Below are positions 1 through 64,000 of a DNA stretch of 64,000 nt, piece by piece. The notes below the pieces were generated by a model. That model had not been told where the DNA came from. It saw only the letters and a program-made list of their open reading frames with translations, and did not search any database. The stretch is from contig DATKWK010000017.1 of assembly GCA_035529595.1 (NCBI GenBank), positions 29,384-93,383 on the forward strand. The letters run 5' to 3'. Within the stretch, counting starts at the first letter, position 1; each line of letters opens with the position of its first letter. A program made the translations under genes and the position numbers. Source of the DNA: Candidatus Bathyarchaeia archaeon. Lineage in GTDB: Bacteria > Patescibacteriota > Microgenomatia > PFEM01 > JAFGMK01.

Positions 1-101
1 TGAACTGTTCCCATAAAGGTCTATCACGTAAATAAGACACTTCCTTTATTGTGGGAGCTTGAGATAAATATCCCTGTAATTCTTCATAAATCGGCCTGAC
101 A
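1..101 (-). CDS. Partial CDS (N-terminus only; continues beyond window start), hypothetical protein
   Basis: Minus-strand ATG at 99..101 (plus-strand 'cat'). The frame stays open to position 1 and reads MKENVRPIYEELQGYLSQAP... No recognisable motif. Confidence 0.3.
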
Positions 102-108
102 TTTTCTT

Positions 109-2505
109 TCATCTACCCGCCCTTTCTTGAATAATTTTTTCGAGTGTCTTAAAGTCTCCTTCATTAACAAGGTGAAATCTCACTTTTCCATCATAAGCTC
201 TTTCTAAAATTGAATCCTCCTTCGTTAAGCCCTGCTTTAATGCCTTTTTCTCTTTTGGTGTTACTTCTTTAAGCTCTGCAAAGACCCAATTTTGGGCAAA
301 ATAGTACCAAACGGCTGTTTTACCGTTAACCTTAATATAGTGGTCTGAGCCAGCTCCCCCTTTGACTACTGCTACTCTGCCATCAACAAAGGTCTCTTTA
401 GTCCAATTAGGTATGCCTCTAACCATCTTTTTTACGAAAGGACTCTTAACCCTCTCGATTATTTCTTTATCCGTTTCAGCGGTACTCTTTTTGACTCCTG
501 TTGCACTAATCATTTTTAGAATAGCTGCTAACCATTCTAAAGCTGCCTCACCTTCTTTTTTAATAAAGGGTGCAATCTCACCTCTACCATGCTTGACGGC
601 ATTGCGGTACTCTTTTAGACTCAGAAATCTTTTTTCCACTTCATATTTTGACCTGAAGATTGATTGAAAAGTGTCCCAGTTCAAAAGAATAATCTTGGAA
701 TAATCCATAATGTCGCAGAAATCTAGCCAATCACGGGGAGAAAGGTCAGTTATTACTTTGGGGGGGTTCTTTTTAAGGTGTTCGCCAACTCTATTTCTAA
801 CAACGCCAACAATATCGCTAGGGATTAATGTTTTCCAATAATTTACATCTTTAGCTATCAGCTTCACGCCAATCAAATCTCTTAGCTGGTTCTCGGTCTT
901 ATCAATTGCCCTGTTAACATCATCGACCACCACCTGACCAATTTTTGACCCTGTAGCAACCGTTATTTCCTCAAGCATTAAAGCGGCCCTGGAAGCCAAA
1001 AAAGAGGTGAAATCACCTTTTTTAATGGAATCGTCATAGCGAATCAAGTGAGTTTTAAGCGTGTCTTCAAAGTCTGGGTTTTCAGAAGCGTAGTCCTCGA
1101 AATATTTACTTGGCTTCTTGTTAGAAATTTCCTTGTTTAATTCGGCTGGTAAGAAGCAAAAATTAGGAAGTGAATGGACCATTACCATCGGGTAATGATT
1201 CTGAATAATGGATTTAGGAAAGATATGGTGTTTCTCTGAGCTGTTGAAATCGGAAAAATAGGCATCACGCAAGGGTAAAAGGGAGTTATTCTTGAAATGT
1301 CTGGGGTTCTTTTTGACAAGCAAACACAAAACACCATTCTTGACGGCTGATTTGCGAGTCATCCTAATTTTCATCAGGGATTCAATGTCTGGATTAAGAG
1401 GATATTTAATAGCTACCTCTTTTCTGTCAGCAATTTTATCCATCAATTTTCTATCCTCGGTCATTAAGGTTAAGGTTGAAGCGGCGTATCTTTCTGAAAA
1501 AGTGGTTTGCCAGAACCATTGTGACAGAAGCTCCACTTGTTTCTGGTCTAGGCTTCTTGCCTTGTTCTTATAAAACAAATAGGCAATCACAGCGATTAAA
1601 CTTCGGTAAGGAAGAAGAAGGGAGTTAACAACGCCAAAATTGCTACAAGCGTAATCTATTGCCAAGCCAAGCGACTCCAGGCAAGTTTTCCAGTAATTTT
1701 TAACATCTTCTACCCGAAGCTGAAGCTGAACAACCCGAGTACAAGAACCCTTAGCAATCAAGGAAAGAGCTTGGATATAAACTTCATTGTGGATTTCGCC
1801 AAACTCTTTGGTTTTGAGTTTCTCGTTTTCTTTTTTAACTGCGACTCTTAAATCAAACTCAGGTGTCCAAGTACTTGCTGAGATTAAATCAAAAAGGTTT
1901 AATTTCTGCCCACCTTGATTGATTCGTTCAAAAATATCACAAACTTCATCCAATTCTTTATCATGAACATCAATGGCAGAAAATGGATAGTTGTTAAATC
2001 GCTGGTAGCATTCATTGAACGCCTTCTTCCGCTCAACGGTTAACCCTTCGTAAACGTCAAACCTGTCATTAGAGAGCAAATCAGAAATAGAAACATATCT
2101 TTGATTATCAGGATTTCGGTCAACAAACACCTTTTCATCCAAATCAAAGCAAATCTTTTTATAATTCCGATTGTAAAGGGTCAATCCCTTGACAGTTACA
2201 TATAGAGAAGTGAGCCTCTGCTGTCCGTCTAAAATAAAAGTTATTTTTTCGTACTTATCAGGCTTGGGAAGATTAAGTTCGGCAATATCTCTGTAGAAGT
2301 CATAATATTTGCGAGGAGCGTCCCAAAAAAAGAAAGAGCCAATCGGATACTCAAGATAAATGCTTTCTAAAAGTTTCATCACTCTAGGCTTGTCCCAAAC
2401 GAACTCTCTTTGAAACTGGGGAATGCGAAGAACACCTTTTTCAATCTCACGAATAATATCCGCCAACTTATAATCACTTTTTATTTTTATCTTTTGTATT
2501 TCCAT
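109..2505 (-). CDS. GmrSD-like type IV restriction-type protein: DUF262 (ParB-like NTPase, DGQQR motif) plus DUF1524 (His-Me finger nuclease, HHIFPKS), with a C-terminal HEPN-like R-x4-H segment
   Basis: Translation carries the ILDGQQRLTSL hallmark of DUF262 in the N-terminal region. A mid-protein SEKHHIFPKSII matches the DUF1524 (D/E)HIxP motif. EYRNAVKHGRGE near residue ~620 matches the HEPN Rx4H signature. The ORF is 798 aa. Confidence 0.8.
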   Translation of the reverse strand: MEIQKIKIKSDYKLADIIREIEKGVLRIPQFQREFVWDKPRVMKLLESIYLEYPIGSFFFWDAPRKYYDFYRDIAELNLPKPDKYEKITFILDGQQRLTSLYVTVKGLTLYNRNYKKICFDLDEKVFVDRNPDNQRYVSISDLLSNDRFDVYEGLTVERKKAFNECYQRFNNYPFSAIDVHDKELDEVCDIFERINQGGQKLNLFDLISASTWTPEFDLRVAVKKENEKLKTKEFGEIHNEVYIQALSLIAKGSCTRVVQLQLRVEDVKNYWKTCLESLGLAIDYACSNFGVVNSLLLPYRSLIAVIAYLFYKNKARSLDQKQVELLSQWFWQTTFSERYAASTLTLMTEDRKLMDKIADRKEVAIKYPLNPDIESLMKIRMTRKSAVKNGVLCLLVKKNPRHFKNNSLLPLRDAYFSDFNSSEKHHIFPKSIIQNHYPMVMVHSLPNFCFLPAELNKEISNKKPSKYFEDYASENPDFEDTLKTHLIRYDDSIKKGDFTSFLASRAALMLEEITVATGSKIGQVVVDDVNRAIDKTENQLRDLIGVKLIAKDVNYWKTLIPSDIVGVVRNRVGEHLKKNPPKVITDLSPRDWLDFCDIMDYSKIILLNWDTFQSIFRSKYEVEKRFLSLKEYRNAVKHGRGEIAPFIKKEGEAALEWLAAILKMISATGVKKSTAETDKEIIERVKSPFVKKMVRGIPNWTKETFVDGRVAVVKGGAGSDHYIKVNGKTAVWYYFAQNWVFAELKEVTPKEKKALKQGLTKEDSILERAYDGKVRFHLVNEGDFKTLEKIIQERAGR

Positions 2506-2570
2506 TTTTATTCTCCAATCATAAACTTCTCGGGTACTCCAAATAAAGACCGATGGTTGATGGTGAAAGT

Positions 2571-5321
2571 TTAATCATTATCACTATTTCTCAATAAATA
2601 TCTTCTTTCTCTTTTAAGAAATGCTTCTTTTCCGCCCTCGAGGACATCACAAATGTGTTCTTTAATACCTTCTTCCTCAATCGCCCCACAGATGATGTTC
2701 TCAGTAACATCATCTTTATCATCATCTTTCAGAACAATCACCAATTCGGCATCGGCAAGAACTACAAGGTTTGGGTCACGAGTACAAATAATCATTTGTC
2801 TTGATTCTTTTTTATCCTTTATAGTAGGAATCAAGCGTTCAATTAAAAATTTCGTATCTATGTGGTCCTCTGGCTGGTCAATAATGAGAGGGCCTCTGCC
2901 TGAACTTAGGATTAACTCTAAAACTGTTCCGCACCTTTCACCAAAAGATAAAGACTCAAGGGGTTTATTTTTGTACTTAATTCTGTTAAGACCTTCAACA
3001 CAAAACTCTTGAAGTCTTAATGACATTTCATCCCTAAGACTGGCTGTTTCTTTTCTACAAAATATCCCATTAAAAAATTTCGACTGCTCGCCCTTGGGTA
3101 ATTTTTCATTCTTTAAACAATCCTTTAATGCCTTAAACAGTTTGTCTCGTGAAGAATACTTGGCAACCAATTGATTCTTAAAGTACTCCACTTGGAATTT
3201 CTCTAATCCTACAATTCTAACTTCTATCTGTTCCTTCCATGCATAATAAGCCTTCGAAAACTGCTCTATTACCCAATTAATCACTTTTTCCATGTCAATC
3301 TCGTAACTAGCACGAATTTCAGAAGAAGAAAACTTTTGATTAAAGGCGTCAACATTCTGCTGGTTAGATTTCTCCCATTTTTGAAAAAGTCTGTTCAACT
3401 TTTTACAACTTTCTTTGTGTTCACCCCTATTTCTTTTACATTGGGTAATTTGTCCCCCCACTTTTTGAAGACTAGAAATAAGTTTTGTCCGCCTTTTTTC
3501 TATCGACTTAACTTCAGCCTCTGAAATATCAATTCCTTGAGAAGCACAATATTGCCTGTAATTCTTTCCAGCTTTAACTAGGTCCTTAGACAATTTCTTG
3601 CACTCTTTAGAGTTAGTAATCTTTTTAAGAACCTGTATTATTTCTTCATCAGTCTTATCAAATCTATCAACTAAATCGGATAATAAATTTAACTTGCCTT
3701 TAAGGCTAGGAATTAATTCGGCAATGTCTTTAGTATCAACAACAAAATATTCTTTTAACTCACTCTTATAGACAGTTAACTTTCCAGACAACCAAGATAG
3801 GCTTTCTTTGAACGAATCAATTTTTTGCTTATTTTGCGAGAGTTCTCGAAAATTATTAAATAGTTTTATAAACTCTTTGGAGTTAAATTTTTTCAGTAAT
3901 AAATCAATCTCTTCTGCCTCCTTTTGAATATCATCTTTCTGTCTTGATAATTGGTAAATTCTCAGATAGTCCTGCCTTTTGTTCTTAATTTCTTTCCTTG
4001 TCTTTTCAATTTCCTCCCATAATTCTTTTAAATTAGCATCTTCAAATTTCTGATAAACTAATGATGAGACTTCATTTTTGTCTCTAGCAATTTTTTCTAC
4101 TTTCCCTTGCGACCAATAGTCAACAGAAATTGCCGTGGCCTTATTATTGGCTTCCTCAATGCCATCTACTTCCTCTTGCAAAGACTTTTTAATCTCATAA
4201 ACATCCTCTCCTGTCTTGACGCTCAATACCACGTTAATACCAGGACACTCTTGCTGAAGCGACTCAATAATCGAAGGCTCTTTGCCTCCAATAACCGTAG
4301 TGGTGTGTTTTCCGTAGACAAAAGAAATAAGTTCAACTAGGGTACTTTTTCCAACACCCCTGGGGCCAATGACTGCAGTTAAGTTAGGGTTAAAAGGAAC
4401 ATGCTCACTTAATTGGCTAAAACAGTATTTATTTTCGGCTTCACTATCCTGTTCGCTCAAAGAAAATTTTGAAATCCGAAAATGAACGTATTGAGGGCAA
4501 TTTTTTCCATACCAAACCCGTTTCTCTGGTTCATAAATAATCTGTTTTAAACCGCTAAAAGTAGGCCTCGCCTTAATCCAACAATATTTTCTTCCAATTT
4601 CGTCAAGAGAATGAGCGTCAGAAGTAACAACGCCCGCCTTTTGCCCGCCCGTTAGCCTTAATACGTCTTCGTGTTTTAAAGACTTTTCTTTTGTCTCAGC
4701 ACTGCTAATTTCGAAGAAATCAACTTCTTTATGAACATTGACCTTTAACTGAGAACCTTTGACTGAGTTTAATGAATCCAGTCCTTTGTGTTTATCATAA
4801 TGTAAATAAATTAAGCCCCCATTATTTTTAATAATTTTATACGCCTCTCGTAAATCAACATACGCATGTTCTAGCCCCTCTTTGAAATACTCGCCATCGG
4901 TCTTTCCTTCCTTTAGCCTCGACTTCCCAAGTTTTATTAGAGCACTTCTACTTATTCCTTCGCCTTTTTTCTCACAAAGAGGAAGTTGGTTTAAAACATT
5001 TTCCTTGATTTCACTGATGTCTATGTCTTCTGGAAACAAAGCCACTGCATGAATCGGAGAATCACCCTTATCTATTCGAAATTCAAATCCAGGCAATATA
5101 GTAATTTCCTCATCGACTGCAAGAATCCTAATTGCATCAACAAGCTCAACCGACCAATGGTCCGTAATAGCAGCTAATTGTATTTTTTCTTGTTTTATTT
5201 TCTCTACTATCTGCCTTGGGGTTATTGCTTTATTTTTATAGTCATAAGAGGCAGGAGTATGAATCTGTAAATCGCACTTTGTCCAAGTGGAACCAATCGT
5301 TCCAGGCTGAGAATCACTCAT
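2571..5321 (-). CDS. PHP-domain (polymerase/histidinol-phosphatase-like) plus ABC/SMC-like ATPase fusion protein; candidate single-gene antiphage system (PPL-like)
   Basis: N-terminus CDLQIHTPASYDY...ITDHWS resembles PHP metal-binding His motifs. Walker A is GPRGVGKST at about residue 320. A long coiled-coil middle is followed by an LSFGER signature-like segment and Walker B/D-loop LIIDQPEDHID near the C-terminus. 916 aa. Confidence 0.75.
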   Translation of the reverse strand: MSDSQPGTIGSTWTKCDLQIHTPASYDYKNKAITPRQIVEKIKQEKIQLAAITDHWSVELVDAIRILAVDEEITILPGFEFRIDKGDSPIHAVALFPEDIDISEIKENVLNQLPLCEKKGEGISRSALIKLGKSRLKEGKTDGEYFKEGLEHAYVDLREAYKIIKNNGGLIYLHYDKHKGLDSLNSVKGSQLKVNVHKEVDFFEISSAETKEKSLKHEDVLRLTGGQKAGVVTSDAHSLDEIGRKYCWIKARPTFSGLKQIIYEPEKRVWYGKNCPQYVHFRISKFSLSEQDSEAENKYCFSQLSEHVPFNPNLTAVIGPRGVGKSTLVELISFVYGKHTTTVIGGKEPSIIESLQQECPGINVVLSVKTGEDVYEIKKSLQEEVDGIEEANNKATAISVDYWSQGKVEKIARDKNEVSSLVYQKFEDANLKELWEEIEKTRKEIKNKRQDYLRIYQLSRQKDDIQKEAEEIDLLLKKFNSKEFIKLFNNFRELSQNKQKIDSFKESLSWLSGKLTVYKSELKEYFVVDTKDIAELIPSLKGKLNLLSDLVDRFDKTDEEIIQVLKKITNSKECKKLSKDLVKAGKNYRQYCASQGIDISEAEVKSIEKRRTKLISSLQKVGGQITQCKRNRGEHKESCKKLNRLFQKWEKSNQQNVDAFNQKFSSSEIRASYEIDMEKVINWVIEQFSKAYYAWKEQIEVRIVGLEKFQVEYFKNQLVAKYSSRDKLFKALKDCLKNEKLPKGEQSKFFNGIFCRKETASLRDEMSLRLQEFCVEGLNRIKYKNKPLESLSFGERCGTVLELILSSGRGPLIIDQPEDHIDTKFLIERLIPTIKDKKESRQMIICTRDPNLVVLADAELVIVLKDDDKDDVTENIICGAIEEEGIKEHICDVLEGGKEAFLKRERRYLLRNSDND

Positions 5322-6475
5322 GAAACTAATTCTCCTTTCATTGCCTTATTAAGCGTGCTTTCAAAAAGTTCATTTAGTAAAGTCTCTTTCATAAAAAGAC
5401 TACTAATGTAATCTAAAAGTTGTTCTGCTTTCACTATTATTTTTTTCTGTTTATCTAACAAAGGTAAGGTTATTTCAATCTCCTTTATCCTATTAGCGTT
5501 GAACTGGGGCTGCCCCGAACCAGTTACCAACTTCCTAGCCTGTTTCCAGTATTTTTCAGTTCTGGTAAACAACCAAATAAACAAGGGTATTGCTAAATCA
5601 GGATTAAATTTAACTCTTATCAGGAATGAAGCAAACACTGATGGTTTATCATAGTCGAATAATAAAAATTTTCCATAAGTTGCACCCGTACGAGCCACAA
5701 GCAAATCGTCATTGCTAAGAACATAGGATTTAGCTGTTCTCTCATTGACTTGCACAAATCTTTTATCATGGTTTCTTAGTTTCCCCGACTCATTAATATC
5801 GGTGATTCTTATTAATCTATAGTTACCTTTGTTCTTGCCTTCAGCTGTTAATCCATACTGAAATTCTGCAATATCACCAAACTTACTAAATTTTGCACTA
5901 TTATTTTGGACGAGCTGGCCAGTTATGAAAGAATCAAATAATTCTTCTGCCTTCTCAATTTCTTGCTGGTTTAGTTCTTGGAGTTTTCGAATCGCATCCA
6001 GTCGCTCAACAATTTTGTGTTGAATCTCGAGAGAAGGAAAAGAAATTTTAATCTTTTTTAGGGCCGTAGTGCTTAATTCTTTAAAAGTGGTTCCATAAGA
6101 TACCCTTTCTAGTCTTCTTTTATTCGCCAACAGCCAATAGGCAAGAAACCATGAGCCTAACTCCTTTTTGGGTGTAATTCCTTTTATGCCTTGGTTGTAG
6201 CCCGAAGCTGTTGAAGTAATCGCTACATTTCCAATTGTTGCTCTAGTCGATAAAAGAATACAATTCTTGTCGACTATTTTGGTATATTTTTTAGCTTCCT
6301 CGCTAATTTGTCTTTCACTGTCTTCTAAAACAGAAACTGTTCCTGAAGTTATTTCGGAAGGAGTAAACCATGGGACGTCGCCATTGAAATATTGAGGCTG
6401 ACTAGTTGGTGGAGTACCTCCGCCGTTGACCTCAACTAAATTGTCCAATTTTTTTGTTTGCCAATTATTTTTCAT
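5318..6475 (-). CDS. hsdS: Type I restriction-modification specificity subunit HsdS (two target-recognition domains)
   Basis: 385 aa with the N-terminal pattern KLDNLVEVNGGGTPPTSQPQYFNGDVPWFTPSEI typical of HsdS TRD1, and a second repeat-like half. It lies in an operon with hsdM/hsdR. The stop overlaps the next gene's start (5318..5321). Confidence 0.8.
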   Translation of the reverse strand: MKNNWQTKKLDNLVEVNGGGTPPTSQPQYFNGDVPWFTPSEITSGTVSVLEDSERQISEEAKKYTKIVDKNCILLSTRATIGNVAITSTASGYNQGIKGITPKKELGSWFLAYWLLANKRRLERVSYGTTFKELSTTALKKIKISFPSLEIQHKIVERLDAIRKLQELNQQEIEKAEELFDSFITGQLVQNNSAKFSKFGDIAEFQYGLTAEGKNKGNYRLIRITDINESGKLRNHDKRFVQVNERTAKSYVLSNDDLLVARTGATYGKFLLFDYDKPSVFASFLIRVKFNPDLAIPLFIWLFTRTEKYWKQARKLVTGSGQPQFNANRIKEIEITLPLLDKQKKIIVKAEQLLDYISSLFMKETLLNELFESTLNKAMKGELVS

Positions 6476-7176
6476 TTCAGTAATCTATATACCTCCGCTA
6501 ATAAAACATCTAAATCATTAGAGAAATCTATTTGGCTATGGCCTGGAAGTACCTCTTTTTTTCTTACTTGTGTATGCAAGAAACTGTCAGCAATCTTTCT
6601 AGAGGAATTTTCCAGGTGCTTCATTTGTTCCCTAAAGCTCTTTGTCCCTCGATAATTATTAGCAATTTCAGAAAAAGACCTAGTATTAAAGATTGGAGGA
6701 ATGTGGTCAAGAATAGACCGCACTACCATGGCCACAGAGTAATAACAATTATTCTCGTAGGCTGTATTCAGCTCCTCACAAAGTCTAATAAGCCTAATTA
6801 AGTCGAAAACATCACTTTTAACACTCTTTAACTCTTTTATCCTAGACTCACTCACATAGGATACGGTTCGTGTTTTGAGAACTTTTTTAGGTAGAACTAA
6901 AAAAGAGTGTAATTTCTTCTTTAAATCTCTCTTAACCGCTAAGGCATCAATTGACCGTCGAATAATATCAATTTTTTCTTCTTCGTTAAGCTCAGAATCT
7001 GCAACTGTCATCACCCAACTATAAGTCAATGCCGACCTTGCAGATGTTATTGCTTCGTTTGGATAATCTTTACACTTTAAATCAGTCAAAGAGTAAAAAA
7101 TACGATTTATCTCATTAATTGTGCTATCGTACTTTATGCCTTCACCAAATTGCGTAGCAAGAAATTTGTAATTCAT
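6472..7176 (-). CDS. Hypothetical helical protein with an R-x4-H (HEPN-like) motif, inserted inside the Type I R-M operon
   Basis: 234-aa ORF whose start overlaps the hsdS start region (6472..6475). It contains VVRSILDHIPP (R-x4-H). There is no TM segment and no other recognisable motif. Confidence 0.5.
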   Translation of the reverse strand: MNYKFLATQFGEGIKYDSTINEINRIFYSLTDLKCKDYPNEAITSARSALTYSWVMTVADSELNEEEKIDIIRRSIDALAVKRDLKKKLHSFLVLPKKVLKTRTVSYVSESRIKELKSVKSDVFDLIRLIRLCEELNTAYENNCYYSVAMVVRSILDHIPPIFNTRSFSEIANNYRGTKSFREQMKHLENSSRKIADSFLHTQVRKKEVLPGHSQIDFSNDLDVLLAEVYRLLK

Positions 7177-7185
7177 ATTAAGGCC

Positions 7186-7896
7186 TTATCTATCCTTTTT
7201 AATAAATTCAAGAAATTTTTCCCCAAATTCAGTCAAAGGTCCGAAAAATGTTCCACCATATCTACCATTTTTGACGGAAATTAAACCATAATTCCCCAGT
7301 CTTGCTAATTTGTCTTCTAAATCAATTTCATCTTCTCTTTTTTGGAGATAACCTGCCTCTTTAACATCTCTAATACTAATGCCCCTGCTTCCATCGACAT
7401 TAATCTTAGCTTCAGGATTCTCTTTTTTTTGTCTCTTAAGGGTGGCCCGAAGAATTCCGTCATATTTTTCATTAAGCCAAGCTAACCTATGTAGCTCATC
7501 AAAAGTAATCGAATTAATCGTCAGAATAATCTTGGAGTGATAATCAAAGGAGGGATAAATATCTTTATGAAGTTGGGAAATATAATTATAGTAGAGTCGT
7601 CTTTTTCTTCTGGATTCTTCCTGCAAAACATTCAGCAAAATTTTATGGAGAATGTCTTTAGCTTTATCGTCTCTTTGGATTAGCTCTAATAACTTTTTGG
7701 CTCCAACTTCATTTTTAACTTCCTTAATCCTGTCACCTCTCCATTTATCAACTAGAGACCAAATCCCTGATGCTGCTGCCGTACCAATGCCAACAAAGGG
7801 AGAAAATACAGAAATTACCGCCCCTGCAACAGGAAGACCTAATTCCTTAACAACATCCTTGGCTTTATCTTTTTTATTCTTGTTATTCTTGCTCAT
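7186..7896 (-). CDS. Hypothetical membrane protein with a Gly-zipper-like single TM segment near the N-terminus, inserted inside the Type I R-M operon
   Basis: 236 aa with a Lys-rich N-terminus followed by LGLPVAGAVISVFSPFVGIGTAAASGIWSLV (GxxxG-rich hydrophobic segment). Its stop overlaps the hsdM start (7893..7896). Confidence 0.5.
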   Translation of the reverse strand: MSKNNKNKKDKAKDVVKELGLPVAGAVISVFSPFVGIGTAAASGIWSLVDKWRGDRIKEVKNEVGAKKLLELIQRDDKAKDILHKILLNVLQEESRRKRRLYYNYISQLHKDIYPSFDYHSKIILTINSITFDELHRLAWLNEKYDGILRATLKRQKKENPEAKINVDGSRGISIRDVKEAGYLQKREDEIDLEDKLARLGNYGLISVKNGRYGGTFFGPLTEFGEKFLEFIKKDR

Positions 7897-9410
7897 CTGA
7901 TAAATCCCTTAACTTTCTTTAATTGTTGCTGAACCTTTTTATTAATTTCCTCAACCTCTTTGAATATCTCTTTTGGTTCTCGATATTCAGTCTCATCATC
8001 TTCAATGGGTTTGTAAGCTGAAGCTGAAAGAATGTAGTCATTTTCATCAATCTGTTTTCTGGTAGCGTACCAACTCCTGTCTGATTCGGGTTTGTCTTTC
8101 CATTTTTCAATTAAATCAGGCAAATCATTTTTATCTGGAGTTGGCCTCCTTTGAGTAGATAGTTGGAAACCGTCAAAACGCACTTCATAAAACCAAACTT
8201 TTTCCGTTTTCTTGCCGTCGTTATTGAAAAAAAGAACACTTGTTTTAACGCCTGAATAAGGCTGGAAAACACCGCCTGGCAAAGAAACTACAGCTACAAG
8301 GTTTCTTTTGTCCATTAGGTAACGCCTAATTTCTTTTGAAGCCCTATTTCTATTAAAAAGAATACCTTCGTTAACAATCACCCCAGCCCTACCACTTTTT
8401 CTTAAAGCATCAATCATTAAGCCTAAAAAGAGAGTGGTTGTATCGTTGGCCTGAACTGGGAGATATTTTCTGATTCTTTCTTTATTTACACTGCCTGCAA
8501 AAGGAGGATTAGTAACGACAACGTCAAATTCTCTGTCTTCCCATTCATCAGGACTGCCAGCAATAGAATCCCTTCTTAACACTTGCGATTTCTCAAGACC
8601 ATGCAAGATAAGATTCATAGTGGCGATTCTGACCATGGCCGCATCAACATCGAAACCATAAAAAGTACCAGTTTGTAAAAATTGCCATTGAGAAGGTGTT
8701 AACTTATCACCTGGTCCTTTTTTGACTTTTTGTCCACTGCCATTTCCTAGTTCTTCAATATTCTTCTTGTCAGAATTGTTTAGTTTTATCCATTCATAGA
8801 CTCCTAAAAGGAAGCCTGCAGTGCCACAGGCAGGGTCTAGCAATGTTTCACCAATCTGGGGGTTAACCAGCTGAACAACGGTTCTGATAATATGCCTTGG
8901 TGTTCTGAATTGGCCTGCTTTGCCTGAAGTAGCTATTTGGTTTAAAAGGTATTCATAAAGGTCACCCTTAACATCAGCATCTAGTTCAATAAAAGAAATC
9001 TCACGCAGCTTGTCAATCACATCTCTTAAAACAACTCCGTCTGGAATCTGAAATCGGGCTCCTGAAAAGAAACTTCTAACCGTTTCATCAGTGCCAGGCA
9101 AATTGGCCATAAAGGGGAAAACTTCATCTCGGACAAATTTATACATTTCGGTATTATCAGGAATATGAGTCCATTGGCTCCAACGGTACTTTTCATTCTC
9201 TTTATCAAAGATTGATTTATAGCCATTCTTACTGCCCATCAGCTTTGTTTCTTTCACTTTTTCGTTGTCCCATTCCTCAAGCATTTTTAGGAAAAAGAGA
9301 TACGATATTTGTTCAATGTAAGTAATGGGGTTTGTTAACCCTGCGGCCCAAAGTTTATTGCAAATTTGGTCGATGACAGATTTAAGTTCCTGTTTAGTTG
9401 TTCTACTCAT
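7893..9410 (-). CDS. hsdM: Type I restriction-modification N6-adenine DNA methyltransferase subunit HsdM
   Basis: 505 aa with the catalytic VVTNPPFAGS (NPPF) motif and the SAM-binding LLDPACGTAGFL motif. Its start/stop overlaps hsdR (9407..9410). Confidence 0.9.
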   Translation of the reverse strand: MSRTTKQELKSVIDQICNKLWAAGLTNPITYIEQISYLFFLKMLEEWDNEKVKETKLMGSKNGYKSIFDKENEKYRWSQWTHIPDNTEMYKFVRDEVFPFMANLPGTDETVRSFFSGARFQIPDGVVLRDVIDKLREISFIELDADVKGDLYEYLLNQIATSGKAGQFRTPRHIIRTVVQLVNPQIGETLLDPACGTAGFLLGVYEWIKLNNSDKKNIEELGNGSGQKVKKGPGDKLTPSQWQFLQTGTFYGFDVDAAMVRIATMNLILHGLEKSQVLRRDSIAGSPDEWEDREFDVVVTNPPFAGSVNKERIRKYLPVQANDTTTLFLGLMIDALRKSGRAGVIVNEGILFNRNRASKEIRRYLMDKRNLVAVVSLPGGVFQPYSGVKTSVLFFNNDGKKTEKVWFYEVRFDGFQLSTQRRPTPDKNDLPDLIEKWKDKPESDRSWYATRKQIDENDYILSASAYKPIEDDETEYREPKEIFKEVEEINKKVQQQLKKVKGFIR

Positions 9411-11629
9411 TGGAATACTCCTTGTTGCAAATCATCAACTACCTGCTTTAAGCCTTCATCTCCAAACACTTTTAAGGCGTACTGTAAACCGCCGTATTGA
9501 GAAATTGGTGGCCTATTGAAGTCAGCAATATCAGCCTTGCTCCCTGCAAGATATTGATTCTTCAGCATTCTTAAAACTCTGGCCTGCTCTGGAGCAAAAT
9601 TCTTTTGAATAATCCAAGCATCGAAGGCCTTGCTGACTCTTTCTTCTTTAGTTGGGAATTTGTGCATTCCAAGGGAAGATTTGATGAAATCTAATAAGTT
9701 GGCAGTTGGTTGGCCATAGGCATCTCTTAAATTGGCTTCATTGAAAAAGTATTCTGGGTGATTTAAAAGTTGGGCTAATTCTTGAAGTTCTTCATCTGTT
9801 ATCTCCTTGCCTTGTTTAACCTTGGCCACAATCTCATTTGAATCAACAAGAGTGCTCACTTCTTCAGCAAACTTATCTTTATACTCTCGAGCATCAACTT
9901 TTTCTCCTTCTGGCCCAAACTCAATAAATTTACGCTCCATCCATTCATCTGGAGCCTGTCCTTTGGGTACAGTTACAAACTCTCTTTTGGGCATCTTCAG
10001 TTCTTCTTCTTGTAGTAAATCTTCTTCCACTTTCTCCTCTTTTAGCTCCCTGGTAGCTGATTCCTTTTGTTCAAATGGGTCATAACCTTCATCGTTAAAA
10101 TATTTAGCATTACCAACGAAGTCATAAATCATAAAAGAAGTTTTACCGATTTCTGGGCAGAGTCGTGAACCCCTACCTCGCATTTGTTGGTAAAAAATTG
10201 GTGAGAGGGTTGGCCGACACATCATCAAATTTTCAATAGCTGGGTAGTCGAAACCTGTGTCTAACATGGCCACCGAAACCGCAATCACGGGCAAAGGTTC
10301 CTTTTTAAAACGTTTAATAGCTCTTTGTGGGTCGAAGGTGTCGGTGGTTATCATCTCAGCATACTTTCCCTTATATTCTGGATAAGCCTGGTTGAAGAAT
10401 CTGGTTAGTTGAGCGGCGTGTTTCTTGGTGACAGCAAATACAATTGTTTTCCTGGGATGGTCGCTTCCTTTCTTTTCTTCTTGCTCTTTGAATTCTTGGA
10501 CAAAGAGCATATTTCTGTCTTCAACTGTAATTACTCTTTCTAAATCTTGCGGCTGATAATCTTCGCCTTGCCATTTAATTCCTTCTAGAGAAATCTTCGA
10601 ACGGGCATGATAAACCTTGTAGCCAGCTAAATAGCCATCATTTATCGCTTGTCTAATGCCGTAAATAAAAGTGGGCTTACCTCGTCTGGTTGATGGGTTC
10701 CAACAGTCAAAAAATTTATAAGTGTTGCGGTCAATAAAATTGGCTGGAGTAGCGGTTAAACCAACATGAATAGCATCAAAATGAAGAAGAAGCGGACGAT
10801 ACATGCTGTAAATTGAACGATGACACTCATCAGTCACTACTAAATCAAAATAGCCACTAGTAAAAGAGTCAACTTGTGATTGAATCGTTGGTAAAGTACC
10901 AATCACTATCTGGCCTTCTTTGCTTCTTTTACCGCCGTATAAAACAATTGAGGGGTATTCAGAAAGATAATCATCAAAAGTTTCCTTGGCTTGGTTGGCA
11001 AGCTCGATTCGGTCGACTAGAAATAAAACTCGCTCAACAAGACCTGCCTGAAATAATCGCTTCATTTGCATGGCAATCACTAGCGTTTTCCCTGTCCCTG
11101 TAGCCATTTCTATTAACATCCGTCGTTTATTTTCTTCTATTCCTTTATCCATTGTTCTTAATGAATCTTTTTGGTAAGGCCTGACAGTGATTTCTTTGCC
11201 TCTAAAAAAGAATTTATCGGGAATGGGAATAGCGGAAAGCGGCTTGCGATATTTTCTTAAAGTGGAAATTCTTTCTAAATCATATCTGGAAAAAAAGGAG
11301 TCAACCAGACGAGCATCTGCCTGAGCGTAATCCCAAAAATAGGTGTCTTCGCCATTAGAAAGGAAAATAAAAGGAGCTTGAAGTTCCTTAGCATAATTCT
11401 CTGCCTGTTCTTTGGCAGAATACGGGTCCTTGTTGAATCTTTTTGTTTCTACGACCGCTAACGACCTTCCTCGAGCGTCCAAAAGAAGATAATCGGCCCT
11501 ACCGTCTTTAGTAGCTTCTTCGGTAGTAACCTGAGTTTTATCTTCAATATCCCAGCCTGCCTCTTTAAGCAAGCGGTCAACAATGATTCTGGAATCCGTC
11601 TCTTTCGAGGCAGATTTAGCATTAGCCAT
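9407..11629 (-). CDS. hsdR: Type I restriction enzyme R subunit HsdR (N-terminal PD-(D/E)xK nuclease plus SF2 helicase/translocase)
   Basis: The N-terminus ADYLLLDARGRSLAVVETKR is a PD-D/ExK-like segment. Helicase motif I is MATGTGKT and motif II is VVTDECHRS. 740 aa, which is on the short side for HsdR. Confidence 0.85.
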   Translation of the reverse strand: MANAKSASKETDSRIIVDRLLKEAGWDIEDKTQVTTEEATKDGRADYLLLDARGRSLAVVETKRFNKDPYSAKEQAENYAKELQAPFIFLSNGEDTYFWDYAQADARLVDSFFSRYDLERISTLRKYRKPLSAIPIPDKFFFRGKEITVRPYQKDSLRTMDKGIEENKRRMLIEMATGTGKTLVIAMQMKRLFQAGLVERVLFLVDRIELANQAKETFDDYLSEYPSIVLYGGKRSKEGQIVIGTLPTIQSQVDSFTSGYFDLVVTDECHRSIYSMYRPLLLHFDAIHVGLTATPANFIDRNTYKFFDCWNPSTRRGKPTFIYGIRQAINDGYLAGYKVYHARSKISLEGIKWQGEDYQPQDLERVITVEDRNMLFVQEFKEQEEKKGSDHPRKTIVFAVTKKHAAQLTRFFNQAYPEYKGKYAEMITTDTFDPQRAIKRFKKEPLPVIAVSVAMLDTGFDYPAIENLMMCRPTLSPIFYQQMRGRGSRLCPEIGKTSFMIYDFVGNAKYFNDEGYDPFEQKESATRELKEEKVEEDLLQEEELKMPKREFVTVPKGQAPDEWMERKFIEFGPEGEKVDAREYKDKFAEEVSTLVDSNEIVAKVKQGKEITDEELQELAQLLNHPEYFFNEANLRDAYGQPTANLLDFIKSSLGMHKFPTKEERVSKAFDAWIIQKNFAPEQARVLRMLKNQYLAGSKADIADFNRPPISQYGGLQYALKVFGDEGLKQVVDDLQQGVFQ

Positions 11630-11643
11630 TCTTTTATTTCTTT

Positions 11644-11838
11644 TTATTTCTTTTGTCTTTCAATATAACTCTCGATGTCTTCGGGCCTGTATCTTCTATC
11701 ACCGACGCCACGCCTGGAGCCAATTCTGACAGCCTTTAAACGGTCTTCGTTATCCAATCGCCTTAGAGTTGCGGGACTAACATTTAAAATGTCAGCTGCT
11801 TGTTTTAAGGTCAACAATTTTCTAATTTTTTTGGTCAT
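11644..11838 (-). CDS. Small HTH DNA-binding protein (excisionase/AlpA-like family); possible regulator or recombination directionality factor
   Basis: 64 aa with LTLKQAADILNVSPATLRRL, typical of excisionase-family HTH. It sits 14 nt upstream of hsdR. Confidence 0.6.
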   Translation of the reverse strand: MTKKIRKLLTLKQAADILNVSPATLRRLDNEDRLKAVRIGSRRGVGDRRYRPEDIESYIERQKK

Positions 11839-11839
11839 A

Positions 11840-12570
11840 GCTAATTGAACTTAATTATATCTTATTACTTACTGTTTTAGAAGTTGAAGATTCCAAAAGT
11901 ATAATTATTATTGTACTTTCATTTTGTACAAAAATATTACTCACCCTGCCTTAAATTTTATCTCAAAATTGATGCATTATGAGGTGAATTTTTCTAGTTG
12001 ACAGCCTCAATTCATTTTCTTAAAATTTAGTTAATCTTGAGTCTTGGTATTTGCCAAGGAGTAACAAGAAATTGTGAAGTTCAACTCAAATTAGGGTTGG
12101 ACTTTTTTTGTTTAAGCAGAAGTCGTAGTGCACCATTGTGTGAGAGGCTAAAGAAGCCAAGGTCTAGTTGTAGGTGAAGTTTAACCCCACTTCACTCTAC
12201 CAACGGGGCCTCACGGGGAGTCGGCAACAAATACGACGTTAAATAAAGGTGTGAGGATGGTTGGCTGTTGACGTGTGACGAAGTCCAAAGTGTGCACGGG
12301 AATGACAACAGAAAAATGTGTCGGGATAAAGAGTTACGCACTATGCTCTCCCACCTTCTAGCTCAATGGAGACTAGTTTGGAGGCGATAGTTGGCTTAAA
12401 CGCTCTGAGAGAAAACAGGTTAAAGCGTTGAAAACATTCTTATTTTCTGTTTCTATGCTCTAAATTCCAAAGTGTGCAGTAAGGGCAACTCTCGGAAGGC
12501 AGTAAACGCTACCGAAATTCAGAAGTAATCTCCAAGTCAATTAATTTGGCACTTTTATGCTCAAATTACT
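11840..12570. ncRNA. Candidate structured non-coding region of unknown class (GC-richer than flanks, no ORF of 60 aa or more, internal hairpins and a repeated 13-nt motif)
   Basis: A ~730-bp gap in a gene-dense genome. Local hairpins include GTGAAGT...ACTTCAC around 12175..12200 and GGGG/CCCC pairs. The motif TCCAAAGTGTGCA occurs twice (~12285 and ~12468). The strand is undetermined. Confidence 0.25.
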
Positions 12571-12792
12571 TTATCTATGAAACAAGTCTTCTACTTTAAC
12601 CTTAAATTTCCTAGATATTCTCATTAAGAGCTTTAAAGATGGGCTCTCTCGACCTTGTTCTATGAAGCCCATATAAACTCTGGAAATACCTAGCTGGTGA
12701 GCTAGTTCTTCTTGGGTTAAATTATTTTGCTTCCTTAACTTTTGCACCTTTTTCCCTAAGGTTCTTAGTGTTTCTTTACTTGTTTTAGGCAT
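12571..12792 (-). CDS. XRE-family helix-turn-helix transcriptional regulator (controller/C-protein-like)
   Basis: 73 aa with LRKQNNLTQEELAHQLGISRVYMGFIEQGRESPSLKLL, a classic XRE HTH. Confidence 0.7.
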   Translation of the reverse strand: MPKTSKETLRTLGKKVQKLRKQNNLTQEELAHQLGISRVYMGFIEQGRESPSLKLLMRISRKFKVKVEDLFHR

Positions 12793-12929
12793 ACATCCAT
12801 ATTGTTGTATGCCGTCGTTTTAAACTCCACTAAGTATAACTAAGCATTTGGCCTTGAAAAAGGCTTGATTTCTTCTCTTAGATATAGTATGATTTCCTAG
12901 AAGATTTAAAATAAAAGAGATAAAACGAA

Positions 12930-13577
12930 ATGAAAAAAATATTTGTAGTTTGCTTCTCTATAATCCTATTAATATTTGCCTCGCAACATTTCACTAAACC
13001 TGCCGAAGCCTTTTCGTTTAGATACTCACGAAACATATTTTTCCCCTATCGACAAGAAGTCCTTAAAATGATTAATAAGGCGATTGAGCCCATACAGGCT
13101 CTAATTGATAGTCTTACCAGTAGGACAGATGATTTAGAAGATAAAGTGGCAGATTTAGAAGAAAGGCTAAAAGGACTGGAAGAAATTGCCCACTGCCCAC
13201 CAGGGATGGTTCCTGAAATCCGTTTTGAGGGTGATTTAGGTCCTCTTAAATGCAGGCTCGTTGATAATCCTCAACCCACGATTGAACCACAACCAACTTC
13301 TAGTCCAGAAGCCTTTCAAGTAAGCTGTGGCGTTCCAGAAGGTTCTAGTAGCTCGAGCGAGTTTACCATTTCTGCCAACAAACCACTCAAATCCTGTCTG
13401 TACACTACCAGTCCGATAGATAACTCTGAGCCAGAAACATCAGTTAGCATAACTCCAAACGATAATATTTGTTCTTTCACAGAAAATAACTGCGACAGAC
13501 AAATATGGGTAGGAATGGAATCATTTGATAACGAAAACCAAGAATGTCTCTACGAAGCGGTTGCATGTAACCCCTAA
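12930..13577 (+). CDS. Secreted hypothetical protein (signal peptide, coiled coil, Cys-rich C-terminal domain)
   Basis: N-terminus MKKIFVVCFSIILLIFASQHFTKPAEA looks like a signal peptide. The heptad-like DDLEDKVADLEERLKGLEE and eight Cys follow. A purine-rich stretch lies upstream of the ATG. Confidence 0.5.
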   Translation: MKKIFVVCFSIILLIFASQHFTKPAEAFSFRYSRNIFFPYRQEVLKMINKAIEPIQALIDSLTSRTDDLEDKVADLEERLKGLEEIAHCPPGMVPEIRFEGDLGPLKCRLVDNPQPTIEPQPTSSPEAFQVSCGVPEGSSSSSEFTISANKPLKSCLYTTSPIDNSEPETSVSITPNDNICSFTENNCDRQIWVGMESFDNENQECLYEAVACNP

Positions 13578-13695
13578 AGAAGAAATAAGTTTCATTTTCC
13601 TTAAAAAAATTATTATCCAAGCTATTAATCTTGAAAATGAAGACTAATAAATATAGAGGTCTGATTAGTGAATTTGCCTGCTAAATAGGAATATT

Positions 13696-13902
13696 TTAAG
13701 AGCTAACGCTTAACAGCTGGTCCAGAACATTGCTCTCCATTTCCTTGAAATTTGGCCTTTTAAGTCTGAGCCACCTCTTTTTACTACCTGGGACAACATA
13801 ATAATCGAGCTCGCTTCGCTTTAAATAACGCCAGATAGTGGTCCGACTTACCCCTTTCTTTTTGGCGTATTCTGATATACCGACAAGTCTAATTTTTGCC
13901 AT
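13696..13902 (-). CDS. Small HTH DNA-binding protein (excisionase-like)
   Basis: 68 aa with YAKKKGVSRTTIWRYLKRSEL, a typical Xis/AlpA-like HTH. Confidence 0.55.
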   Translation of the reverse strand: MAKIRLVGISEYAKKKGVSRTTIWRYLKRSELDYYVVPGSKKRWLRLKRPNFKEMESNVLDQLLSVSS

Positions 13903-14274
13903 AATTTGAAGTTCGATTGATGTTAATTAAACTTATTGTTATTTTACCAGCTAAATACGGAAAATAGCCATTATAAACAGGGTAAGTTTCGAGACAGTTA
14001 GGGCCTATGAGAACTAGCGAACTTTTGTTTGATTGTCTTATTTCTGTAACTTCGGTACCCCCCAGGGCTATTTATTTCAACCCTCTTTGAAGTAGTTTTG
14101 GCACGGTTAAAACACACTATTTGCAAGCCAAAACTTCTTTCTTTTCTAAGTCGATAGAGAAAACTAACTCAACTGGTATCGAAATTGGCATAGTCTGACA
14201 TCTTGACTATTCAGCCTGTTTGTATGAAAATATGTAATTAGGGGTAATTAAATACAATATAAAAGGCTGTCATT

Positions 14275-14649
14275 ATGCTCAATTCAATCTTCAAAGTTTC
14301 TTTAAAAAGTTCCCTTATCACTTTTTTTATAATCCTCACTCCTTTTTTTATTCCCCTCTACTCTTTATTAGTTGTTATCTTTGTTGTCGTTAAACTCATC
14401 AGAATAGCAAACCATCAACTCATTGAAGAACCACGTCGAATAGCAGAGGTCTTGTGTCCAACTGAAGAAATTAATCCCGCCAAAAGACCTCAAAGGACAC
14501 CCGACAAACTCACCTTTTATAAAGACTGTCTGATTGAATCTTTCGTTAAGGAAAAGGCTTACCGAATTTTAACTCCTCAAAGTGCTGATTTAGGCATAAG
14601 TTTTAAAAATTTAAACGAAGCAAAAAGGGAAATAAGTCTTGTTAGATAG
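14275..14649 (+). CDS. Hypothetical small membrane protein
   Basis: 124-aa ORF with the N-terminal hydrophobic stretch LITFFIILTPFFIPLYSLLVVIFVVV. It lies in an AT-rich region. Confidence is low. Confidence 0.3.
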   Translation: MLNSIFKVSLKSSLITFFIILTPFFIPLYSLLVVIFVVVKLIRIANHQLIEEPRRIAEVLCPTEEINPAKRPQRTPDKLTFYKDCLIESFVKEKAYRILTPQSADLGISFKNLNEAKREISLVR

Positions 14650-14983
14650 GGCAAAATTACTATTGCACTTGAGGCTAAAATGTGTTATAAAACATTTAAT
14701 AAGACCTTCGGGTCGACAGAAATAAAAAGAAACAGAAATAAGAGGATAAAGCCATTCGGCGAGGCCTCTTTTTTTATTGGGAGAAAACTAATGAAAGACA
14801 TTGAAGCAAAGCTAAACCAGGCAGCCACCTTATTAGCAGAAGTGATGCTAAGCCAGTTGGGCTTTAATTTCATTCCAAAAGTTAGGATTGAACTTAGTTA
14901 TATTTTCCAGATAAAAATAATCTTGACTGGAAGCCCTTATGAAATTCCGTTTAATTACTACGAGAAACTTAGTTTTACCAGAA

Positions 14984-14989
14984 AGGAGG
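14984..14989 (+). promoter_or_regulatory. Shine-Dalgarno site (AGGAGG) for the serine recombinase gene
   Basis: A perfect AGGAGG sits 6 nt upstream of the ATG at 14996. This supports 14996 as the true start rather than the upstream ATG at 14939. Confidence 0.6.
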
Positions 14990-14995
14990 GATTTA

Positions 14996-16531
14996 ATGAA
15001 CCCATCTACACAGCCTATGCCATCTAAAAAATGCTTGATTTATACTCGTGTCTCGACCGATGAGCAAGTGCGGGAGGGCATGTCTCTTGACGTTCAAAAA
15101 AGAGTTTGTTCTAAATGGGCCAAAGATAATGGCTATCAGATAGTCGGTATTTATACAGACGAGGGCAAGAGTGCCACAACGACCAAGGGCAGACATGGCC
15201 TTGAAGATTTAATTATTCACTGCCAAAAAGAGCACATTGACATCGTACTTGTGCTGGACACGGACCGATTGGCCAGAAACCCATTTAGCCATTATTCAAT
15301 CAAGGAAGAACTAAGAAAGGTTCATACCGAAATTATATCTGTCAGCCAACCAATGATTGATAATTCTCCTGAAGGCAATCTGGTTGATGGCATTATGGCT
15401 AATGTCAACGCTTTCCAGAGCCAATTAACAGGCCGAAAGGTAAGAAAGAGTCTTGAGAAGAAGTGCCAGGACGGCTGGTGGCCAGGATGGGCAAAGTTAG
15501 GCTATTTGAATCACAATAAGGGAACAGCGGACAATCCAGAAAAAATAATCATTGTTGACCCAGAAAGAAGCCCGTTAATTACTTTATTTTTCAAACTTTA
15601 TTCGACAGGCAACTTCTCTATCGACAGTTTAGTTGATTTGATGTACGAAAAGGGCCTGAGGTCCAAAAATGGCAAGAAAGTATCCAGAAGCATTCTTTAT
15701 AATGTCCTCCATGACCCGTTTTATTTTGGCAAGATTGAATTCAAAAGTAGAACCTACCAAGGAAAACATCCTCACCTAACCACTTCTGCCATTTTTAAAA
15801 CTTGTCAAAGAATTTCTAGCCTGCATAATCAAAACGCCTGCCGAAGACGGAAATATCGCTGGTTGCTTAACGGCTTTGCTTATTGCTCGGTTTGCAGGAA
15901 AAGGATTTATGCTGAATGGCACAAGCCAAAGGTCAAGGCTTATTATCATTGTTCCAAGCGAAACGGTGATTGTCGGCAGCCCTATATTGAAATGAATCAT
16001 TTGGAGAAAAAGATAGAATTAGAGTTTAAGAAATTACAACTTTCTCAAGAATTCAGCCAAAGAATCGTTGACAAAGCCAAAGAATTAGTCAAAAAGTCAA
16101 GAGAAAATATTGAAGAAGATAAGCAGGCCCTAAGAAACGCCATCAACCAGCTTGAGATTAAAAGAAATCGGCTTGAAGACGAGCTACTTGACCGCACTAT
16201 CAGCAAAGAGGCCTTTAAACGCAAGCACACTGAGTTAGAAGGCCAGATTAAGAGCTTACAGGAACAAATCCATGATATTGAAACCAACCAGCGAATTGAT
16301 ATTGACGTTATTTCTCGGGTAATGGATATGGCCTCTAATATCTACGAGACCTACAAGAAGTCTAATTTCGATGCTAAGAGAATTTACTTGGGAATCTTCT
16401 TTGAAAAGTTTGAAATCAAAAATAAAAAGGTAGCGAAAGCAATTCCAACGCCACTCTTTGCAAGCCTAATTGAGCACGGCTATTGTAGAGTAACGCCTAA
16501 CTGGCTCCCCGGACTGGACTCGAACCAGTAA
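14996..16531 (+). CDS. Large serine recombinase/integrase (resolvase catalytic domain, recombinase domain and zinc-ribbon domain)
   Basis: N-terminal LIYTRVSTDEQ (catalytic Ser motif), a C-terminal Cys cluster (CSVCRKRIYAEWHK...YYHCSKRNGDC) and a long coiled coil. The last 30 nt overlap the tRNA-Asn 3' end. Confidence 0.85.
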   Translation: MNPSTQPMPSKKCLIYTRVSTDEQVREGMSLDVQKRVCSKWAKDNGYQIVGIYTDEGKSATTTKGRHGLEDLIIHCQKEHIDIVLVLDTDRLARNPFSHYSIKEELRKVHTEIISVSQPMIDNSPEGNLVDGIMANVNAFQSQLTGRKVRKSLEKKCQDGWWPGWAKLGYLNHNKGTADNPEKIIIVDPERSPLITLFFKLYSTGNFSIDSLVDLMYEKGLRSKNGKKVSRSILYNVLHDPFYFGKIEFKSRTYQGKHPHLTTSAIFKTCQRISSLHNQNACRRRKYRWLLNGFAYCSVCRKRIYAEWHKPKVKAYYHCSKRNGDCRQPYIEMNHLEKKIELEFKKLQLSQEFSQRIVDKAKELVKKSRENIEEDKQALRNAINQLEIKRNRLEDELLDRTISKEAFKRKHTELEGQIKSLQEQIHDIETNQRIDIDVISRVMDMASNIYETYKKSNFDAKRIYLGIFFEKFEIKNKKVAKAIPTPLFASLIEHGYCRVTPNWLPGLDSNQ

Positions 16532-16577
16532 CCCTTCGCTTAACAGGCGAATGCTCTGCCAATTGAGCTACCGGGGA
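16502..16577 (-). tRNA. tRNA-Asn (anticodon GTT)
   Basis: Cloverleaf read by hand: acceptor TCCCCGG/CCGGGGA, D-stem GCTC/GAGC, anticodon stem TTCGC/GCGAA with loop CTGTTAA, and T-arm ACTGG-TTCGAGT-CCAGT. CCA is encoded. The 3' end overlaps the recombinase ORF. Confidence 0.8.
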
Positions 16578-16626
16578 ATATTAATGTACTGCACAATTTT
16601 ACCAAACTTGGGAAGTTATTCCAAAT

Positions 16627-17101
16627 TCAAGAAATAGCTATCCTTGCCAAAACTGTTTCGATTTGGCGATAGAGATCTTCGGGAGCAGAATTATTAATCA
16701 ACTGAAAATCAGCGGCCTTAAGACAAACAGTAATATTCCTGCCCTCACTGTATTTATCCCGCTCTTCATTTTTTAAAAAAGCCGGCCAGGTCGTTGGGTC
16801 TCCTGCCCGGTCGCGGGCTATCATTCGCTGAAAACGAAGTCGGGGCTTGGCTGAAACACTCACCAGCCAAAAACCGGGTTGCTCTTTTAAAAATTCGACT
16901 TCCTCAATTCCCCGGATACTATCAATCACCGCTTTTTTTCTTTTGGCAGAGACTATCTTTTGCCAAACTCTCTGGGCCAACACCGTTGGTCCGAGCCGCT
17001 GGCGCAGATCACCGGCCACCCGCTGAAGCGAATCACGGGTAATCGGTTCCTTTGCCGGCGCAAGGCAAACCAACAAAGCCAAGAATTGTTCTGATAGTCA
17101 T
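16627..17101 (-). pseudogene. P-loop NMP-kinase-like gene with an apparent frameshift (possible pseudogene or sequence error)
   Basis: Minus-strand ATG at 17101 encodes MTIRTILGFVGLPCAGKGTDYP* (Walker A GxxxxGKGT) and then hits a stop. The 151-aa ORF 16627..17082 continues in another frame as ...ITRDSLQRVAGDLRQRLG... and starts only with a TTG. Confidence 0.45.
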
Positions 17102-17103
17102 GA

Positions 17104-18261
17104 TTATTCCAAATAGTCTTGCAGCTTCTTTCTCCTCGAGGGGTGCTTCAACTTCCGCAGGGCTTTAGCCTCAATCTGCCGGATCCGTTCACGAGTCACG
17201 CCAAACTCCCGACCAACCTCCTCTAAAGTCATCGGCCGGGAACCATTGAGGCCAAAACGCATCTTTAAAACCTTTGCCTCACGATCCGATAAAGTCTTTA
17301 AAACCTCGTTAACGTTTTCTTTTAAAAGTTGTTTTGAGGCCGAATCATAGGGAGACGGCTGAGAAGTATCCTGAATAAAATCTCCCAAGAGCGAGTCCTG
17401 GTCATCCCCAACCGGCTTTTCCAGCGAAGTCGTATTTTGGGCGATTTTAAAGATTTCCCTGACCCGGTCAGGATCCAATTCCAGTTCATCGCCGATTTCC
17501 TCAGGGCTCGGTTCCCGTCCCAGCTGTTGCATTAATTTCCGGGAAATCCGAATTACTTTATTAATTGTTTCCACCATGTGGACCGGAATCCGAATAGTTC
17601 TTGCCTGATCGGCTATTGCCCGCGTGATTGCCTGCCGGATCCACCAGGTAGCATAGGTAGAAAATTTATAACCTCGCCGCCAGTCGTATTTTTCCACCGC
17701 CCGCATCAACCCTTGATTCCCTTCTTGGATCAGATCCAAGAAGCCCATTCCCCTACCGACGTATTTTTTGGCAATCGAGACCACTAAACGTAAATTTGAT
17801 TGAACCAGTTTCTTTCGAGCCGCATCGGAACCTTTCTCGATCCGCTGGGCTAATTTCACTTCTTCTACGGCGGTCAAAAGAGAAATCCGGCCAATTTCCT
17901 TAAGATACATTCTTACCGGATCAGTGATTGTCTTGTCCTTCAAAGTCGCCAAAACCTCAAGCTCTTTCGTTAAGGCCGAAGCCGCCTTTTCGTCCTCAAC
18001 CATTTCCTCCTTTGTCACCGTTTCAAAAACATCCACTTCGGCTTTCAAAAGATGATCGTAGAGATTGTCAAGTTCCTCGATCCGATCTTCGGCATCGGGA
18101 AAAAGAACCAAAATTTCATCCTGGGTCACAAAACCCTGCTTTTTCCCCTTCTTTATAAGGGCGGTTACATTAACTTTCTTTTTGCGGCTGACTTTTGTTG
18201 GCATAATTGGATAATAAATCAGATAATAATCTTCTCCTACTCTTATTTTATCAAATCTCAC
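17104..18261 (-). CDS. rpoD: RNA polymerase sigma-70 factor RpoD
   Basis: Region 2 [18 protein letters not shown] and region 4 [26 protein letters not shown] are present. It lies in a dnaG-rpoD operon arrangement. Confidence 0.9.
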
Positions 18262-20044
18262 CTAATTTAGTTGAAAGGTCACGAAACTCCTCATTCAATC
18301 GGGCTAACTTTTTTCTTATTTCAGAGTCGTCTTCAGCTGTCCGATCTCTTTTTTGTTTTTCAATTTCTTTTATCTCCCGGGTAAGCTGACCGAACCTTTG
18401 CTTAATTTTAACCCTTTCGATCTCTTTAATCATCTTCTTTATTTCCGATTCCATTTTCTCTTTCTCATCAGTCCAATCGCCTAGATCATAAAGGTAAAGT
18501 TGATTAAAAATCTCCAGCAACTCTGGCGGAAGCATCTTCGCCAACCGGTCACTTTTAAGAGTTTTGAATTTTTTAAGATAAACGCCGATAGTTTCCATTA
18601 TCTGGGAAAGGGCTGGAGTGACGATCAGGTTTTTCAATACCCGCTTGGTTAGAAATTTCCATTTTCCGCTTTGCAAACAAAGAGCTAACAGATATTCCTC
18701 TAAAACCTGCAACCGGTTCTTATCGGCCGGCGGAAAGACAGCCGCTGTTATTGCTTGGCGGGTAGGTTTCTGGCTGAATCTTTCAATTTCTTTAATAATT
18801 ACTTCTTCCCCCACTCCAAGCCGGGCCGCTAATAAACCAATATAATGGCCGCGGACGATATTGTCAGAAATTTTGACTAGCACCGGAATAAACTCTTGGC
18901 CAATTTTCCTTTTTCCCTCGGCCGATCTGGCGTCAAAACGACTTAAGGCCGAGCTCAAGAAATAATCATAGATAGGAACAGCCTCGGCCACCAGCTGGCG
19001 CCAGAGTACCGGATCTTTTTGGGCAACTTCATCTGGGTCTTTTCCGCCTTTAATTTGGACTACTTTAATGGAAAATCCCAAATTATCAGCTAATTCAATT
19101 CCTCTTCTGGCCGCCGCATCGCCTGCCACGTCGCCATCCAAAGCCAGGATCAAATTCTGGCTATAGCGCTTGAGTAAAACCAGCTGTTCTTCGGTCAAGG
19201 CCGAACCTTTAATCGCCAATACATTTCGAACGCCAGTTTGATATGAAGAGATTGCGTCCAGTTCTCCTTCAACTAAAACTACCACGGCCGTTTTTTTAAT
19301 CTCTGACCGAGTCAACCAGAGGTCATACAACAACCGGCTTTTATGGTAGAGCCGTGTTTCCGGCGAATTGACATATTTTGCCTCCTTGGCTTCTTTTTCC
19401 AAGACACGACCGGCAAAACCGCAGGTATTTCCTTGGTGGTCTCGAAGAGGAAACATTAGCCGGTTCCGGAAGCGGTCATAAAACCCCGAACGCCCGCCCC
19501 TGATAATCAGACCGACCGCTTCTAAATCGCTGGAGCGGTAATTTTTTTTCTTGACCAAATATTTCTGGACACCGTCCCACATATTAGGAGAGTAACCTAA
19601 TTTAAAAAGACTAATCGACTCCTGAGAGATACCCCGCCCTAGAATATAATCCAAAGCCTTTTTTCCTGCCGGGTGCTTAGTCAGCAAATAATGATAAAAT
19701 TCGGCAGCCAGGTGGTTGATTTCATAAAAAAGCTGCTTCTGTTGCTCGCCTTGTGAACTTCTGAAAGGCTTAAGTTCAACCCCAACCCTTTTTGCCAACA
19801 AGCGAACCGCCTCCCCGAAATCCATTCCCTCAATTTCCGTCAAGAAATGGAAGGCATCGCCGCCTTTGGCGCAACCGAAACATTTCCAAATCTGTCTTTC
19901 CGGGGAAACAATAAAAGAAGGCTGGGCTTCCGAATGAAACGGACAGAGGGCTTTAAAATTACGGCCGGCCTTTTTCAAAGTGACATATTCACCGACCAGG
20001 TCTACGAGATTGACTTTCTGCCTTATTTCATCCAGTTGATCCAT
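18251..20044 (-). CDS. dnaG: DNA primase DnaG
   Basis: Zinc-ribbon [11 protein letters not shown]...CFGC, and the TOPRIM region VVLVEGELD...ALDGDVAG. 597 aa. The 3' end overlaps the rpoD start by 11 nt. Confidence 0.9.
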
Positions 20045-20153
20045 CTTCTGTCCTTTACAAACCTATCGGTTGTTCCTTAAATATTATTCAAACCAGACGA
20101 TCTTAACTTATCTATATTCTGGTAAAAGGGGAATTTTAAAGGCTGGCCGTCGG

Positions 20154-20714
20154 CTAATTTTTCCTACCAACATATCCTTTGGTTTCGGTGTCAATGGTAA
20201 TTACATCACCTTCCCGGATAAAAAGGGGTACTTTTACGACGATGCCGGTTTCCAGCTTCGCAGATTTCGTTGCCGCCGTGACCGTGTTTCCCTTATCTGA
20301 AACTTCGGCTTCGATAACTTTAAAAGACATCTTCGTCGGAAAATTAATCCCGATTACCTCATTTTCATAAATGACGAGCTGATATTCCAAGCCTTCCTTA
20401 ATTAAACCCTGGCTGTCCTCAACCAGTTTTTCTGCTACTTGGTATTGTTCGTAACTGCGGGGATCCATAAAAACGAACCGGTTTTCGTCTTTATATAAAT
20501 ATTGGGCCATTAGATAATCAACGGCAGTTTCCTCTATCATTTCGTCTGTTTTTATGACTTCGTGCAAAACATTACCGTTTTTCAAATTTTTTAACTTCAG
20601 CCGGACAATTGCCGAACCCTTCCCGGGACTGTAAAACTCTTTATCCGCTACCAAAACCGGTTCGTCGTGCCATTTGAGGTAAATACCTTTAGTGATACTC
20701 CCTGCCTTTATCAT
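20154..20714 (-). CDS. efp: Translation elongation factor P
   Basis: 186 aa with the conserved YSPGKGSAIVRLKLKN loop, which carries the modifiable Lys. Confidence 0.9.
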   Translation of the reverse strand: MIKAGSITKGIYLKWHDEPVLVADKEFYSPGKGSAIVRLKLKNLKNGNVLHEVIKTDEMIEETAVDYLMAQYLYKDENRFVFMDPRSYEQYQVAEKLVEDSQGLIKEGLEYQLVIYENEVIGINFPTKMSFKVIEAEVSDKGNTVTAATKSAKLETGIVVKVPLFIREGDVITIDTETKGYVGRKN

Positions 20715-20745
20715 AGCGCTATTTTACCATTTATCGGGTAATCAT

Positions 20746-21771
20746 TTAAGAAGCGAAGATTTCCTCCCCGGAGAAAAGCAGCACCTCGTCGATCGAGATT
20801 TGGTCGGTAAAAACCATGACTAAACGGTCAATCCCTAAGGCGACTCCGCTACAGGGCGGCAGGCCAGACCTTAGGGCAGCGACAAAATCCCAATCTGGCG
20901 GGCAATCGATTTTACCCATCTTCTTTCTTAAGCTTATTTCCTCTTCAAACCGGCTTTTTTGTTCTTCAGGGTCGGTTAATTCGGTGTATGCATCAGCCAG
21001 CTCGATACCAAAAAGAAAAAGTTCAAACCTTTCTTTTACCCGTGAGTCCGTTTGGCTGGTTTTGGCAAGCGGCGCAAATTGGGAGGGAAAATTGTAAAGA
21101 AGAGCCGGTTTTTTATAGCCTAGGTTCGGCTCAACTTCCTTAAGTAAAATCAGCTCGAAGATAATAGACCAATCGTCATCATCTTTTATCCGGTAGCCTT
21201 TTTTTAAAGCCGTATTCCTAAACTTTTTCTCATCAAATAATTCATCTTCAGCCATACCGGCAAAGCGCGAAAAAGCCTCAATTACGGATAATTTTTCAAA
21301 CGGCTTGGAGATATCGACAACCTGTCCCTGATATTCCAGCTTGGCTTTACCGTGATTAAGAAAACGGATTAATTCCTCGCAGTCTGCCATAGTCTCACCA
21401 TAATCGGTATTGATCCGGTACCACTCAAGCAAAGTAAATTCCGGATTATGGAAATGGCCGCCGATATCGGTATTGCGGAAACTTTTGGTAATTTCAAAAA
21501 TATTTCCCGAACCGGCAGCCAGCAGCTTCTTGTGCCACATTTCCGGCGAAGTTGTCAAAAAAGCCAGCCTTTTACGGCCCATTTTATCCAACAGTTCGGT
21601 TTGAAAATACTCAAGATAGGATTCCGGGATCAGTCTTGGGGTTAAAACCGGGGTCTGGACTTCCAGAAAATGCCTCCTTTTAAAGAATCGCCGAGTTCGA
21701 TCAATAATCCGGCTACGCACTTGGAACCTTTGCCACAGACCAGGATTTGCTTTCAGTTTTTGCCAATCCAT
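20746..21771 (-). CDS. epmA: EF-P lysyl ligase EpmA (PoxA/GenX; class II lysyl-tRNA-synthetase paralog)
   Basis: 341 aa with a class II aaRS core (motif 2-like FRNTDIGGHFHNPEFTLLEWY and motif 3-like GVALGIDRLVMV). It lacks an anticodon-binding domain and sits adjacent to efp. Confidence 0.75.
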   Translation of the reverse strand: MDWQKLKANPGLWQRFQVRSRIIDRTRRFFKRRHFLEVQTPVLTPRLIPESYLEYFQTELLDKMGRKRLAFLTTSPEMWHKKLLAAGSGNIFEITKSFRNTDIGGHFHNPEFTLLEWYRINTDYGETMADCEELIRFLNHGKAKLEYQGQVVDISKPFEKLSVIEAFSRFAGMAEDELFDEKKFRNTALKKGYRIKDDDDWSIIFELILLKEVEPNLGYKKPALLYNFPSQFAPLAKTSQTDSRVKERFELFLFGIELADAYTELTDPEEQKSRFEEEISLRKKMGKIDCPPDWDFVAALRSGLPPCSGVALGIDRLVMVFTDQISIDEVLLFSGEEIFAS

Positions 21772-21878
21772 TTTCCCCCTTTTTTCCGCAAATTAACCGC
21801 AAATTTAACGCAATGTTTATTTGATACGGCAATTAATATTATAAAAAGTCCTGCACCAATTATTACTCATCGCAACCT

Positions 21879-22589
21879 TTAAGAAACATCTTTCTGTTTT
21901 ATAAAAATACAAACCAATGCTTGTCCGTAGTTTCGCAAAACCGGCAGAGTGCAAAAAAAACTGTCAATCCGGTGGATCAGGTTATTACTAAACCAAAACC
22001 GGGGGACACCAAAAGCGTGAAGCGGTGGGAATAAGGTACTTGCCCGCGATTTTTCAAGCCTAAAGCCGCAACTTTCGACAATAGAAATCCATCTTTTTAA
22101 AGGGTAGCTTTGATTGTGAGCGTCAGGATTCCAACCTGAAGTCAGAATTTTTTTCTTTTCTTGCTTTAAGATAACGCATTTGACCTTGGAGACAAGATTA
22201 AGGAATTTGTCATGCATCGCTGGAAAAGTAACCAGCAATCTTCCTTTCCTTTTCAATAATCTGTTGGCTTCAAAGCACAATTTTCCCGGATTCTGTACGT
22301 GTTCAATGATGTCTATGGCAATCGCTTTATCAAAGGAGTTGCTCGGCAAAGGTATATTTTCAACATTGGCACAGATAGTTTGGTAATTCTTGACTCCATA
22401 AATTTTCATCACTTCTTTTGATTCCGCCAGCTTTTTTTTATTAATATCGACGCCGATCATTTCCCGATATTGCCCGGCATAGGCAATTGCCTGGGGACCT
22501 TTACCACAGCCGAGATTGATGACTCTGTCGCTTGGCTCAAAGGAGAAAAATTCTGGATAGACTCTGGCTGATAAAAGTTTGCCTTCCAT
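21879..22589 (-). CDS. Class I SAM-dependent methyltransferase
   Basis: Motif I VINLGCGKGPQAIA. 236 aa. Confidence 0.7.
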   Translation of the reverse strand: MEGKLLSARVYPEFFSFEPSDRVINLGCGKGPQAIAYAGQYREMIGVDINKKKLAESKEVMKIYGVKNYQTICANVENIPLPSNSFDKAIAIDIIEHVQNPGKLCFEANRLLKRKGRLLVTFPAMHDKFLNLVSKVKCVILKQEKKKILTSGWNPDAHNQSYPLKRWISIVESCGFRLEKSRASTLFPPLHAFGVPRFWFSNNLIHRIDSFFCTLPVLRNYGQALVCIFIKQKDVS

Positions 22590-22621
22590 AAAACCAGACC
22601 TACTATTTCTTCTAAGCTTAC

Positions 22622-23122
22622 CTACCGATTCGGGCTTAACACTTTAGCGGCTGTAATTATCTTCAGACTGTCAACGGAATTATAAAATTTAATCTTCGGA
22701 ATATCATTTAAACTAATCCACTCCGGTTTATCGGCATATTTTCTTTCGTCCTGATCAAAATATTTTTTTGAAATTCTACCACCTGTAATTTCACATAAGT
22801 AATGTATTAGAATCGAATGAACGTATTTCCCGACAAAGGGAAGCTTAAAAAAAGAATTTTCGCAGGAAATAACCTGGATTACCTCCACAGTCAGACCTGT
22901 TTCTTCCTTCACCTCCCTTTTAAGAGCATCCTTAATTGTTTCGCCCAAATCGACACCGCCACCGGGAAAATCATAGCCATCCCATTGTTTTGACAAAAGC
23001 ACCTGATTATCTTTAATTATTACCCCATAGACTGACGGTCTGAAAGTTAATCTATCAACTGAAACCCGATATTTTTTCCCTTTAATGTCCTCGCAAATAA
23101 CCTTTTTACTTTTGATATTCAT
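22622..23122 (-). CDS. Nudix hydrolase
   Basis: Nudix box GGVDLGETIKDALKREVKEETGL. Confidence 0.75.
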   Translation of the reverse strand: MNIKSKKVICEDIKGKKYRVSVDRLTFRPSVYGVIIKDNQVLLSKQWDGYDFPGGGVDLGETIKDALKREVKEETGLTVEVIQVISCENSFFKLPFVGKYVHSILIHYLCEITGGRISKKYFDQDERKYADKPEWISLNDIPKIKFYNSVDSLKIITAAKVLSPNR

Positions 23123-23137
23123 AGACTTTAAAAATTT

Positions 23138-24466
23138 CTATTTCTTTGTCTGAACAAAATATTTAATCATTAGAGAATCGTCTTTTATTGTATCAACCGA
23201 AAACAAATTGTTCAATTTACCCTCAAATTGTTTTCTGGTCGGAAGATTGAGTCTTGGTCTTCCCAGATACGATTCTAATTTTATCATCGTCTGTATCTGA
23301 GGGTGTTTTAGACTTGGCATATCAACTACCATCCGTCCGCCCGGTTTCAACACTCGATGTAACTCAAAAAGAGCTTTTTTGATATAACCAAGATCATAAT
23401 ATTCTAAAACACCGATTATTGCGGCGATGTCAAAAAAATTATCAGTAAAGGGTAACCTAGCGACATCAGCAGCAAACAATCCGCCAATTTCGACATCTTT
23501 TCCCTTTAACCACTTTCTGGTTGCCCGAACCAGTTTTGGACTGATATCGATTCCGTAATAATCAGATGGCCATTTATAGAGGGCATAATTGACTAAGTTT
23601 ACACCTGCTCCAACATCTAAAAATTTCATTCCCGGCTTCGGATTTAAATACTTCTTGATATCCGGTGCGCCACTGTTACAACTATGTTTTGTCTGTTGGA
23701 ATTTTTTGAACTCTAGTGAGTTTTTGAATTCTTCCGGTAGTAAATCTAAATCACTAATCTCTTTTTGATAACGATCAACCGTCTGATCATAAGCTTTTTT
23801 AATTAAATCTAGTTGTTTGATAGTATTTTCCCTTTTTTTATCCTTATAGTAATCAATCCTCATTTTTATCAGTCTTGGTAGTTCTTTTTTACCGTAGTCT
23901 GTGATAAATAAGGGACCTCTCTTTTTCTTAACCCCTTTTATATATCTTCTGTTTGATTCAAAATCAAATGTCGGTTTTATCAAGCTGGTGTCTAAACCAC
24001 CCAGGGTATCAGCTTCCATCAAAATTAACTCGTCAAGATCCTTAAGTGCTTTGAGATTATCGTGCACCAACACCAAATGCGCACATCTTTTTTTCTGCCT
24101 TTCAGTTAAGAAAGAAAATAATTTATCCTCAAGTAATTTCGATATTTTTTTCGCTCCAAGTCTCATATGCTCGCTTTTAGCCTGCTGAACATCGTCCATT
24201 TTAAGTATCTGGCCATCCCTGAACAAACCAAAATATCCCCAGTCGTGAGCATAAGCAGCAATCAAGAGAACGATTTTATCAACCTCAATCTGGGGTGAAC
24301 CTTGAATTATTTCTTTTATCTTGGTTACAACAGCAAGTGTATGTGGCCTGTCAAAGTTTGGTCTACTTTTTTCTAATTCAGGTAAGATTTTTGCCTGAAG
24401 ATATTCTTCAACTCTCTCTATTCGTTTTGATTCATTGTTGAGCATAATAGCTTTAGAGTTGACCAA
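23138..24466 (-). CDS. Fusion protein: N-terminal HD-domain-like phosphohydrolase plus C-terminal SAM-dependent methyltransferase
   Basis: N-terminal ...AAYAHDWGYF...VLVHDNLK (HD-like His/Asp). The C-terminus carries FLDVGAGVNLVNYA and VLKPGGRMVV, which are methyltransferase motifs I and post-I. Confidence 0.55.
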   Translation of the reverse strand: MVNSKAIMLNNESKRIERVEEYLQAKILPELEKSRPNFDRPHTLAVVTKIKEIIQGSPQIEVDKIVLLIAAYAHDWGYFGLFRDGQILKMDDVQQAKSEHMRLGAKKISKLLEDKLFSFLTERQKKRCAHLVLVHDNLKALKDLDELILMEADTLGGLDTSLIKPTFDFESNRRYIKGVKKKRGPLFITDYGKKELPRLIKMRIDYYKDKKRENTIKQLDLIKKAYDQTVDRYQKEISDLDLLPEEFKNSLEFKKFQQTKHSCNSGAPDIKKYLNPKPGMKFLDVGAGVNLVNYALYKWPSDYYGIDISPKLVRATRKWLKGKDVEIGGLFAADVARLPFTDNFFDIAAIIGVLEYYDLGYIKKALFELHRVLKPGGRMVVDMPSLKHPQIQTMIKLESYLGRPRLNLPTRKQFEGKLNNLFSVDTIKDDSLMIKYFVQTKK

Positions 24467-24547
24467 AAAATAAAAGTTAAACTTTCCGTATTAGCAAGGC
24501 AATTTTGTATTATTTTAACCGGGTATATCTACCGAGCTCTGTTCCTC

Positions 24548-24982
24548 TTATTTGAGATCTATTACGCGACCAAAAAAATAACAATCTTCTCCGTACCACT
24601 GTTTTTTTAACAGAAATGACTCTTTAAAACCCAGCTTCTGATAAAAACCTTTTGCTTGATATCTACTTAAACTCCAACACCAGAGTTTCAGAATCTTGTC
24701 CTGCTTGCATTTCTTTACTGCGAATTCAATTAACGCCCGGCCTCCACCTTTTTCCTTTGAAACAAGCAAATATATTTCATAACTTTGATCTTCTTGCCTT
24801 AAAATTAATGTTCCAATTATTTGCTTATTTTGGATTGCAATATAGCATTGCTTTTTATTTATATACTGATCAATGTCTTTGGGGTTTGAAAAAAAGTAGT
24901 TCTCAGTATCGAGAATTTTTAATAATTTCGATACTTTCTGGCAATTGTTCTTTTGAGCTAATTGAACTTTTACTGCTATCAT
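24548..24982 (-). CDS. GNAT family N-acetyltransferase
   Basis: 144 aa with the acetyl-CoA-binding pattern GGGRALIEFAVKKC...KGFYQKLGF. Confidence 0.6.
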   Translation of the reverse strand: MIAVKVQLAQKNNCQKVSKLLKILDTENYFFSNPKDIDQYINKKQCYIAIQNKQIIGTLILRQEDQSYEIYLLVSKEKGGGRALIEFAVKKCKQDKILKLWCWSLSRYQAKGFYQKLGFKESFLLKKQWYGEDCYFFGRVIDLK

Positions 24983-24987
24983 CCTGT

Positions 24988-25419
24988 TTATCCCAGAGCG
25001 ACTAGAAGCCCTCCGACGACAATCAAAGCGGCGCCGATGCCGGCTTTCAGAGAAATCTTTTCGCCCAGTATCAGAAAAGCCAGTACTAGGGCAAATACAA
25101 TACTAAGCCTATCGATCGGTACAACCTGAGAGACTTTAGCATTTTTGAGGGCGATAAAATAAAATAACCAGGACAAGGCGCCAACAATTCCACTCAGCAC
25201 AATATAGGTCAACGCCTTGCTATTTGTAAGTATTGAGTTCACCTCATCTAATTTTCCCTGAAACAGAGTCAATCCGATTAAAAATAAAGCCATAACCACA
25301 GCGCGGATTGCAGTCGCCGTATTGGTGTCAATTCCTTCTAACCCGATTTTTCCAAAAACCGCTACCAAGGCGGCCGTTAACGCTGATAATAAAGCAAAAA
25401 CAATCCAGGCAAAATCCAT
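24988..25419 (-). CDS. EamA/DMT-family small membrane transporter (4 TM)
   Basis: 143 aa and entirely hydrophobic with four predicted TM helices. It resembles a half-size EamA domain. Confidence 0.55.
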   Translation of the reverse strand: MDFAWIVFALLSALTAALVAVFGKIGLEGIDTNTATAIRAVVMALFLIGLTLFQGKLDEVNSILTNSKALTYIVLSGIVGALSWLFYFIALKNAKVSQVVPIDRLSIVFALVLAFLILGEKISLKAGIGAALIVVGGLLVALG

Positions 25420-25465
25420 CGATATTTTGTTTATTAACTACTCGGTTATTTTAGTATAATCCCTT

Positions 25466-25864
25466 TTACTCGGTGGTTATCCCGTCAAATTCAGCTTCGT
25501 TAACCTCCGCTTCTTGTTTAGTCAGCCTGATGATTCCGTCCTTGTGATGGGCCGGAGAATAAATCGTGTAGAGCTTTAATTCTTCCGAACTGGAAGTATT
25601 GATGATATTGTGCTGGGCGCCGGCCGGCACAACAATCGCCACCCCGTCACCGACCTGGTATTCATTACCGTCAATCAAACATTTACCTTGACCTTTTTCG
25701 AAACGGAAAAATTGGTCGTTATCCGGATGAACTTCCATTCCGATTTCCTCTCCCGGCCGGAGATTCATCAAAACTAGTTGACTATGCTTGCCGGTATAAA
25801 GCACCCGACGGAAATTGTTATTAGCTAGGGTTTGTTTTTCAATATCACCTCTGAATCCTTTCAT
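25466..25864 (-). CDS. Cupin-domain protein
   Basis: 132 aa with a cupin-like G(x)5HxH...E / H pattern: MEVHPDNDQFFRFEKGQGKCLIDG...AQHNIIN. Confidence 0.55.
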   Translation of the reverse strand: MKGFRGDIEKQTLANNNFRRVLYTGKHSQLVLMNLRPGEEIGMEVHPDNDQFFRFEKGQGKCLIDGNEYQVGDGVAIVVPAGAQHNIINTSSSEELKLYTIYSPAHHKDGIIRLTKQEAEVNEAEFDGITTE

Positions 25865-25966
25865 ACTATCACCTCCTTTTTTAGATTATATTTTTTATAA
25901 CCCAAATAGCAAACAGCTAAACCGACAAAAACGGTTAATTAATAATGTTTGCCTTAACCTGCAAAC

Positions 25967-26434
25967 TTATTCAATAAATATTCTATAAAAAACTTCATCC
26001 TTGTTTTGGCAAATGAATTTTACTTTCGGCATAGTGTTCTTACTGAAATGTTCACTACATTCAACCGAATTAAAACCTTTTTCGTTGCAGAAATCAATCT
26101 TGATCTTTTCAATACTTGAATCACAATTAGGTTCAACTGAATCACATTTTGATCGGATTTTGTCTTCTAAATCTATACTTGGCCCAGCTAAATACTTATC
26201 ACATAAACAACGAGCGATTTCCATTTCGGCATTGTATTTATTGAAGTCAGTTGTTATACAATGCCCGAAAGTTACATACTGACATAAGGTTCTTGAAAAT
26301 AAATATTTATGATAACTAGCAATGCAACCATGCTCTTCAATCCGGGATGAGACAGGTAATCCGTTAAAACTTGCGAAAATCAGTACGAAGATAAATAGAA
26401 TTATTGAGAGTGTAATTGTCCGTTTTTTATTCAT
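25967..26434 (-). CDS. Secreted Cys-rich hypothetical protein
   Basis: Signal-peptide-like N-terminus MNKKRTITLSIILFIFVLIFASF. 155 aa with more than 10 Cys. Confidence 0.45.
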   Translation of the reverse strand: MNKKRTITLSIILFIFVLIFASFNGLPVSSRIEEHGCIASYHKYLFSRTLCQYVTFGHCITTDFNKYNAEMEIARCLCDKYLAGPSIDLEDKIRSKCDSVEPNCDSSIEKIKIDFCNEKGFNSVECSEHFSKNTMPKVKFICQNKDEVFYRIFIE

Positions 26435-26499
26435 GACTCAATACTTTACTTAGCAATGCCGGCAGGTGCTTCGCTGTAACCATATTTTATCATTTTATT

Positions 26500-27138
26500 T
26501 TACCTATAATGAAATGTCCTCATGCCCATTTTCTTTGCCGTTAATATACACTCTTTACTATCTTCTATAAAAAATATCTCTGATGGCTTGACTTTAACTT
26601 TTCGGATAAAGATTTTATATAAATTTTTATCAGGCTTTGTATAACCATAAAAACTAGAGGTAATGAAACCTTTAAAATACTGTTTCAGATGATATTTTTT
26701 TACTCTATAGATCATCCATTCCCGGGGTTCGTCATTTAAGGTATAACAATCATATTTTTTATAAACCGCTTTAAGAAAATCAAACATTGGCAGATTGATT
26801 GCAACCGAGCTACGATAAAATTTTTTACATTGTTCGAGAGAAACATGGTATTTATTTATTAATGGTGCCCAAAAATCCTTCTCGCTTATCTTTCCCTGAT
26901 GAAAGATTTCGTAGTTTCGTGCGAGAAGCTTGTTAACGTCCTCATAGTTGAGTTTATATTGTTTGGCAATTGAACGGTAAGTTATTCCTTCGGGATCATT
27001 TTTGAAAAGCACTCCTCCTAAATCAAAAGCGATTACTTTCGTCTCTTTAGGTATGAATTTAATTAATTTCATGCTTAAAATTATAACCTCCTTATGGCGA
27101 GAATCTTGTTTTTTACCTCTTTTGAAATCAGCTGTCAA
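26500..27138 (-). CDS. HAD-superfamily-like hydrolase (degenerate motif I)
   Basis: VIAFDLGGVLF resembles the HAD motif I DxDGVL, but the second Asp is replaced by Gly. 212 aa. Confidence 0.45.
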   Translation of the reverse strand: MTADFKRGKKQDSRHKEVIILSMKLIKFIPKETKVIAFDLGGVLFKNDPEGITYRSIAKQYKLNYEDVNKLLARNYEIFHQGKISEKDFWAPLINKYHVSLEQCKKFYRSSVAINLPMFDFLKAVYKKYDCYTLNDEPREWMIYRVKKYHLKQYFKGFITSSFYGYTKPDKNLYKIFIRKVKVKPSEIFFIEDSKECILTAKKMGMRTFHYR

Positions 27139-27186
27139 GCCCTGTACCAGACGGTACAGGGCGAATCAAGCTCCGCTTTTACCAGT

Positions 27187-27276
27187 TTGGCGGTGGGTGT
27201 GGGATTCGAACCCACGATAGCCTTTCAGCCATACACGCTCTCCAAGCGTGCGCACTAGTCCACTATGCGAACCCAC
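27187..27276 (-). tRNA. tRNA-Ser (anticodon GGA), long variable arm
   Basis: Acceptor GGTGGGT/ACCCACC; anticodon stem CACGC/GCGTG with loop TTGGAGA; T-arm ...GGTTCGAATCC...; CCA encoded. 90 nt. Confidence 0.8.
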
Positions 27277-27296
27277 CTTTTCAATTTTTTATCAAT

Positions 27297-27818
27297 CTAA
27301 AACAAGCGAAGCCGTTTATTTCCTTCCTCCGATATCTTTTTTGCTTTTTCCAAAATTTCTTTCTCTGAGTCAAAGGTTAACTTAGCTTTTGCCCGGTCAA
27401 AAGTCAACCAAAGAACTTTTTCCACTTCGTTCGAATCAGGACCGGTTTTCGTATCCTTTACCCACCTCATTAAATAAAAAACAATTTCCTTGACTACTCT
27501 CTGTTTCTGATCGTTATAGAAAAAAATCGTAATTTTATCAATCTTTTCAAGAGCCTCTACTTCCACCCCACCTTCTTCTCCGGTCTCCCTGATCGCCGCC
27601 TGAAGGCTGGTTTCTCCCGGATCAATCCAGCCTTTCGGAAGCTGCCACCTTCCTTTTCGCCAAGGTTCAGTTTCGGTTGCTTTTGGCTGATAAACTAACC
27701 AGAGATATTGATTACTGTCATTTTTGTAGACAACACCGCCGGCTGAGTATTCACGTTTAGCTTTTTCCTTCTTCTGTCCTTCCAATTTCAAACCGGGTGT
27801 TATTTTTTTATTTTTCAT
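27297..27818 (-). CDS. Nudix hydrolase
   Basis: Nudix box GWIDPGETSLQAAIRETGEEGGV. Confidence 0.75.
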   Translation of the reverse strand: MKNKKITPGLKLEGQKKEKAKREYSAGGVVYKNDSNQYLWLVYQPKATETEPWRKGRWQLPKGWIDPGETSLQAAIRETGEEGGVEVEALEKIDKITIFFYNDQKQRVVKEIVFYLMRWVKDTKTGPDSNEVEKVLWLTFDRAKAKLTFDSEKEILEKAKKISEEGNKRLRLF

Positions 27819-27822
27819 TAAG

Positions 27823-27895
27823 TGCGCCTGGGAGGAATCGAACCTCTAGCCTTCTGCTCCGGAGGCAGACGCTCTTTCCATTGAGCTACAGGCGC
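27823..27895 (-). tRNA. tRNA-Arg (anticodon CCG)
   Basis: Acceptor GCGCCTG/CAGGCGC; anticodon stem TCTGC/GCAGA with loop CTCCGGA; T-loop TTCGATT. Confidence 0.8.
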
Positions 27896-27900
27896 GAGAA

Positions 27901-28476
27901 TTAAAGGATACGAACTCCAAATTGTTTGAGCTTCTCGGCCAGTAAACAGAGAGGCAAACCGATGACATTATAGTAATCCCCTTCGATCCTTTCAACGATC
28001 AATGCCCCCAAGCCTTGAATAGCAAAAGCACCGGCTTTTCCGATCGGCTCTCCGCTCTTAACATAATTATCGACTTCTGCTTCCGTCAGTTTACGAATAT
28101 AAACTTTTGTTTCCGCCAAATCAGAAACCGTTTTACCGCTTTCTGTATCAATAATGGTAAAGCCGGTAATTACCGACAAAGTTCTTCCCCCGATTTTTTC
28201 AAGCATTTTCTTTGCTTCCACCGCCGTATCCGGCTTGCCTAATAACTGTTTTCCTAAGATGATAAAAGTATCGGCACCAATGATTAATCCGGTTTTGTGA
28301 TTCTTGGCAACTGCTTTTGCTTTTCCCAGTGATAGTAATCTAGCAAGCTTCCGTGGACTAATATCTCTTATCATTTCCTCTTGGTAGTTACTGGCTTCTG
28401 TCTTAAACTTCAAACCAAGTTTTTTTAAAATTTCTTTTCGTCTGGGTGAGGCAGAAGCAAGGATAATAGGTTTCAT
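27901..28476 (-). CDS. maf: Maf-like nucleoside triphosphate pyrophosphatase
   Basis: N-terminal IILASASPRRKEIL and the overall Maf pattern. 191 aa. Confidence 0.85.
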   Translation of the reverse strand: MKPIILASASPRRKEILKKLGLKFKTEASNYQEEMIRDISPRKLARLLSLGKAKAVAKNHKTGLIIGADTFIILGKQLLGKPDTAVEAKKMLEKIGGRTLSVITGFTIIDTESGKTVSDLAETKVYIRKLTEAEVDNYVKSGEPIGKAGAFAIQGLGALIVERIEGDYYNVIGLPLCLLAEKLKQFGVRIL

Positions 28477-28498
28477 ATTTTAGACTGATGATATTATA

Positions 28499-29992
28499 TT
28501 ATTGCCGTCTAAGTTTGAACCTAGCTTTAAAATGCCTTAAAGGCAAATCGCGCCCATAGACGACATCAACGGGTGGGATTTTATCTCTTTCCTTGTATAA
28601 ATTCTTGACCGCTTCAACCACCGAATCCAAATCTTGTTTCTCATAACGGAGCCGGGGAACCGCAAACCTGACAAAGTTAACTTCAGGAAATGTCTCTTTT
28701 CCGGTTTCTTGATCATACGAACCAAAAGCAAAATAGCCCAGTTCACAAGCTCGATGGCCATAAGCCGCTAACAGAACGGCAGTAAAGGCAATCCCACCAA
28801 AATCATCAGGCTTCATTTTGGTGCCGGCAAAAAATCTGTTTACATCCAAATAAACTGCGTGGCCGCCAATCGGGGTTAGCACCGGTACACCCTGTTGCCG
28901 CATACCTTCGCCGAACTCTCGAATCTGATTGATCCGATAATCAAGATATTTTTCCCCAACGACCGTCCTTAATCCGACTGATAAAGTCATAATATCCCGT
29001 CCTGAAAGCCCGCCGTAGGTGGGGTGGCCTTCTTTAATAATTTGATAATTCATCAAGGCATCGGGAAGCCGTGGATATTTTTTAACAAACAATCCACCGT
29101 CCTTCAGAAAGATCCCTCCGCCCATATTGGCCAACCCGTCTTTTTTAAAACTTATCGTAAAACCATCAACCTGGGAAAACATCTCCTGAACAATTTCACT
29201 GATCTTCTTATTTTTATAACCCCGTTCAAATTTCTTAACAAACCAGGCATTCTCAGCAAAACGGCAGGCATCAAAAAACAAAGGAATTCCGAATCTATGC
29301 GAGAGCTCGGAAACCGTTTTGATATTTTCCATTGAAACCGGCTGGCCACCGCCCTTATTATTGGTAATCGTCAAATAAACGAGTGGTATTTTATGGCGCA
29401 TCTTTTTCAAAAGCCTTCCAAATTTGACTAGGTTCATATTACCCTTAAAATGCGAACTGGAATTCTGGTCTAATAACTCGGAAGAAAAAAGACTTAGGGC
29501 TTGTATCTTGTTAGTTTCAATATTGGCCTCGGTCGTATCAAAATGCCCATTACTGGGAATGGCCAGGCCTGTCCCAAGTCTGCCTAAGGCAGTGAAAAGA
29601 GCATCTTCGCTCGGCCTGCCTTGATGAAAAATAAAAGCGTTCGGCCGATTGGCCGTGGGGTGGTTAAAAAACATCTCGCCAAAGGTTTCTTTGATCTGTT
29701 TCATCAGTAAAAAATAACCTTTGTTTGAGCCATAAGCCTCGTCGCCTAAATGAAGAGCTGCCCATTGCTCATTCGTCATTGTGGTTGTGCCCGAATCTGA
29801 TAAAAAATCACCACCGGTAATCATCTCCGAAGGAAAAAAGAAGACATTCGAACCAACCGCTTCAAGCATTTTTGCCCGGTCCTTAGCCGAGTAAATACCT
29901 TTAAATTCCACCGAATGATTAAAGTACGGTCTGGCTTTGACCGTCAGTTTTTCTTCAGGTAAGAAAGTATCAATCACGGTAGTCAGCTGCAT
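28499..29992 (-). CDS. Beta-eliminating lyase family protein (tryptophanase/tyrosine phenol-lyase-like, PLP-dependent)
   Basis: DFLSDSGTTTMTNEQWAALHLGDEAYGSNKGY resembles the tryptophanase/TPL N-terminal region. SFKKDGLANMGG resembles the PLP-Lys region. 497 aa. Confidence 0.7.
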   Translation of the reverse strand: MQLTTVIDTFLPEEKLTVKARPYFNHSVEFKGIYSAKDRAKMLEAVGSNVFFFPSEMITGGDFLSDSGTTTMTNEQWAALHLGDEAYGSNKGYFLLMKQIKETFGEMFFNHPTANRPNAFIFHQGRPSEDALFTALGRLGTGLAIPSNGHFDTTEANIETNKIQALSLFSSELLDQNSSSHFKGNMNLVKFGRLLKKMRHKIPLVYLTITNNKGGGQPVSMENIKTVSELSHRFGIPLFFDACRFAENAWFVKKFERGYKNKKISEIVQEMFSQVDGFTISFKKDGLANMGGGIFLKDGGLFVKKYPRLPDALMNYQIIKEGHPTYGGLSGRDIMTLSVGLRTVVGEKYLDYRINQIREFGEGMRQQGVPVLTPIGGHAVYLDVNRFFAGTKMKPDDFGGIAFTAVLLAAYGHRACELGYFAFGSYDQETGKETFPEVNFVRFAVPRLRYEKQDLDSVVEAVKNLYKERDKIPPVDVVYGRDLPLRHFKARFKLRRQ

Positions 29993-30262
29993 TTCCCTCC
30001 TTTAAAAATTTATTACCAGGCGGCGAACCATTAACGCTGTCAGAACCTATTTCCTACATATCCCCCGGTCTGTATCTATGCCAGTTAAGAATAAGGGTAC
30101 TTACATTGATATCCTGGGAAACATTCTTTAAACCATTGGGGTGGTTTTCCACAAACTTGACCAGGTAAAGCGTATTTTAACAAAACATACCCCATTATTA
30201 ATAAAAACATTAATACAATAACAAAGAATAATTTCTTCATAATTTAATCAAATTTGATTCTG

Positions 30263-30349
30263 CGGAGAGGGCGGGATTCGAACTCGCGTGGGAATTACTT
30301 CCCCCAAGCTTTTCGAGAGCTGGCCGTTAAACCACTCCGGCACCTCTCC
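30263..30349 (-). tRNA. tRNA-Ser (anticodon CGA), long variable arm; slightly irregular anticodon and T stems
   Basis: Acceptor GGAGAGG/CCTCTCC and anticodon loop CTCGAAA. The anticodon stem has a C-T mismatch or bulge, and the T-stem has one A-C mismatch. It may be a divergent or pseudo tRNA. Confidence 0.55.
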
Positions 30350-30401
30350 ATTCGTCAAAAACAAATACTAATCTCGATTGATTATTTACATCAATTTGTA
30401 G

Positions 30402-30475
30402 TGCGCCTGAGAGGATTCGAACCTCTGACCTTCTCCTCCGCAGGGAGACGCTCTTATCCCCTGAGCTACAGGCGC
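30402..30475 (-). tRNA. tRNA-Arg (anticodon GCG)
   Basis: Acceptor GCGCCTG/CAGGCGC; anticodon stem TCTCC/GGAGA with loop CTGCGGA; T-loop TTCGAAT. Confidence 0.75.
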
Positions 30476-30677
30476 GCAATTTATCCTTATTCTATCACGC
30501 ACGACTCAATCTTTCCAAAGAAAGATATCCCCTCGATTATAAATAGAGATATAAAAAATATCATCGCCAACTTCCGATCAAACGTAATAGCCTTTTTTTT
30601 CAATTTTTGAGCTTATAAAACGGGGTAAAAAAAATTAGTCAAAATTAGCTGCATTTAGCAAACTATCTCTATAAGAA

Positions 30678-31238
30678 TTATTGTGAAGAGGGTTTTTCAA
30701 GAGGAATTTTCGTCGATAACCAATTAGTCGCTTTCTCAAGCCAACTTAGTTTAACTTCCTCATAATTTAAAAAGCGGGAAAGAAGCCGATTTATCTCTTC
30801 TTCTTTTTGCATACCTAAAAGAAGAATTAAGGTACCGGGAAACTGAAAGGGAGTCCTGATATTGAGAACTTTTTCTCCCCATTGCTCGCCGAACCAAAAG
30901 ATTCCTAATTCATCCCAGCTGTAATTTTTACCGCTTGTGGAGATCCCCTTGTTAGTAATCTGATGTTCAGTTTCTTCAGGTGGAACGGTGGAAAGAATAT
31001 AAACAAAAAATAAAAGCGCAATAATGGCAATGATTAGAAACCATTCCTTCAAAAAAAACAGAATAACGCCGAAGAGAAAGGCAATTGCTACGGCAGTAGA
31101 GTAAAATTCCTTATTTCTTTTTTTAAAGGGTCTGACCGGCGCTTTCCAAGTTAAAAGCAATTCTCTTTTGACCCCTCTTTCTGTCTCAATCTTTTCCTTT
31201 TTAAGAGTTGTGACTGAAGCTCTCTTTTCAGCCGCCAT
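30678..31238 (-). CDS. Hypothetical membrane protein (2 TM)
   Basis: 186 aa with the hydrophobic segments AIAFLFGVILFFL and IIAIIALLFFVYIL. Confidence 0.5.
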   Translation of the reverse strand: MAAEKRASVTTLKKEKIETERGVKRELLLTWKAPVRPFKKRNKEFYSTAVAIAFLFGVILFFLKEWFLIIAIIALLFFVYILSTVPPEETEHQITNKGISTSGKNYSWDELGIFWFGEQWGEKVLNIRTPFQFPGTLILLLGMQKEEEINRLLSRFLNYEEVKLSWLEKATNWLSTKIPLEKPSSQ

Positions 31239-31338
31239 ATCAGCCCTCCTTGATTTAGTGTAAACAATAATTTTTAAAAAGGCAAGCAGGAGTTTTTCCC
31301 GACCCTGAGGATTAAAGTCAAACTTCGTAAAACACCAG

Positions 31339-31424
31339 CGGAAGGGGCGAGATTCGAACTCGCGAGTCCCTTACAGGACACTGGTTCTCAAGACCAGCGC
31401 ATTAAACCGCTCTGCCACCCTTCC
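31339..31424 (-). tRNA. tRNA-Ser (anticodon TGA), long variable arm
   Basis: Acceptor GGAAGGG/CCCTTCC; anticodon stem CTGGT/ACCAG with loop CTTGAGA; variable-arm hairpin GTCC...GGAC; T-arm GCGAG-TTCGAAT-CTCGC. Confidence 0.8.
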
Positions 31425-31523
31425 AAAAATAGAGTTTATTTTCCCAATATTTTCTCTAAGAAACGGTCAGCTCCTTCCCTATGCAAACTTTGACGTATCT
31501 TAAAATACCGGGGGCTAAAATTG

Positions 31524-31611
31524 CGGAGGAGGTGGGATTCGAACCCACGTGAGCCTTTCAGCTCATCGGTTTAGCAAACCGACGCAATGGACCAAACTAT
31601 GCGACTCCTCC
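31524..31611 (-). tRNA. tRNA-Ser (anticodon GCT), long variable arm
   Basis: Acceptor GGAGGAG/CTCCTCC; anticodon stem TCGGT/ACCGA with loop TTGCTAA; T-arm GTGGG-TTCGAAT-CCCAC. Confidence 0.8.
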
Positions 31612-31638
31612 AATAAATTAATTATAGCAAACCTATAT

Positions 31639-32334
31639 TTACCTAGCCATTGTCATCCCCCAAACTCTAACAGCTTTAGTCTTTTTGAGAACCCGGGCAC
31701 ACTCTTTAATAGTTGAACCAGTTGTCCAAACGTCATCAAATAAGATAAATTTTGAATTGGGAATTCTAAGTTTTAAAATCGGGTTGATCTTAAAAGCCCC
31801 CCGAATATTAGCATACCGGTCTTTTATCTCTCTAATCTCTGCTTGCGGCTGGGTATATTTACGCCGTATCAAGACTTGACCATTAAATCTTAAATTCAAC
31901 ATCCCGGCTATTTTCTCCCCCAAAATTTGTGCTTGATTAAAACCGCGCCATCTTTCTCTTCGGAAATAAAGCGGAACCGGTGTTAAAATCCAACTACCGT
32001 CAAATTTGGGGAAAAATCTGCCTTGGCCTTCCCGAAAATGCTTGATTATCAGGTTAACCATTTCTTCAGCCAAATCAGTAATGAATCTGTACTTTAGTTT
32101 TTTAATCGCCTGCTGGATCATTCCTTCATATTTAAAAACAGTCACCAAACCGTCAAGAGAAAATACCCCTCGACATTGCGTGTGGATGGCACCATAAATC
32201 GAAGACCGAAAACAAAAAGGACAAACCGAAGCCTTAGGTGGCTTAACTGACGGAAGACAACCAGAACAAAAATATCGACCAACTTTGTTGCAGCCTAAAC
32301 ACCGACGAGGAAAAGGAAAATCCAACCAACCCAT
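31639..32334 (-). CDS. comF: ComF-family protein (competence-associated phosphoribosyltransferase with N-terminal zinc finger)
   Basis: N-terminal Cys cluster CLGCNKVGRYFCSGCL...CPFCF and the PRTase motif ILFDDVWTTGST. 231 aa. Confidence 0.8.
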   Translation of the reverse strand: MGWLDFPFPRRCLGCNKVGRYFCSGCLPSVKPPKASVCPFCFRSSIYGAIHTQCRGVFSLDGLVTVFKYEGMIQQAIKKLKYRFITDLAEEMVNLIIKHFREGQGRFFPKFDGSWILTPVPLYFRRERWRGFNQAQILGEKIAGMLNLRFNGQVLIRRKYTQPQAEIREIKDRYANIRGAFKINPILKLRIPNSKFILFDDVWTTGSTIKECARVLKKTKAVRVWGMTMAR

Positions 32335-32385
32335 CGATTCATCTTATCACCAAATTGCCCCACCGATTAGGCAAGGCAATTTCCA

Positions 32386-32774
32386 GGTGGAGACGCCCGG
32401 ATTTGAACCGGGGTCCGAAATTACTTTTTAACAACTTCTACAAGCTTAGTCGACCTTTAATTTTCGCTTCAATCTGATCCAGCCGACGGGAATATTGAAG
32501 CTAAGGCTATTTAAGACTTGGTTCCGCCAGTTTAGCCAAACCGGCGGGATTGTATCCTGGCTTCATTCATGCCCGCCAGATTCCACCAGGAAAGAACCTT
32601 GCGGACAGCATCAATGCCCTGAGCTAGGCATATACGTAAGCATACGCACCACTATCGGCATATCCGCGATCAACATTCTTGTTGACATTTATCTATTGAT
32701 CCTGTTTTAACACTTAGAATCAAAGTGTGCTTGCTGTTGTTAAAGAGCAGATTCCGTCGAAACCTTTCGTCCCC
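32386..32774 (-). ncRNA. ssrA: tmRNA (SsrA)
   Basis: Minus-strand 5' end GGGGACGAAAGGTTTCGACGGAATC is a canonical tmRNA start. The 3' tRNA-like end ...GGTTCAAATCCGGGCGTCTCCACC has its acceptor pairing with the 5' end. The length is about 389 nt. It sits immediately beside smpB. The tag-peptide frame was not resolved. Confidence 0.75.
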
Positions 32775-32819
32775 AAGATAACCTAATTTTATATGAAAAG
32801 GGCCAAAAAATCAATATTT

Positions 32820-33254
32820 TCACTTTTTTAACTCTCTTTTGACTTCCCTTTGCAAGTCTCTTCTTCTGATCGTCTCCCTTTTATCCCATCTCTTCTTGCC
32901 TTTTGCCAAAGCGATTTCCAGCTTAATCCTTCCTTTCTTGGTGTAACAACTCACCGGTACCAGAGTTAAATTCTTAGCTTCCATTTTCTTGGCCAAACTT
33001 AAGATCTCTTTCTTATGTAACAGGAGCCGACGACTTTTTTTTGAATCGTAATCTTGATCACCGGCATATTTATAGGGCGGTATATGGGCATTAACCAGAT
33101 AAGCGCCATCGTCAGTGAGACGGACAAAACTCTCCTCCATCTTGATTTTGTTTTCTTTAACAGACTTCACTTCAGCTCCAGTCAAAACAATACCGGCTTC
33201 GATTCTTTCAAAGAGCTGGTAATCGTAGTTAGCCCGACGGTTATAGACCTTCAT
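32820..33254 (-). CDS. smpB: SsrA-binding protein SmpB
   Basis: 144 aa with the N-terminal pattern ...DYQLFERIEAGIVLTGAEVKS, typical of SmpB, and a basic C-terminal tail. Confidence 0.9.
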   Translation of the reverse strand: MKVYNRRANYDYQLFERIEAGIVLTGAEVKSVKENKIKMEESFVRLTDDGAYLVNAHIPPYKYAGDQDYDSKKSRRLLLHKKEILSLAKKMEAKNLTLVPVSCYTKKGRIKLEIALAKGKKRWDKRETIRRRDLQREVKRELKK

Positions 33255-33302
33255 GAATTTAACTTTAAGTTCTTTTCGTAAAAAACTGTGATTGCCTATT
33301 AA

Positions 33303-35264
33303 TCATTGTTTAATCTTTATCTCGTATATTTTGCTCCCCCCGAGAAGCCAAACTTTACTCATCTTTTCTGAAACAACAAAATCGTCAATGAGCATTTGCG
33401 AAGACCAAATATACTGACAGCGATATTCACCATTTTTACTCAGAACAACAATTCGCCGGTTATCCTGATCCAAAATATAAAGATTTTCTTGATCCATATC
33501 GGTATAAATGCGCCCTATTGAAGAAAAAGGTTTATCTAAACCGGCAATTCCGAAAGGATCGGTAAAACCTTGGGTGAACTTTAGGATTTTTCCTCCTTGT
33601 TTGTAGATCCAAACCGAACCGTTTATCGACATCGAAACCGAACCGGCAAGATCATCCTGGTTACCTTTTGCCCAAGATTGCTTAGCACCAAAACCGCCCT
33701 CAATAACCGGATACCGAAAAAGGCCGGCATTCTTTGAATCAAGCAGGTAAAGATTACCAAAATATGCCCTAAGATCCACTACTTCTCCCCATGTTTGGTC
33801 CCATTCGACAATAACCCGAGGTTGATCATCATTAATGACTTGTTCGATTATGCCTTTTTTTGTCAAGACAAATATTTTATCGTCCGAAACTGCCAACTGA
33901 GATGCTCCCTCGAAACTGTCTCCACCGGCCAGTATCTTACCTTTCTTATTCTCGGTTCCAATCCCATAGACTGCTTTATTCTCATCCAACACAATCAAAT
34001 TATCTCCTAATAAAGCCAATTCTTTGCCCATACCTCCTTCTTTAACTATCTCTAAGTCAAAAAAAAGAGGTAAATCTGCTAAATTATATTCTCTTAAAAG
34101 TAACTTCATTGTTTCTTCAATTTGTTTTTTTAACCCGGATATTGTTTGATTATCTTTTTCTTCCGGCTTAAAGCCGCCTGCCAATTCCCAAGCTTCGGAT
34201 AACAATTGACGGGACCGGATGGGATTAAGTTCAACGAGATTTTTTCCTTCATTGATTTTCGATTCGATCTCTGCTAAAAGCGTTCTGATTTCAGTTTTAT
34301 GCTGTAAAGTCCTTTTTTGTCTTACTCCAAAAACAATACTGGCAGCCAAAAGTAAAATTGAGATAACGCCAATGCGCAAAAAAGGCAAAGACCTCTTTTT
34401 CCGTTCCTCAGGAGAAATTCTACCCAAGTATATCTGCCCGCCTCTGATCCTTTTTGAAAATAAGGCCCGAACAGTCTTTACGGAAATTACTAATTTTGTT
34501 TTCAAATTAGCCAAAGCCGTGAGTTTTTTAGGCTTCGAAGAAGGTTTTTCGGTTTCTTTTTTATCGATAACTGGCGATTTCTGCCCAGTGAGAAAAGGTT
34601 CTTTAAAATGGTCAGAAGCTTCATTCGTTGTTAACTTAATCTGGGCGATAACACCGACCGCAGCGCTCGAATCTTTTTTACCGTAAACAATTGGCGCTAA
34701 GGATTCGGCTACCTCCTCGACACCGCTACCTGATAAGGCTGCTTTGATCACCCCTTCGGCAACGTTTAACCAAAAATCACTGCTGGCTAATAATAGGAAA
34801 TCTCCTTCTTGTAAATAACCGCTAGAAGAGTTTAGTTCTCCCGATCTTCCCCGACAAACTACGGAAAGTAAGTCACCTCGCCCTAACATTGCTTTACCTG
34901 CGCCGTAAATTACTAAATAAACCAATTCTTCCCAAAAGACGGCGACGGCTATTTCCACCGTAAAGCCATCGGTAATTTCCCTGGCTACTTTTAAAACAGA
35001 CTTTTTAAGGTGTTCTAAAATCCCGTCCTCAACTTCCCCATAATATTCCTCATGGAGACGGGCGATTATCTCTCGGCCATAGAGAACCATTTCTTTATCC
35101 CGGTTATCTCCAGTTATCTTTTTCCCCAGAGAGATAGCTGCCAATAGCTGACCGCGCTTCTTGATTTTTATTTCCTCATCGGGAAGAAAACTATGGACTT
35201 GAGACCAAGAGAAACCAGTTGAAGTTCCGACAATTTTACCGATCTCGATTTGGTATCGATTCAT
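33303..35264 (-). CDS. Hypothetical membrane-anchored protein with a C-terminal beta-propeller-like repeat region
   Basis: 653 aa with a central TM (LPFLRIGVISILLLAASIVFGV). C-terminal repeats are rich in G/D/Y (..YILDQDNRRIVV.., ..LYLLDSKNAGLFRY..) and look NHL/propeller-like. Confidence 0.45.
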   Translation of the reverse strand: MNRYQIEIGKIVGTSTGFSWSQVHSFLPDEEIKIKKRGQLLAAISLGKKITGDNRDKEMVLYGREIIARLHEEYYGEVEDGILEHLKKSVLKVAREITDGFTVEIAVAVFWEELVYLVIYGAGKAMLGRGDLLSVVCRGRSGELNSSSGYLQEGDFLLLASSDFWLNVAEGVIKAALSGSGVEEVAESLAPIVYGKKDSSAAVGVIAQIKLTTNEASDHFKEPFLTGQKSPVIDKKETEKPSSKPKKLTALANLKTKLVISVKTVRALFSKRIRGGQIYLGRISPEERKKRSLPFLRIGVISILLLAASIVFGVRQKRTLQHKTEIRTLLAEIESKINEGKNLVELNPIRSRQLLSEAWELAGGFKPEEKDNQTISGLKKQIEETMKLLLREYNLADLPLFFDLEIVKEGGMGKELALLGDNLIVLDENKAVYGIGTENKKGKILAGGDSFEGASQLAVSDDKIFVLTKKGIIEQVINDDQPRVIVEWDQTWGEVVDLRAYFGNLYLLDSKNAGLFRYPVIEGGFGAKQSWAKGNQDDLAGSVSMSINGSVWIYKQGGKILKFTQGFTDPFGIAGLDKPFSSIGRIYTDMDQENLYILDQDNRRIVVLSKNGEYRCQYIWSSQMLIDDFVVSEKMSKVWLLGGSKIYEIKIKQ

Positions 35265-35271
35265 CTTAAAG

Positions 35272-35523
35272 TTAAAGTAAAATCATAGCAAGCAAGAAAA
35301 CAATAATAGTAGCCAAAAAATACAGCCAGGCAATCGTTTTTAACGGACCTTGGGATTTGCCATTCAGAGATCGTCCCATTAAACCTACCTGCCTAACGAT
35401 CATCACGGAAAACCCAATATAAAAGAAAAGGCCAATTAAAATCGCAATTTTAACCAGATTCCAAACTTGCAGACGGAGACCGGTCAGCTGGTTAATTAAC
35501 TGGGTAAAAAAACTCTCAGGCAT
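35272..35523 (-). CDS. Small membrane protein (2 TM)
   Basis: 83 aa with two hydrophobic helices. Confidence 0.45.
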   Translation of the reverse strand: MPESFFTQLINQLTGLRLQVWNLVKIAILIGLFFYIGFSVMIVRQVGLMGRSLNGKSQGPLKTIAWLYFLATIIVFLLAMILL

Positions 35524-35528
35524 TATTT

Positions 35529-36188
35529 TTATCTCGCCCTTCCCTCTAATTTTTCAATTTCTTCTTCGCTAATTAATTCGCGCAATATTTTAGCAACCCG
35601 ACCCGGATCGGGAACATTGTAAAATTCAAAACGGGCTTGTTCGGCCGCTGTCTGAATAAAAACGTCACCAAAATTAAAAAGATTTCTTAAGAACCCGCCG
35701 ACCCTATAAGTCACATCTTGAATATCTTCGGTTTTGGCATCGGATATTTCTTTATAAATCAAACCATAAAAATCAAAATCGATAATCCGTTCATCAGTAA
35801 TAATGAAGACGTTGAAAAACCAACCCAAAAAATGCTGAAAAATAAATCCTCCTAAGAATAAGTACCAAAGTAGAATAGCCATTACCTTAAATCTTAGGGG
35901 AAGAAAACCAAAAGGCAAGAGAATAAGCAAAAATCCGGGTAAAACCGTAAGCAGTACACTAAGAGCAACCCAACCGATATTAGTTATCCAGTGATTCCGG
36001 AGAATAAGAATGATCTCTTCGTCTTTTTCCTGAGTTTCAAAACTCCAATTTTTAGGCGCACTAATAAAAGCTGAGAGAGGATGAGCGACCCTGTCTCTCT
36101 TTATCCTCTCAAGCTCACTTTCCGGTGACGGATTCGGTAAAACCTGAGCATTGCGATTATCTGGAGAAGCAATAAAAACATCAGGCAT
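35529..36188 (-). CDS. Membrane protein with a bacterial PH-like (YdbS/YdbT-type) C-terminal domain
   Basis: 219 aa with multi-TM segments followed by ...IITDERIIDFDFYGLIYKEISDAKTEDIQDV..., resembling bPH_2. Confidence 0.45.
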   Translation of the reverse strand: MPDVFIASPDNRNAQVLPNPSPESELERIKRDRVAHPLSAFISAPKNWSFETQEKDEEIILILRNHWITNIGWVALSVLLTVLPGFLLILLPFGFLPLRFKVMAILLWYLFLGGFIFQHFLGWFFNVFIITDERIIDFDFYGLIYKEISDAKTEDIQDVTYRVGGFLRNLFNFGDVFIQTAAEQARFEFYNVPDPGRVAKILRELISEEEIEKLEGRAR

Positions 36189-36229
36189 ATTGTTTCAGGC
36201 TAATTATAAACTCTAATTTCTAAATTTTA

Positions 36230-38020
36230 TCACTTTTTCTCAATATTAAACAAAGGACTACGAATAGCAATATAGCCTGGGGCGCGCAGATTAAAAGCCT
36301 GTTTATATTCCGACCCGGAAATAGTAACCGATCCTTTATTGGTATTTACAACCAGCGAATTCGTCTCGCCATTATTTCCATAATTGATCGTGACCGAAGA
36401 AACAGCCGTAAAAGCTCCACCTAGACTGCCGGCTTTATTCTTAAGCTCTTCTAGCGTATAAGGGTTTCCGTCAACTCCACCGATCGGGCATTGGTTAATC
36501 GTTACCGGCAAAATTCGCTCATCATTACCCACATCTCTTAAAACCTGCCAGGCATTTAAAATATCAGCCATCTCTTCACTCGTCAACCAAGGATGGGAAC
36601 GGTTACATTTAGCTGAATCAGCGGGATAATTTTGGGTAAACCAGCCACTGTAAAACCAAGGCGATCCGGCCTTGCTTTCCCAGCTTCTCGAAGCAAAACC
36701 TGGCCCGCCTTGGCCATCAACCGTATCCCAACTTGAGGTCGTTAAATAACCACCGGCGGTCGATGAATAAAAGGTGGTAACACCTTCGATTACTTGTCCC
36801 CGAGTCGCCTCAACTGCCTGCCGCCACTGGGCCGGCGGATTATCCGCTTTACCTTTATTAAAAACTTGACAGGATTGACTGGTGCAAATCGATCTCCCTT
36901 CAGCCTTATAACGATAAGCATAACTTCTGGCGGCAATTGCCTGGGCTTTTAAGGCCTCCGGATGCCAGCTTGAAGGCATCTCGGCAATACCGAAAAGATA
37001 ATAATTTTCAAAATCCAGGGCACCGTAGCCATCAATCAGAATCGTCCCGCCGGTATCTTTACCAACCGCTGTCTGATTATAGTAATGTCTGAGAATATCG
37101 TCAGTACTTTGACCGGCTTCGGCCCGGCCTTTAGCTCCGTATTGGCTCATGCCTTTCCGGTGTGTCCAAGCGCCGAAAGAAAAGGCGGCAAACCAATCGC
37201 CACCGCCCGGATCGCAATAGGCCGGACTTCCCGGCGGCCCGCTGCAGGGAATGTTACTGATAGGAACCTCGCCGACACTGGTGGTAAACGTTCCTGACCT
37301 GGCGGCCAATAAAGATTGCTGCTTAGCCGTCAATTGGGCAATCTTACCTTTGATGGCCCCGAGATAATTTTCGGTTTTTTCAACTTCTTCTCCCAAAAAT
37401 TGAGTCGCCTTATCAACTTCAATCCGTGTCTTGGCCAACCAAGCCTTATTGTTTTCTAACTTATCTCTATCACTATGAAGCTGTACCAGATTTTGAGAAA
37501 TCTTAATGATTGCCTCCTTGTCTTCGTTAGTGGCCGCTTGGCGATAAGAAAGCTCGCGCGTCAATTGAGAAGCGGTGGTCGACGAAAGCAGTAAAAACAG
37601 CGGAGAGTATTGGCTGCTGCGTTTGTAGTAACTACGCACCCGGAGGTTAAAAACTTCTTCCTGATGTTGTAAAACCGTTTCTCTTTCGACAATATCCGAT
37701 GCCAGCCTGTCTATCTCAGTCTCAGCTACCTGCATCATTCTTTTAAGATCCTCAAGGCGAGCTTTTAAACCGGCTAGTTTTTCTTTGTTCTTTTCATTAG
37801 CAACATCATAAAGTCCCCAAATCTCGCCGCATTCTTCTTTCTTGCGCTGGCATTCCTCAATCGTCTCACAGCTAGCATCATCGCAAGTCGCGGCAAAAAC
37901 AGAATCATTATTAAAATTACTGGTAAATAAAATACTGAAAACTGAGATAACCAAACCTAGAAAAAGCAGTATCTTTAGAGGTTTCATTCTTAAGTAAAAG
38001 TATACCATTAGGCTATTCAA
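36230..38020 (-). CDS. SpoIID/LytB-domain protein (peptidoglycan remodelling) with N-terminal signal/TM and coiled coil
   Basis: The WHPEALKAQAIAARSYA motif is characteristic of the SpoIID/LytB domain. N-terminal TM, then a long coiled coil. 596 aa. Confidence 0.7.
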   Translation of the reverse strand: MNSLMVYFYLRMKPLKILLFLGLVISVFSILFTSNFNNDSVFAATCDDASCETIEECQRKKEECGEIWGLYDVANEKNKEKLAGLKARLEDLKRMMQVAETEIDRLASDIVERETVLQHQEEVFNLRVRSYYKRSSQYSPLFLLLSSTTASQLTRELSYRQAATNEDKEAIIKISQNLVQLHSDRDKLENNKAWLAKTRIEVDKATQFLGEEVEKTENYLGAIKGKIAQLTAKQQSLLAARSGTFTTSVGEVPISNIPCSGPPGSPAYCDPGGGDWFAAFSFGAWTHRKGMSQYGAKGRAEAGQSTDDILRHYYNQTAVGKDTGGTILIDGYGALDFENYYLFGIAEMPSSWHPEALKAQAIAARSYAYRYKAEGRSICTSQSCQVFNKGKADNPPAQWRQAVEATRGQVIEGVTTFYSSTAGGYLTTSSWDTVDGQGGPGFASRSWESKAGSPWFYSGWFTQNYPADSAKCNRSHPWLTSEEMADILNAWQVLRDVGNDERILPVTINQCPIGGVDGNPYTLEELKNKAGSLGGAFTAVSSVTINYGNNGETNSLVVNTNKGSVTISGSEYKQAFNLRAPGYIAIRSPLFNIEKK

Positions 38021-38088
38021 CGCACAACTTACAAAATCTATTAATCGACTCTTGCTTAGCAGATTATCATTATGCTAGACTGGAGAAA

Positions 38089-38907
38089 ATGAAACTGACT
38101 GTTCAAATTGCACTCATAATCACCATTCTTGGCGGTCTATTTTTAACTAATCCGAAAGGAACAATCGCCGCTTCCTGTACCGCCAAACATTTTTGTTTTG
38201 GATCTTCAGTATTTGGCTACGAATACTGCTGGTGTTCAATTCAAGAGAAATGCGGGGAGGGATATAAAGAAGTAACTGATGAAGACACTTGTAATTGTAC
38301 CTGTAAATCTTTATCAGAACCGGATGAACCGGCTGACTCGGGAACCTGCAAGGTCCAGATGATAGGAGCCTGCGTCGTGATACCCCCGGGCTGTCCAAAG
38401 GGACTAACAGCAGTCTATGACGAAAGCTGTACAACTTGCGATTGCAAAAAACCCTCAGCGGGCAATTGTACCGCGGTAGGTCTTGGTCCCATCTGTTTTG
38501 TTTTAGCTCCACACGGTTGTGCTTATGACCAAGAACCAGTTACCAGCACTAACGGATTAACTTGCGATTGTACCTGTCAACCGGTGAGCGCTGAAGGCGA
38601 TAAAGGCGGTGTTTTCTGCGACGATCGGGGATACTATGTCAATACCGCTTTTGGTTGCCTGCCGACCGATGCTAAAAGATTCGCAAGCTGGATAGTCAGC
38701 CGATTGATGATTATTGGTGGCGGAGTCGCTTTCCTATTAATGCTCTACGGTGCTTTCCAAATCATCACTTCTTCAGGGCATCCTGAAGGTATCCAGGCTG
38801 GAAAAGAACTCTTCACGGCTGCCATTAGTGGTCTTCTGTTGATAATCTTTGCAATTTATATCCTGAGGTTAGTTGGGGTCCAGATTTTGGGTATTCCCGG
38901 ACTGTAA
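38089..38907 (+). CDS. Secreted Cys-rich module fused to a C-terminal VirB2/TrbC-like pilin domain
   Basis: Signal peptide MKLTVQIALIITILGGLFL. About 30 Cys are arranged in C-x-C-x-C repeats. The C-terminal ~90 aa, RLMIIGGGVAFLLMLYGAFQIITSSGHPEGIQAGKELFTAAISGLLLIIFAIYIL, show the two-helix pilin architecture shared with the 44691..47109 paralogs. Confidence 0.6.
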   Translation: MKLTVQIALIITILGGLFLTNPKGTIAASCTAKHFCFGSSVFGYEYCWCSIQEKCGEGYKEVTDEDTCNCTCKSLSEPDEPADSGTCKVQMIGACVVIPPGCPKGLTAVYDESCTTCDCKKPSAGNCTAVGLGPICFVLAPHGCAYDQEPVTSTNGLTCDCTCQPVSAEGDKGGVFCDDRGYYVNTAFGCLPTDAKRFASWIVSRLMIIGGGVAFLLMLYGAFQIITSSGHPEGIQAGKELFTAAISGLLLIIFAIYILRLVGVQILGIPGL

Positions 38908-39211
38908 AATGAAAATCGCCAGTTTGCCTACCTATAATGATATTGACGCAGGAAATTTTAAATTACAAGTAAGTTTGGGAGAACTTATCTCCACCATTAT
39001 TCCCTATACCTACGCTCTGGCTGGCTTAGGACTTTTTTTTTATTTGATTATCGGCGGCTTTAAACTTTTAACCAGTGGCGGTGACCCGAAAAAAGCGGCC
39101 GCCGCCCGACAAATACTAACCAACGCAATTTTCGGTTTCCTGATCGTAATCGCCTCTTATTGGGTCTTTCAAATTGTCGGAGTGATCTTTAAGATTGATG
39201 TCTTCTCCTAA
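38906..39211 (+). CDS. VirB2/TrbC-like pilin paralog
   Basis: The ORF-track frame trimmed to the ATG at 38906 (MKIASLPTYND...). It shows the two-helix pattern YTYALAGLGLFFYLIIGGFKLLTSGGDPKKAAAARQILTNAIFGFLIVIASYWVFQIV. Confidence 0.6.
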   Translation, partial: KMKIASLPTYNDIDAGNFKLQVSLGELISTIIPYTYALAGLGLFFYLIIGGFKLLTSGGDPKKAAAARQILTNAIFGFLIVIASYWVFQIVGVIFKIDVFS

Positions 39212-39236
39212 CAAACACTTCAAGTAGCCTAAAAAT

Positions 39237-39986
39237 TTATTTAGTCTGGTAAACGAAAAACTTACCGCCGCCAAATCTTCTCTCGCGCTTTTGATAAGAA
39301 GCAACTGCCTTATCAAACTCAAACTGGCTAAAATCAGGCCAAAGAACCGGTGAGAAATAAAACTCGGCGTAAACGGACTGCCAGGGCAAGAATCCCGACA
39401 GGCGCATCTCACCGCCGGTTCTGATAATTAGATCGGGATCAGGCAAATCGGCCGTATCAAGATAAGAGGAAAAAAATTCTTCCGTGATCTTACTGACAGG
39501 AATCCGATCTTTAACTAATTTCTTGACTGCCCGGAGAATTTCCGGGCGGCCACCGTAATTTAACGCAAAGGTAACCGTAATTTTATCATTCCTGTGAGTC
39601 TCTTTAATTCCATTTAAAAATTTTTTGATAATATCTTTGGGGAACTTTGAAATATCACCCAAAAAATTAAGCCGGATTCCTTTTTGGTGGAGCTTTTTAA
39701 TCTTGCGGGACAGAATCTGGCGGAAGACTTGCATCAAACCTTTAATTTCCGCTTTGTCCCGTTTCCAGTTTTCCGTCGAAAAGGCCCAAAAAGTAATAAA
39801 CCTGACCCCTAACTCAACCGCCCGATCAATGATCGGTTCGATCGCTTCTTCAGCGGCCACCCGGTGGCCGTCAACCGGACCTAGGCCTCTTTTTGCCGCC
39901 CAGCGCCGGTTACCATCCATAATAATGGCGACATGAACAGGTATCTTACCCTGGTTAAGAGAAATATTTTTCATATAGATACGCAT
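39237..39986 (-). CDS. uppS: Undecaprenyl pyrophosphate synthase (cis-prenyltransferase)
   Basis: HVAIIMDGNRRWA near the N-terminus and the FTFWAFSTENWKR motif. 249 aa. Confidence 0.9.
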   Translation of the reverse strand: MRIYMKNISLNQGKIPVHVAIIMDGNRRWAAKRGLGPVDGHRVAAEEAIEPIIDRAVELGVRFITFWAFSTENWKRDKAEIKGLMQVFRQILSRKIKKLHQKGIRLNFLGDISKFPKDIIKKFLNGIKETHRNDKITVTFALNYGGRPEILRAVKKLVKDRIPVSKITEEFFSSYLDTADLPDPDLIIRTGGEMRLSGFLPWQSVYAEFYFSPVLWPDFSQFEFDKAVASYQKRERRFGGGKFFVYQTK

Positions 39987-40036
39987 TCACCTTTTAACTA
40001 TTTTACCAATTATTTTCAAAAAGACAAAGTAATTTT

Positions 40037-40828
40037 TCAGTTTATTATTGTTCCTTTTACTTCCTGGCCTAAAATCGCTCTTTTCAAGTTTCCCGGAACT
40101 TTCCCATTAACAATTAATGTTTTAATTCCCGATTTAGCTAATTTTAAAGCTGTCTCAACCTTATGCAGCATTCCACCGGTAACATCAATTCCCGCTGAGG
40201 CGCCAAAACACCGTTTTAGCCGACTAAACTGACCGGGCAGAATGGCAGAAATGGTTTGCCCTTTCCGGTTATATACCCCAGCGGTAATTCCTGCATAAAT
40301 CACCTTTTCCACCTTAAATTTATCTTTTAACCTTGTTGCTAAATGATTAAGAATCGTTTCTGTCGACAAAATACTGCAGCCCATTTCCAGATCCAAACCC
40401 ACGTCCCCATAGACAATCGGTAACATTCCAAAGTCCAATGTTCTTAAAAGTGGGCACAAAAAAGAATCTTCAATTTGTCCATTACTGGCAATCATGAAGC
40501 TTGATGGGCTAAAAGAGATAGCATTCTCGCCTTTTTGTAAGAACGCTCTGACAATAATCCGGTTAAGTCTTGCTGCTGCATCCTGGACTTCGGCAATTCC
40601 CCGAAAACTGCTTTTTCCAATCACGCCTTCGTTGGTTTTAAACTTAAGCGCGGGTACATGCGGAAAAGAACCGCCGCCATGACCGATAATCAGTAATTTT
40701 TTTGACCGTTGTTTAGTCTGACAAATCTCCCCGGCAAGACGTTTGATCACCAAACTCTTTTCGGTAAAAGGCTTACTTTTATCAGTAATCAGGCTGCCAC
40801 CAAGTTTAATCAAAATCAATTTATGCAT
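40037..40828 (-). CDS. Isopentenyl phosphate kinase (amino-acid-kinase family)
   Basis: N-terminal LILIKLGGSLITDK and the amino-acid-kinase fold pattern. It sits adjacent to the mevalonate-PP decarboxylase homolog. 263 aa. Confidence 0.7.
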   Translation of the reverse strand: MHKLILIKLGGSLITDKSKPFTEKSLVIKRLAGEICQTKQRSKKLLIIGHGGGSFPHVPALKFKTNEGVIGKSSFRGIAEVQDAAARLNRIIVRAFLQKGENAISFSPSSFMIASNGQIEDSFLCPLLRTLDFGMLPIVYGDVGLDLEMGCSILSTETILNHLATRLKDKFKVEKVIYAGITAGVYNRKGQTISAILPGQFSRLKRCFGASAGIDVTGGMLHKVETALKLAKSGIKTLIVNGKVPGNLKRAILGQEVKGTIIN

Positions 40829-40846
40829 ATCATGACATTATCGAAC

Positions 40847-41857
40847 TCAGAAAATATGATTATGAGCTAATCTCGTTCCCTTGCAAGGTCGATTAATAAT
40901 CGTAAATAATACCTGACTTAACTTTTTCAATCGTCTATTTACTTCCTGGTAATCTTTTTTCTGACAAATTACATGAACATTAGGACCGGCGTCGATCGTA
41001 AAGTAAGCAAATAGTCCTTTTTTGCGCCACTGTCGCAAGACCTGAATAATTTCTATTGTCCCCTGATTCCAGTAAAATATTGGCGGGCGCGAAGTCATGG
41101 CCACTATATGCATCGAAATTGCTTCCTCCTCAATTGCTTCTCCTGATGTCTGAAAATTCTTACTCAAAATTGCCTGTTTTACCCGTTTGATCCGGCTCGG
41201 AAGTTCCTTAAGCCGCGCCCGATAATAAGGACTGATGGCTGCCAATTGGTGGCCGGTGCGGGAAGAAAATTCCTTAATCCCGGTATCAACTACGGCAACG
41301 ATATCGACCAGATCCCACCATTTTTCATCTTTCAACTGGTAGGCATAACAGGTTTCTGAATCCTTCCCTTTCTGCCAATAAGCAAAACCGTCAATAATTG
41401 AACGGCAAGCTGATCCGGAACCGGCCAGACGGGTTAATATCGACAGTTCTTTTTTTGATAAGTTTAAACTCAAGGCAGCAGTTGCCGCCACAGTCAGAGC
41501 CGAGAAAGCCGAACCAGAAGCAGCAATTCCGGCATCGGAAGGAAAGGAATTATGAGAAACAACCTTAACGGGAAAATGGATATTAGCCATTTTTCTTATT
41601 CGGTTAACTTGGGCCAGTACCTTCTCTAAATGGCTACCTTCGGCAGTCTTTTCTTTCTGACCGAAAAACTTAATTTTAACAAGGTCTTTTTCAAAATTAG
41701 GCGAGAATTCAACCGTTGTCGTAGTCAGGCACTTATCCATCGTCATGGAAATACTGTCGTTGTTGGGTAAAACTAAGTCCTTATGCCACCAACCCCAATA
41801 TTTAATAAAGGCGATTGTCGCCGGCGAGATAACTGTCGCTTTGTATTCTTTTCCCAT
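40847..41857 (-). CDS. Diphospho-/phosphomevalonate decarboxylase (GHMP kinase family)
   Basis: N-terminal ATIAFIKYWGWWHKDLVLPNNDSISMTMD resembles the MVD family, and DAGPNVHVI lies near the C-terminus. 336 aa. Confidence 0.75.
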   Translation of the reverse strand: MGKEYKATVISPATIAFIKYWGWWHKDLVLPNNDSISMTMDKCLTTTTVEFSPNFEKDLVKIKFFGQKEKTAEGSHLEKVLAQVNRIRKMANIHFPVKVVSHNSFPSDAGIAASGSAFSALTVAATAALSLNLSKKELSILTRLAGSGSACRSIIDGFAYWQKGKDSETCYAYQLKDEKWWDLVDIVAVVDTGIKEFSSRTGHQLAAISPYYRARLKELPSRIKRVKQAILSKNFQTSGEAIEEEAISMHIVAMTSRPPIFYWNQGTIEIIQVLRQWRKKGLFAYFTIDAGPNVHVICQKKDYQEVNRRLKKLSQVLFTIINRPCKGTRLAHNHIF

Positions 41858-41875
41858 TTAACTTCAAATTAAGTT

Positions 41876-42574
41876 TTAATCCATAGCAACCCAATTCCAA
41901 GAACGAACCTTTCCTAAAAACTCCAAATCTTCCGGCCGTCCAACTTCCTCAGCCGCTGCACACATACCTTCAATTTGATGCAGAATACAAATCGCGGCCG
42001 ATTTTCCGACTAACCTGACACTACTTACTAGGCTGTCAGGATTCGCTTCTTCCCTGCCATTACGACCAGATGGATAGAGAACCGTTATCTCAACCAAACC
42101 CAGTTCATTGGCCCGGCTATCAACAATCGTCTGGTAGACGGCATAAAGCTCGAAGGCATACCGAAGCGGAGTTACTACTCTGCCTCTGGGAATAAACGGC
42201 CGCGATACTGGCACTTTCCGTCCGTTTCCCTCTTTTACTTCATCAAGAAGAAGACGGGGTAATATCCCATTCGGGCTTGATTCCAGACATCCCTGAACCT
42301 GATCACTGCCTCCTGTGATAGACAGATAATCCGAATAACCGAGAGCATGCGCCACTACTTCCCACTCTGGCGTAACTTCGAATTCCAGATCCACAGCCCT
42401 AACTGCCTCTTCGCAAGCTTCCAGTAACCCTGGCGGTGCTGTGACCGGATTCGGCTTAATAGGACGAATCCGCGATCCCGTCTGGTACCTCAGTCGCATA
42501 TCGCCATTCTCTTGATACACCACTGTCATAATCGCTGCCGCAAGGCCAGGTGGCATCGTCATGGCTTCCTTCAT
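41876..42574 (-). CDS. Hypothetical protein (GC-rich) within the isoprenoid gene cluster
   Basis: 232 aa with no recognisable motif. It lies between the decarboxylase and the ECF sigma region. Confidence 0.4.
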   Translation of the reverse strand: MKEAMTMPPGLAAAIMTVVYQENGDMRLRYQTGSRIRPIKPNPVTAPPGLLEACEEAVRAVDLEFEVTPEWEVVAHALGYSDYLSITGGSDQVQGCLESSPNGILPRLLLDEVKEGNGRKVPVSRPFIPRGRVVTPLRYAFELYAVYQTIVDSRANELGLVEITVLYPSGRNGREEANPDSLVSSVRLVGKSAAICILHQIEGMCAAAEEVGRPEDLEFLGKVRSWNWVAMD

Positions 42575-42582
42575 TATTTAAA

Positions 42583-42966
42583 TTACCCCTTAGGGAATTT
42601 ATTAACCCGTCTTAAATACTTGATTACCCAATAAAAGTAATAAATAGTTAAAACGAATAACAAAAAACCAGAAAGCAAAAATAACCTTATACCCAAAGTA
42701 GAAGCCAGCCCCATCGGCCGGACTAAAAGCCAAATTATAAGACTGAAACTGAGAAGCAAAAACCAAAGGTTAAAAGGTAATCCGAAAACTAAAAAAGCTT
42801 GGGAAAGATCTTTTCTGGAAAGAATCTTGGCAGTCGTTATTTCCGGATGAATTATCATTCCTAAAATGTTTTTCAAAAAAAAATAGGCTTCTTTAAAGCC
42901 CACTAATAAGACCAACTCTTTTAAGAAAGAAATCTCTTTTTTAACCTCCCCGGTCGATATTGACAT
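42583..42966 (-). CDS. Hypothetical membrane protein (2-3 TM)
   Basis: 127 aa with hydrophobic helices. It overlaps the upstream sigma-factor gene by 26 nt. Confidence 0.4.
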   Translation of the reverse strand: MSISTGEVKKEISFLKELVLLVGFKEAYFFLKNILGMIIHPEITTAKILSRKDLSQAFLVFGLPFNLWFLLLSFSLIIWLLVRPMGLASTLGIRLFLLSGFLLFVLTIYYFYWVIKYLRRVNKFPKG

Positions 42967-43522
42967 AGATACGAGCGAAGGCTTTCCTCGCCCGGGTCAA
43001 CCTTGATTCGATCGCTTTTTCCGTTTCTCCGAACTTTTGGGCAATTTCCCGAACAGAAAACCCCTGCATATACTTTAGTCGCAATATACGAGCATATCCT
43101 TCGGCCAAAAGCCGTAAAACTTTTAATACCTTTCTCTTTAATTCTTTCTCTTCCAGGTCTGCCTCCGGACCCAGAGCTTTACTGACAAAGATTTCCAAAG
43201 AAGGGAAAAGAGAAAAAACGACCGTCTTAATTTTCTTCTTCCGGTAAAAATCGGCGATCTCATGTTTGGCAATACCGCAAATCCACGTCAGCCAGGAAGA
43301 TCTACCGGAATAAAAAGGCAAGGCTTCAAAAGCAGAAATAAAGGTTTCCTGCAGAATCTCCTCAGCATCCTCCAAACTCTGAACCCGCGATAAAATATAG
43401 TTTAATATCCGCTTGTGATAACGACGATAAATCAATCCCTGTGCTTTCTTATTACCCCGAATTGCTTTTTCGATCATCCTCGACCGAATATTTAATATCT
43501 GAAACTTGAAGCTTTGACTCAT
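42941..43522 (-). CDS. ECF-type RNA polymerase sigma factor (sigma-70 family)
   Basis: Region 2-like ...ILNYILSRVQSLEDAEEILQETFISAF and region 4 HTH REIAQKFGETEKAIESRLTRARKAF. 193 aa. Confidence 0.7.
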   Translation of the reverse strand: MSQSFKFQILNIRSRMIEKAIRGNKKAQGLIYRRYHKRILNYILSRVQSLEDAEEILQETFISAFEALPFYSGRSSWLTWICGIAKHEIADFYRKKKIKTVVFSLFPSLEIFVSKALGPEADLEEKELKRKVLKVLRLLAEGYARILRLKYMQGFSVREIAQKFGETEKAIESRLTRARKAFARIYVNIDRGG

Positions 43523-44583
43523 TTCTCCCTGTTAATCATATAATCCGCAAGGCTCGAATAAATTTCACTCAAATTTGAATCAGAAGTTAATTCCGGAATT
43601 GCTCTTTTACCTTTAATAACTAAATCGCAGGCCAACTTTTGACAATAATCAACCGCTCCTGAATTTCTAATAATTATTCTCACTTTTTCAATTCCTTCTT
43701 CAGTCAAATTTTTGTCTCCTAAAGCTTTTTCAAGTATCTTTTTTTCATTTCCGTTTAATACTTCCAGAGCTTTGGCAACAATCAATGTTTTTTTACCTTC
43801 CCGCAGATCCGAACTAGCTGACTTGCCGGTTATTTTTTCGTCACCAAAAAGCCCAAGAAAATCATCTCTTAATTGAAAGGCAATACCAACCGGAAAACCA
43901 TATTTTTCAGCTGCTTTAATTTTTTCTTGGCTGGCGCTTGCTAAACTAATTCCAACTACAAGAGGCATAATCAAAGTATAATAAGCAGTTTTTAATTTCC
44001 GGATCTTAATTACTTCATTCCAAGCAAAACCAGGAACTAAATCATAGGTAATATCTAAAAATTCACCGAAACCTGTTTTAATCAAGTGATCCGATAAAAG
44101 AGAGATCGCTGTCATTTTGCGCTTGGCCGGAAAATCCGATTCGGAAATTAATCGGTGGCCTAGCCAACAACCAATATCACCCAATACAAAAGCCATTCCA
44201 CCTGACCACCTCTTCGGATCGCTTTTCTTAAAGCGTTCCCGATGGATCTGCTCGTACTGTTTATGAACTGTTGGCCTGCCATAACGCATCAAGTCGTTAT
44301 CAATCCAATCATCATGAATTAACAAAAAAGAGTGTATTATTTGCACGGCAACCGAAGGAGCAATAATCGCTGATCGATTTTTTCCACCGGCTGATTTGTA
44401 TCCGAGACAAACCAGAGCACCCCGAAGCATTTTTCCGCCTTTAGCAAATTTTTCATAAATTCCGACTGCCTCCGCACAAAGAGGTGACACTTTAGCGGCT
44501 TTTCTTTTTTCCTGCTGGAAAAATTTGTCCAAAAAGACGTCCGCTGCTTGCCGGTAACGAGCCAGGTAAGTTTTAATATCCAC
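43519..44583 (-). CDS. Polyprenyl diphosphate synthase (trans-isoprenyl diphosphate synthase, FPP/GGPP-type)
   Basis: The first Asp-rich motif LLIHDDWIDND and the second FQLRDDFLG are present. 354 aa. Confidence 0.85.
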   Translation of the reverse strand: MDIKTYLARYRQAADVFLDKFFQQEKRKAAKVSPLCAEAVGIYEKFAKGGKMLRGALVCLGYKSAGGKNRSAIIAPSVAVQIIHSFLLIHDDWIDNDLMRYGRPTVHKQYEQIHRERFKKSDPKRWSGGMAFVLGDIGCWLGHRLISESDFPAKRKMTAISLLSDHLIKTGFGEFLDITYDLVPGFAWNEVIKIRKLKTAYYTLIMPLVVGISLASASQEKIKAAEKYGFPVGIAFQLRDDFLGLFGDEKITGKSASSDLREGKKTLIVAKALEVLNGNEKKILEKALGDKNLTEEGIEKVRIIIRNSGAVDYCQKLACDLVIKGKRAIPELTSDSNLSEIYSSLADYMINREK

Positions 44584-44690
44584 GGTCTCTTAGTATAACG
44601 AAATGCCGGCTGAGTTGCAAAAACATCCCGGCATTTGCTATCATGAGATTGGTCAATCGTTTTCATAAATGTAATTGATAACTAAGAGAA

Positions 44691-45002
44691 ATGACAAATA
44701 TTGCCTTTGCTTTCGATATCGGAACCGCCTTCAACGCCCCGTTTAATTCAGTGGGCGAATTAATCTCGATCCTTTTACCGAATATTTATATTCTCGCCGG
44801 CGTCCTGCTTTTATTCCTCTTGATCGGGGGCGGATTTGGGGTTATATTGAGTGCAGGCAAAGGAGCCAAAGAAGGGGTTGGTCAAGGAAGCAAGGCGATT
44901 ACGACGGCCATAATCGGTTTCTTAATCATAATCGGCTCTTACTGGATTATCCAAATTATCAGCGTCGTAACCGGTCTGAATATCCTTGATCCCGGTCTAT
45001 AA
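44691..45002 (+). CDS. VirB2/TrbC-like pilin paralog 1
   Basis: 103 aa with two hydrophobic helices separated by a short polar loop: ILAGVLLLFLLIGGGFGVILSAGKGAKEGVGQGSKAITTAIIGFLIIIGSYWIIQII. Confidence 0.65.
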   Translation: MTNIAFAFDIGTAFNAPFNSVGELISILLPNIYILAGVLLLFLLIGGGFGVILSAGKGAKEGVGQGSKAITTAIIGFLIIIGSYWIIQIISVVTGLNILDPGL

Positions 45003-45015
45003 AGCTTATAAAAAA

Positions 45016-45378
45016 ATGGTCAAACACCTGTTAGCCAACGACTCAATCGGCACCGTCACTAATCCTTGGGAAACCCTAAACCCGGCATATACTGGCACCA
45101 GCGGCGAAGGATTGGTCACCTTATTAAACAACATCCTGAAATTAGCTGTTGTTGTCGCCGGCATCTTTTCATTCATTAATCTGATCGTCGCCGGCTACGG
45201 TTTTATGTCGGCCGCCGGTAACCCGGAAAAAATTACTGAAGCCTGGAGCAGAATTTGGCAATCACTGGTTGGTTTACTGATTGTCGCCAGTTCGTTTGTC
45301 CTGGCCGCCCTTTTTGGCTATCTGGTCTTTGGCGATCCGACAGCGATTATTTCACCTAAAATTTACGGACCGTCCTAA
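45016..45378 (+). CDS. VirB2/TrbC-like pilin paralog 2
   Basis: The ORF-track frame (44986..45378) trimmed to the internal ATG at 45016 (MVKHLL...). It contains LKLAVVVAGIFSFINLIVAGYGFMSAAGNPEKITEAWSRIWQSLVGLLIVASSFVLAALFGYLVF. Confidence 0.55.
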   Translation: MVKHLLANDSIGTVTNPWETLNPAYTGTSGEGLVTLLNNILKLAVVVAGIFSFINLIVAGYGFMSAAGNPEKITEAWSRIWQSLVGLLIVASSFVLAALFGYLVFGDPTAIISPKIYGPS

Positions 45379-45379
45379 A

Positions 45380-45745
45380 ATGAACCAAAAATTACTGGCT
45401 ACTTCATTGGGCAGTTTTCAAGGCTTCGGTAAAATCGGTACCGATTTTCTGGCTGACCCGGTTGCTTCTTTAGAGAAAATAATCTCTTTAGTAATCGGTA
45501 TAATGACTATCGGAGCCGGTATCTATTTCATATTTCTGTTAATTATCGCCGCTTACGGATGGATGAGCGCCGGCGGCGATAAACAAAAAATGCAAAAAGC
45601 CCAGGACAGCTTTACTCAGGCTATCATTGGCTTAGTAGTGGTTGTTGCCGCTTATGCTATCGCCTCGGTTGTCGGTTTCATGCTGGGCGTTAACATCTTA
45701 AATCCGTCAGAACTGTTAGGAAATATATGGTCAACCTCAACTTAG
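45380..45745 (+). CDS. VirB2/TrbC-like pilin paralog 3
   Basis: The frame (45281..45745) trimmed to the ATG at 45380 (MNQKLLATSLGSF...). It contains IMTIGAGIYFIFLLIIAAYGWMSAGGDKQKMQKAQDSFTQAIIGLVVVVAAYAIASVV. Confidence 0.6.
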   Translation: MNQKLLATSLGSFQGFGKIGTDFLADPVASLEKIISLVIGIMTIGAGIYFIFLLIIAAYGWMSAGGDKQKMQKAQDSFTQAIIGLVVVVAAYAIASVVGFMLGVNILNPSELLGNIWSTST

Positions 45746-46098
45746 AAAAAATGTTCAAGCCGGCTTACGCGCAAATTACCAACCCGGCTATCGGTGAGGC
45801 CGGAAGCGGTGAAGGAGCTCAGATTTTAAGCCGCCTTATCTCAATAATTCTGAGTGCTCTGCTAATTATGGGTGTAATCTTCTTTATGACCAATTTCATC
45901 CTTGGGGCATACCGGTGGATAAGCGGAGGCCATGACAAAAGCTATATCCAGGAAGCAAGAGACAGGGTTTCCCATGCGATTATCGGCCTGGTGATCCTTT
46001 TCTCCGTTTTTGCTATAATCAGATTGATCGGGGATATCTTTGGTCTTAATTTGATGAAACTTTCAATTCCGACAATTTCTGATGTAGGAGGAATTTGA
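45727..46098 (+). CDS. VirB2/TrbC-like pilin paralog 4
   Basis: It contains LISIILSALLIMGVIFFMTNFILGAYRWISGGHDKSYIQEARDRVSHAIIGLVILFSVFAII. The start may instead be the ATG at 45751. Confidence 0.6.
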   Translation: MVNLNLEKMFKPAYAQITNPAIGEAGSGEGAQILSRLISIILSALLIMGVIFFMTNFILGAYRWISGGHDKSYIQEARDRVSHAIIGLVILFSVFAIIRLIGDIFGLNLMKLSIPTISDVGGI

Positions 46099-46175
46099 AA
46101 TTACCGGTTAGAAGTTATTAAACTATTCCTTAGAACTATATCCTTAATAAGGAAATACTGAAAGGGGGTGAGAAG

Positions 46176-46598
46176 ATGAAAAAAATAGTCAAAACTACAG
46201 TCGCCTTAGGTTTAAGCGTTTTGCCTTTGATAACCTCAGTATCTATGGCTATGGCACAAGACCCTCTTACAGGACCGTTTAATCTTGCCCCTGGTGAAGG
46301 ATGGGAAAATCTATCCAAAATCAGTGTTGCCAGCATGGTAAAAGGACTGCTTTCTTTAGCGATGGTCCTGGCAGCCCTTGTCGCTTTTGGTTTCTTGCTC
46401 TATGGAGGTATTCTTTGGATTACTTCAGGCGGAGACAAAAGCAAGACGGAAACTGCCCGCAATACAATCACCGCTGCCTTAGTCGGATTGGTAATCGTAT
46501 TCGGCAGCTTTGCAATCATCCAATTAGTCCAGATAGCCTTTGGGGTCAGCATTCTTAAGCTTAATTTCGAATCGTTTAAGTTCTATTCAGGTAGTTAA
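46176..46598 (+). CDS. VirB2/TrbC-like pilin paralog 5 (with signal peptide)
   Basis: A strong RBS (AAAGGGGGTGAG) lies upstream. The signal peptide MKKIVKTTVALGLSVLPLITSVSMAMA is followed by LLSLAMVLAALVAFGFLLYGGILWITSGGDKSKTETARNTITAALVGLVIVFGSFAII. Confidence 0.65.
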   Translation: MKKIVKTTVALGLSVLPLITSVSMAMAQDPLTGPFNLAPGEGWENLSKISVASMVKGLLSLAMVLAALVAFGFLLYGGILWITSGGDKSKTETARNTITAALVGLVIVFGSFAIIQLVQIAFGVSILKLNFESFKFYSGS

Positions 46599-46725
46599 CG
46601 TGGAAATATTCAAGTTCCAGACAGCTAAAGCATGGGTACCAAAGCCACAAAGCTACCTTTCATCTCGCAATTAAGAGATGAAGGGTGGCTTTTGGCCATA
46701 GGGAATTAATAAATAGTCTAGAAAA

Positions 46726-47109
46726 ATGAAACAATACAAAGGACTGATTCTAAAACTAATTGTGACTGGTTGGTGTTTGCTGACTTTCTTCCCTTTTTCT
46801 GCAGCTTTAGCTCAGGATTGGTCGACTCCGCCTGACCAGCCGGCAGATTTGAAGGATATTGAGGTCGTCTTTGCCAGAATTATCGGGGTTGCCATTCCTT
46901 TAGCCGGATTCGCCGGCCTGATTATGTTGATTATCGGCGGCTTCCAATATCTTACCGCCGGCGAAGACCCAAAGGCAGTCGAACAAGCATCCAAGTCCCT
47001 TACTTCGGTCTTTACCGGGTTAGTGCTCTTAATCAGCGCCTGGATAATTCTTAAAGCAATCCAAACAATTACCGGGATAAATGTAACCATTTTTAAGATT
47101 TCGCCCTAG
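46726..47109 (+). CDS. VirB2/TrbC-like pilin paralog 6 (with signal peptide)
   Basis: The signal peptide MKQYKGLILKLIVTGWCLLTFFPFSAALA is followed by ARIIGVAIPLAGFAGLIMLIIGGFQYLTAGEDPKAVEQASKSLTSVFTGLVLLISAWIIL. Confidence 0.65.
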   Translation: MKQYKGLILKLIVTGWCLLTFFPFSAALAQDWSTPPDQPADLKDIEVVFARIIGVAIPLAGFAGLIMLIIGGFQYLTAGEDPKAVEQASKSLTSVFTGLVLLISAWIILKAIQTITGINVTIFKISP

Positions 47110-47156
47110 CTTAGATCATGTTGAAATAAAACGTCCTATAAGGTAAAATAACGTAT

Positions 47157-50100
47157 ATGGCTAATAAAAAAGTAAAATTATCGAAAAAACTAGGGGGGCT
47201 AGTCGTACTTTGGTTCTTGGCTGGTTTATTGGCAACCAAACCCTGCTTCGCCCAAAATGGCTCGGGAGCCTTATTCGGCTTTAATATTCACCATTTGGCA
47301 AAAATGGAAGAACAGGATATTAGCTCAATCTTACAGAAGCTCTCGACCGATTGTTCCACCAAAATAGTACGGATTTGGGGATACGAGACAGGAATTGACG
47401 CTTATGTCAGCCTGGAAAAAGTACTTCGGAATGCTCCGGAAGATGTTAAATTTATAGTTGCCTTAGAAGACTTTGCCCCAATTATTGAAGATCCGGTAAA
47501 CTGGTATCAGGAGGCTGCCCGGCCCGGATCAAATTACTATCGGCATGTCCAGCGGATGCTGGAACGCTACGGCAAGAATCCTCAGATTCTGGTTTGGGAA
47601 CTGGCTAACGAACCTTCCTGCGGTGGTTATTATGATGCTTGCTTGCCTAATTTTTTAAATTGGGTGGAGAAGATTTCCAATCTGATTGACGGTTATACGG
47701 ACGCCTATATTTCCCCCGGTCTGATCGGAATTCCCCAGTTCTCCGAGTACGATTATGAGCGGATTTCCAACACCGGCAGCATTAATGCTAATTCCTGCCA
47801 TTTTTATAGCAGTTATTCAGATAATGTCGTTAGTTGCCAATGGGCTTTTGATCACAAAGGCCGGGTTGAGTTTATCTATGCCGGTGAGGCCGGCTACGAA
47901 GGCGAGTTCGACTGTTCCGGCGGCGGCTGTACTACTAAACACTGTGAGAACTGCTGTGAACGGCCTATCCTTGAAAAACGAGCCAAAAAAGCGCTTGCCG
48001 ACTATGAAACATTGTCAAAAATGGGTTTTGATGCTTTCTTAATCTGGCAATTTTCACCCTTAGGCAGAGCTTGCGACAACTTTTCGGTCTTTCCGGGCGA
48101 CCCCCTCTGTCCGGGAATTCTAAATATCGCCCCGGACGAATTGACTCTGCCCCCGAATCGAAAAACCGAATGGGCCGATTCGGTTCCGGGAAGGAATATC
48201 CCCTGCCGGCCGCTGGTCGTCTCCCAACAGCAATGGGCTAGTGATACCACCAAAGGCGCCAACTATTTTAACCCATATTTTTTTAATACTGATCCGCTGG
48301 CTGCGGATTCCCTGAGCGGTTTTCCTTTTGATTATTCGCCCTGGCGGCCGTTTCCCGGCGATGCCGGCCGGGCTTTTTACGACACCAAGGGCAATATTAT
48401 CAACCAACCGCACAACGAAGACGACCAGGATGTCTGTTACGATTTGGAAAAGCTGGAAAAAGAAAAGCAGATCACCAGCTACTGCAATCCTTCCCCGCAA
48501 ATCACCGATTACATTCAATGGTTCCCTGACGAATCGGCTTTGGAAAAAACCGTAAGAGTCCTGGGCTATTACCGGCCTTTTTGGACCGACTCGCCGGCTC
48601 CGGAATATAAAACCACCCAGATTCCCTTCTTGGGCAACAGCTTAACCGCCTCACGGGAATACACCGACAACGCCCAAAGGATGTCTCTTTTTGTAAACGA
48701 TTTTCTGCGGGGAACGGTTTACTGGGACCAAACTGAAGTCGAAGAAAGAGACCCGCGGATTGCCCCGGAAAGCGGGCCGATCAGAAAACTGTTGCCTAAA
48801 AACCGGCAGATAAATAATGAGTATATTGATGCTTATATCGGCTGCCGTCTCTTTAAAGACCCTGATCAGTGTGGTTATCCGCTGCTGCATGAAGATGCCA
48901 TCCACGACTATGCTGTTCTGTGGACGACCGGAGACGCCGGTATTATCAAGACCGGCAATTTTACCGATCTGCCTGACCATCGAGAAATAAAAAAGTCTTC
49001 TGCCGTCCCCAATCCATGGCGGTTAAGCGCCTGGTTTTGCGGGTTGCCTGGTATCGCCCGACCACTTAAATATACTAATCTTTGTCCGGAAGACGATTAC
49101 AGCGGCGAAGGCATCTACTGGATCAGAAGTCAGGAAGGTTATCCCTATTTTCCGCTGACCTCCCGAGAAGACGTCCCGGCAGTGGTTGATGTCGGTTTTG
49201 ACGGCGTCTGGGATCCAAACGACCCAAGATTAAGTGAAATACCGCCCGGGAAACCTTTCCCCGTCGGCTATCAGATGAAAATGGAAGATTATTACGCTGT
49301 CATTGAAGACGGCTACTGGGAAGATTCCAATGGCGACGGAATTATGGAATATAATAAATGGGGTGGGATTTACCATATCGACAAGGGCGCCAATTCACCC
49401 GACAGCGATCCACCTCTGCCAATGTACGAATTCCACTTTGTCGATCTGGTTTTTATTCCCCATATAGCTGAAGCCCGCGAACTGGGAGAATGGGCTGGTT
49501 TAACGTTAACCCCCTATACAATGATGAAAAAAGATTTGCCTGATTTTTGGGAAAAAGACCGGAGCGTTCATCAACTTAATCTGGTCACCAGCCGTACCTG
49601 CGAGATCAATGATATTGCCCGCGGCGGACCGGGTGATGCCCTGGCAGTCGACTGGCGGCATAGTTTCCGCTATGTTGATTATCCTACCGACCCCTGGAAC
49701 ATCGGCAATGAAGGTGAAAGACAACTTAGGATACTGCGCGAAGAAAAAGCGATACCAGACCCCCTTCATGACTGGTGGTGTAAAGCCGATCCCAGCGAAT
49801 GGCCGGATCGGGAAACCACGCCGATTGAATCCAATAAAGGCTGGGTAGTGACCAAAATTCCTTATCTGGAACAAGTCGCCAAAAGACTCATCGGCCAAGC
49901 CGGGGTTTTTAAAACCTTAATGCCTTATAGTTTCAACGAGGAAGTCGAAGACTTGATTACAGAAGTTGGCAGAGGCAGCGTCTATCCTTGGGAACTGCCC
50001 GGTTACGGACCGGCCCAACACAGTTACAACAACGGCTTAGCCCCGGAAGGGGTTAAGGAACATTGGGGCTGCTGTAATTATCCAGGTGACAAGTGTGATG

Positions 50101-50387
50101 GTATGGATTATCCCCAGGCAGATTGTCCCGATTACTGCAAATGGAATTCTGAAGCTGGACTTTGTATAGTACCGGGAACTAAAGTAGATTGTATCGCCCC
50201 CTGCAACTGCGATTATTGCAGTAAAGATAACTGCGGACCGGTATCCAAGGACGGATCGGATATCCGCGGTTGGGGAACTGCCAATAATGAAGATGCCCGT
50301 TTCTATTATCCTTATATCGGAACGATTGATATTTTCCGGCAATACTTTATGAATGCCGTTCTCCCCTCTGAGCTATCGACTTTATAA
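47157..50387 (+). CDS. Large secreted protein: N-terminal GH5-family glycoside-hydrolase-like domain plus long extension with a Cys-rich C-terminus
   Basis: Signal peptide MANKK...LLATKPCFA. The GH5 acid/base motif QILVWELANEP is present, with the candidate nucleophile FIYAGEAGYEGE. The C-terminal ~100 aa are Cys-dense (GCCNYPGDKCDG...CNCDYCSKDNCGP). 1076 aa. Confidence 0.65.
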   Translation: MANKKVKLSKKLGGLVVLWFLAGLLATKPCFAQNGSGALFGFNIHHLAKMEEQDISSILQKLSTDCSTKIVRIWGYETGIDAYVSLEKVLRNAPEDVKFIVALEDFAPIIEDPVNWYQEAARPGSNYYRHVQRMLERYGKNPQILVWELANEPSCGGYYDACLPNFLNWVEKISNLIDGYTDAYISPGLIGIPQFSEYDYERISNTGSINANSCHFYSSYSDNVVSCQWAFDHKGRVEFIYAGEAGYEGEFDCSGGGCTTKHCENCCERPILEKRAKKALADYETLSKMGFDAFLIWQFSPLGRACDNFSVFPGDPLCPGILNIAPDELTLPPNRKTEWADSVPGRNIPCRPLVVSQQQWASDTTKGANYFNPYFFNTDPLAADSLSGFPFDYSPWRPFPGDAGRAFYDTKGNIINQPHNEDDQDVCYDLEKLEKEKQITSYCNPSPQITDYIQWFPDESALEKTVRVLGYYRPFWTDSPAPEYKTTQIPFLGNSLTASREYTDNAQRMSLFVNDFLRGTVYWDQTEVEERDPRIAPESGPIRKLLPKNRQINNEYIDAYIGCRLFKDPDQCGYPLLHEDAIHDYAVLWTTGDAGIIKTGNFTDLPDHREIKKSSAVPNPWRLSAWFCGLPGIARPLKYTNLCPEDDYSGEGIYWIRSQEGYPYFPLTSREDVPAVVDVGFDGVWDPNDPRLSEIPPGKPFPVGYQMKMEDYYAVIEDGYWEDSNGDGIMEYNKWGGIYHIDKGANSPDSDPPLPMYEFHFVDLVFIPHIAEARELGEWAGLTLTPYTMMKKDLPDFWEKDRSVHQLNLVTSRTCEINDIARGGPGDALAVDWRHSFRYVDYPTDPWNIGNEGERQLRILREEKAIPDPLHDWWCKADPSEWPDRETTPIESNKGWVVTKIPYLEQVAKRLIGQAGVFKTLMPYSFNEEVEDLITEVGRGSVYPWELPGYGPAQHSYNNGLAPEGVKEHWGCCNYPGDKCDGMDYPQADCPDYCKWNSEAGLCIVPGTKVDCIAPCNCDYCSKDNCGPVSKDGSDIRGWGTANNEDARFYYPYIGTIDIFRQYFMNAVLPSELSTL

Positions 50388-50439
50388 AGTAAAAATCGCC
50401 TCTTGCATTGTCAAAAAAAACCTGTTACTCTAAAAATCA

Positions 50440-52179
50440 ATGAACCTGAAAAGAATCGTTAAAAGCAAAAAAATACTAATCTTTTTACTGGCCTCTTTTT
50501 TGCTAGTCCCCCTTTTCACTAACCTGATTCTGGCTTATGACTCGACACCGGATGAAGATGATGTCCCCTATATTAAGCAGGTCTGGTTACCGGCGGTTAA
50601 ATCTTCGGAAATGAACTTGGAAAGCTTCGTCTACGAAACAATTAAAGCAATTCCCCCGTCTCTTATCAGTATGATTTTAACCAATAAGAGGTGGGCTGAC
50701 AGCTGGATAATCAAAGGAGATGTTACTCCCTATAAAATTCCCAAACCCTCCGAAGCTGGTATCTTGCAGTCTCTTTTGGGCTTTATCACCTATCTCTATG
50801 CCCAACCGCCGGCTTCAGGATTAAACTACATTGCTTACGTCCGCCAGAATCTCGGATTAGCCCCGGCCTATGCTCAAGGCAGTTACGGCTACCAAAGCTT
50901 GTCTCCGGTCATTCCGATGTGGACGGCCTTTCGTAATATAACGTACGCCTTATTTGCCATTTTGCTGGTCGTCGCCGGATTTCTGGTGATGTTCCGAATC
51001 AAGACCGATCCCCGGACGGTAATTACTGTTCAAGCCGCCATTCCTAAAGTAATTATGGCCTTGCTTTTGGTTACTTTTTCCTATGCCATTGCCGGTTTTG
51101 TGATGGACTTAACCTACGTAATTCTATTTGCCGCTCTTGGACTCTTCCGGGGAGCCGGCTTAATCGGCGGTGAAGTCTTGGGGGTAGATGTCATTAAGAA
51201 GGCGCTTACCGAGTGGAACGCGGCCTGGTTTGGTTTCATGGTCCTGATTTTTAGTACCGGTGGGCTTTTTAACGGCATTAACAATATTGTTTCCGGTTTC
51301 CTGACACCGCCGGTCATCCCCAGCATTCCATTAATCAGTGACACCTTAAGATATGTTGTCGGAATTGCTCCTTCAGCCTTGGTTTTGCTGATTATTCTGG
51401 TTGTGATTATCTTTGTCCTTTTTAAGATTTCTTTTCTACTTATTAAAAGCTACATCAGTATCATTCTGGCAGTCCTGATCGCTCCTTTCCAAATTATGCT
51501 AAGTTCTCTGCCGGGAGTAAACGGGTTTGGTTCTTGGCTAAAAAACCTGGTGGCGCATGCGGCAGTTTTCCCGATCGTCGGCATTATGTTCCTGGTGGCG
51601 GCGATTCTCATGGGACCGACAATCGGGATTCAGATTGGTCCGGTGGGCATTTCGTTTGACCCTTTTGACCGGACTAAAAGCGGTTTTAGTACCCCAGTTG
51701 CTCCGCCACCGCTTTTGGGCGACAATCTTTCCAAGCCCGGCTCGATCGAAACTTTAATCGGCCTGGGAATTATCTTTTATATCCCCAGCATCTGCAGCCG
51801 ATTACAGGAAGCGCTCCGACGCCCGCTTGGTCTTGAATCGGCGATTTCGATGGTCGGTTTTCAGAAGTCGTTTGTCGGCGGTGCTCTTTACGGATCAGCC
51901 CAGAAAAAAGCTGGGGATGCTGCTACTACGTTTCTAGGCAGTGTTCCAGGTAGGATCGCTGGTAAGGTCAAAGAAGAAAAAGGTAAGAAAGCTGTTTCTC
52001 CTACAGACCAAAGCCTTGCGCCGTCAACCCAGCAAACAGCTCATCACCCAGGTTGGCAACTACCGAGCCATAGACCGGCATCCGGCGGTGGCGCCCAGTT
52101 AGCTAAAGGTCAACAGGTTAGTCCGGCACCAACCGCGGGCCAGGCTGCAACCCCGAAGAAAACTCCAAGAGTAAGATAG
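50440..52179 (+). CDS. VirB6/TrbL-like polytopic membrane protein with a Pro/Ala/Gln-rich C-terminal tail
   Basis: 579 aa with an N-terminal signal/TM and five or more internal TM helices (ITYALFAILLVVAGFLV, IMALLLVTFSYAIAGFV, LVLLIILVVIIFVLF ...). This matches TrbL/VirB6 topology. The tail is low-complexity. Confidence 0.55.
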   Translation: MNLKRIVKSKKILIFLLASFLLVPLFTNLILAYDSTPDEDDVPYIKQVWLPAVKSSEMNLESFVYETIKAIPPSLISMILTNKRWADSWIIKGDVTPYKIPKPSEAGILQSLLGFITYLYAQPPASGLNYIAYVRQNLGLAPAYAQGSYGYQSLSPVIPMWTAFRNITYALFAILLVVAGFLVMFRIKTDPRTVITVQAAIPKVIMALLLVTFSYAIAGFVMDLTYVILFAALGLFRGAGLIGGEVLGVDVIKKALTEWNAAWFGFMVLIFSTGGLFNGINNIVSGFLTPPVIPSIPLISDTLRYVVGIAPSALVLLIILVVIIFVLFKISFLLIKSYISIILAVLIAPFQIMLSSLPGVNGFGSWLKNLVAHAAVFPIVGIMFLVAAILMGPTIGIQIGPVGISFDPFDRTKSGFSTPVAPPPLLGDNLSKPGSIETLIGLGIIFYIPSICSRLQEALRRPLGLESAISMVGFQKSFVGGALYGSAQKKAGDAATTFLGSVPGRIAGKVKEEKGKKAVSPTDQSLAPSTQQTAHHPGWQLPSHRPASGGGAQLAKGQQVSPAPTAGQAATPKKTPRVR

Positions 52180-52353
52180 GATGTCAAACAAAGACTTTAA
52201 AAAGAAGAAAAAGAAGCTTAAAGTAAGTCCGCAAGTTAAAGCGAGTTTACCCGCTTGGCAAATCTCAACCAAAAAGAAAGAAGACAACCTCAGGTTATGG
52301 AAAAAAACTCCCTACATTAGATAGAAGACTTTTTCTAATTCAAATATTAAAAC

Positions 52354-55300
52354 TTACCATCTTGGCGGTTTTTCCGGGCCAAATATTTCCCTAAATAATT
52401 GATGTCCGATACTGAAACCTAACTCCTTAGCAAACTGACTTAACCGGAAAGCATGGCCTGGCGTAATTAAACCGTCTGCTAACAGTGCGGGCACTAACGG
52501 TGCTCGTTCCCGAGTTAAGCCAAAGGTTGTCCTCAACTCCATCGTTTCAACTATCTCTGAAGCTGGCACTAACGCTTTTGAAAACGGCTGAGCCATGGCA
52601 TCCTTCCGCCACGGTGAAACCTGAACTAGGACATTCGCCGTCAGGATAGCTACATGATCCTGATAGGCTTGAATGTTCGCTTCATTGGATAATCCCCGCG
52701 TCCAAGCGCAAACGTCCATCAAATTTCGCAGAGCGCCGACCGCGCCATCAACTACTGCTACCGGATCAGTTAATTTCCTCGGATCAATTTGGCCGGTAGC
52801 CATTTCCATAAAAGTCATTGCCTGTATCCATAAGAAGTTCATATATAAACCATTATAAAATGTCTCCGATAACTGTCCAAACGGTATTGTCTTCCAACTG
52901 CCCCCGACAGTGAAATGTTCCAGAGGGATATCCGGCATCCCTTCTAGGCCGATTTTATCAATCGACTGCTGATGCTCCCAAGCCTCCTCTTCCGAACCAG
53001 TTAAGGCTAATCCCCGTTCTTTTTTACTCCTTGCTTGAGCTACTAAAGCTCTTAAGTCCCCATCCTCGTTCCATCTTTGCCTAATGTCATCTATTCTGCT
53101 TTTGATTTCAAGAATCATAGCCTCATCTGGAGCTAGTGGTTGTCCGCTGACCTTTTTAGCAGTAATATCCCGAAGAGCCGTATCTAATTTTGAGCCCTGA
53201 ATAGGACAAGTTGTCAGCACGTCAGCCACAATCTCGCCGATCAAGGGGTCTTTAGGATCGACGGTTAAAGGATAGCGGCGATCTACAAGTTCACCAGTGA
53301 CTCCAATTTCCAATAAACGTAAAAGCTTTTCTTGAGTAAGTCCTTTAGGTGTTCTTGACCGTTGTAGGGCTTTTTCTCTGGCCGCTTTTCCTGCCCGCTG
53401 ATAAAGCCTTTTAAACTGAGCAATATCGGCAAGTTCTTTCAAGGCCGGCTCACCTTGTTTTTGATAGCTTTTTAACAAAGCCGAAGCTCCTCGCCCTCTG
53501 ATATTCCAATTTGCCAGTAACGGCCTGACCGCATCCGCTCCTGCACGATGGTATATCGCTCTGAGTCTGCTTTCGGATTCCTTAATGCCAACTTTTTCAG
53601 CAACTACTGTAACTCTAGCCCGGTTATACGCTTTTATTAAATCACGTGCCTGACTCTCATGTACTCCCCCCGGTTTTTTTCCGCCCGCCATCAATCTGGC
53701 AACTCCAATTTCTCCCCCCAGCCTATATGCTTCGATCGCTTTTTCTGTATTTAAATGCCAATTTCTTAGTCTAATTAAATTCGCCACAGCCTGCTGGCCT
53801 GCCTGATCGCACTTCTCTGTCAATTCAGCCGGAAGAAAGAAAATACAAGCAGGATTTTTCACCTTAGCATCAACCTTAGCATTACTGACGAAGCGATATG
53901 TGGCTGAAATAAATATCTTATCGAGATAGGCACCAATATGCCAGGATCTATGGACATCTTCAACCGCGAACCGAAAAAGAGCCACCCTGGCTTTTCTGGC
54001 CATCTCAACCGCAAAAGGACTTCTGACGACTTGACCGATGCCTTCGACGAACCTATTCATTAACGAGGCCGACGTGTAGGCATCATCCAAAGACGGCATA
54101 TCATGCGGTAAACGATCTAGCATTTTGTCAACTAAGTTGCGTCTATTTGCCCGTTCTTCATCGCTTATACCCGGCTCATCCGGTTGTACGGCTCCCTCTA
54201 AGGCGACCCGGTATGCCTGGTTAGCCGCGCCGAGCCCTTCCTGGGCAAAAGAAGACCAACTGATAGATCTCATTGCCGGTGAAGCCAAAACATCCCAAAT
54301 GTGGTAGGCGCCCTCAAAAGGCTGGCTATACTCCGGGTTTGCGTAAACTTCGCCATCTTCGTCCGTTTTTGCAATTTCTGCTATAAACAGCTCATCCCAA
54401 AAGGCCATCATGGTTAAATGTTCCGGTTCGATTGTCGTACATCGAATTCTTGGAACAGATTCACCATAACCAAGTAATAAACCAACCTTTTCTCCGGCAG
54501 TACCGCTGCCCAAAGCGATTCTCATCTCCAAATAACGGTCGGTAAAGGCGATTACCGCTCGAGATAGCATTCTTACTCTTTCTTTAAAGGATCGCTCAAT
54601 TCCCATAATCGATTTCCATTCACCAACTTCGTCAGGAATCATAGCCATCCATTCTTGGATGTCCTGGACTAATGTATTATTTACCTCAAAATAACTAGGC
54701 TGTTCGGTTCTAATTAAAGTATCCAGACGGCGATAAAACCCATCCAACCAGTAATTAGGACCTTTTTCTTTCGTTTCTGTCGATTTAGCCGCTTCATTTT
54801 CTTTCTTTATCTGATCTTTTAAAATGCCGCATAAAGCTTCCATCACCCGGTGCTGACGGGTGTGTTCAAGGATATCTTTATCCAATCTTTCAATCTCATG
54901 TCTGTTACCCGCTGCTTGTACCTTGGCATAGCTAATAAATCGCCTCATTTGATCCCGCCAAGCCCGTTCCCGATCCATCAGATCCTCGATCTTGTCAAGA
55001 GTAAGATCTCCGTCACGACGCAACTCAACCGTCTCGATCACTAAATCAATCGGCGGCACTAACATTCCTGTTCCTGGAACTCTCTCTCTTGGTCCAAAAC
55101 CCTCATTCAAATCAGTCAGAGTCAAGACCTCAACATCGGCTTCAGGAATAAAAACCTGCCAGACCAAACAATTCAGGTTTTTTTCTAAAGCGGCGACTGC
55201 CTCTATAGTCCTCTCAGGGAATCTTTTAACCCGCTCTTTAAGACTCCTGATATCGCGAAGCCAGGCTGCCAATGAGGCCGCACTGACCCGATCAACTCCT

Positions 55301-55722
55301 TCTATTTCATTAATTTCTCTTTGAACCTGACCTAAAAAATCAAGAATTAAATCACGATCTCTGGGGTCTCCAACTAGATGAAGATTAACTGGCACAACTC
55401 CGTGCTGAAGCATTGAAACAATATCCGGGGGCAAACCTTCAGGATGACTCGCATCAACCCTGCCTAAATTATACTGCTGCCTGATTCTCTCCAACCCATA
55501 AGAAATAAATTCTTCCGGTGGCGACCAGTCTCCAGACTCCGGAGAAGTCGGCCCTTCACTATCTGGAGGAGGAGGCGTCTCCGGCGGCTGTCCACCCTGA
55601 GGAGATTGAGGAGGATTTTCAACAAATTCACCCTCTATTTCCTCGATTCTACCGTTAGCACCCTCATCACTGGAAGCATCATTTTCTTGAACAACGCGCC
55701 ATCTATTTTGTTCGTTACTCAT
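52354..55722 (-). CDS. Large soluble hypothetical protein (1122 aa) with a Pro/Glu-rich N-terminus; candidate secreted substrate
   Basis: No TM and no signal peptide. The N-terminus is PPQSPQGGQPPETPPPPDSEGPTSPESGDWSPPEE. It is GC-rich and encoded antisense to the surrounding T4SS-like genes. Confidence 0.55.
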   Translation of the reverse strand: MSNEQNRWRVVQENDASSDEGANGRIEEIEGEFVENPPQSPQGGQPPETPPPPDSEGPTSPESGDWSPPEEFISYGLERIRQQYNLGRVDASHPEGLPPDIVSMLQHGVVPVNLHLVGDPRDRDLILDFLGQVQREINEIEGVDRVSAASLAAWLRDIRSLKERVKRFPERTIEAVAALEKNLNCLVWQVFIPEADVEVLTLTDLNEGFGPRERVPGTGMLVPPIDLVIETVELRRDGDLTLDKIEDLMDRERAWRDQMRRFISYAKVQAAGNRHEIERLDKDILEHTRQHRVMEALCGILKDQIKKENEAAKSTETKEKGPNYWLDGFYRRLDTLIRTEQPSYFEVNNTLVQDIQEWMAMIPDEVGEWKSIMGIERSFKERVRMLSRAVIAFTDRYLEMRIALGSGTAGEKVGLLLGYGESVPRIRCTTIEPEHLTMMAFWDELFIAEIAKTDEDGEVYANPEYSQPFEGAYHIWDVLASPAMRSISWSSFAQEGLGAANQAYRVALEGAVQPDEPGISDEERANRRNLVDKMLDRLPHDMPSLDDAYTSASLMNRFVEGIGQVVRSPFAVEMARKARVALFRFAVEDVHRSWHIGAYLDKIFISATYRFVSNAKVDAKVKNPACIFFLPAELTEKCDQAGQQAVANLIRLRNWHLNTEKAIEAYRLGGEIGVARLMAGGKKPGGVHESQARDLIKAYNRARVTVVAEKVGIKESESRLRAIYHRAGADAVRPLLANWNIRGRGASALLKSYQKQGEPALKELADIAQFKRLYQRAGKAAREKALQRSRTPKGLTQEKLLRLLEIGVTGELVDRRYPLTVDPKDPLIGEIVADVLTTCPIQGSKLDTALRDITAKKVSGQPLAPDEAMILEIKSRIDDIRQRWNEDGDLRALVAQARSKKERGLALTGSEEEAWEHQQSIDKIGLEGMPDIPLEHFTVGGSWKTIPFGQLSETFYNGLYMNFLWIQAMTFMEMATGQIDPRKLTDPVAVVDGAVGALRNLMDVCAWTRGLSNEANIQAYQDHVAILTANVLVQVSPWRKDAMAQPFSKALVPASEIVETMELRTTFGLTRERAPLVPALLADGLITPGHAFRLSQFAKELGFSIGHQLFREIFGPEKPPRW

Positions 55723-55775
55723 AAATTCGTTGAATTAATAAGCAGCCTTATTTTACCATATCATGTCTGCTGAAG

Positions 55776-56297
55776 CTATCGTCGATACAATAATACAAAG
55801 CCGAAAGTAGCATCTGCTAAAATTGATTTTTCCGGTTGCCAACCTTCAAAAGTAAAACCGTAAGAAATAATCCGGGTACCGGGTTTCAATTCCTGCCAGA
55901 ATTTTTCTTTTAGAAGCTGATTAGTTGATTGAAGTAAGAACACACAGACAATGTCGGTAGCCGACAGATTAACATTAAAAAAATTATCATGGATAATTTC
56001 AGCATTTTTGCCAAGCCGCAGTAACCGAATCCACAGTCGGGAATAAAAAACCCGCAAAGAATTTATTTCAATACCATAAGCTCGAGCTCCTTTTAAAGCA
56101 GCAGCGATTACCAGTCGCCCATCACCCGAACCTAAGTCGTAAAAAATCTCGCCTTTTTTAATATCAGCCAGTTTCATTACCGCTTTAATCACTTCCGGAT
56201 CCATAGCAACATAAGGAGCGCCAAAACGGGCAAAAGACAAGTTGTACAAAAACCAAAAAACAAGAATAAGAATTCCCAGAATAAAACCAAGCTGCAT
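55776..56297 (-). CDS. Small SAM-dependent methyltransferase-like protein with an N-terminal TM anchor
   Basis: N-terminal hydrophobic LGFILGILILVFWFLY, then the motif I-like IFYDLGSGDGRLVIAAALKGARAYGIEIN. 173 aa. Confidence 0.5.
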   Translation of the reverse strand: MQLGFILGILILVFWFLYNLSFARFGAPYVAMDPEVIKAVMKLADIKKGEIFYDLGSGDGRLVIAAALKGARAYGIEINSLRVFYSRLWIRLLRLGKNAEIIHDNFFNVNLSATDIVCVFLLQSTNQLLKEKFWQELKPGTRIISYGFTFEGWQPEKSILADATFGFVLLYRR

Positions 56298-56700
56298 GAT
56301 TTTATTCTAACACAAGTTTCGCAGTTGTCTGTCATTCTGAAGCATCAGCAGTAGAATCTCTTTTTTACTTTGAGATCCTATCGGGTCGAAGGTTCTACCC
56401 TCCGGGATGACAAATAGAGAGAAAACAAGCGAAATCACTCCTGCCTGCCCGCAATCGCTACGCTCAAGCGTTGGCAGACGGGCAAGGTGACAGGTTGAAA
56501 GATTCGAATCCTAAACTTTCGACTTCTAAAAAAGTTACTTGGATAACGGATTCAAACCTGAAAAAAGTAGAAGGACGCGAGGCATCCTCCTCGGAGTGTG
56601 GGATTGAGTGTAGATACGGCAACGGAATCGGAGTTGAGAGCCAACCGTGATTATGATAGAGTGATTACATCAGAGTAAGTAATAAGCCGTCTATTCATTC

Positions 56701-57723
56701 ATGGAACAACACCCGATCCCGCAACAGATTTCAAGTTATCAATTCCGCCTGATCGGCGATATGACCCTCAAACAGTTTTCTCAACTGGCCGGCGGGGTAG
56801 TTATCGCCATACTCATTTATTCTCTGCCGATCCTTTCAGTCATTAAATGGTTTCTGGTTATTTTTTTTGTATTTTTAGGCTTTGCCTTAGCCTTTCTGCC
56901 TCTTGAAGACCGGCCTTTGGATAAATGGATCACTGCTTTTATCAGATCTATCTACTCCCCGACTCAATATATTTGGCAAAAAACAAAGAAAATACCCGAC
57001 TTCCTCCAGGAAATAACTACCAAATCAAAAAAAGCGGCAGAAAATATTCCCCAGATCGAAACAACCAGGCCTAATCTCGAGGAATATTTTGAAACTTTTT
57101 CGCCTCGCCGGCCGGAATCAAAGATTGAAAAAGAAGAACAATTAGCCTTGGAGAAAATGAATTCTCTTTTCCAGGCTACCAAATTACCAACGGATTTTAT
57201 TCCGGAAACCAGACAGATTGAACCTGAAGAACAAACGATGCCGCAAATTAAAGTCAGGCCGCATAAATTAAGAATTCCCCCTTCCGAGGCGGTTGTCCTA
57301 AAAATCGGTATCATTCCTAACCCCGTAAGAAAACCTAAGAAAAGCAGTGTTTCAACGATCACTCCTACGCCTAAGATCAGGATGCCTCCTTTCAAAAGAC
57401 AATCAACCAAGACAGCGGTCGAGGCCGTAACCTCAACTGACTTACCGATTCCTGATACTCCAAGACAACCAAACGTTATCGTTGGCATGATTCTGGATCA
57501 CAACGGGAAAATAGTGGAAAGAGCGATTGCCGAAATCAGGGATAAAGACGGCATCCCGGTTAGAGCTCTCAGGAGCAACCGTCTGGGCCAGTTTCAAATC
57601 GTGAACCCCTTGCCTGACGGCGCCTATGAAATCGAGATTGAAAAGGAAGGTTTTGAATTTGATATAATTAAATTAAATCTGACCGGGGAGGTTGTCGCCC
57701 CGATTGAAATTCGAGCCAAATGA
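56701..57723 (+). CDS. T4SS-associated membrane protein (VirB3-like 2-TM N-terminus, Pro-rich linker, C-terminal beta-sandwich-like domain)
   Basis: GVVIAILIYSLPILSVIKWFLVIFFVFLGFALAFL is a TM hairpin. The C-terminal ...VIVGMILDHNGKIVERAIAEIRDKDGIPV...DGAYEIEIEKEGFEF resembles a carboxypeptidase-regulatory-like fold. The stop overlaps the next gene's start. Confidence 0.45.
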   Translation: MEQHPIPQQISSYQFRLIGDMTLKQFSQLAGGVVIAILIYSLPILSVIKWFLVIFFVFLGFALAFLPLEDRPLDKWITAFIRSIYSPTQYIWQKTKKIPDFLQEITTKSKKAAENIPQIETTRPNLEEYFETFSPRRPESKIEKEEQLALEKMNSLFQATKLPTDFIPETRQIEPEEQTMPQIKVRPHKLRIPPSEAVVLKIGIIPNPVRKPKKSSVSTITPTPKIRMPPFKRQSTKTAVEAVTSTDLPIPDTPRQPNVIVGMILDHNGKIVERAIAEIRDKDGIPVRALRSNRLGQFQIVNPLPDGAYEIEIEKEGFEFDIIKLNLTGEVVAPIEIRAK

Positions 57724-58736
57724 ACTCAACCCAAACTATCATAACACCGATCAAATCAAGTACGCAGAAATTTTTGGAGATCGAAGATATTAAGGATGGA
57801 ATCATCATGCTAATGGGTGGCAGTTGTCTTTTAGTGCTTACGACCACGGCAGTTAATTTTGGTCTTCTTTCGGAACAAGAGCAGGATACGGCTATTTATG
57901 CTTACGGTTCTTTGCTTAATTCGTTGACATTTTCGATTCAAATTCTGATTCGTTCAAAAAGAAAGGATATTTCTTCCTACCTTAAATTACTTGAAGCGCA
58001 AGAAAAAAAAATTACAGGGGCTCTATTAAAAGAGCAAATCCAAAGGTACCGAAAATTTATTCAAGAAACGGTTCAGGTAAACAATGTTTTAGAGAAAAAA
58101 TTCTATATCATCATTCCGATGTCTTTTCTGGAATTGGGTGTCAGCAAAACCGTCGGCTCCAAAATTAAAAAGACAGGCAATCTCCCCTATCCCAAGGAAT
58201 ATATTATTGAAAAGGCAAAAACTAACCTTTATCCAAAACGGGATCACCTTTTCCGCTTGTTTAATCGTTTAGGTTTAAGATCAAGACAATTGAATACACA
58301 AGAATTAGTTAGGCTTTTTTTTGAAATCTACAACCCCGGCCAACAGGGACAAATATTAAGTATGCCTGCTGATTACCAAACTCCGATAGTTAAACCGGCA
58401 ACAGATTTTATGGAAACAAATTTACCGGAAGAAATCGAAATAGAAACACCTACAGAACCGGCAACGGATCTTCCTTCTCAACCGGAAGAGGCGGGCGCTA
58501 CGGAGGAGGCAGCCAATCAGATGCAAGCGAATCCGTCCCCAGTAAACTCTCAAAATAATGAGACAATAACCGGAAATGAAGAAACCTCGCCTCAAGACGA
58601 AATCGATCAATTAGTCAAGAAAGAAACTCCAGCCAGCAACCCCCAGCAAACCAATAATGAAGGTCAACCTTCCTCTCAAAACTTTAAGAACAAATTTAAG
58701 GCGATATTTGAATCAAAGCAAAAAAATCAATTATGA
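57720..58736 (+). CDS. T4SS-associated protein with a VirB4-N-terminal-like segment (no ATPase motifs)
   Basis: N-terminal FLEIEDIKDGIIMLMGG...VNFGLLSEQEQDTAIYAYGSLLNSLTFSIQILIRS resembles the N-terminal (CagE/TrbE-type) region of Gram-positive-type VirB4 proteins. There are no Walker motifs. The stop overlaps the virB4 start (ATGA at 58733). Confidence 0.45.
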   Translation: MNSTQTIITPIKSSTQKFLEIEDIKDGIIMLMGGSCLLVLTTTAVNFGLLSEQEQDTAIYAYGSLLNSLTFSIQILIRSKRKDISSYLKLLEAQEKKITGALLKEQIQRYRKFIQETVQVNNVLEKKFYIIIPMSFLELGVSKTVGSKIKKTGNLPYPKEYIIEKAKTNLYPKRDHLFRLFNRLGLRSRQLNTQELVRLFFEIYNPGQQGQILSMPADYQTPIVKPATDFMETNLPEEIEIETPTEPATDLPSQPEEAGATEEAANQMQANPSPVNSQNNETITGNEETSPQDEIDQLVKKETPASNPQQTNNEGQPSSQNFKNKFKAIFESKQKNQL

Positions 58737-60709
58737 AACTACCGCTATCTTTACCATTACCGTTTCTTAAACGTAAAGACAAGGAACAAGCCAAGCAAAC
58801 AGAAGGGCAACCGGAGAAAAAACCAAGCGAACTGCTGGCTGAAGGAATGGTTTCGATTCAGGATATCATTGCGCCTTCGGCAATCGAGGTTGATTTTGAC
58901 CAGCTTAAAATTGGCAACACTTATTTCAGAACTCTTTTTATTTCCGGCTATCCCCGCTACGTTTCCGCTAATTGGCTGGCTCCCCTGATCAACTTTGATC
59001 ACTCGCTCGATGTGTCAATGTTCATCTATCCGATCGAAGGACGTTCTATTCTTGATGACTTAAGAAGAAAAATTGCCGAGATGGAGGCAGAAATCCAGAC
59101 TGATCTTGAGCGCGGCCGGGTCGTTGATCCAAGCACTCAAGCTAAATTGGAAGATGCCCGGTCACTTCAAGAAGAATTAGTGAAAGGAATCGAGCGTTTT
59201 TTTCAATTCAGTCTTTACGTTACCATCCCCGCCCCGTCAATCGAAGAGCTAAATCATATCTCCAAACAGATCGAGTCAACCTTAGGATCACTTTTAATTA
59301 TTCCGAAACATGCTACTTTGCAAATGGAGGAGGGCTTTAAAACCACCATCCCCATTTGCACCGATAAGTTAATGATTACCCGCAACATGGATACGACTTC
59401 TTTGGCGACAACTTTTCCTTTTACTTCGTCGGAATTAACCGCCAACGAAGGCATTCTTTTCGGCATCAATGAACATAACGATTCCTTAATTATCTTCGAC
59501 CGATTCACCTTGGAAAACGCTAACTCGGTTGTCTTTGCCAAATCCGGTGCCGGCAAATCGTATCTTGTTAAGTTAGAAGCCCTTCGGTCACTGATGTTCG
59601 GCACAGAAATTATTATTATTGATCCTGAAGCCGAATACCAAACTCTCAGCGAAGCAGTCGGTGGCCAATATATCGGTTTTGGTTTCGGCAGCTATGCGAA
59701 AATCAACCCTTTTGACCTTTCTACCGTTTATGCCGAAGAGGAAAACGAATTAAACCAGAAACTGCTTTCTCTTCATTCGCTTTTTAAAGTAATTATGGGG
59801 GTGTTAAACCCTTCGGAAGAAGCGACTTTAGACCGGGCTCTGGTCCTGGCTTATAAAATGAAAGGCATCACACCGGATCCGGCCACTCAGAAAAACGAAC
59901 CCCCCCTGATGGAAGATTTATATAAAGCCTTAACCGGTATGGAGGAACCGGAAGCCAGATCTTTGGCCGATCGGATCGAAAAATTTGTCAAAGGTTCCTT
60001 TCGCGGCATATTTGACCAACATTCAAATGTTGATATTCAAAATTCCTTTACTGTCTTTTCCTTAAGGGATCTTGAAGACACCCTGCGCCCGATAGCGATG
60101 TTTATCCTGCTTGATTATATTTGGACAAGAATCAGAAGAGAAATGAAAAGAAGGATCCTGATTGTCGACGAAGCCTGGTACATGATGAGGTATCCCGATT
60201 CAGCCAATTTTCTGCGCTCAATTGCCAAAAGAGCCCGTAAATATTATTTGGGTGTAACCACCATTACCCAGGATGTCGAAGATTTTTTCACTACCGAATA
60301 CGGCAAAGAGATTGTCTCCAACTCGTCAATGCAAATCCTGATGAAACAATCCTCGGTCGCCATTGACCGGCTAGCCGAGGTTTTTTATCTCTCCGAAGGG
60401 GAGAAAAATTTACTTCTGGCAGCTGATGTCGGCGAAGGCCTTTTCTTTGCCGGTACCAACCACGTTGCTATCCGGGTGGTCGCCTCACCTGAAGAACATA
60501 AATTAATCACTTCAAAACCTGAGGAATTAATGAGAATGGCAGAAGAAAAAAGACGCAAGATTGAAGCCGCCAAAAGAGCCGGTATCGGTCCAATCCCTGC
60601 TGAACAAGAAGTTACAGAACAAGAAATCAGTGACAGCACTGAAATCAGGCCGGAGGCAGAAAGAGTTTCACCGGCCGAAGTAGCCTCGATTACCGCCAGA
60701 CCAAAATAA
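58733..60709 (+). CDS. virB4: VirB4/TraC/TrsE-family type IV secretion ATPase
   Basis: The N-terminus IQDIIAPSAIEVDFDQLKIGNTYFRTLFISGYPRYVSANWLAPL is the CagE/TrbE/VirB4 pattern. Walker A is AKSGAGKSYLVK and Walker B is RILIVDEAWYM. 658 aa. Confidence 0.85.
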   Translation: MKLPLSLPLPFLKRKDKEQAKQTEGQPEKKPSELLAEGMVSIQDIIAPSAIEVDFDQLKIGNTYFRTLFISGYPRYVSANWLAPLINFDHSLDVSMFIYPIEGRSILDDLRRKIAEMEAEIQTDLERGRVVDPSTQAKLEDARSLQEELVKGIERFFQFSLYVTIPAPSIEELNHISKQIESTLGSLLIIPKHATLQMEEGFKTTIPICTDKLMITRNMDTTSLATTFPFTSSELTANEGILFGINEHNDSLIIFDRFTLENANSVVFAKSGAGKSYLVKLEALRSLMFGTEIIIIDPEAEYQTLSEAVGGQYIGFGFGSYAKINPFDLSTVYAEEENELNQKLLSLHSLFKVIMGVLNPSEEATLDRALVLAYKMKGITPDPATQKNEPPLMEDLYKALTGMEEPEARSLADRIEKFVKGSFRGIFDQHSNVDIQNSFTVFSLRDLEDTLRPIAMFILLDYIWTRIRREMKRRILIVDEAWYMMRYPDSANFLRSIAKRARKYYLGVTTITQDVEDFFTTEYGKEIVSNSSMQILMKQSSVAIDRLAEVFYLSEGEKNLLLAADVGEGLFFAGTNHVAIRVVASPEEHKLITSKPEELMRMAEEKRRKIEAAKRAGIGPIPAEQEVTEQEISDSTEIRPEAERVSPAEVASITARPK

Positions 60710-60759
60710 AGCTGTCTACTCTATTGTCACTTGGTTAAAAACTTGCTATAGTAAAGCTG

Positions 60760-63474
60760 ATGGCAACGCAGAGTGTACAATCTACAGGAAGATACGTCAG
60801 AGGCCCATCTGACATCCGTTTCAGAGTACCAATTCGCATTTCCCCAACCATTATCAGGCTGACTAAAGATATCAGACCGAAAACTAGCAAACTGCTGTAC
60901 GGCCTAGCCCGAAAAGACACATTACGCCGGCTTTCACAAATCCATCCCGAAGCAAGACCCGAAGTAATTAGAACTCAAATTAAAGAGGCAGCCAGAGTCA
61001 ACGGCATTACTTTCACTTATACGCAAACTCAAATAATCCAGCAAGAAATCCGATCACCACACCGTCGTTCAGTTGAGCTTCCCCACTCCGTTAAAGCAAA
61101 AATTGAGACTGAAAAAGCCAAAATTGTTTATCCTAAAATCAGCCCCGTTGTTGTCCAATTAAGAAGCCTTTCACCAACCGGCCGCATTGCCAGAGGCATT
61201 GAAAAATCGATCGCCTCGCTTTCTGAAGAGCAGAGACAGAGATTAGAGCCTTGTTATCTCCATCCGGCTTTCCAGATGATGGCCAATGGTATTTTTGAAT
61301 CCGACTTCGAAAATACCATCCAAGAACTTAGAAAAATCGTTCAAGACCCAGCCACAAGCCAATCAGACACTCGTCAGGTCAATCAAGTGATTGAACAATA
61401 TCAGGACATTCAAACCCAACTGGCCGCGTTCAGACAATATCACCGAGCGACTGCCCAAGCTTTAGAGAATGTTTGGGAACCAGCCCGCCAGGCAGGTCTA
61501 GTAGACACCAAAAAAGTTGCCGAAAAACTGAATTTACCTCATCTGGAAAACATCGAGATCGTCCCCAAAACAGTAGACGCAGCAAAACTCAAGGTAAGAA
61601 ATTTCCTTGGTCAAAAAGTAGCCGAACCCTTAGGTTTGGTTAGGGCAGGGATAGTCAAAGAAGTTAAGCTCGGAGCCGGCAAATCTACTTATCGGTTGGC
61701 AATTAAAGATGCCGTTAAAGCTGTTGGGAAAAAAGCTTTTATCCGCTTTGCCCAAACTGCGGGCGGACGAGCGTTAATTACCTTTTTCCAAAGTTCGGTC
61801 AAACCACTACTGGTAGAACTGGGTAAAAAAGCAGTCTTTCTAGCCGCCAAAATCGGAGCCAAAATTGCGGCTAAATTCGGGTTAGAGATCTCTGCCGCCG
61901 TCTTAACGGCGATAATTCCCGCCGGTGTTACTCAAATTGCCGGAATCTTAATGCTGGTATATGGAATATATGATACTGTCCTCAGCCTGATAGAAGCCAT
62001 TCCGGTCATCGGTAGGCCACTCGCTCTACTACTTGATCTTTCTAATCCTCTCGGTTGGGCAAGAAGATTATTTAAGGTTGCCACCGGATTTTTGACTTTC
62101 CGCTATCTCCGGGAAGGATTAAAAGAGGGCGGTTTCAAAGGGACTGTCAAGGTAGTTATTAATGTTCTCCCTCTAGTCTTACTCGCCGGTATCTTTCTGC
62201 CTATATTGCTGCCTTTAATTGCTATACCGCTCCTGGTTATCGGCGGACTCTTTCTTGCCAGCCGTCTCGGAGTTACGGCCATCAGAACGGCGGGCTCATT
62301 AGCCGCCTTACCCGGTATCATCATCGGAGGTATCGCTACCCTTTTACTGACACCGATTGGTTGGGTTACCCTATTCTCCGCTAGTTTTCTCATGACTTTT
62401 ATTTATATTTTCTTGGGGCTGGTTTTATTGACTGTCATCATTGTCGTCATGCTTGCCGGCGGAGCGTTCATGGTCAATCCGGCTAAATTAGAAACCGAAA
62501 GCCCAAGAGATTTCGATCTTCCTTATTCAAGGTATATTAAAGTTGATAAAACTGCCCAACCCAGTTCATATACAGAAGAGCAATTAACCCAAATTTGGGA
62601 TGTCTCTGGAAGTAAAGCAGGAGTTGATTATACTCTGACTATTACAGCCCAAGAAAAGGATATTACTGTTACTGCAATTGAAGAAACATTTAACTCTTAC
62701 CCAGAAGGAGTCCCAACTCCCTCTTCCTCGATTAACATAACCTTACCCTTAGAAATTAGAGTCGATACACCCTTCACTTATACGTATAGAAAGGAGTTTG
62801 GTAAAGAATATAAGGACTCTTCCGTTATTAATAAGATTATAGTCACTGCTAATGTTGCTGACGGCCCAACTGGAGAACAATCAGGTGCCAGTGCCAGTGT
62901 TACGTTTGGTAATGCACCGACTCTTTGTTTTGTTTTCGATGAGAACTGGAACGAAACTGATAAAGCCTTAGAAATAAGTGCAATTAACTATCTTTCTCAA
63001 TGGCCAAACTGGGTTAATTTAGTATGCACAGATATTGGAAGCATTACTTTAAAAAGGAGTTATGCGTCAGTTACTTATGGAGGTTATAAAGAATCTAACT
63101 ATGCTATTCGTATTTATGATTTAGGTCTTGGTAGTTTCGCAAATACAATTTATACTTTAGCCCATGAGTGTGGCCATATGATCGAGGACCGAAATTCACC
63201 ATACCTGATGGACCGCTTTATGACCCAAGGTATCGATACCGAACAAAAAGACGGTAACTTTTGTAGCTATTGTTATGGATTTACTTCAAGAGAAAATTTT
63301 GCTGAAATGATTGGTGTTTTCCCGGTTTATGAAATGAGAAGATTTACTGATTGTTGTCCCAATGGCGCTCTTGATCATTGCGAATATAAGGCAAGCTTTC
63401 AATGCACAATTGATTACCCGAATGATTTTCCTAACTATTACAATTTTGTTACTAGCGAAATTTATCAGCCCTAA
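60760..63474 (+). CDS. Large polytopic membrane protein with a C-terminal extracytoplasmic domain carrying an HExxH zinc-metalloprotease-like motif (possible second VirB6-like/TcpH-like component)
   Basis: 904 aa. The central ~250 aa form six or more TM helices (IAGILMLVYGIY, VLPLVLLAGIFLPILLPLIAIPLLVIGGLFLA, FIYIFLGLVLLTVIIVVMLAGGAF). The C-terminal LAHECGHMIEDRN is an HExxH motif. The C-terminal third is AT-rich, unlike the rest of the gene. Confidence 0.55.
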   Translation: MATQSVQSTGRYVRGPSDIRFRVPIRISPTIIRLTKDIRPKTSKLLYGLARKDTLRRLSQIHPEARPEVIRTQIKEAARVNGITFTYTQTQIIQQEIRSPHRRSVELPHSVKAKIETEKAKIVYPKISPVVVQLRSLSPTGRIARGIEKSIASLSEEQRQRLEPCYLHPAFQMMANGIFESDFENTIQELRKIVQDPATSQSDTRQVNQVIEQYQDIQTQLAAFRQYHRATAQALENVWEPARQAGLVDTKKVAEKLNLPHLENIEIVPKTVDAAKLKVRNFLGQKVAEPLGLVRAGIVKEVKLGAGKSTYRLAIKDAVKAVGKKAFIRFAQTAGGRALITFFQSSVKPLLVELGKKAVFLAAKIGAKIAAKFGLEISAAVLTAIIPAGVTQIAGILMLVYGIYDTVLSLIEAIPVIGRPLALLLDLSNPLGWARRLFKVATGFLTFRYLREGLKEGGFKGTVKVVINVLPLVLLAGIFLPILLPLIAIPLLVIGGLFLASRLGVTAIRTAGSLAALPGIIIGGIATLLLTPIGWVTLFSASFLMTFIYIFLGLVLLTVIIVVMLAGGAFMVNPAKLETESPRDFDLPYSRYIKVDKTAQPSSYTEEQLTQIWDVSGSKAGVDYTLTITAQEKDITVTAIEETFNSYPEGVPTPSSSINITLPLEIRVDTPFTYTYRKEFGKEYKDSSVINKIIVTANVADGPTGEQSGASASVTFGNAPTLCFVFDENWNETDKALEISAINYLSQWPNWVNLVCTDIGSITLKRSYASVTYGGYKESNYAIRIYDLGLGSFANTIYTLAHECGHMIEDRNSPYLMDRFMTQGIDTEQKDGNFCSYCYGFTSRENFAEMIGVFPVYEMRRFTDCCPNGALDHCEYKASFQCTIDYPNDFPNYYNFVTSEIYQP

Positions 63475-63476
63475 TT

Positions 63477-64000
63477 ATGAAAAGCTTAATTTTAAAAATC
63501 AAATTTCTGATTAAAAAATATTGGATCTTTATTCTGCTTCTATTAATTATCGGCATTTTAGTATCTATTACTTCTAGACCTAAAAAAGAAACTTATCAAG
63601 AGGTCGTCCCTCCTTCTCCTACTCAAGAAGCAGAGCCCACTATCATTCCTTTCTGGCAAGAATTCGAACCTGAAAAGACGTCCGAAACTGAGATCAAAAA
63701 CAAAGTAGGCACGCCTCTAAAAGAATACGAAAAAGAGGGCCAGAAAATTCTGGAATACCCTTCGGATTACGAATACTATCCAAATAAAATTTACCTAAAA
63801 GATGACAAGTTGCAATTAGTAAAAGAGCTTGTTAGTTATCAAAGAAATATTAAACTTGAATCTTTCATAAAAAAATATGGAAACCCTTCACTTATTATGT
63901 ATGAAGAAAATCTCAACCAAGGATATCCAATAAATATCTTTCTAGATAATGGTATCGCTGTTGCTGCTCATATAGCTGATGGAAGTGTTTTAGAAATCTG
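63477..64000 (+). CDS. Partial CDS (N-terminus; continues past window end), membrane-anchored hypothetical protein
   Basis: The ATG at 63477 opens a frame with no stop up to position 64000. It reads MKSLILKIKFLIKKYWIFILLLLIIGILVSITSRPKKETYQEV... with an N-terminal TM anchor. Confidence 0.45.
   Translation, partial: MKSLILKIKFLIKKYWIFILLLLIIGILVSITSRPKKETYQEVVPPSPTQEAEPTIIPFWQEFEPEKTSETEIKNKVGTPLKEYEKEGQKILEYPSDYEYYPNKIYLKDDKLQLVKELVSYQRNIKLESFIKKYGNPSLIMYEENLNQGYPINIFLDNGIAVAAHIADGSVLEI

Follow-up and report, generated by a model that had tools for sequence, protein, structure and literature searches.

A probable 19.4-kb integrative element carrying defence genes at a tRNA-Asn 3' end, with an attachment site inside its own large serine recombinase gene

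Analysis of a 64,000-nt stretch of DNA (hereafter the window) and of its source, a 385-kb JGI contig continuing upstream of it, points to a 19.4-kb element in a Patescibacteria/CPR bacterium. Its insertion at the tRNA-Asn 3' end is very probably the work of a large serine recombinase (LSR530), the gene of which spans the attachment site. In all likelihood this integrative element consists of window positions 1-16510 and the preceding 2.9 kb of the source contig (Table 1). All sequences considered, relatives included, are metagenome assemblies. A first-pass annotation made from the window had described an island ending at this tRNA; its observation was confirmed in part, and its interpretation as an integrative element is supported.

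Attachment sites and extent of the element

As had been noticed in that annotation, the 3' end of the recombinase gene overlaps the 3' end of tRNA-Asn(GTT); the overlap measures 30 nt (16502-16531), and LSR530 finishes with W-L-P-G-L-D-S-N-Q-stop, codons that correspond to the tRNA 3' end read in antisense. The housekeeping genes rpoD and dnaG follow directly past the tRNA, also as described. An attL had been predicted upstream of the window, and it was found there on the source contig. The long repeat of tRNA segment 16502-16545 expected with it is absent (0 matches for a 28-mer with up to 3 mismatches in the window and 10 kb upstream); attL and attR instead share a core of only 10 nt, as a serine recombinase predicts. 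By chance, ~0.1 copies of this core are expected on the strand concerned within 26 kb upstream, and TGGCTCCCC has a third copy at 58977; the core is significant because of the homology with L084 described below, not by itself. With its left end 2.9 kb ahead of the window start, the element reaches a size of ~19.4 kb, and the island does not begin at window position 1.

The closest relative's element, L084, has an LSR 75% identical to ours, shares the tRNA-Asn/rpoD/dnaG context and confirms both ends, including the attR that had been proposed at the tRNA-Asn 3' end. Homology begins at the core (our -2923..-2017 corresponding to L084 2011-2902, 77%), picks up again at the HTH_17 gene (11629-11878 to 7193-7443, 73% identity in blastn) and then at the 124-aa gene, LSR and tRNA (14315-16578 to 9303-11570, 70% identity in blastn, with a likewise 124-aa gene at L084 9643-10017). 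The element ends are alike, whereas the cargo between the conserved blocks differs. An empty tRNA-Asn site, which was to be sought in related genomes, is present in L088 (RpoD 82% identical): its tRNA-Asn ends GGAGC/AAACAA, its homology with the window extends no farther than 16504, and no recombinase occurs within 337 nt beyond the tRNA. An intact tRNA, the 10-nt repeat at the far end and this unoccupied site together represent the characteristics of a tRNA island.

Composition agrees with the anticipated AT-rich island beside a GC-richer flank. GC content is 37.6% in the element compared with 42.5% for 16511-64000 (Mann-Whitney on 1-kb bins, p=1.4e-6), the lowest value of any 19.4-kb flank window being 40.4%. 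The suggested tetranucleotide comparison gave the same picture, with an L1 distance of 0.243 for the element and at most 0.157 for flank segments.

Across the recombinase family, 32 of 81 related loci have an LSR ORF that runs into a convergent tRNA (for Asn, His, Lys, Gly or Trp) and stops there after 10-63 nt. Identical attL/attR cores measure 5-12 nt, every one containing GCTCC, a sub-core common to attL and attR in 7/7 delimited relatives; the att sites show only weak dyad symmetry (8-11 of 22 positions), and their crossover dinucleotide is weakly defined. Orphan tails, tail-coding fragments located at attL, lie upstream of the LSR on the LSR strand in at least 12 loci, L084 and this contig included (E-values down to 8e-15). 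It is scarcely credible that the recombinase, as a resolvase or invertase, had nothing to do with how the island arose and overlaps the tRNA by chance, the low-GC genes having been acquired piecemeal. The short 10-nt repeat and the modest GC shift would suit such chance adjacency, which is, however, already contradicted by the family-wide pattern: the family members ending inside a convergent tRNA do so in identical register, orphan tails occupy the far ends of the elements, and the L084 and L088 comparisons fit integration.

Gene content and backbone

Table 1. Features of the proposed element and its surroundings (window coordinates; negative positions are on the source contig ahead of the window)
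Feature	Position	Strand	Evidence or remark
attL, CTGGCTCCCC	-2918..-2909 (L001 15415-15424, minus strand)		repeats 16501-16510
In order: dCMP/cytidine deaminase, DUF3795, 210-aa gene, 160-aa membrane protein, 63-aa HTH_3 protein, displaced recombinase tail, attL	upstream of window		
183-aa cargo gene, 5' part	1..112	-	rest beyond window start
GmrSD-like type IV restriction enzyme, cargo	109..2505	-	Pfam GmrSD_N 2.3e-31
Ppl-type PHP-domain and SMC-like ATPase defence protein, cargo	2571..5321	-	Pfam PHP, SMC_N, AAA_23
HsdS, type I R-M specificity subunit	5318..6475	-	Pfam Methylase_S 9.9e-51; PADLOC Specificity_I 4e-55
Two genes, 234 aa and 236 aa, between hsdM and hsdS	6472..7896	-	
HsdM, type I R-M methyltransferase	7893..9410	-	Pfam N6_Mtase 3.2e-59, HsdM_N; PADLOC MTase_I 1.4e-152
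HsdR, EcoEI-like type I R-M restriction subunit	9407..11629	-	Pfam ResIII 2.2e-37, EcoEI_R_C 4.5e-32; PADLOC REase_I 1e-85
64-aa HTH_17 (excisionase/MerR-like) protein, backbone	11644..11838	-	Pfam HTH_17 6.1e-13
Non-coding, 732 bp	11839..12570	.	two exact TCCAAAGTGTGCA copies, 12284-12296 and 12466-12478
73-aa Xre-type HTH_3 regulator	12571..12792	-	Pfam HTH_3 6.5e-14
215-aa protein with signal-peptide-like N-terminal segment	12930..13577	+	
68-aa small basic protein	13696..13902	-	HTH similarity weak
124-aa membrane protein, backbone, directly upstream of recombinase	14275..14649	+	kept in L084
Large serine recombinase, integrated tail-less form	14939..16531	+	longest ORF 530 aa
attR core, CTGGCTCCCC	16501..16510	+	same as attL
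tRNA-Asn(GTT), intact, proposed integration target	16502..16577	-	ARAGORN; Rfam 69.8 bits
rpoD, dnaG; then EF-P, EpmA-like gene	beyond tRNA-Asn		

The backbone of the element is made up of a left module (tail, HTH_3 and 160-aa genes), a right module (124-aa gene and LSR) and, in addition, the HTH_17 gene, with a variable slot in between for the cargo. Here, this slot contains the GmrSD-like enzyme, Ppl, the type I R-M system and the two genes inserted into it, the deaminase and DUF3795. The defence functions named in the first-pass annotation (GmrSD-like, PHP-ATPase, Type I R-M, HTH regulators and a secreted protein) were recovered as Pfam and PADLOC matches and a signal-peptide protein. Its statement that the island lies entirely on the minus strand did not hold, the recombinase, the 124-aa gene and the secreted protein being encoded on the plus strand.

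Within the cargo, the GmrSD-like/HEC-05 gene, Ppl and the complete type I R-M system adjoin one another as a defence island (Pfam, PADLOC). The GmrSD-like enzyme is composed of a DUF262 N-domain, a His-Me ‘HHIFP’ motif and an additional C-terminal region (PADLOC PDC-M55C 2.5e-46, HEC-05 1e-45), and the Ppl protein covers profile positions 154-892 of 894 (PADLOC Ppl 4.9e-50). The two genes inserted between hsdM and hsdS gave no match in Pfam and PADLOC searches, and the match of the upstream deaminase is weak. The HTH_17 protein may serve as a regulator or as a directionality factor; for the latter role, the HTH_3 protein and the small ORFs are equally conjectural candidates. For the adjacent non-coding segment no RNA family was matched, and conservation is absent in related elements.

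The only recombinase inside the element is of the serine type, with no tyrosine integrase as catalyst. Together with the small HTH regulators and the excisionase-like HTH_17 protein, a serine integrase recalls a temperate-phage lysogeny module, as expected if a prophage or a phage satellite had entered at the tRNA. This origin is nevertheless very improbable: virion structural, packaging and lysis genes (capsid, terminase, portal, tail) number zero in the element and in 10 delimited relatives, and only one relative above 31% identity was found among 2.9 million IMG/VR contigs.

Recombinase tail exchange and tandem arrangement

LSR530, annotated in the database from a start at 14996 (511 aa, P0001), contains the Pfam domains Resolvase (4e-30), Recombinase (8.9e-10) and Zn_ribbon_recom (9.7e-8), and the TP901-1 integrase catalytic domain matches it at 8.6e-15. 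Residues Y35, R37, V38, S39, Q43, D109, R110 and R113 are invariant across 53 sequences, and the AF2 model of the homologue P0088 depicts long helices (348-427) between the zinc-ribbon strands. All Pfam domains of LSR530 lie upstream of the att core, only the last ~48 aa being detached.

The following course of integration is very probable. The attB is GGAGC(CA) at the tRNA-Asn 3' terminus and the attP lies inside the recombinase's own ORF at codons ..N-W-L-P.. (AAC TGG CTC CCC), with ..CGCCTAAC TGGCTCCCC AGTTCGCTG.. as proposed attP; the W-L-P codons of the attP core and the tRNA 3' end are reverse complements. Comparative anatomy shows that after integration the recombinase body reads 30 nt into the tRNA and acquires the antisense tail GLDSNQ, and that the native tail of ~48 aa is cut off and ends up at attL. 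The genes of the 63-aa HTH_3 and the 160-aa membrane protein move with it to the opposite end. The tRNA remains intact because its last few bases are swapped for identical ones. An attP inside the LSR ORF implies that the overlap of recombinase and tRNA is not incidental and, the core being within the ORF, that the C-terminus of the protein varies with the integration state.

The tail looks like a real protein segment with a presumed function of its own. The HTH_3 gene starts with an ATG that overlaps the tail's stop codon, and AF2 predicts confident helices at 504-533 (pLDDT ~80-89), ahead of which the core codons form a disordered linker. Between our tail and that of L084, 25 codons are identical, and there are 11 synonymous and 14 non-synonymous differences. 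It obtained no score against the HMMs of other tail classes. Without the tail, integrated LSR530 may be inactive. Excision would give back a full-length LSR of ~570 aa and unite LSR, tail, HTH_3 and 160-aa genes in one operon; if so, the expressed recombinase isoform and its neighbours would differ between the circular and the integrated form.

Upstream of the window, a second LSR (LSR584, 29% identical to LSR530), the ORF of which contains TGGCTCCCC at window -2917, carries the attL tail of the LSR530 element (SSLTIPKIFFDK) as an in-frame fusion. Homologues span just ~90% of LSR584, homology stopping at ..RPIWLP, and the fused tail is present in 0 of 120 of them. In L084, an orphan tail comes directly after attL (AACTGGCTCCGC) and shares 75% identity with the one fused to LSR584 (tblastn 2e-21), and no recombinase lies upstream of that attL, the flank being a Ham1-like gene. 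The fusion of the LSR530-element tail to an unrelated recombinase reveals two elements in tandem: the DNA to the left of the LSR530 element belongs to another recombinase element rather than to the chromosome, and this other element would have used the tRNA-Asn site earlier.

One composite element, with LSR584 and LSR530 segments forming a larger unit whose left end lies beyond window -7990, is an improbable reading of this arrangement. The segments are contiguous, no left end of the LSR584 segment was found within 9.9 kb, and tandem serine- or tyrosine-recombinase elements can co-excise. In L084, however, the LSR530-type unit stands alone, bounded by the same core with a housekeeping gene as flank; LSR584-type units stand alone beside tRNA-Asn in L095 and L096; and the tandem arrays also found in L012 and L077 have different partners.

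Alternatively, the element might have integrated as proposed and then been immobilised by tail loss and tandem arrangement, now being a fixed, decaying chromosomal defence island. Neither a circular contig nor an attP junction turned up, and there is no direct sign of excision or transfer; the integrated LSR is devoid of the conserved tail; and transfer genes are absent, with no Pfam families of type IV secretion, coupling protein or relaxase in element ORFs or relatives' cargo, although small ORFs of no known family may encode novel relaxases. We nonetheless consider such a remnant rather unlikely, as the LSR reading frame is unbroken and its catalytic residues are all invariant, both backbone modules retain 70-77% nt identity to L084 and are free of frameshifts while the cargo has been exchanged, and the tRNA-Asn site is empty or differently occupied in close relatives, indicating recent turnover. 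The LSR530 element is presumably still mobile.

Comparison with known systems

The serine integrases phiC31, Bxb1, A118 and TP901-1 and the Ccr recombinases of SCCmec resemble LSR530 in possessing resolvase, recombinase and zinc-ribbon domains with a coiled-coil insert, and likewise use short att sites with few identical core bases and no long direct repeats. SCCmec inserts at the 3' end of rlmH, leaving this conserved gene functional, and forms tandem arrays at one site, in parallel to the element described here. Unlike phiC31-type integrases and Ccr, this element targets a tRNA gene 3' end and has its attP core inside the recombinase ORF. A large LSR survey makes no mention of tRNA (PMC10083194), and tRNA targets are generally ascribed to tyrosine integrases (PMC4383910).

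Tyrosine-integrase islands of the Islander/TIGER type likewise end at a tRNA that is intact and adjoined by the integrase gene, carry accessory and defence cargo of atypical composition and have an empty site in relatives. In contrast to these, our element has a serine recombinase that is convergent on and overlaps the tRNA, and a repeat of 5-12 nt at the extreme 3' terminus rather than a displaced tRNA fragment of 20-50 nt. The ‘suicidal’ SSV-type tyrosine integrases, described as exclusive to archaea (PMC8371274), have in common the att site within the integrase gene, partitioning of this gene, a compact module and a tRNA target. There, the tyrosine recombinase itself is split on integration, whereas here only a post-domain tail is detached, leaving catalytic and DNA-binding domains in one ORF, and the host is bacterial.

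Prochlorococcus tycheposons, of which 27 of 937 have a large serine recombinase (bioRxiv 10.1101/2020.12.28.424599), are likewise small site-specific cargo elements at tRNA genes, found in tandem arrays and in a streamlined genome without conjugation. They belong to another phylum and mainly use tyrosine recombinases, and an ORF-embedded attP is not reported there. In mycobacteriophage integration-dependent immunity, attP lies inside the repressor gene, and transcription of Tn916 depends on circularisation. The principle is shared, namely that recombination alters a protein C-terminus or an operon, so that integrated and excised products differ; unlike in those systems, the remodelled gene here is that of the recombinase, with a putative regulatory consequence.

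The tRNA-Asn junction and its surroundings

The recombinase gene LSR530 and tRNA-Asn(GTT) converge and overlap, 30 nt of the tRNA 3' end being read by the LSR530 ORF, whose final codons TGG CTC CCC GGA CTG GAC TCG AAC CAG TAA correspond in antisense to its acceptor and T arms. Domains and catalytic residues identify the enzyme as a true large serine recombinase (LSR). The first-pass annotation had read this region as an integrative element at tRNA-Asn with its left att site upstream of the window; this interpretation is supported, and the boundaries are now defined. The defence functions it listed were recovered left of the recombinase as a GmrSD-like/HEC-05 protein, Ppl and a complete type I R-M system. 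Its statement that everything lies on the minus strand was incorrect, as the recombinase, a 124-aa gene and the secreted protein are encoded on the plus strand. The postulated composition shift is real but modest, with a GC content of 37.6% in the element versus 42.5% in 16511-64000 (p=1.4e-6 for one-kb bins, element vs flank). Every 19.4-kb flank window reached at least 40.4% GC, and the tetranucleotide distance was 0.243 for the element compared with at most 0.157 among flank segments. A long direct repeat of the tRNA 3' end, which that annotation had anticipated, was not obtained: a 28-mer with up to 3 mismatches had no second copy in the window and ~10 kb upstream, blastn-short returned none in the window or the 9.9 kb upstream, and a general repeat finder gave chance-level pairs only.

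Further features of the window were recorded. Low-GC patches (0.325-0.349) also occur outside the island at 23000-27000, among genes for methyltransferases, NUDIX, GNAT, EamA, cupin and HAD proteins and with no recombinase; thus, low GC alone is no marker of mobile DNA here. The reading frames of the 234- and 236-aa genes that separate hsdM from hsdS overlap or nearly abut; neither gene had a Pfam or PADLOC match, and both may serve type I R-M as accessory components. Between tRNA-Asn and rpoD, outside the element, the 151-aa gene lacks a Pfam match and partially matches the PADLOC dCTPase model (6.3e-14, profile positions 206-331 of 630); the closest relative's locus, L084, has a small ORF of 114 aa at the equivalent position. 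The non-coding stretch of 732 bp contains two exact TCCAAAGTGTGCA copies 182 nt apart (0.07 expected by chance), has neither an Rfam match nor a significant fold (z-scores 0.24 and -0.73), and is conserved in none of the fetched loci. A cluster of six tRNA genes and tmRNA lies ~10 kb right of tRNA-Asn, its synteny being kept in many relatives (L005, L013, L022, L082, L093, L121). Proteins identical to P0001 (LSR530) and P0121 carry the NCBI label "Candidatus Bathyarchaeia archaeon". Since the contig encodes a bacterial tmRNA, rpoD, dnaG and efp and its nearest relatives are Microgenomates-type Patescibacteria, this MAG seems to have been wrongly binned or labelled. The title "uncultured Gammaproteobacteria" is likewise borne by many GTDB relatives.

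Features of the tRNA-Asn locus and of related loci (own contig in window coordinates, negative values lying upstream of the window start)
Feature	Sequence	Position	Strand	Remarks
LOOT RNA (Rfam RF03000)	own contig	-7937..-7825 (L001 20331-20443, +)	-	87.8 bits; gathering score 46.4
Second small element	own contig	-7809..-2762 (L001 15268-20315)		directly left of island
LSR584	own contig	-4516..-2762	+	second LSR; preceded by DUF5659, HTH_17, other small genes
LSR530 element	own contig	-2917..16510		~19.4 kb
GmrSD-like/HEC-05 protein	own contig	109-2505		left of recombinase
Ppl PHP-ATPase	own contig	2571-5321		left of recombinase
hsdS	own contig	5318-6475		type I R-M
234- and 236-aa genes	own contig	6472-7896	-
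hsdM	own contig	7893-9410		type I R-M
hsdR	own contig	9407-11629		type I R-M
HTH_17, HTH_3, third HTH-like	own contig			small genes left of recombinase
Signal-peptide protein gene	own contig		+	left of recombinase
Non-coding stretch	own contig	11839-12570
LSR530	own contig	14939-16531	+	530-aa ORF; Resolvase, Recombinase, Zn_ribbon_recom domains
tRNA-Asn(GTT)	own contig	16502-16577	-	ARAGORN; Rfam 69.8 bits
151-aa gene	own contig	16627-17082	-	followed to the right by rpoD, dnaG, efp, epmA-like
tRNA genes (Ser x4, Arg x2) and tmRNA	own contig	27188-32774		tmRNA at 32385-32774
tRNA-Asn	L084	11495-11569	-
Orphan tail	L012	3880		tandem array
LSR-A	L012	10001-11500		fused to tail
LSR-B	L012	18104-19642		into tRNA-Asn at 19621
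Orphan tail	L046	3675-3812		E 8e-15
Orphan tail	L041	3-251		1e-13
Orphan tail	L042	2049-2213		2e-12
Group I intron	L046	11526-11788	-	Rfam 54.9 bits
LOOT RNA	L096	16504-16613		78.6 bits
LOOT RNA	L022	7552-7663		78.6 bits
Paired LSR genes	L029	8051-11599		long form
Paired LSR genes	L023	7990-11614		long form

Element boundaries and the tandem neighbour

The source contig was retrieved by exact-protein match (JGI 3300031539 Ga0307380_10000013, 385 kb; record position = window + 29242), and the window was also matched on a 25.5-kb Logan contig; the source samples are JGI 3300031539 and SRR8554643. The resulting locus L001 extends the window by 9.9 kb on its upstream side (conversion, verified: window = 12506 - L001). 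Leftward from the window start it comprises the remainder of a 183-aa gene and genes for a dCMP/cytidine deaminase, DUF3795 and a 210-aa protein, followed on the plus strand by genes for a membrane protein (160 aa) and an HTH_3 protein (63 aa), and then by LSR584. The two recombinases share 29% identity with unalignable C-terminal regions. Homologues span only ~90% of LSR584, their homology stopping at ..RPIWLP, and the tail following this motif is present in none of 120 LSR584 homologues, half of which read into tRNAs in its place.

The origin of this tail was revealed by L084, a 19-kb Logan contig encoding a recombinase (P0002) 75% identical to LSR530 in the same context of tRNA-Asn, small ORF, rpoD and dnaG. 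Its attR reads ..GTTCTAAC TGGCTCCGC GGGTTGGATTCGG..., and at position 2016 the sequence ..GTGCCAAC TGGCTCCGC TCCTCGCTGG.. begins an orphan tail, WLRSSLDIPTIFFDKAIISQIKNQLELLKEVLANRFVSPDYAMKAVSY, preceded by a Ham1-like housekeeping gene and no recombinase. This orphan tail is 75% identical to the 48 residues after W-L-P in the LSR584 ORF (tblastn 2e-21). DNA homology begins 6 nt before the core, our -2923..-2017 corresponding to L084 2011-2902 (77% identity) across tail, HTH_3 and 160-aa gene. The cargo of the two elements shares no DNA homology, which resumes at the HTH_17 gene (11629-11878 = L084 7193-7443, 73%) and at the 124-aa gene, LSR and tRNA (14315-16578 = L084 9303-11570, 70%). Given the L084 match and the absence of the tail from LSR584 homologues, the tail fused to LSR584 is part of the LSR530 element. 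This element is therefore delimited as listed in the table and stands in tandem with the LSR584 element, the earlier occupant of the tRNA. An assignment by eye of the fused tail to the "c2" tail class of LSR530 relatives was dropped, as neither the c1+c2 nor the c2 HMM scored it, and was replaced by the L084 comparison.

Tandem arrays of the same logic are fully visible in L012 and L077. Such re-use explains the chimeric recombinase ORFs in arrays, which would be a source of error in automated annotation and in predicting att sites. The L084 element measures 9.5 kb and carries different cargo (DpnII-like endonuclease, YaaC, radical-SAM protein).

The LSR584 element encodes, besides the recombinase, a 132-aa zinc-finger-like protein, proteins of 215, 246 and 49 aa, DUF5659, a 238-aa protein and a divergent HTH_17. 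Its left end was not found in the 9.9 kb upstream, where the d-type tail HMM also had no match; a GCTCC at window -7950 was rejected as this end because homology with L096 extends further left. A LOOT RNA lies directly after the HTH_17 gene on our contig. In all three loci with this RNA it is located within LSR-type elements adjoining tRNA-Asn, and in two of the three at the end far from an LSR584-type recombinase; ~25 nt 3' of it are conserved between our contig and L096 (GGGAGATTGTCAAATC.AAC.AAAAAGCTCCCC). The association of LOOT RNA with LSR-type elements may be a possible lead.

The search for the tRNA-Asn site in related genomes with RpoD as metagenome probe returned mostly distant phyla, ~12 loci being close enough to use. 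An empty site, which the first-pass annotation had proposed to seek in related genomes, is represented by L088 (RpoD 82% identical), with rpoD, a 425-nt gap and a tRNA-Asn ending ..CCGCGGAGC|AAACAATTTT without encoded CCA. The window homology of L088 ends at 16504, and the short stretch of 337 nt remaining beyond its tRNA contains a nucleotidyltransferase-like ORF and no recombinase. L098 is also devoid of a recombinase, whereas the site is filled by an LSR530-family member in L094 and by LSR584-family members in L095 and L096. Thus, the tRNA-Asn site is either empty or held by different elements in relatives.

Recombinase families, detached tails and att cores

At E<=1e-20, LSR530 had 263 homologues, for the most part from Patescibacteria, and LSR584 roughly tenfold more (2636). 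Nearly all LSR530 homologues retain ..RV(T/S)xNWLP near the C-terminus, after which they split into tRNA-antisense tails (GLDSNQ, GQDSNL, REDSNL, GVDSNH), short ends and several conserved tail classes of 35-50 aa. The tRNA 3' end ..GGGGAG-CCA is the reverse complement of TGG CTC CCC, and the LSR584 family too reads into tRNAs at its ..RPIWLP. Together with the family alignment, 80 loci from GTDB species representatives were fetched, L084 bringing the total to 81. In 32 of them the recombinase ORF ends 10-63 nt within a convergent tRNA: Asn in 17, comprising the closer relatives, His in 11, Lys in two, Gly and Trp in one each. In L046, a group I intron resides in the tRNA-like sequence entered by the recombinase ORF, which explains the lack of an ARAGORN prediction at this position; similar hidden cases may exist among the 49 loci scored without overlap. 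The L046 intron agrees with group I introns reported in Patescibacteria tRNA-Asn genes (PMC13011429).

Tail-coding fragments without a recombinase body, upstream of the LSR and on its strand, were detected when all loci were translated in six frames and searched with an HMM built from 32 long tails. Besides those tabulated, weaker matches occurred in L066, L057, L061, L012, L017, L043, L031, L045 and L048, and a second tail class has orphan copies in L022 and L046. In-frame stops 1-2 codons before the core identify several of them as gene fragments rather than genes. In L042, attL reads ..catat TGGCTCC cctctccagag.. (tail) and attR ..caaat TGGCTCC ggtggtaggattcgaacc.. (tRNA-Asn); across the delimited elements the identical attL/attR core comprises 5-12 nt, with GCTCC in seven of seven. 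It follows from this short core common to tail end and tRNA end that attP lies inside the recombinase ORF, and that integration at the tRNA terminus detaches the tail and leaves it at attL. In our element, attL and attR share the 10-nt core CTGGCTCCCC, which is not significant alone. For the crossover dinucleotide, dyad symmetry gave a weak and inconsistent signal (CT in four elements, TC in ours). Excision of our element is predicted to yield the attP ..GTAGAGTAACGCCTAAC TGGCTCCCC AGTTCGCTGACTATTCC.. and the attB ..CTCAGCGTCCAATC TGGCTCCCC GGACTGGACTCG...

Codon comparison of our tail with that of L084 gave 25 identical codons, 11 synonymous and 14 non-synonymous differences. AF2 modelling of the long form, represented by homologue P0088 (mean pLDDT 83.7), gave a disordered NWLPSP linker (498-503) and helices at residues 504-533 (pLDDT ~80-89). 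The tail as a real protein segment is thus indirectly supported, by prediction and codon pattern. Long-form relatives with intact tails occur as paired adjacent LSR genes in large chromosomal contigs of the non-CPR genomes L029 and L023 (Melioribacteraceae, Deferribacteres-labelled), where they have no neighbouring tRNA. It may be that the form with the tail is ancestral and that the tRNA-terminal attP is confined to CPR bacteria.

Integration model and comparison with known systems

Comparative anatomy shows the tRNA 3' terminal GGAGC(CA) as the integration target and places the core within the LSR ORF; tail and left module are displaced to attL, the tRNA is preserved, and chimeric ORFs are the product of tandem site re-use. 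Excision would rebuild an LSR ORF of ~570 aa. Since the tail stop codon overlaps the HTH_3 ATG, an LSR-tail-HTH_3-160aa operon spanning the joint would be formed as well, and integrated and excised states would then express different products. In a speculative extension, to which we assign a low likelihood, the attP in the ORF would act as an intrinsic switch between two states. Only the excised circle would give rise to the full-length enzyme with its tail, transcribed through the joint together with the HTH_3 and 160-aa genes, and this form would favor integration; the integrated tail-less isoform would differ in directionality or stability. Directionality would thus be controlled partly in cis by ORF remodelling and not by a separate RDF alone. 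The same layout at tRNA 3' ends seems to have arisen convergently in at least two unrelated CPR LSR families.

The element shows no genes for virion formation, lysis, relaxase or type IV secretion. The 71 larger ORFs of ten delimited relatives include C5 and N6 methyltransferases, DpnII, Vsr, M78 peptidase with HTH pairs, LexA-like proteins, YaaC, Hypoth_Ymh and RecA with an intein. IMG/VR contributed one relative only above 31% identity, and terminal repeats indicative of circular forms were found in none of the 16 whole contigs bearing family members, all sequences being metagenome assemblies. The element can best be described as a small integrative island, site-specific in its insertion and composed of a conserved backbone plus a variable slot for cargo that is often defence-related.

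Conventionally, tRNA targets are ascribed to tyrosine integrases (PMC4383910), and a systematic LSR survey nowhere mentions tRNA (PMC10083194); among Tycheposons, a minority carry LSRs (bioRxiv 10.1101/2020.12.28.424599). Intragenic att sites have been described as peculiar to archaeal tyrosine "suicidal" integrases (PMC8371274). For Patescibacteria, a study on genomic islands that covers a type I R-M island makes no mention of integrase, recombinase or tRNA (PMC12455944). The literature searched, incomplete in coverage, contained no description of LSR integration at CPR tRNA genes or of an LSR ORF spanning attP. For Patescibacteria islands reported without an integration mechanism, this locus and its relatives supply one, namely large serine recombinase families dedicated to tRNA 3' ends. 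This adds tRNA genes to the known LSR target repertoire and provides exact attP/attB pairs testable as new orthogonal integrases. The notable feature is the ORF-embedded attP at the tRNA terminus, common to two large CPR LSR families and representing a serine-recombinase, bacterial counterpart to the archaeal intragenic-att arrangement.

Follow-up and report, generated by a model that had tools for sequence, protein, structure and literature searches.

A predicted GmrSD/BrxU-like restriction-type enzyme with a Swt1-like HEPN domain and a DUF1801/DUF5655-like tail in a Type I R-M operon

In the window, i.e. the whole stretch of 64,000 nucleotides analysed here, the last complete gene of a Type I restriction-modification (R-M) operon with a TrlF ATPase encodes a protein of 798 residues. 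The cluster is part of an island that has integrated at tRNA-Asn, and comprises the following genes, with family assignments from Pfam, PADLOC and NCBIfam unless stated otherwise.

9407..11629, minus strand: HsdR
7893..9410, minus strand: HsdM
7186..7896 and 6472..7176, minus strand: two proteins of no assigned family (ORFs within the same-strand cluster)
5318..6475, minus strand: HsdS
2571..5321, minus strand: TrlF-family PHP+AAA ATPase
109..2505, minus strand: whole gene for the 798-aa GmrSD/BrxU-like protein with HEPN domain and DUF1801/DUF5655-like tail, stop codon at 109..111 (ORF list, translation)

The genes of the upstream same-strand cluster (2571..11629, minus strand) abut or overlap, and no terminator-like site is present between the TrlF gene and the GmrSD-HEPN gene. 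The latter starts with ATG, is preceded by GGAG ~10 nt upstream, and is overlapped by an ORF of 183 aa that runs downstream past the window edge. The NCBI and JGI records call an identical protein of 798 aa, which NCBI names "DUF262 domain-containing protein", and the stored Pfam annotation of these proteins is limited to DUF262. The window also encodes a tmRNA, which rules out the archaeal origin implied by the NCBI label "Bathyarchaeia"; the homologues are labelled Patescibacteria.

The open reading frame and its three signature motifs lie where the sequence-only reading had placed them: DGQQR at residues 93-97 (nt 2215..2229), HHIFPKS at residues 426-432 (nt 1210..1230) and EYRNAVKHGR at residues 632-641, with RNAVKH at nt 589..606 as the single R-x4-H in the whole protein. 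An AF2 model of the full-length protein has a mean pLDDT of 85.7. The domain order is DUF262, helical linker, divergent DUF1524-type His-Me finger, Swt1-like HEPN and DUF1801/DUF5655-like tail, as follows.

1876..2466, minus strand: DUF262/GmrSD_N ParB-like NTPase domain, aa 14-210 (Pfam PF03235, E 2.3e-31)
1321..1809, minus strand: alpha-helical linker, aa 233-395 (AF2 secondary structure; spanned by the Foldseek alignment to BrxU)
946..1320, minus strand: divergent DUF1524-like His-Me finger/HNH nuclease, aa 396-520 (invariant residues, BrxU structural alignment)
499..921, minus strand: Swt1-like HEPN domain, all-helical, aa 529-669 (Pfam and PADLOC matches of homologues, AF2, motif conservation)
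112..483, minus strand: alpha/beta domain with a YdhG/DUF1801/YjbR/DUF5655-like "double-wing" fold, aa 675-798 (Foldseek)

Together, DUF262, the helical linker and the His-Me finger make up a BrxU/HEC-05-like GmrSD enzyme in residues 1-520. The DUF262 assignment made from the motif alone is confirmed by the match to Pfam GmrSD_N, and BrxU (7p9k) matches the N-terminal domain by sequence with E 2.6e-10. DGQQR is near-invariant in 85 close homologues. Fused GmrSD enzymes typically have an alpha-helical linker of 200-400 residues (PMC4619093). The claimed His-Me finger is likewise upheld, by a Foldseek alignment of the full model to BrxU 7p9k that extends over 618 columns (E 5e-14) and covers both domains, and by the PADLOC HEC-05 (BrxU-like) model, which matches the protein with E 1e-45 and matches the homologue L005 end to end (25-593/600). 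Pfam GmrSD_C (PF07510) matches weakly and below its cut-off (E 0.036, aa ~413-480). The nuclease domain of the family is marked by (D/E)H..P and Asn residues further downstream; here the motif reads EKHHIFPKS. Among the 85 close homologues, E424 is near-invariant and H426, H427, P430, N448, E455 and N457 are invariant, with N448 and N457 located in NFCFLPAELNKE.

The ~250 residues that follow had been taken as one additional segment. The extra length is there, but residues 560-798 as a single HEPN segment are ruled out by the AF2 model, in which two domains, HEPN (529-669) and alpha/beta (675-798), are joined by a low-confidence linker. In the C-terminal model (pLDDT 91.5), residues 529-669 form a helical bundle with helices at 530-552 and 563-579, an insert at 590-617, and helices at 620-638 and 646-669. 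R634-N635-x3-H639 closes the penultimate helix (helix 3), and the helical insert separates helices 2 and 3. This fits exactly the published description of HEPN domains, in which the motif is where helix 3 ends and an insert is between helices 2 and 3 (PMC3710099). By itself, R-x4-H is at chance level, being present in 49.5% of shuffles of the 798-aa protein and in 19% within the last 250 residues, while RN-x3-H is present in 3.3%; we consider the motif real because it is conserved across homologues. HEPN families conserve an R-x4-6-H motif, in which a polar residue usually follows R. R634 and H639 do not vary among the 85 close homologues, in which N635 is near-invariant. Of ~145 aligned diverse representatives (50%-identity clusters, with pairwise identity below 50%), 143 retain R, 133 retain N and 144 retain H.

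Profile searches against HEPN families, which the sequence-only reading had proposed as a check, succeeded for most homologues and failed for the protein's own segment. When isolated, that segment finds no HEPN family in Pfam, even with the threshold relaxed to E <= 10, and searches of the C-terminus against NCBIfam and, by phmmer, against PDB gave no useful match. By contrast, Pfam HEPN_Swt1 (PF18731) is the top family in 24 of 27 homologue segments (best E 2.8e-6) and in 19 of 25 segments of a second set (best E 9.4e-7), although most of these matches score close to the curated cut-off or under it, with full-length relatives scoring 19.8-25.7 bits against 27.5. Because its own sequence reaches no HEPN model, the assignment for this protein rests on its homologues. 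Among PADLOC models, PDC-M34B matched all 27 homologue segments, and the minor recurring matches are mostly to HEPN-bearing models, i.e. CARF_HEPN (6), RTasHEPN (5), PD-T4-5 (2) and Csx1 (1). A profile of the segment gave spurious helical matches only among PDB sequences, and Foldseek, run with the C-terminal model on PDB and BFVD, returned no HEPN match for the helical domain. A 234-aa protein of the operon, which has an invariant R-x3-DH and matches no Pfam family, was rejected as a relative of the HEPN domain (hhalign probability 0.2%); its match to "Dandelion-hepn" in PDB is non-significant (E 0.18).

When homologues of the isolated HEPN segment were sought by word index, only six fragments were returned, and it took an exhaustive profile search to retrieve 1541 cluster representatives. 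The domain was also found standing alone and as the N-terminal part of unrelated proteins; it is, therefore, an autonomous module. Could the segment nevertheless be a clade-specific helical extension of GmrSD enzymes that contains R-x4-H by chance? The shuffling frequency of R-x4-H and the lack of a significant HEPN match for the protein itself, in profile as in Foldseek searches, would be in line with this explanation. However, conservation of the motif across the ~145 divergent representatives, the consistent HEPN_Swt1 matches of homologues together with four other independent HEPN-bearing models, and the occurrence of the domain as an autonomous module make it very improbable. The idea of a HEPN domain with an intact R-x4-H is borne out: the segment models outside the DUF1524 fold, most of its homologues match HEPN_Swt1, and the motif is conserved among them.

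For the alpha/beta tail, Foldseek searches of PDB identified 9t2w, 2oc6 and 2fki (probability 0.99-1.0, TM(target) 0.56-0.58) as well as the DNA-binding domain of T4 MotA (5jlt, probability 0.87), and a search of BFVD identified a DUF5655 protein (probability 1.0). Pfam DUF1801 matches the tail weakly in three of 25 homologues (best E 0.02). In close homologues, this position is taken by DUF5655, DUF4268 or other modules. A "double-wing" fold of this type has ~110-125 residues. The tail is probably a nucleic-acid-binding or reader module.

The fusion is real but widespread, and it was already catalogued in 2013. The sequence-only reading had regarded the architecture as unusual for the family, and this view does not stand: Anantharaman et al. 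2013 list in their Table 1, under Swt1-like HEPN, "ParB (DUF262) with HNH ... (VNG7073), active" (PMC3710099). Moreover, most long representatives among the 1541 HEPN-profile matches are GmrSD fusions, with 30 of 36 showing the DUF262-linker-HNH-HEPN architecture. No published activity for any member of the clade was found in the literature searched.

Based on these data, we suggest that the protein is a GmrSD-family (BrxU/HEC-05-like) Type IV restriction-type defence enzyme with two C-terminal modules. A defence role is in line with the gene neighbourhoods: of seven homologue loci, five have the gene within a Type I R-M operon or next to one, and in another it is beside a Type ISP enzyme. GmrSD enzymes cleave modified DNA (e.g. 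hmC/glc-hmC) with stimulation by NTP. By analogy with BrxU, GmrSD and SspE, the protein would be an NTP-regulated dimer, in which DUF262, probably assisted by the swappable tail, may sense DNA that is modified or foreign in some other way, and the His-Me finger would then cut the sensed DNA. As suggested by the conservation of the catalytic residues, the two HEPN domains of the dimer could form a composite, metal-independent RNase site. This site may act as a second effector arm by cleaving transcripts of the phage or tRNA/mRNA of the host. Such RNA cleavage would complement the Type I enzyme encoded upstream when this is blocked by modification. We give this explanation as a whole, with its DNase and RNase arms, a probability of roughly 70%. 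Dual DNA/RNA nuclease action and a backup role in abortive infection, both raised in the sequence-only reading, are predictions. In a more elaborate and doubtful version, the protein would be a two-tier effector, in which the tail and DUF262 are the trigger, the His-Me finger cuts modified phage DNA, and HEPN is a fail-safe that is turned on only if DNA cleavage fails or the Type I R-M system is neutralised, resulting in cleavage of host or phage RNA and abortive infection. We regard this version as unlikely as a whole.

Two other explanations accept the HEPN domain and assign it, or the enzyme, a different role. In one, HEPN is not an RNase but gates the His-Me DNase as a module for dimerisation, regulation or nucleic-acid sensing, a role proposed for the inactive HEPN of eukaryotic Swt1. 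Some HEPN domains, including that of Swt1, are inferred to act by binding and not by catalysis (PMC3710099), and GmrSD/BrxU function depends on dimer-monomer transitions (PMC10952713); an additional dimer interface is therefore plausible. However, inactive HEPN domains have typically lost the motif, while the 145 representatives retain R in ~143 cases, N in ~133 and H in ~144, and the DUF262-HNH-HEPN fusion class is scored as "active" (PMC3710099). We consider this explanation improbable.

In the other, the protein is a guard similar to PrrC, with the HEPN RNase held latent on the Type I R-M complex and freed by a phage anti-restriction factor to cause abortive infection, and with the GmrSD DNase part being secondary. 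PrrC is noted to be almost exclusively embedded in Type I R-M systems, and the pairing of an NTPase with HEPN resembles that of PrrC (PrrC/EcoprrI). Moreover, the gene adjoins or belongs to a Type I R-M operon in the five of seven homologue loci mentioned above. On the other hand, a Type I system is absent from two of the seven loci (L011 and L012) and from the neighbourhood of the Halobacterium plasmid copy. The HsdR partners belong to different subfamilies (EcoEI_R_C in L001 and L009; T1RH-like_C in L003, L005 and L010), which argues against a specific protein-protein dependence, and the DNase residues are as strongly conserved as those of HEPN. A guard of this type, and likewise a secondary role for the DNase part, is a poor prospect compared with the GmrSD-family defence enzyme proposed above.

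GmrSD/BrxU enzymes are treated as pure modification-dependent DNases. The analysis here points to a large GmrSD sub-clade with a conserved and, as predicted, apparently active HEPN domain that is masked by current annotation. If HEPN is an RNase, DNA restriction and RNA cleavage would be coupled in one polypeptide, and the interchangeable C-terminal tails would represent a natural set of specificity modules. Were the two-tier version to hold, no Type IV restriction enzyme before it would have had an RNase backup of its own. The concept is not new: a prediction of the fusion dates from 2013, and DUF262 together with HEPN is known from the two-component antiphage system PD-T4-2.

Several known systems share part of this design. 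BrxU/HEC-05 (7p9k) shares the DGQQR-bearing DUF262, the helical linker and the His-Me finger, and is similarly embedded in or adjoining other defence systems; however, BrxU ends after DUF1524 (~580 aa), lacks HEPN and the DUF5655-like tail, and is ~16% identical to the protein described here. PD-T4-2, identified among antiphage systems by Vassallo et al. 2022, also combines a DUF262 and a HEPN component in one antiphage system (PMC10952713), and PADLOC PD-T4-2_A matches the N-terminus of our protein (E 1e-6), but PD-T4-2 is listed as having no DUF1524 nuclease and its HEPN is PF18735 and not Swt1-like. The N-terminal part and the HEPN domain match PADLOC PDC-M55C (E 2.5e-46) and PDC-M34B (E 2e-10), respectively. 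PDC-M55 and PDC-M34 (Payne et al. bioRxiv 2024) are candidates defined, as is the case here, by embedding in R-M/BREX systems; the supplementary tables give only their family numbers and do not explain the cassettes. Both are multi-gene candidates, whereas our protein fuses the two matched modules and no other genes of the cassettes are evident. PrrC/RloC likewise have an NTPase module and a C-terminal HEPN RNase (predicted in the protein here) within Type I R-M loci, while PrrC has an ABC-type ATPase instead of DUF262, lacks a DNase domain and belongs to another HEPN family, and no sequence similarity to PrrC/RloC was detected. The fusion class exemplified by VNG7073, from a Halobacterium NRC-1 plasmid, has the same domain order, the same HEPN subfamily and an intact R-N-x3-H. 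Among plasmids, our protein is matched best by a gene of Halobacterium pNRC100/200/PHS1 (E 2e-72, residues 18-663), the product of which ends ...FRNALAHHREI...IEW and the RefSeq tag of which is now VNG_RS10880, a candidate equivalent of the old tag VNG7073. The protein described here differs from this haloarchaeal copy in having the DUF1801/DUF5655-like tail, in coming from a tmRNA-bearing bacterium and in being encoded inside a Type I R-M operon.

The minus-strand ORF at 109..2505 encodes 798 aa (ORF list and translation), begins with an ATG that has GGAG 5' of it, and has an identical protein in public records named 'DUF262 domain-containing protein'. The ORF and the three motifs noted in the sequence-only reading are all present:

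residues 93-97, DGQQR
residues 426-432, HHIFPKS
residues 632-641, EYRNAVKHGR

The identification of a DUF262/DUF1524 GmrSD enzyme was right, and the N-terminal two thirds of the protein is a GmrSD/BrxU-type enzyme. The sole Pfam match of the full protein is GmrSD_N (PF03235, E 2.3e-31, aa 14-210), while PADLOC returned the candidate-system protein PDC-M55C (E 2.5e-46) and the BrxU-like family HEC-05 (E 1e-45), a model that was covered from 25 to 593 of 600 in the homologue at locus L005. The Type IV restriction enzyme BrxU (7p9k) is the only significant PDB sequence match (E 2.6e-10), and the full-length AlphaFold2 (AF2) model (85-sequence alignment, mean pLDDT 85.7) aligns with it over 618 columns (Foldseek E 5e-14). 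The nuclease domain is divergent: the isolated segment reached E 0.036 at best against PF07510. Nevertheless, 85 homologues (42-88% identity) show no variation at H426, H427, P430, N448, E455 and N457 and almost none at E424, so the His-Me finger is under selection.

The R-x4-H motif occurs once, as RNAVKH, and taken alone means little because 49.5% of shuffles of the protein contain it (RN-x3-H, 3.3%). The ~250 extra residues earlier described as HEPN-like resolve into two units in both AF2 models (C-terminal model, pLDDT 91.5), with a linker of low confidence between them (669-674), and the HEPN proposal holds for the first but not the second:

residues 529-669, all-helical unit, helices 530-552, 563-579, three short helices 590-617, 620-638 and 646-669 (AF2)
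residues 675-798, alpha/beta unit (both AF2 models)

It is unlikely that the protein lacks a HEPN domain altogether. The query's helical segment alone matched no Pfam HEPN model, a profile search of PDB sequences with the HEPN segment returned nothing, and Foldseek gave no convincing HEPN match for the C-terminal model. By contrast, among homologue segments scanned singly, HEPN_Swt1 (PF18731) was by far the commonest family, followed by HEPN_SAV2148; HEPN_Swt1 matched 24 of 27 segments (best E 2.8e-6) and 19 of 25 in another homologue scan (best E 9.4e-7). PADLOC matched all 27 segments to the candidate-system protein PDC-M34B, with recurring minor matches mostly to HEPN-bearing models (CARF_HEPN 6, RTasHEPN 5, PD-T4-5 2, Csx1 1). 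Against 1.84 billion cluster representatives, the HEPN-segment profile found 1541 proteins (E <= 0.001); among the top 147, R634 is retained by 143, N635 by 133 and H639 by 144, and E538, R542, W610, F613 and W658 are nearly invariant too. In the AF2 model, RNAVKH lies where the penultimate helix ends on its C-terminal side and the next loop starts, and helices 2 and 3 have extra helices between them; the HEPN fold of Anantharaman et al. (PMC3710099) has the same motif placement and extra helices. Based on the homologue matches, the R/N/H conservation and the motif placement, we accept residues 529-669 as a predicted Swt1-like HEPN domain, assigned at clade level through homologues. The HEPN domain with R-x4-H proposed from sequence is borne out by the homologues and by the modelled helical unit, but not by HMM matches of the query segment itself or by Foldseek.

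The alpha/beta tail resembles the YdhG/DUF1801 proteins 9t2w and 2oc6 and YjbR 2fki (Foldseek probability 0.99-1.0, TM(target) 0.56-0.58), the T4 MotA double-wing DNA-binding domain 5jlt (0.87) and, in BFVD, a DUF5655 protein (1.0). In its place, close homologues that share 60-72% identity across residues 1-660 have genuine DUF5655 or DUF4268 domains or unassigned modules, and some end directly after the HEPN domain. That the terminal module is swappable while the catalytic domains beside it are conserved suggests that it sets specificity or acts as a reader; DUF4268 and DUF4357 on GmrSD proteins were already reported by Machnicka et al. 2015 (PMC4619093). In homologues P0031, P0034, P0107 and P0110, the C-terminal ~150 aa are an 'ICPA.PEGF...WHAIRI...KYLAMYEVAPISAIRW.GK' module, and P0071 has another small beta-rich module; none has a Pfam match, and they could be additional reader domains.

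The gene belongs to a run of abutting minus-strand genes in the order HsdR, HsdM, two unannotated genes, HsdS, TrlF ATPase and GmrSD-HEPN (Hsd assignments from Pfam/PADLOC/NCBIfam):

9407..11629, minus strand, HsdR
7893..9410, minus strand, HsdM
7186..7896, minus strand, 236-aa protein whose N-terminal segment is hydrophobic and rich in Gly/Ala (LGLPVAGAVISVFSPFVGIGTAAASGIW), gene flanked by hsdM and the 234-aa gene
6472..7176, minus strand, 234-aa protein, between hsdM and hsdS
5318..6475, minus strand, HsdS
2571..5321, minus strand, TrlF-family PHP-domain + SMC/AAA ATPase, 916 aa (NCBIfam TrlF E 1.3e-132)

The TrlF gene lies directly upstream of the GmrSD-HEPN gene, and its product also matches, more weakly, the anti-phage protein Ppl (PADLOC E 4.9e-50). 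It is a further defence gene carried within the Type I R-M operon. The 236-aa protein is unmatched in Pfam, PADLOC and NCBIfam. The C-terminal ~130 aa of the 234-aa protein are an unannotated module found in > 400 proteins with variable N-termini, from Patescibacteria-type candidate phyla where source names are given. Across 120 homologues, R153 never varies, 119 retain D157 and H158 (R-x3-D-H), and an SSRKI.D..LH block is kept in at least 90%. This protein has no Pfam family, its PDB match to 'Dandelion-hepn' 9wx2 is non-significant (E 0.18), and profile comparison did not link it to the HEPN domain of the GmrSD protein. The Type I operon may nevertheless encode, in this protein, a second HEPN-like effector that has not been described before. 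Because the GmrSD-HEPN stop codon shares an ATGA with the start codon of a 183-aa ORF without PADLOC match (window 1..112, minus strand, running past the window edge; 12394..12945 in source-contig locus L001), translational coupling of the two is suggested. Beyond this ORF, the source contig carries a dCMP-deaminase-like gene and a DUF3795 gene.

Of the seven homologue loci, five are within or next to a Type I R-M operon, one is next to a Type ISP enzyme and one next to an HNH-helicase. Because the R-M partners have differing HsdR subtypes, the association seems to reflect embedding in defence islands (Payne et al. preprint), not a fixed complex. In three of the seven, with overlapping reading frames in two, a Cas4-like PD-(D/E)XK gene adjoins the GmrSD-HEPN gene (235-252 aa; Pfam PDDEXK_1; PADLOC Cas4 E 1e-9 to 1e-12):

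L005, 12484..13239
L009, 7236..7994
L012, 10403..11110

The Cas4-like gene is absent from the window locus, and its product may be an optional partner.

The data establish the domain composition, the defence context and the conservation of signature residues in the NTPase, DNase and HEPN domains. By analogy with BrxU/GmrSD/SspE (PMC10952713), NTP would control dimer dynamics, and the protein would sense modified DNA and cleave it with the His-Me finger; from HEPN biology (PMC3710099), the two HEPN domains of the dimer would form an RNase site as a second effector. The conserved motif speaks against a non-catalytic HEPN domain. The protein might instead guard the Type I enzyme in the manner of PrrC, but that enzyme is missing at some loci.

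The R-M/TrlF/GmrSD-HEPN cluster probably sits on an integrated mobile island. Its GC is 0.35-0.39 (rest of window, 0.37-0.50), and it is bounded by a recombinase, left of which GC is 0.35-0.39 and right of which it is mostly 0.42-0.50, with a dip to 0.37-0.38 at 22-28 kb:

14939..16531, plus strand, large serine recombinase (Resolvase+Recombinase+Zn ribbon), 3' end overlapping tRNA-Asn
16502..16577, minus strand, tRNA-Asn

Further RNA genes lie to the right in the window:

27188..31611, clustered tRNA genes (tRNA-Ser, four; tRNA-Arg, two)
32386..32774, minus strand, tmRNA gene

A second serine recombinase lies in the source contig ~3 kb past the window's left end. The tmRNA gene identifies the host as a bacterium and the homologues are labelled Patescibacteria, whereas in NCBI the identical proteins carry the label 'Candidatus Bathyarchaeia archaeon'; thus, the MAG is probably mis-binned.

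The fusion had been considered unusual, but the DUF262-HNH-HEPN architecture is not. Table 1 of PMC3710099 lists Swt1-like HEPN fusions to ParB (Saro_3948) and to ParB (DUF262) plus HNH (DUF2081) (VNG7073), the latter marked active, and 30 of 36 representatives (at least 600 aa, carrying the query's HEPN subtype) share the order DUF262-linker-HNH-HEPN, some with EVE, Mrr_N, DUF5655 or DUF4357 in addition. The best plasmid matches are Halobacterium salinarum pNRC100/pNRC200/PHS1 genes (E 2e-72, query 18-663), whose product contains NKHHIFP and ends FRNALAHHREI...IEW. In PHS1 (L008 4953..7508), this homologue is split into a DUF262 ORF and an HNH-HEPN ORF by a short insertion with a 204-nt ORF (WP_000124630.1); in pNRC200 (L007 5669..7425), the same short ORF is found upstream of HNH-HEPN, with a second copy nearby. 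The haloarchaeal gene is probably inactivated. Within a limited literature set, we found no published activity for the fused form. The protein is a member of a known architecture, so far described computationally; in the identified antiphage system PD-T4-2, DUF262 and HEPN are two components (PMC10952713), while here both are fused.

What the first reader, a model, noticed from the sequence alone, without database searches (positions are those of the whole stretch)
2571..5321. Single-gene PHP-domain plus ABC/SMC-type ATPase: candidate PPL-like antiphage system
An N-terminal PHP phosphoesterase-like domain (DLQIHTPAS, ITDHWS) is fused to an ATPase with Walker A GPRGVGKST, a long coiled-coil insert and a Walker B/D-loop LIIDQPEDHID at the far C-terminus (RecF/SbcC/OLD-like ABC ATPase). 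A PHP plus ATPase architecture has been reported as a single-gene defense system (PPL). Here it sits directly upstream of the GmrSD-like gene with a 65-bp gap, so the two might also function together.
Basis: partly seen in the sequence, partly recalled or inferred. Interest (0 to 1): 0.7.

Follow-up and report, generated by a model that had tools for sequence, protein, structure and literature searches.

The report
Ppl-related nuclease-ATPase inside restriction operon
This is an intact gene for a two-part enzyme (a PHP-type nuclease fused to an SMC/Rad50-like ATPase) of the already catalogued TrlF family, a distant cousin of the proven anti-phage protein Ppl, carried inside a mobile restriction-modification operon; it is a credible defence gene but not a new kind of system.

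Summary
ORF 2571-5321 (minus strand, 916 aa) encodes an N-terminal PHP phosphoesterase fold and a C-terminal SMC/Rad50-type ABC ATPase split by a ~350-aa helical insert. It passes NCBI's curated cutoff for the TrlF family (444.5 bits; cutoff 350) but fails the Ppl cutoff (202; cutoff 1000). A genuine Ppl passes both, so Ppl is a branch within the broad TrlF family and this gene is a different deep branch. It is not a free-standing single-gene system here. Its ATG overlaps the hsdS stop (ATGA), and it is the sixth gene of an operon hsdR-hsdM-two unknowns-hsdS-TrlF-GmrSD-like on an island with a serine recombinase at tRNA-Asn. A Candidatus Amesbacteria genome carries the same cassette. There a Cas4-like gene lies between TrlF and GmrSD; the window's 65-bp gap is the deletion scar of that gene. 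Across 79 diverse loci, recurrent partners are TrlG-like genes (10) and Type I R-M (8), never GmrSD. Likely function: a nucleotide-gated DNA-end exonuclease adding a defence layer. Caveats: the first PHP histidine is Gln and the H-loop His is Arg. Verdict: new member of a known kind, modest interest.

The parts
2571..5321 (-). TrlF-family gene (916 aa): PHP phosphoesterase fused to an SMC/Rad50-like ABC ATPase
   Evidence: ORF. NCBIfam NF045780 444.5 bits (cutoff 350), aligned over aa 10-908. AF2 model and Foldseek matches.
4512..5294 (-). PHP domain (aa 10-270). Ligand positions: D17, Q19 (family His), H21, D54-H55, E80, H91, H174, D235-H237
   Evidence: Alignment A1 motif columns. Foldseek hits 3o0f, 7ug9, 9etk, 2yb1 and Pol III alpha PHP. 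Q19 codon CAG lies at 5265-5267.
4062..4424 (-). ABC ATPase N-lobe (aa 300-420): Walker A G319-S326 (K325) and Q-loop Q405
   Evidence: Sequence hit of the P-loop region to Smc4 and Smc.
3012..4061 (-). Helical/coiled-coil insert with a small distal domain (aa 421-770); most divergent part (37% identity to the ortholog)
   Evidence: DSSP of the AF2 model. Per-domain identity.
2574..3011 (-). ABC ATPase C-lobe (aa 771-916): signature LSFGER (S792), Walker B D815-Q816-P817-E818, D-loop D822, H-loop position R848 (family His)
   Evidence: It is 74% identical to the ortholog.
5332..5337 (-). Shine-Dalgarno AAGGAG, 10 nt upstream of the TrlF ATG and inside the 3' end of hsdS; the ATG overlaps the hsdS TGA (ATGA)
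   Evidence: Sequence read.
2504..2578 (-). Remnant of a deleted Cas4-like PD-(D/E)xK gene: MIKLSPSTIGLYLEYPRSL*, i.e. the first ~19 codons followed by a stop. This fills the '65-bp gap'.
   Evidence: tblastn of the Amesbacteria 222-aa protein gives 65% identity over 26 aa, E 9e-5. That protein hits Cas4 models and PDDEXK_1.
109..2505 (-). GmrSD-like Type IV restriction gene (798 aa). DUF262 motifs QFQR30, DGQQR93, FERIN192; His-Me-like KHHIFP425...N457; extra HEPN-like RNAVKH634.
   Evidence: Pfam GmrSD_N E 2.3e-31. PADLOC PDC-M55C, HEC-05 and PDC-M34B. Motifs. 71% identical to the Amesbacteria ortholog.
5318..6475 (-). hsdS (Type I specificity subunit, two target-recognition domains)
   Evidence: Pfam Methylase_S E 1e-50, 2 stretches.
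6472..7896 (-). Two ORFs of unknown function (234 aa at 6472-7176; 236 aa at 7186-7896) in the slot between hsdM and hsdS
   Evidence: No hit in Pfam, PADLOC, NCBIfam or PHROGs. No similarity to the two ORFs at the same position in Amesbacteria.
7893..9410 (-). hsdM (Type I methyltransferase)
   Evidence: Pfam N6_Mtase E 3e-59 and HsdM_N. 81% identical to the Amesbacteria ortholog.
9407..11629 (-). hsdR (Type I restriction subunit, EcoAI/EcoEI-like)
   Evidence: Pfam ResIII, EcoEI_R_C and HSDR_N. NCBIfam EcoAI family E 2e-91. 82% identical to the ortholog.
11644..11838 (-). 64-aa HTH_17/excisionase-like gene heading the operon
   Evidence: PHROG 66 E 4.6e-9. 62% identical to the HTH_17 gene upstream of hsdR in Amesbacteria.
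14939..16531 (+). Large serine recombinase; its 3' end overlaps tRNA-Asn (16502-16577, minus strand). This marks the island boundary.
   Evidence: Pfam Resolvase, Recombinase and Zn_ribbon_recom. tRNA. GC rises from 0.35-0.39 to 0.42-0.45 beyond it. rpoD and dnaG follow.

Best explanation
The gene encodes a TrlF-family protein, a single-chain analogue of a nuclease-plus-SMC-like-ATPase machine and a deep-branching relative of the anti-phage protein Ppl. It is an accessory defence gene co-transcribed and translationally coupled with a complete Type I R-M system and a GmrSD-like Type IV enzyme on an integrative island.

Proposed mechanism, inferred from the architecture and from what is reported for Ppl:
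1. The ABC heads bind ATP/NTP and dimerise through Walker A and the signature motif.
2. Because the usual catalytic Glu is naturally Gln (DQPE), nucleotide acts mainly as a gate and not as fuel.
3. When nucleotide pools fall, or free DNA ends appear during infection, the PHP domain degrades DNA from its ends.
4. In this operon the DNA ends produced by HsdR or GmrSD cleavage would be natural substrates, so the island offers layered protection: unmodified DNA by Type I, hypermodified DNA by GmrSD, and end degradation by TrlF.

Shown here: family membership, fold, motif state, operon structure, mobility and recurrent R-M linkage. Inferred: the defence role, the substrate, nucleotide gating and any cooperation with R-M.
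For: Family and fold. NF045780 TrlF 444.5 bits (cutoff 350), full length. PHP fold and SMC/Rad50 head fold in a confident model. Walker A, Q-loop, signature and D-loop are intact, as are 7 of the 8 family-conserved PHP ligand positions. Domain cores are conserved against the 53% ortholog: PHP 61%, N-lobe 57%, C-lobe 74%, insert 37%, which suggests selection on both enzymatic modules.

Relation to a validated defence protein. Homologous to Ppl. A genuine Ppl also passes the TrlF model (466 bits) and shares DQPED. ppl impairs T7 plaquing and is countered by Bas63 gp130 (PMC11482910). Ppl is described as an NTP-inhibited ssDNA 3'-5' PHP exonuclease triggered by nucleotide depletion and 3'-OH ends (review PMC12904381).

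Context in the window. ATGA overlap with hsdS plus an AAGGAG Shine-Dalgarno; ATGA junctions through most of the operon. Island with serine recombinase at tRNA-Asn and low GC. The same cassette occurs in Amesbacteria.

Context across the family. Type I hsdM+hsdS in 8 of 79 loci, with 7 on the same strand within 2 genes. TrlG-like partner in 10 of 79. Pfam confirms ResIII, HSDR_N, EcoEI_R_C, N6_Mtase, Methylase_S and AlbA_2/HATPase_c_4 among operonic neighbours. Nearer relatives sit beside a Type II R-M, N6_Mtase, PDDEXK_3 or DUF4365, plus serine recombinases. Plasmid copies sit beside Abi, PLD and S-4TM genes.
Against: No experiment exists on this protein or on any non-Ppl TrlF. In Photorhabdus the TRL phenotype mapped to trlG, not trlF (10.1101/2020.06.02.129163).

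The first His of the PHP D-x-H-x-H motif is Gln here (His in 53 of 54 relatives), which may weaken one metal site. The H-loop His is Arg (His in 67 of 69).

The Cas4-like gene that accompanies the ortholog has been deleted here, so this copy could be partly disabled.

The Ppl mechanism is taken from one sentence of a review. The primary study was not found in the library, and Ppl is only ~24% identical.

The enrichment near R-M genes lacks a measured genomic background.
Confidence: 0.6

Rival explanations
1. R-M guardian (PrrC/PARIS logic). TrlF is held latent by contact with the Type I HsdM/HsdS complex and is released as a nuclease when a phage anti-restriction protein inactivates the R-M enzyme, causing abortive infection.
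For: The gene is translationally coupled to hsdS. TrlF genes are inserted at varying positions inside Type I operons in unrelated phyla (L017, L048, L071, L076, L036). PrrC, an ABC-ATPase-like NTPase fused to a nuclease, is embedded in a Type IC locus, is activated by EcoPrrI inhibition and is nucleotide-modulated (PMC12707154). The natural Walker-B Gln fits a sensor-type ATPase.
Against: About 85-90% of sampled family members have no Type I genes nearby, and plasmid copies are stand-alone. Ppl works as a single gene. No interaction data exist. Type I loci are known insertion hotspots for unrelated defence genes (PMC11411939), so embedding need not mean regulation.
Confidence: 0.15
2. Decaying passenger. 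This copy is a functionally compromised remnant of a TrlF + Cas4-like module and contributes little; the active defences of the island are the Type I R-M and GmrSD.
For: Rare substitutions at two catalytic positions: H19Q (PHP) and H848R (H-loop). The adjacent Cas4-like gene is deleted, leaving a 19-codon stub with a stop. TrlF is the least conserved enzymatic gene of the cassette: 53% identity against 71-82% for GmrSD, HsdM and HsdR.
Against: The 916-codon frame is intact with a good Shine-Dalgarno. Low overall identity is concentrated in the coiled-coil insert (37%), while catalytic lobes are 57-74% identical. The H-loop Arg is shared by the whole near clade, including the Amesbacteria copy that keeps His19 and Cas4, so it is a clade trait and not decay. 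Q19 is also found in P0003 (42% identity), which suggests it is tolerated.
Confidence: 0.15
3. TRL-type stress or growth-arrest module, as in Photorhabdus trlF-trlG-trlR, acting on host physiology and not on phage.
For: The family takes its name from the Temperature Restriction Locus (10.1101/2020.06.02.129163). TrlG-like AlbA_2/HATPase_c_4 genes are the commonest operonic partner across the family.
Against: No TrlG-like gene exists anywhere in the window or in the Amesbacteria cassette. The TRL phenotype mapped to trlG only. The TRL operon may itself be a defence system misfiring at high temperature (inference).
Confidence: 0.05
4. Housekeeping DNA-repair ATPase-nuclease (SbcCD/Rad50-Mre11, RecN or RecF-like).
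For: The ATPase head resembles Rad50, RecN, RecF and Smc structurally, and the nuclease + coiled-coil ATPase logic parallels SbcCD.
Against: It lies on a low-GC integrative island with a serine recombinase and inside an R-M operon. Distribution is patchy, including many conjugative plasmids. There is no Mre11/SbcD-type partner and no CxxC zinc hook. All curated SMC and Rad50 models score far below cutoff.
Confidence: 0.03

Closest known systems
TrlF family AAA-like ATPase (NCBIfam NF045780; founding member P. laumondii TrlF of the Temperature Restriction Locus)
   Same: Passes the curated cutoff over its full length. Same PHP + ABC-ATPase + helical-insert architecture. Same DQPE Walker B.
   Different: Only ~24-25% identical to enterobacterial TrlFs. 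It has no TrlG or TrlR partners. Its PHP motifs II and VI (ITDH, SDAH) are more canonical than in the Y. ruckeri and E. coli plasmid TrlFs, which read TNYF. It is embedded in a Type I R-M operon.
Ppl (Gao 2020 single-gene anti-phage system; NCBIfam NF042955, PADLOC PDLC02208)
   Same: Homologous over the whole length. Same domain order. Shared GSxW-K-x-D-x-H-x-H, SDAH, Walker A, Q-loop and DQPED motifs. Probably the same kind of nucleotide-gated DNA-end exonuclease.
   Different: 202 bits against a cutoff of 1000. 168 bits against 1631 for a true Ppl on the PADLOC model. 23.8% identity. Operonic and not stand-alone. H19Q and H-loop Arg.
SbcCD / Mre11-Rad50
   Same: A metal-dependent phosphoesterase nuclease combined with an SMC-like ABC ATPase whose lobes are split by a coiled coil. 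Structural hits to Rad50 heads. DNA-end-directed action is plausible.
   Different: The nuclease is a PHP fold, not calcineurin-like. The two parts are fused in one chain. The insert is short (~350 aa) and has no zinc hook. The gene is mobile, not housekeeping.
PrrC / RloC anticodon nucleases embedded in Type I R-M loci
   Same: An ABC-type NTPase fused to a nuclease and encoded inside a Type I hsd operon. Nucleotide-modulated activation (PMC12707154).
   Different: Different nuclease domain and domain order. tRNA is not implied as a target. No sequence-level membership.
TgvAB / RloF / BrxU (GmrSD-type enzymes embedded in R-M or BREX loci)
   Same: These explain the neighbouring gene: DUF262/DUF1524 enzymes inside Type I loci complement restriction of modified phages (PMC11411939).
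   Different: They concern the neighbour, not the TrlF gene. The neighbour here carries an extra HEPN-like C-terminal region.
SMC-like defence ATPases (Lamassu LmuB, Wadjet JetC, MADS mad3, Gabija GajA, PARIS AriA)
   Same: Weak ABC-head similarity: LmuB 6.5e-7, mad3 1.2e-14, AriA 1e-5. Structural hits to JetC and LmuB.
   Different: No partner genes of those systems are present. MADS requires MAD6-8 (10.1101/2023.03.30.534895), which are absent.

Membership tests
TrlF family (NCBIfam NF045780) | Whole-protein score at or above the curated cutoff (350 bits) with end-to-end alignment | tested here: met
   444.5 bits, aa 10-908 on profile positions 2-943 of 944. The near relatives P0002, P0003, P0004 and P0015 score 408-469.
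TrlF family (NCBIfam NF045780) | N-terminal PHP fold plus C-terminal ABC/SMC-type ATPase with a helical insert | tested here: met
   AF2 model pLDDT 84.4. Foldseek PHP hits at E 1e-8 to 1e-6 and SMC/Rad50 heads at E 4e-8 to 1e-4.
TrlF family (TRL operon sense) | Operon partners TrlG (AlbA_2 + HATPase_c_4) and TrlR | tested here: not met
   No TrlG-like ORF in the 64-kb window. Only 10 of 79 family loci have one, so this feature is not required by the NCBIfam definition.
Ppl (NCBIfam NF042955 equivalog) | Whole-protein score at or above 1000 bits | tested here: not met
   202.1 bits. A curated Pantoea Ppl scores 1335.8.
Ppl (PADLOC PDLC02208) | Strong full-length match to the Ppl HMM | tested here: inconclusive
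   E 4.9e-50 and 168.5 bits in two stretches, best aa 172-908. True Ppl scores 1631 bits in one stretch. PADLOC's own thresholds were not available; the tool might still label it ppl.
Ppl | Functions as a stand-alone single gene | tested here: not met
   The start codon overlaps the hsdS stop and the gene is sixth in a seven-gene operon. The curated Ppl in Pantoea is an isolated gene.
Ppl / TrlF | Complete PHP metal-ligand set (H-x-H, D-H, E, H, H, D-x-H) | tested here: inconclusive
   7 of 8 family-conserved positions are kept. The first His is Gln19. The effect on catalysis is unknown.
Ppl / TrlF | Anti-phage activity; NTP-inhibited 3'-5' exonuclease activity | not testable with these tools
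   Needs phage challenge and biochemistry. The literature basis is PMC11482910 and PMC12904381, for Ppl only.
Spaf_1101 family AAA-like ATPase (NF045781) | Score at or above 475 bits | tested here: not met
   153.5 bits, C-terminal half only.
SbcCD / Rad50-Mre11 | Separate calcineurin-like nuclease partner; long coiled coil with a CxxC zinc hook; curated Rad50/SMC model score | tested here: not met
   No such neighbour. No CxxC in the protein. SMC models score 17-26 bits against cutoffs of 567-729.
MADS (methylation-associated defence system) | Mandatory MAD6, MAD7 and MAD8 | tested here: not met
   Only generic hits: mad3 52.7 bits and mad8 19.6 bits on the same ATPase, and mad2/mad5 on hsdM/hsdS. 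NCBIfam MADS2 and MADS5 score far below cutoff. The requirement is taken from 10.1101/2023.03.30.534895.
PrrC/RloC R-M-embedded anticodon nucleases | C-terminal anticodon-nuclease domain; activation by R-M inhibition | tested here: not met
   No such domain in any profile search. The nuclease here is an N-terminal PHP domain. The activation logic is not testable in silico.

The most novel reading that the evidence does not exclude
TrlF-family proteins are restriction-coupled end-processing or guardian modules. They have inserted repeatedly and independently into Type I (and other) R-M operons in Patescibacteria, Bacteroidota, Verrucomicrobiota and Gammaproteobacteria. This could mean they are triggered by the DNA ends that restriction creates, or by failure of restriction. 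On that reading, a PHP 3'-5' exonuclease with a Rad50-like ATP gate, originally paired here with a Cas4-like nuclease, serves as the degradative arm or back-up of restriction and is not an independent Ppl-like sensor.
Probability: 0.2. Interest if true: 0.6.

Novelty: new member of a known kind. Interest (0 to 1): 0.3.

Why it matters
The finding places a divergent, candidate-phyla-type member in the large Ppl/TrlF superfamily (821 clusters at E<=1e-30). Only the Ppl branch of that superfamily has been tested. The analysis also shows three things about the family. NCBI's TrlF model subsumes Ppl. The superfamily naturally carries Gln at the Walker-B catalytic position, which argues for nucleotide sensing over turnover. 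Family members recur next to R-M systems and TrlG-like genes. These points give concrete hypotheses for how this widespread but poorly characterised family works and for how layered defence operons are assembled and eroded (the Cas4-like deletion scar). For this particular locus the practical result is a corrected annotation, not a new system.

Tried and rejected
1. Ppl membership: rejected on curated cutoffs.
2. GmrSD as a family-wide partner: rejected. 0 of 79 loci with an iterated GmrSD profile, and GmrSD_N is not among the listed Pfam families of operonic neighbours.
3. MADS, Lamassu, Gabija, PARIS and Septu membership: only generic P-loop or ABC-head hits and no partner genes.
4. Sequence search of PDB for a solved Ppl or TrlF: only Smc P-loop hits. 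Foldseek found no full-length match either.
5. Finding the primary Ppl mechanism paper: three literature searches failed, so the mechanism rests on a review sentence.
6. Promoter and terminator scan of the operon: counts at or below shuffle expectation, so uninformative.
7. First metagenome scan with the single protein: chose low-information peptides and found nothing. The second scan, with a near-clade alignment, returned only the same Amesbacteria genome plus three distant loci.
8. My ad-hoc HsdR/HsdM HMM labels over-called L095 as Type I. Pfam showed a helicase plus an Eco57I/TaqI_C-type methylase instead, so the Type I count uses only loci with both HsdM and HsdS.
9. Active-site geometry check on the model: not possible because the model file is not exposed to the sandbox.
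10. dN/dS: not attempted, because at 53% protein identity synonymous sites are saturated.
11. PHROGs: no phage family matches TrlF or the two unknown ORFs.


Full report
OBSERVATION. All quoted motifs are present. Pfam alone is weak: PHP 21.4 bits (gathering score 26.4), SMC_N 36.8 (40), AAA_23 27.7 (27). Curated full-length models are decisive: NCBIfam NF045780 'TrlF family AAA-like ATPase' scores 444.5 bits (cutoff 350) over aa 10-908.

An AlphaFold2 model built on a 30-sequence alignment is confident (mean pLDDT 84.4, pTM 0.72). Foldseek against the PDB splits it into two parts. The first is an N-terminal PHP fold: 3o0f/3e0f TrpH-like phosphoesterase at E 1e-8, RNase AM 7ug9/9etk, Cv1693 2yb1 and Pol III alpha PHP domains. 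The second is an SMC/Rad50-type ABC head: MukB, JetC, Smc, cohesin/condensin, Rad50, RecN, RecF and Lamassu LmuB. The lobes of the head are separated by a ~350-residue helical insert (aa ~421-770).

MOTIF AUDIT. In an alignment of 30 family members (A1) the PHP ligand positions are D17, H19, H21, D54-H55, E80, H91, H174 and D235-H237.
- The query keeps all of these except the first His, which is Gln (codon CAG). His occupies this position in 53 of 54 further sequences. Gln is shared with P0003 (42% identity) but not with the closest ortholog.
- Walker A (K325), Q-loop (Q405), signature LSFGER (S792) and D-loop (D822) are intact.
- Walker B reads D815-Q816-P817-E818. Gln in the usual catalytic-Glu position is the family norm (72 of 76) and is also present in a curated Ppl.
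- The H-loop His is Arg848 in the query, P0002, P0003 and P0024. It is His in 67 of 69 others.

WHAT FAMILY. The name TrlF comes from the Temperature Restriction Locus of Photorhabdus laumondii (trlF-trlG-trlR). There, mutations relieving growth arrest at 36 C mapped to trlG (AlbA_2 + HATPase_c_4), none mapped to trlF, and the function of TrlF remains unknown (10.1101/2020.06.02.129163).

The query is homologous to Ppl but fails its curated cutoff: 202 bits against 1000. For calibration I retrieved a PGAP-annotated Ppl from a Pantoea plasmid and a TrlF from Y. ruckeri pYR3. The true Ppl scores 1336 on the Ppl model and also 466 on the TrlF model. NF045780 is therefore a broad model with Ppl nested in it. 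On the PADLOC Ppl model the true Ppl scores 1631 bits, the query 168, the Amesbacteria ortholog 136 and Y. ruckeri TrlF 98. By BLASTP the query is about equally far from Ppl (23.8%, 148 bits) and from enterobacterial TrlFs (24-25%, 161-163 bits).

The family is large. There are 821 clusters at 50% identity with E<=1e-30 in 1.84 billion representatives, at least 575 stretches in species-representative genomes, and 1143 plasmid records, of which 119 are near full length and almost all are annotated TrlF. The query's near clade is tiny: one 53% ortholog and one 42-44% relative, then ~31-33%.

CONTEXT IN THE WINDOW. All genes below lie on the minus strand:
- HTH_17/excisionase-like gene, 11644-11838
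- hsdR, 9407-11629
- hsdM, 7893-9410
- unknown 236-aa ORF, 7186-7896
- unknown 234-aa ORF, 6472-7176
- hsdS, 5318-6475
- TrlF, 2571-5321
- GmrSD-like gene, 109-2505
The junctions hsdR/hsdM, hsdM/unk236, unk234/hsdS and hsdS/TrlF are all ATGA overlaps. TrlF has an AAGGAG Shine-Dalgarno 10 nt upstream of its ATG, inside hsdS.

A large serine recombinase (14939-16531, plus strand) abuts tRNA-Asn (16502-16577). rpoD and dnaG follow, and GC rises from 0.35-0.39 to 0.42-0.45. The cassette therefore rides on an integrative island whose left end lies outside the window.

The contig is bacterial: it carries a tmRNA (141 bits in Rfam), rpoD and a bacterial-type dnaG. The identical protein is nevertheless deposited as 'Candidatus Bathyarchaeia archaeon'.

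THE ORTHOLOGOUS CASSETTE. Candidatus Amesbacteria GW2011_GWA1_44_24 carries HTH_17 - hsdR(740) - hsdM(505) - 235 aa - 200 aa - hsdS(390) - TrlF(910) - PDDEXK_1(222) - GmrSD_N(801) - 142 aa, beside a large serine recombinase.

Identities to the window are HsdR 82%, HsdM 81%, GmrSD 71%, HTH 62%, TrlF 53% and HsdS 29%. The two ORFs between hsdM and hsdS show no similarity, so that position is a variable slot. TrlF divergence is concentrated in the insert (37%). The PHP domain (61%), N-lobe (57%) and C-lobe (74%) are better conserved.

The 222-aa gene is Cas4-like (PADLOC Cas4 E 5.7e-10). Its first 26 residues match window 2578-2504 at 65% identity (E 9e-5), as MIKLSPSTIGLYLEYPRSL followed by a stop. 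The '65-bp gap' is therefore the scar of a ~600-bp deletion that removed this gene.

CO-OCCURRENCE ACROSS THE FAMILY. I used 80 loci from species-representative genomes across Bacteria and Archaea, crude gene calls and iterated profiles. Among 79 loci:
- A TrlG-like gene is present in 10 and adjacent in 9.
- hsdM + hsdS are present in 8, and in 7 they are on the same strand within two genes.
- A GmrSD-like gene is present in none.

Pfam scans of 61 downstream and 60 upstream operonic neighbours agree: SLFN_AlbA_2 7, HATPase_c_4 6, ResIII 5, HSDR_N 3, EcoEI_R_C 2+1, Methylase_S 2+3, N6_Mtase 2+1 and N6_N4_Mtase 1+2.

TrlF sits at different positions inside Type I operons in unrelated lineages:
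- L071 (Bacteroidales): hsdR-TrlF-hsdS-x-x-hsdM
- L048: hsdR-x-TrlF-hsdS-x-hsdM
- L076 (Competibacter): TrlF-hsdR-hsdM-x-hsdS
- L017 (Verrucomicrobiia)
- L036 (Patescibacteria): hsdR-hsdM-TrlF

Nearer relatives follow the same pattern. P0003 lies after an N6_Mtase and before a PDDEXK_3 gene. P0004 is beside DUF4365 and a serine recombinase. P0015 lies directly after a Tsp45I-type Type II R-M on an integrative element. The metagenome scan added L094 (TrlF followed by hsdS) and L095 (helicase + Eco57I/TaqI_C methylase - TrlF - AlbA_2 fragment). My own HMM had mislabelled L095 as Type I. Plasmid TrlFs and the Ppl are stand-alone genes beside Abi, PLD, S-4TM or recombinase genes.

From general knowledge that Type I systems occupy a few genes per genome, 7 of 79 within two genes is roughly a tens-fold enrichment. 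This background is my estimate and was not measured.

HOW IT MOST LIKELY WORKS. What is shown: a fused PHP phosphoesterase and an ATP-binding, dimerisation-competent ABC head (Walker A, signature and D-loop intact), in a mobile multi-layer restriction operon. The rest is inferred.
- ppl gives anti-phage protection experimentally (T7, Bas63 lacking gp130; PMC11482910).
- A 2026 review describes E. coli Ppl as an ssDNA 3'-5' exonuclease. NTPs bound to both its PHP and NTPase domains inhibit it. Nucleotide depletion and 3'-OH ends made by phage homing endonucleases release it (PMC12904381).
- The superfamily-wide Walker-B Gln fits an ATPase that senses nucleotide more than it turns it over.
- The overall logic, a phosphoesterase nuclease plus a coiled-coil ABC ATPase, parallels SbcCD/Mre11-Rad50 and suggests DNA-end recognition.

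In this operon, ends made by HsdR or by the GmrSD-like enzyme would be available substrates. The ancestral Cas4-like partner may have supplied the complementary polarity. Whether the H19Q, H848R and Cas4-less copy in this window is fully active cannot be decided in silico.

RIVALS. Four were considered:
1. A PrrC/PARIS-like R-M guardian. Translational coupling to hsdS and repeated embedding favour it. Most family members lack R-M neighbours, which argues against it.
2. A decaying passenger. The rare substitutions and the deletion scar favour it. The intact frame, the conserved catalytic lobes and the clade-wide H-loop Arg argue against it.
3. A TRL-type growth-arrest module. No TrlG is present here.
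4. Housekeeping repair. The island context, the plasmid distribution and the failed SMC/Rad50 models argue against it.

COMPARISON AND NOVELTY. The gene is a member of a curated family and a homolog of a validated defence protein. Standard pipelines would name it TrlF family, and PADLOC might call it ppl. GmrSD homologs inside Type I loci are already described (TgvAB, RloF; PMC11411939), as are ABC-NTPase-nuclease genes inside Type I loci (PrrC; PMC12707154).

Three points are modestly new: the documented recurrence of TrlF genes within R-M operons, the nesting of Ppl within the TrlF model, and the Cas4-like deletion scar. I rate the finding a new member of a known kind, with interest 0.3. The most novel reading not excluded is that TrlF proteins are restriction-coupled end-processing or guardian modules (probability ~0.2).

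Noticed in passing
window 2504-2578 (-): The 65-bp 'intergenic gap' between TrlF and the GmrSD-like gene is the stub of a deleted Cas4-like PD-(D/E)xK gene: its first ~19 codons followed by a stop. The gene is intact (222 aa) at the same position in the Amesbacteria cassette (L001:12730-13398).
   Followed up: yes
window 6472-7896 (-): Two ORFs (234 and 236 aa) lie between hsdM and hsdS, with ATGA coupling on both outer junctions. They have no hit in Pfam, PADLOC, NCBIfam or PHROGs. The Amesbacteria cassette has two unrelated ORFs (235 and 200 aa) in the same slot, so this is a variable cargo position inside a Type I operon and may hold uncharacterised defence or anti-anti-restriction genes.
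   Followed up: partly
window 109-2505 (-): The GmrSD-like protein has intact DUF262 motifs (QFQR30, DGQQR93, FERIN192) and a His-Me-like KHHIFP425...N457 that Pfam DUF1524 does not detect. It also has an extra C-terminal region with a HEPN-like Rx4H motif (RNAVKH634) that hits PADLOC PDC-M34B (E 2e-10). This may be a GmrSD-HEPN fusion. It is 71% identical to the Amesbacteria copy.
   Followed up: partly
window 14939-16577: The 3' end of the large serine recombinase gene overlaps tRNA-Asn (16502-16577, opposite strand). GC rises beyond this point and rpoD/dnaG follow. This is the right-hand boundary of an integrative island of at least 16.5 kb; its left end lies outside the window.
   Followed up: partly
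window 32385-32774 (-), with 17104-20044: A tmRNA gene (Rfam 141 bits), rpoD and a bacterial-type dnaG show the contig is bacterial. The identical TrlF protein is deposited in NCBI under 'Candidatus Bathyarchaeia archaeon' (VMW41_00530), so the MAG is probably mis-binned or mislabelled. The nearest cassette relative is in Patescibacteria (Amesbacteria).
   Followed up: partly
window 27188-31611 (-): Cluster of six tRNA genes (Ser-GGA, Arg-CCG, Ser-CGA, Arg-GCG, Ser-TGA, Ser-GCT) just upstream of the tmRNA gene.
   Followed up: no
Family-wide (alignment A1; loci L005-L084; L088): The whole Ppl/TrlF superfamily carries Gln at the Walker-B position normally held by the catalytic Glu (DQPE in 72 of 76, and also in curated Ppl). 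This is a natural equivalent of the E-to-Q trapping mutation used experimentally in ABC ATPases.
   Followed up: partly
L089:7995-10697 and L090:7995-10676: The enterobacterial plasmid TrlFs, close to the founding TRL-type TrlF, have a degenerate PHP motif II (TNYF in place of TDH) and lack the 'HAG' histidine. The PHP domain of the name-giving subgroup may therefore be catalytically impaired, while this window's copy is more canonical.
   Followed up: no
L059, L077, L083 (also L049, L067, L078): Some relatives match only from about residue 230-310 onward, so they look like PHP-less ATPases. In three of them the same two downstream genes (~375 and ~345 aa) are conserved, which suggests a distinct three-gene system built on the same ATPase.
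   Followed up: no
L095:1-9372: A metagenome contig with Helicase_C protein - 1259-aa Eco57I/N6_Mtase/TaqI_C methylase - TrlF - AlbA_2 (TrlG-like) fragment - Fic-like_C. TrlF and a TrlG-like gene can therefore both sit behind a non-Type-I R-M-like module.
   Followed up: partly
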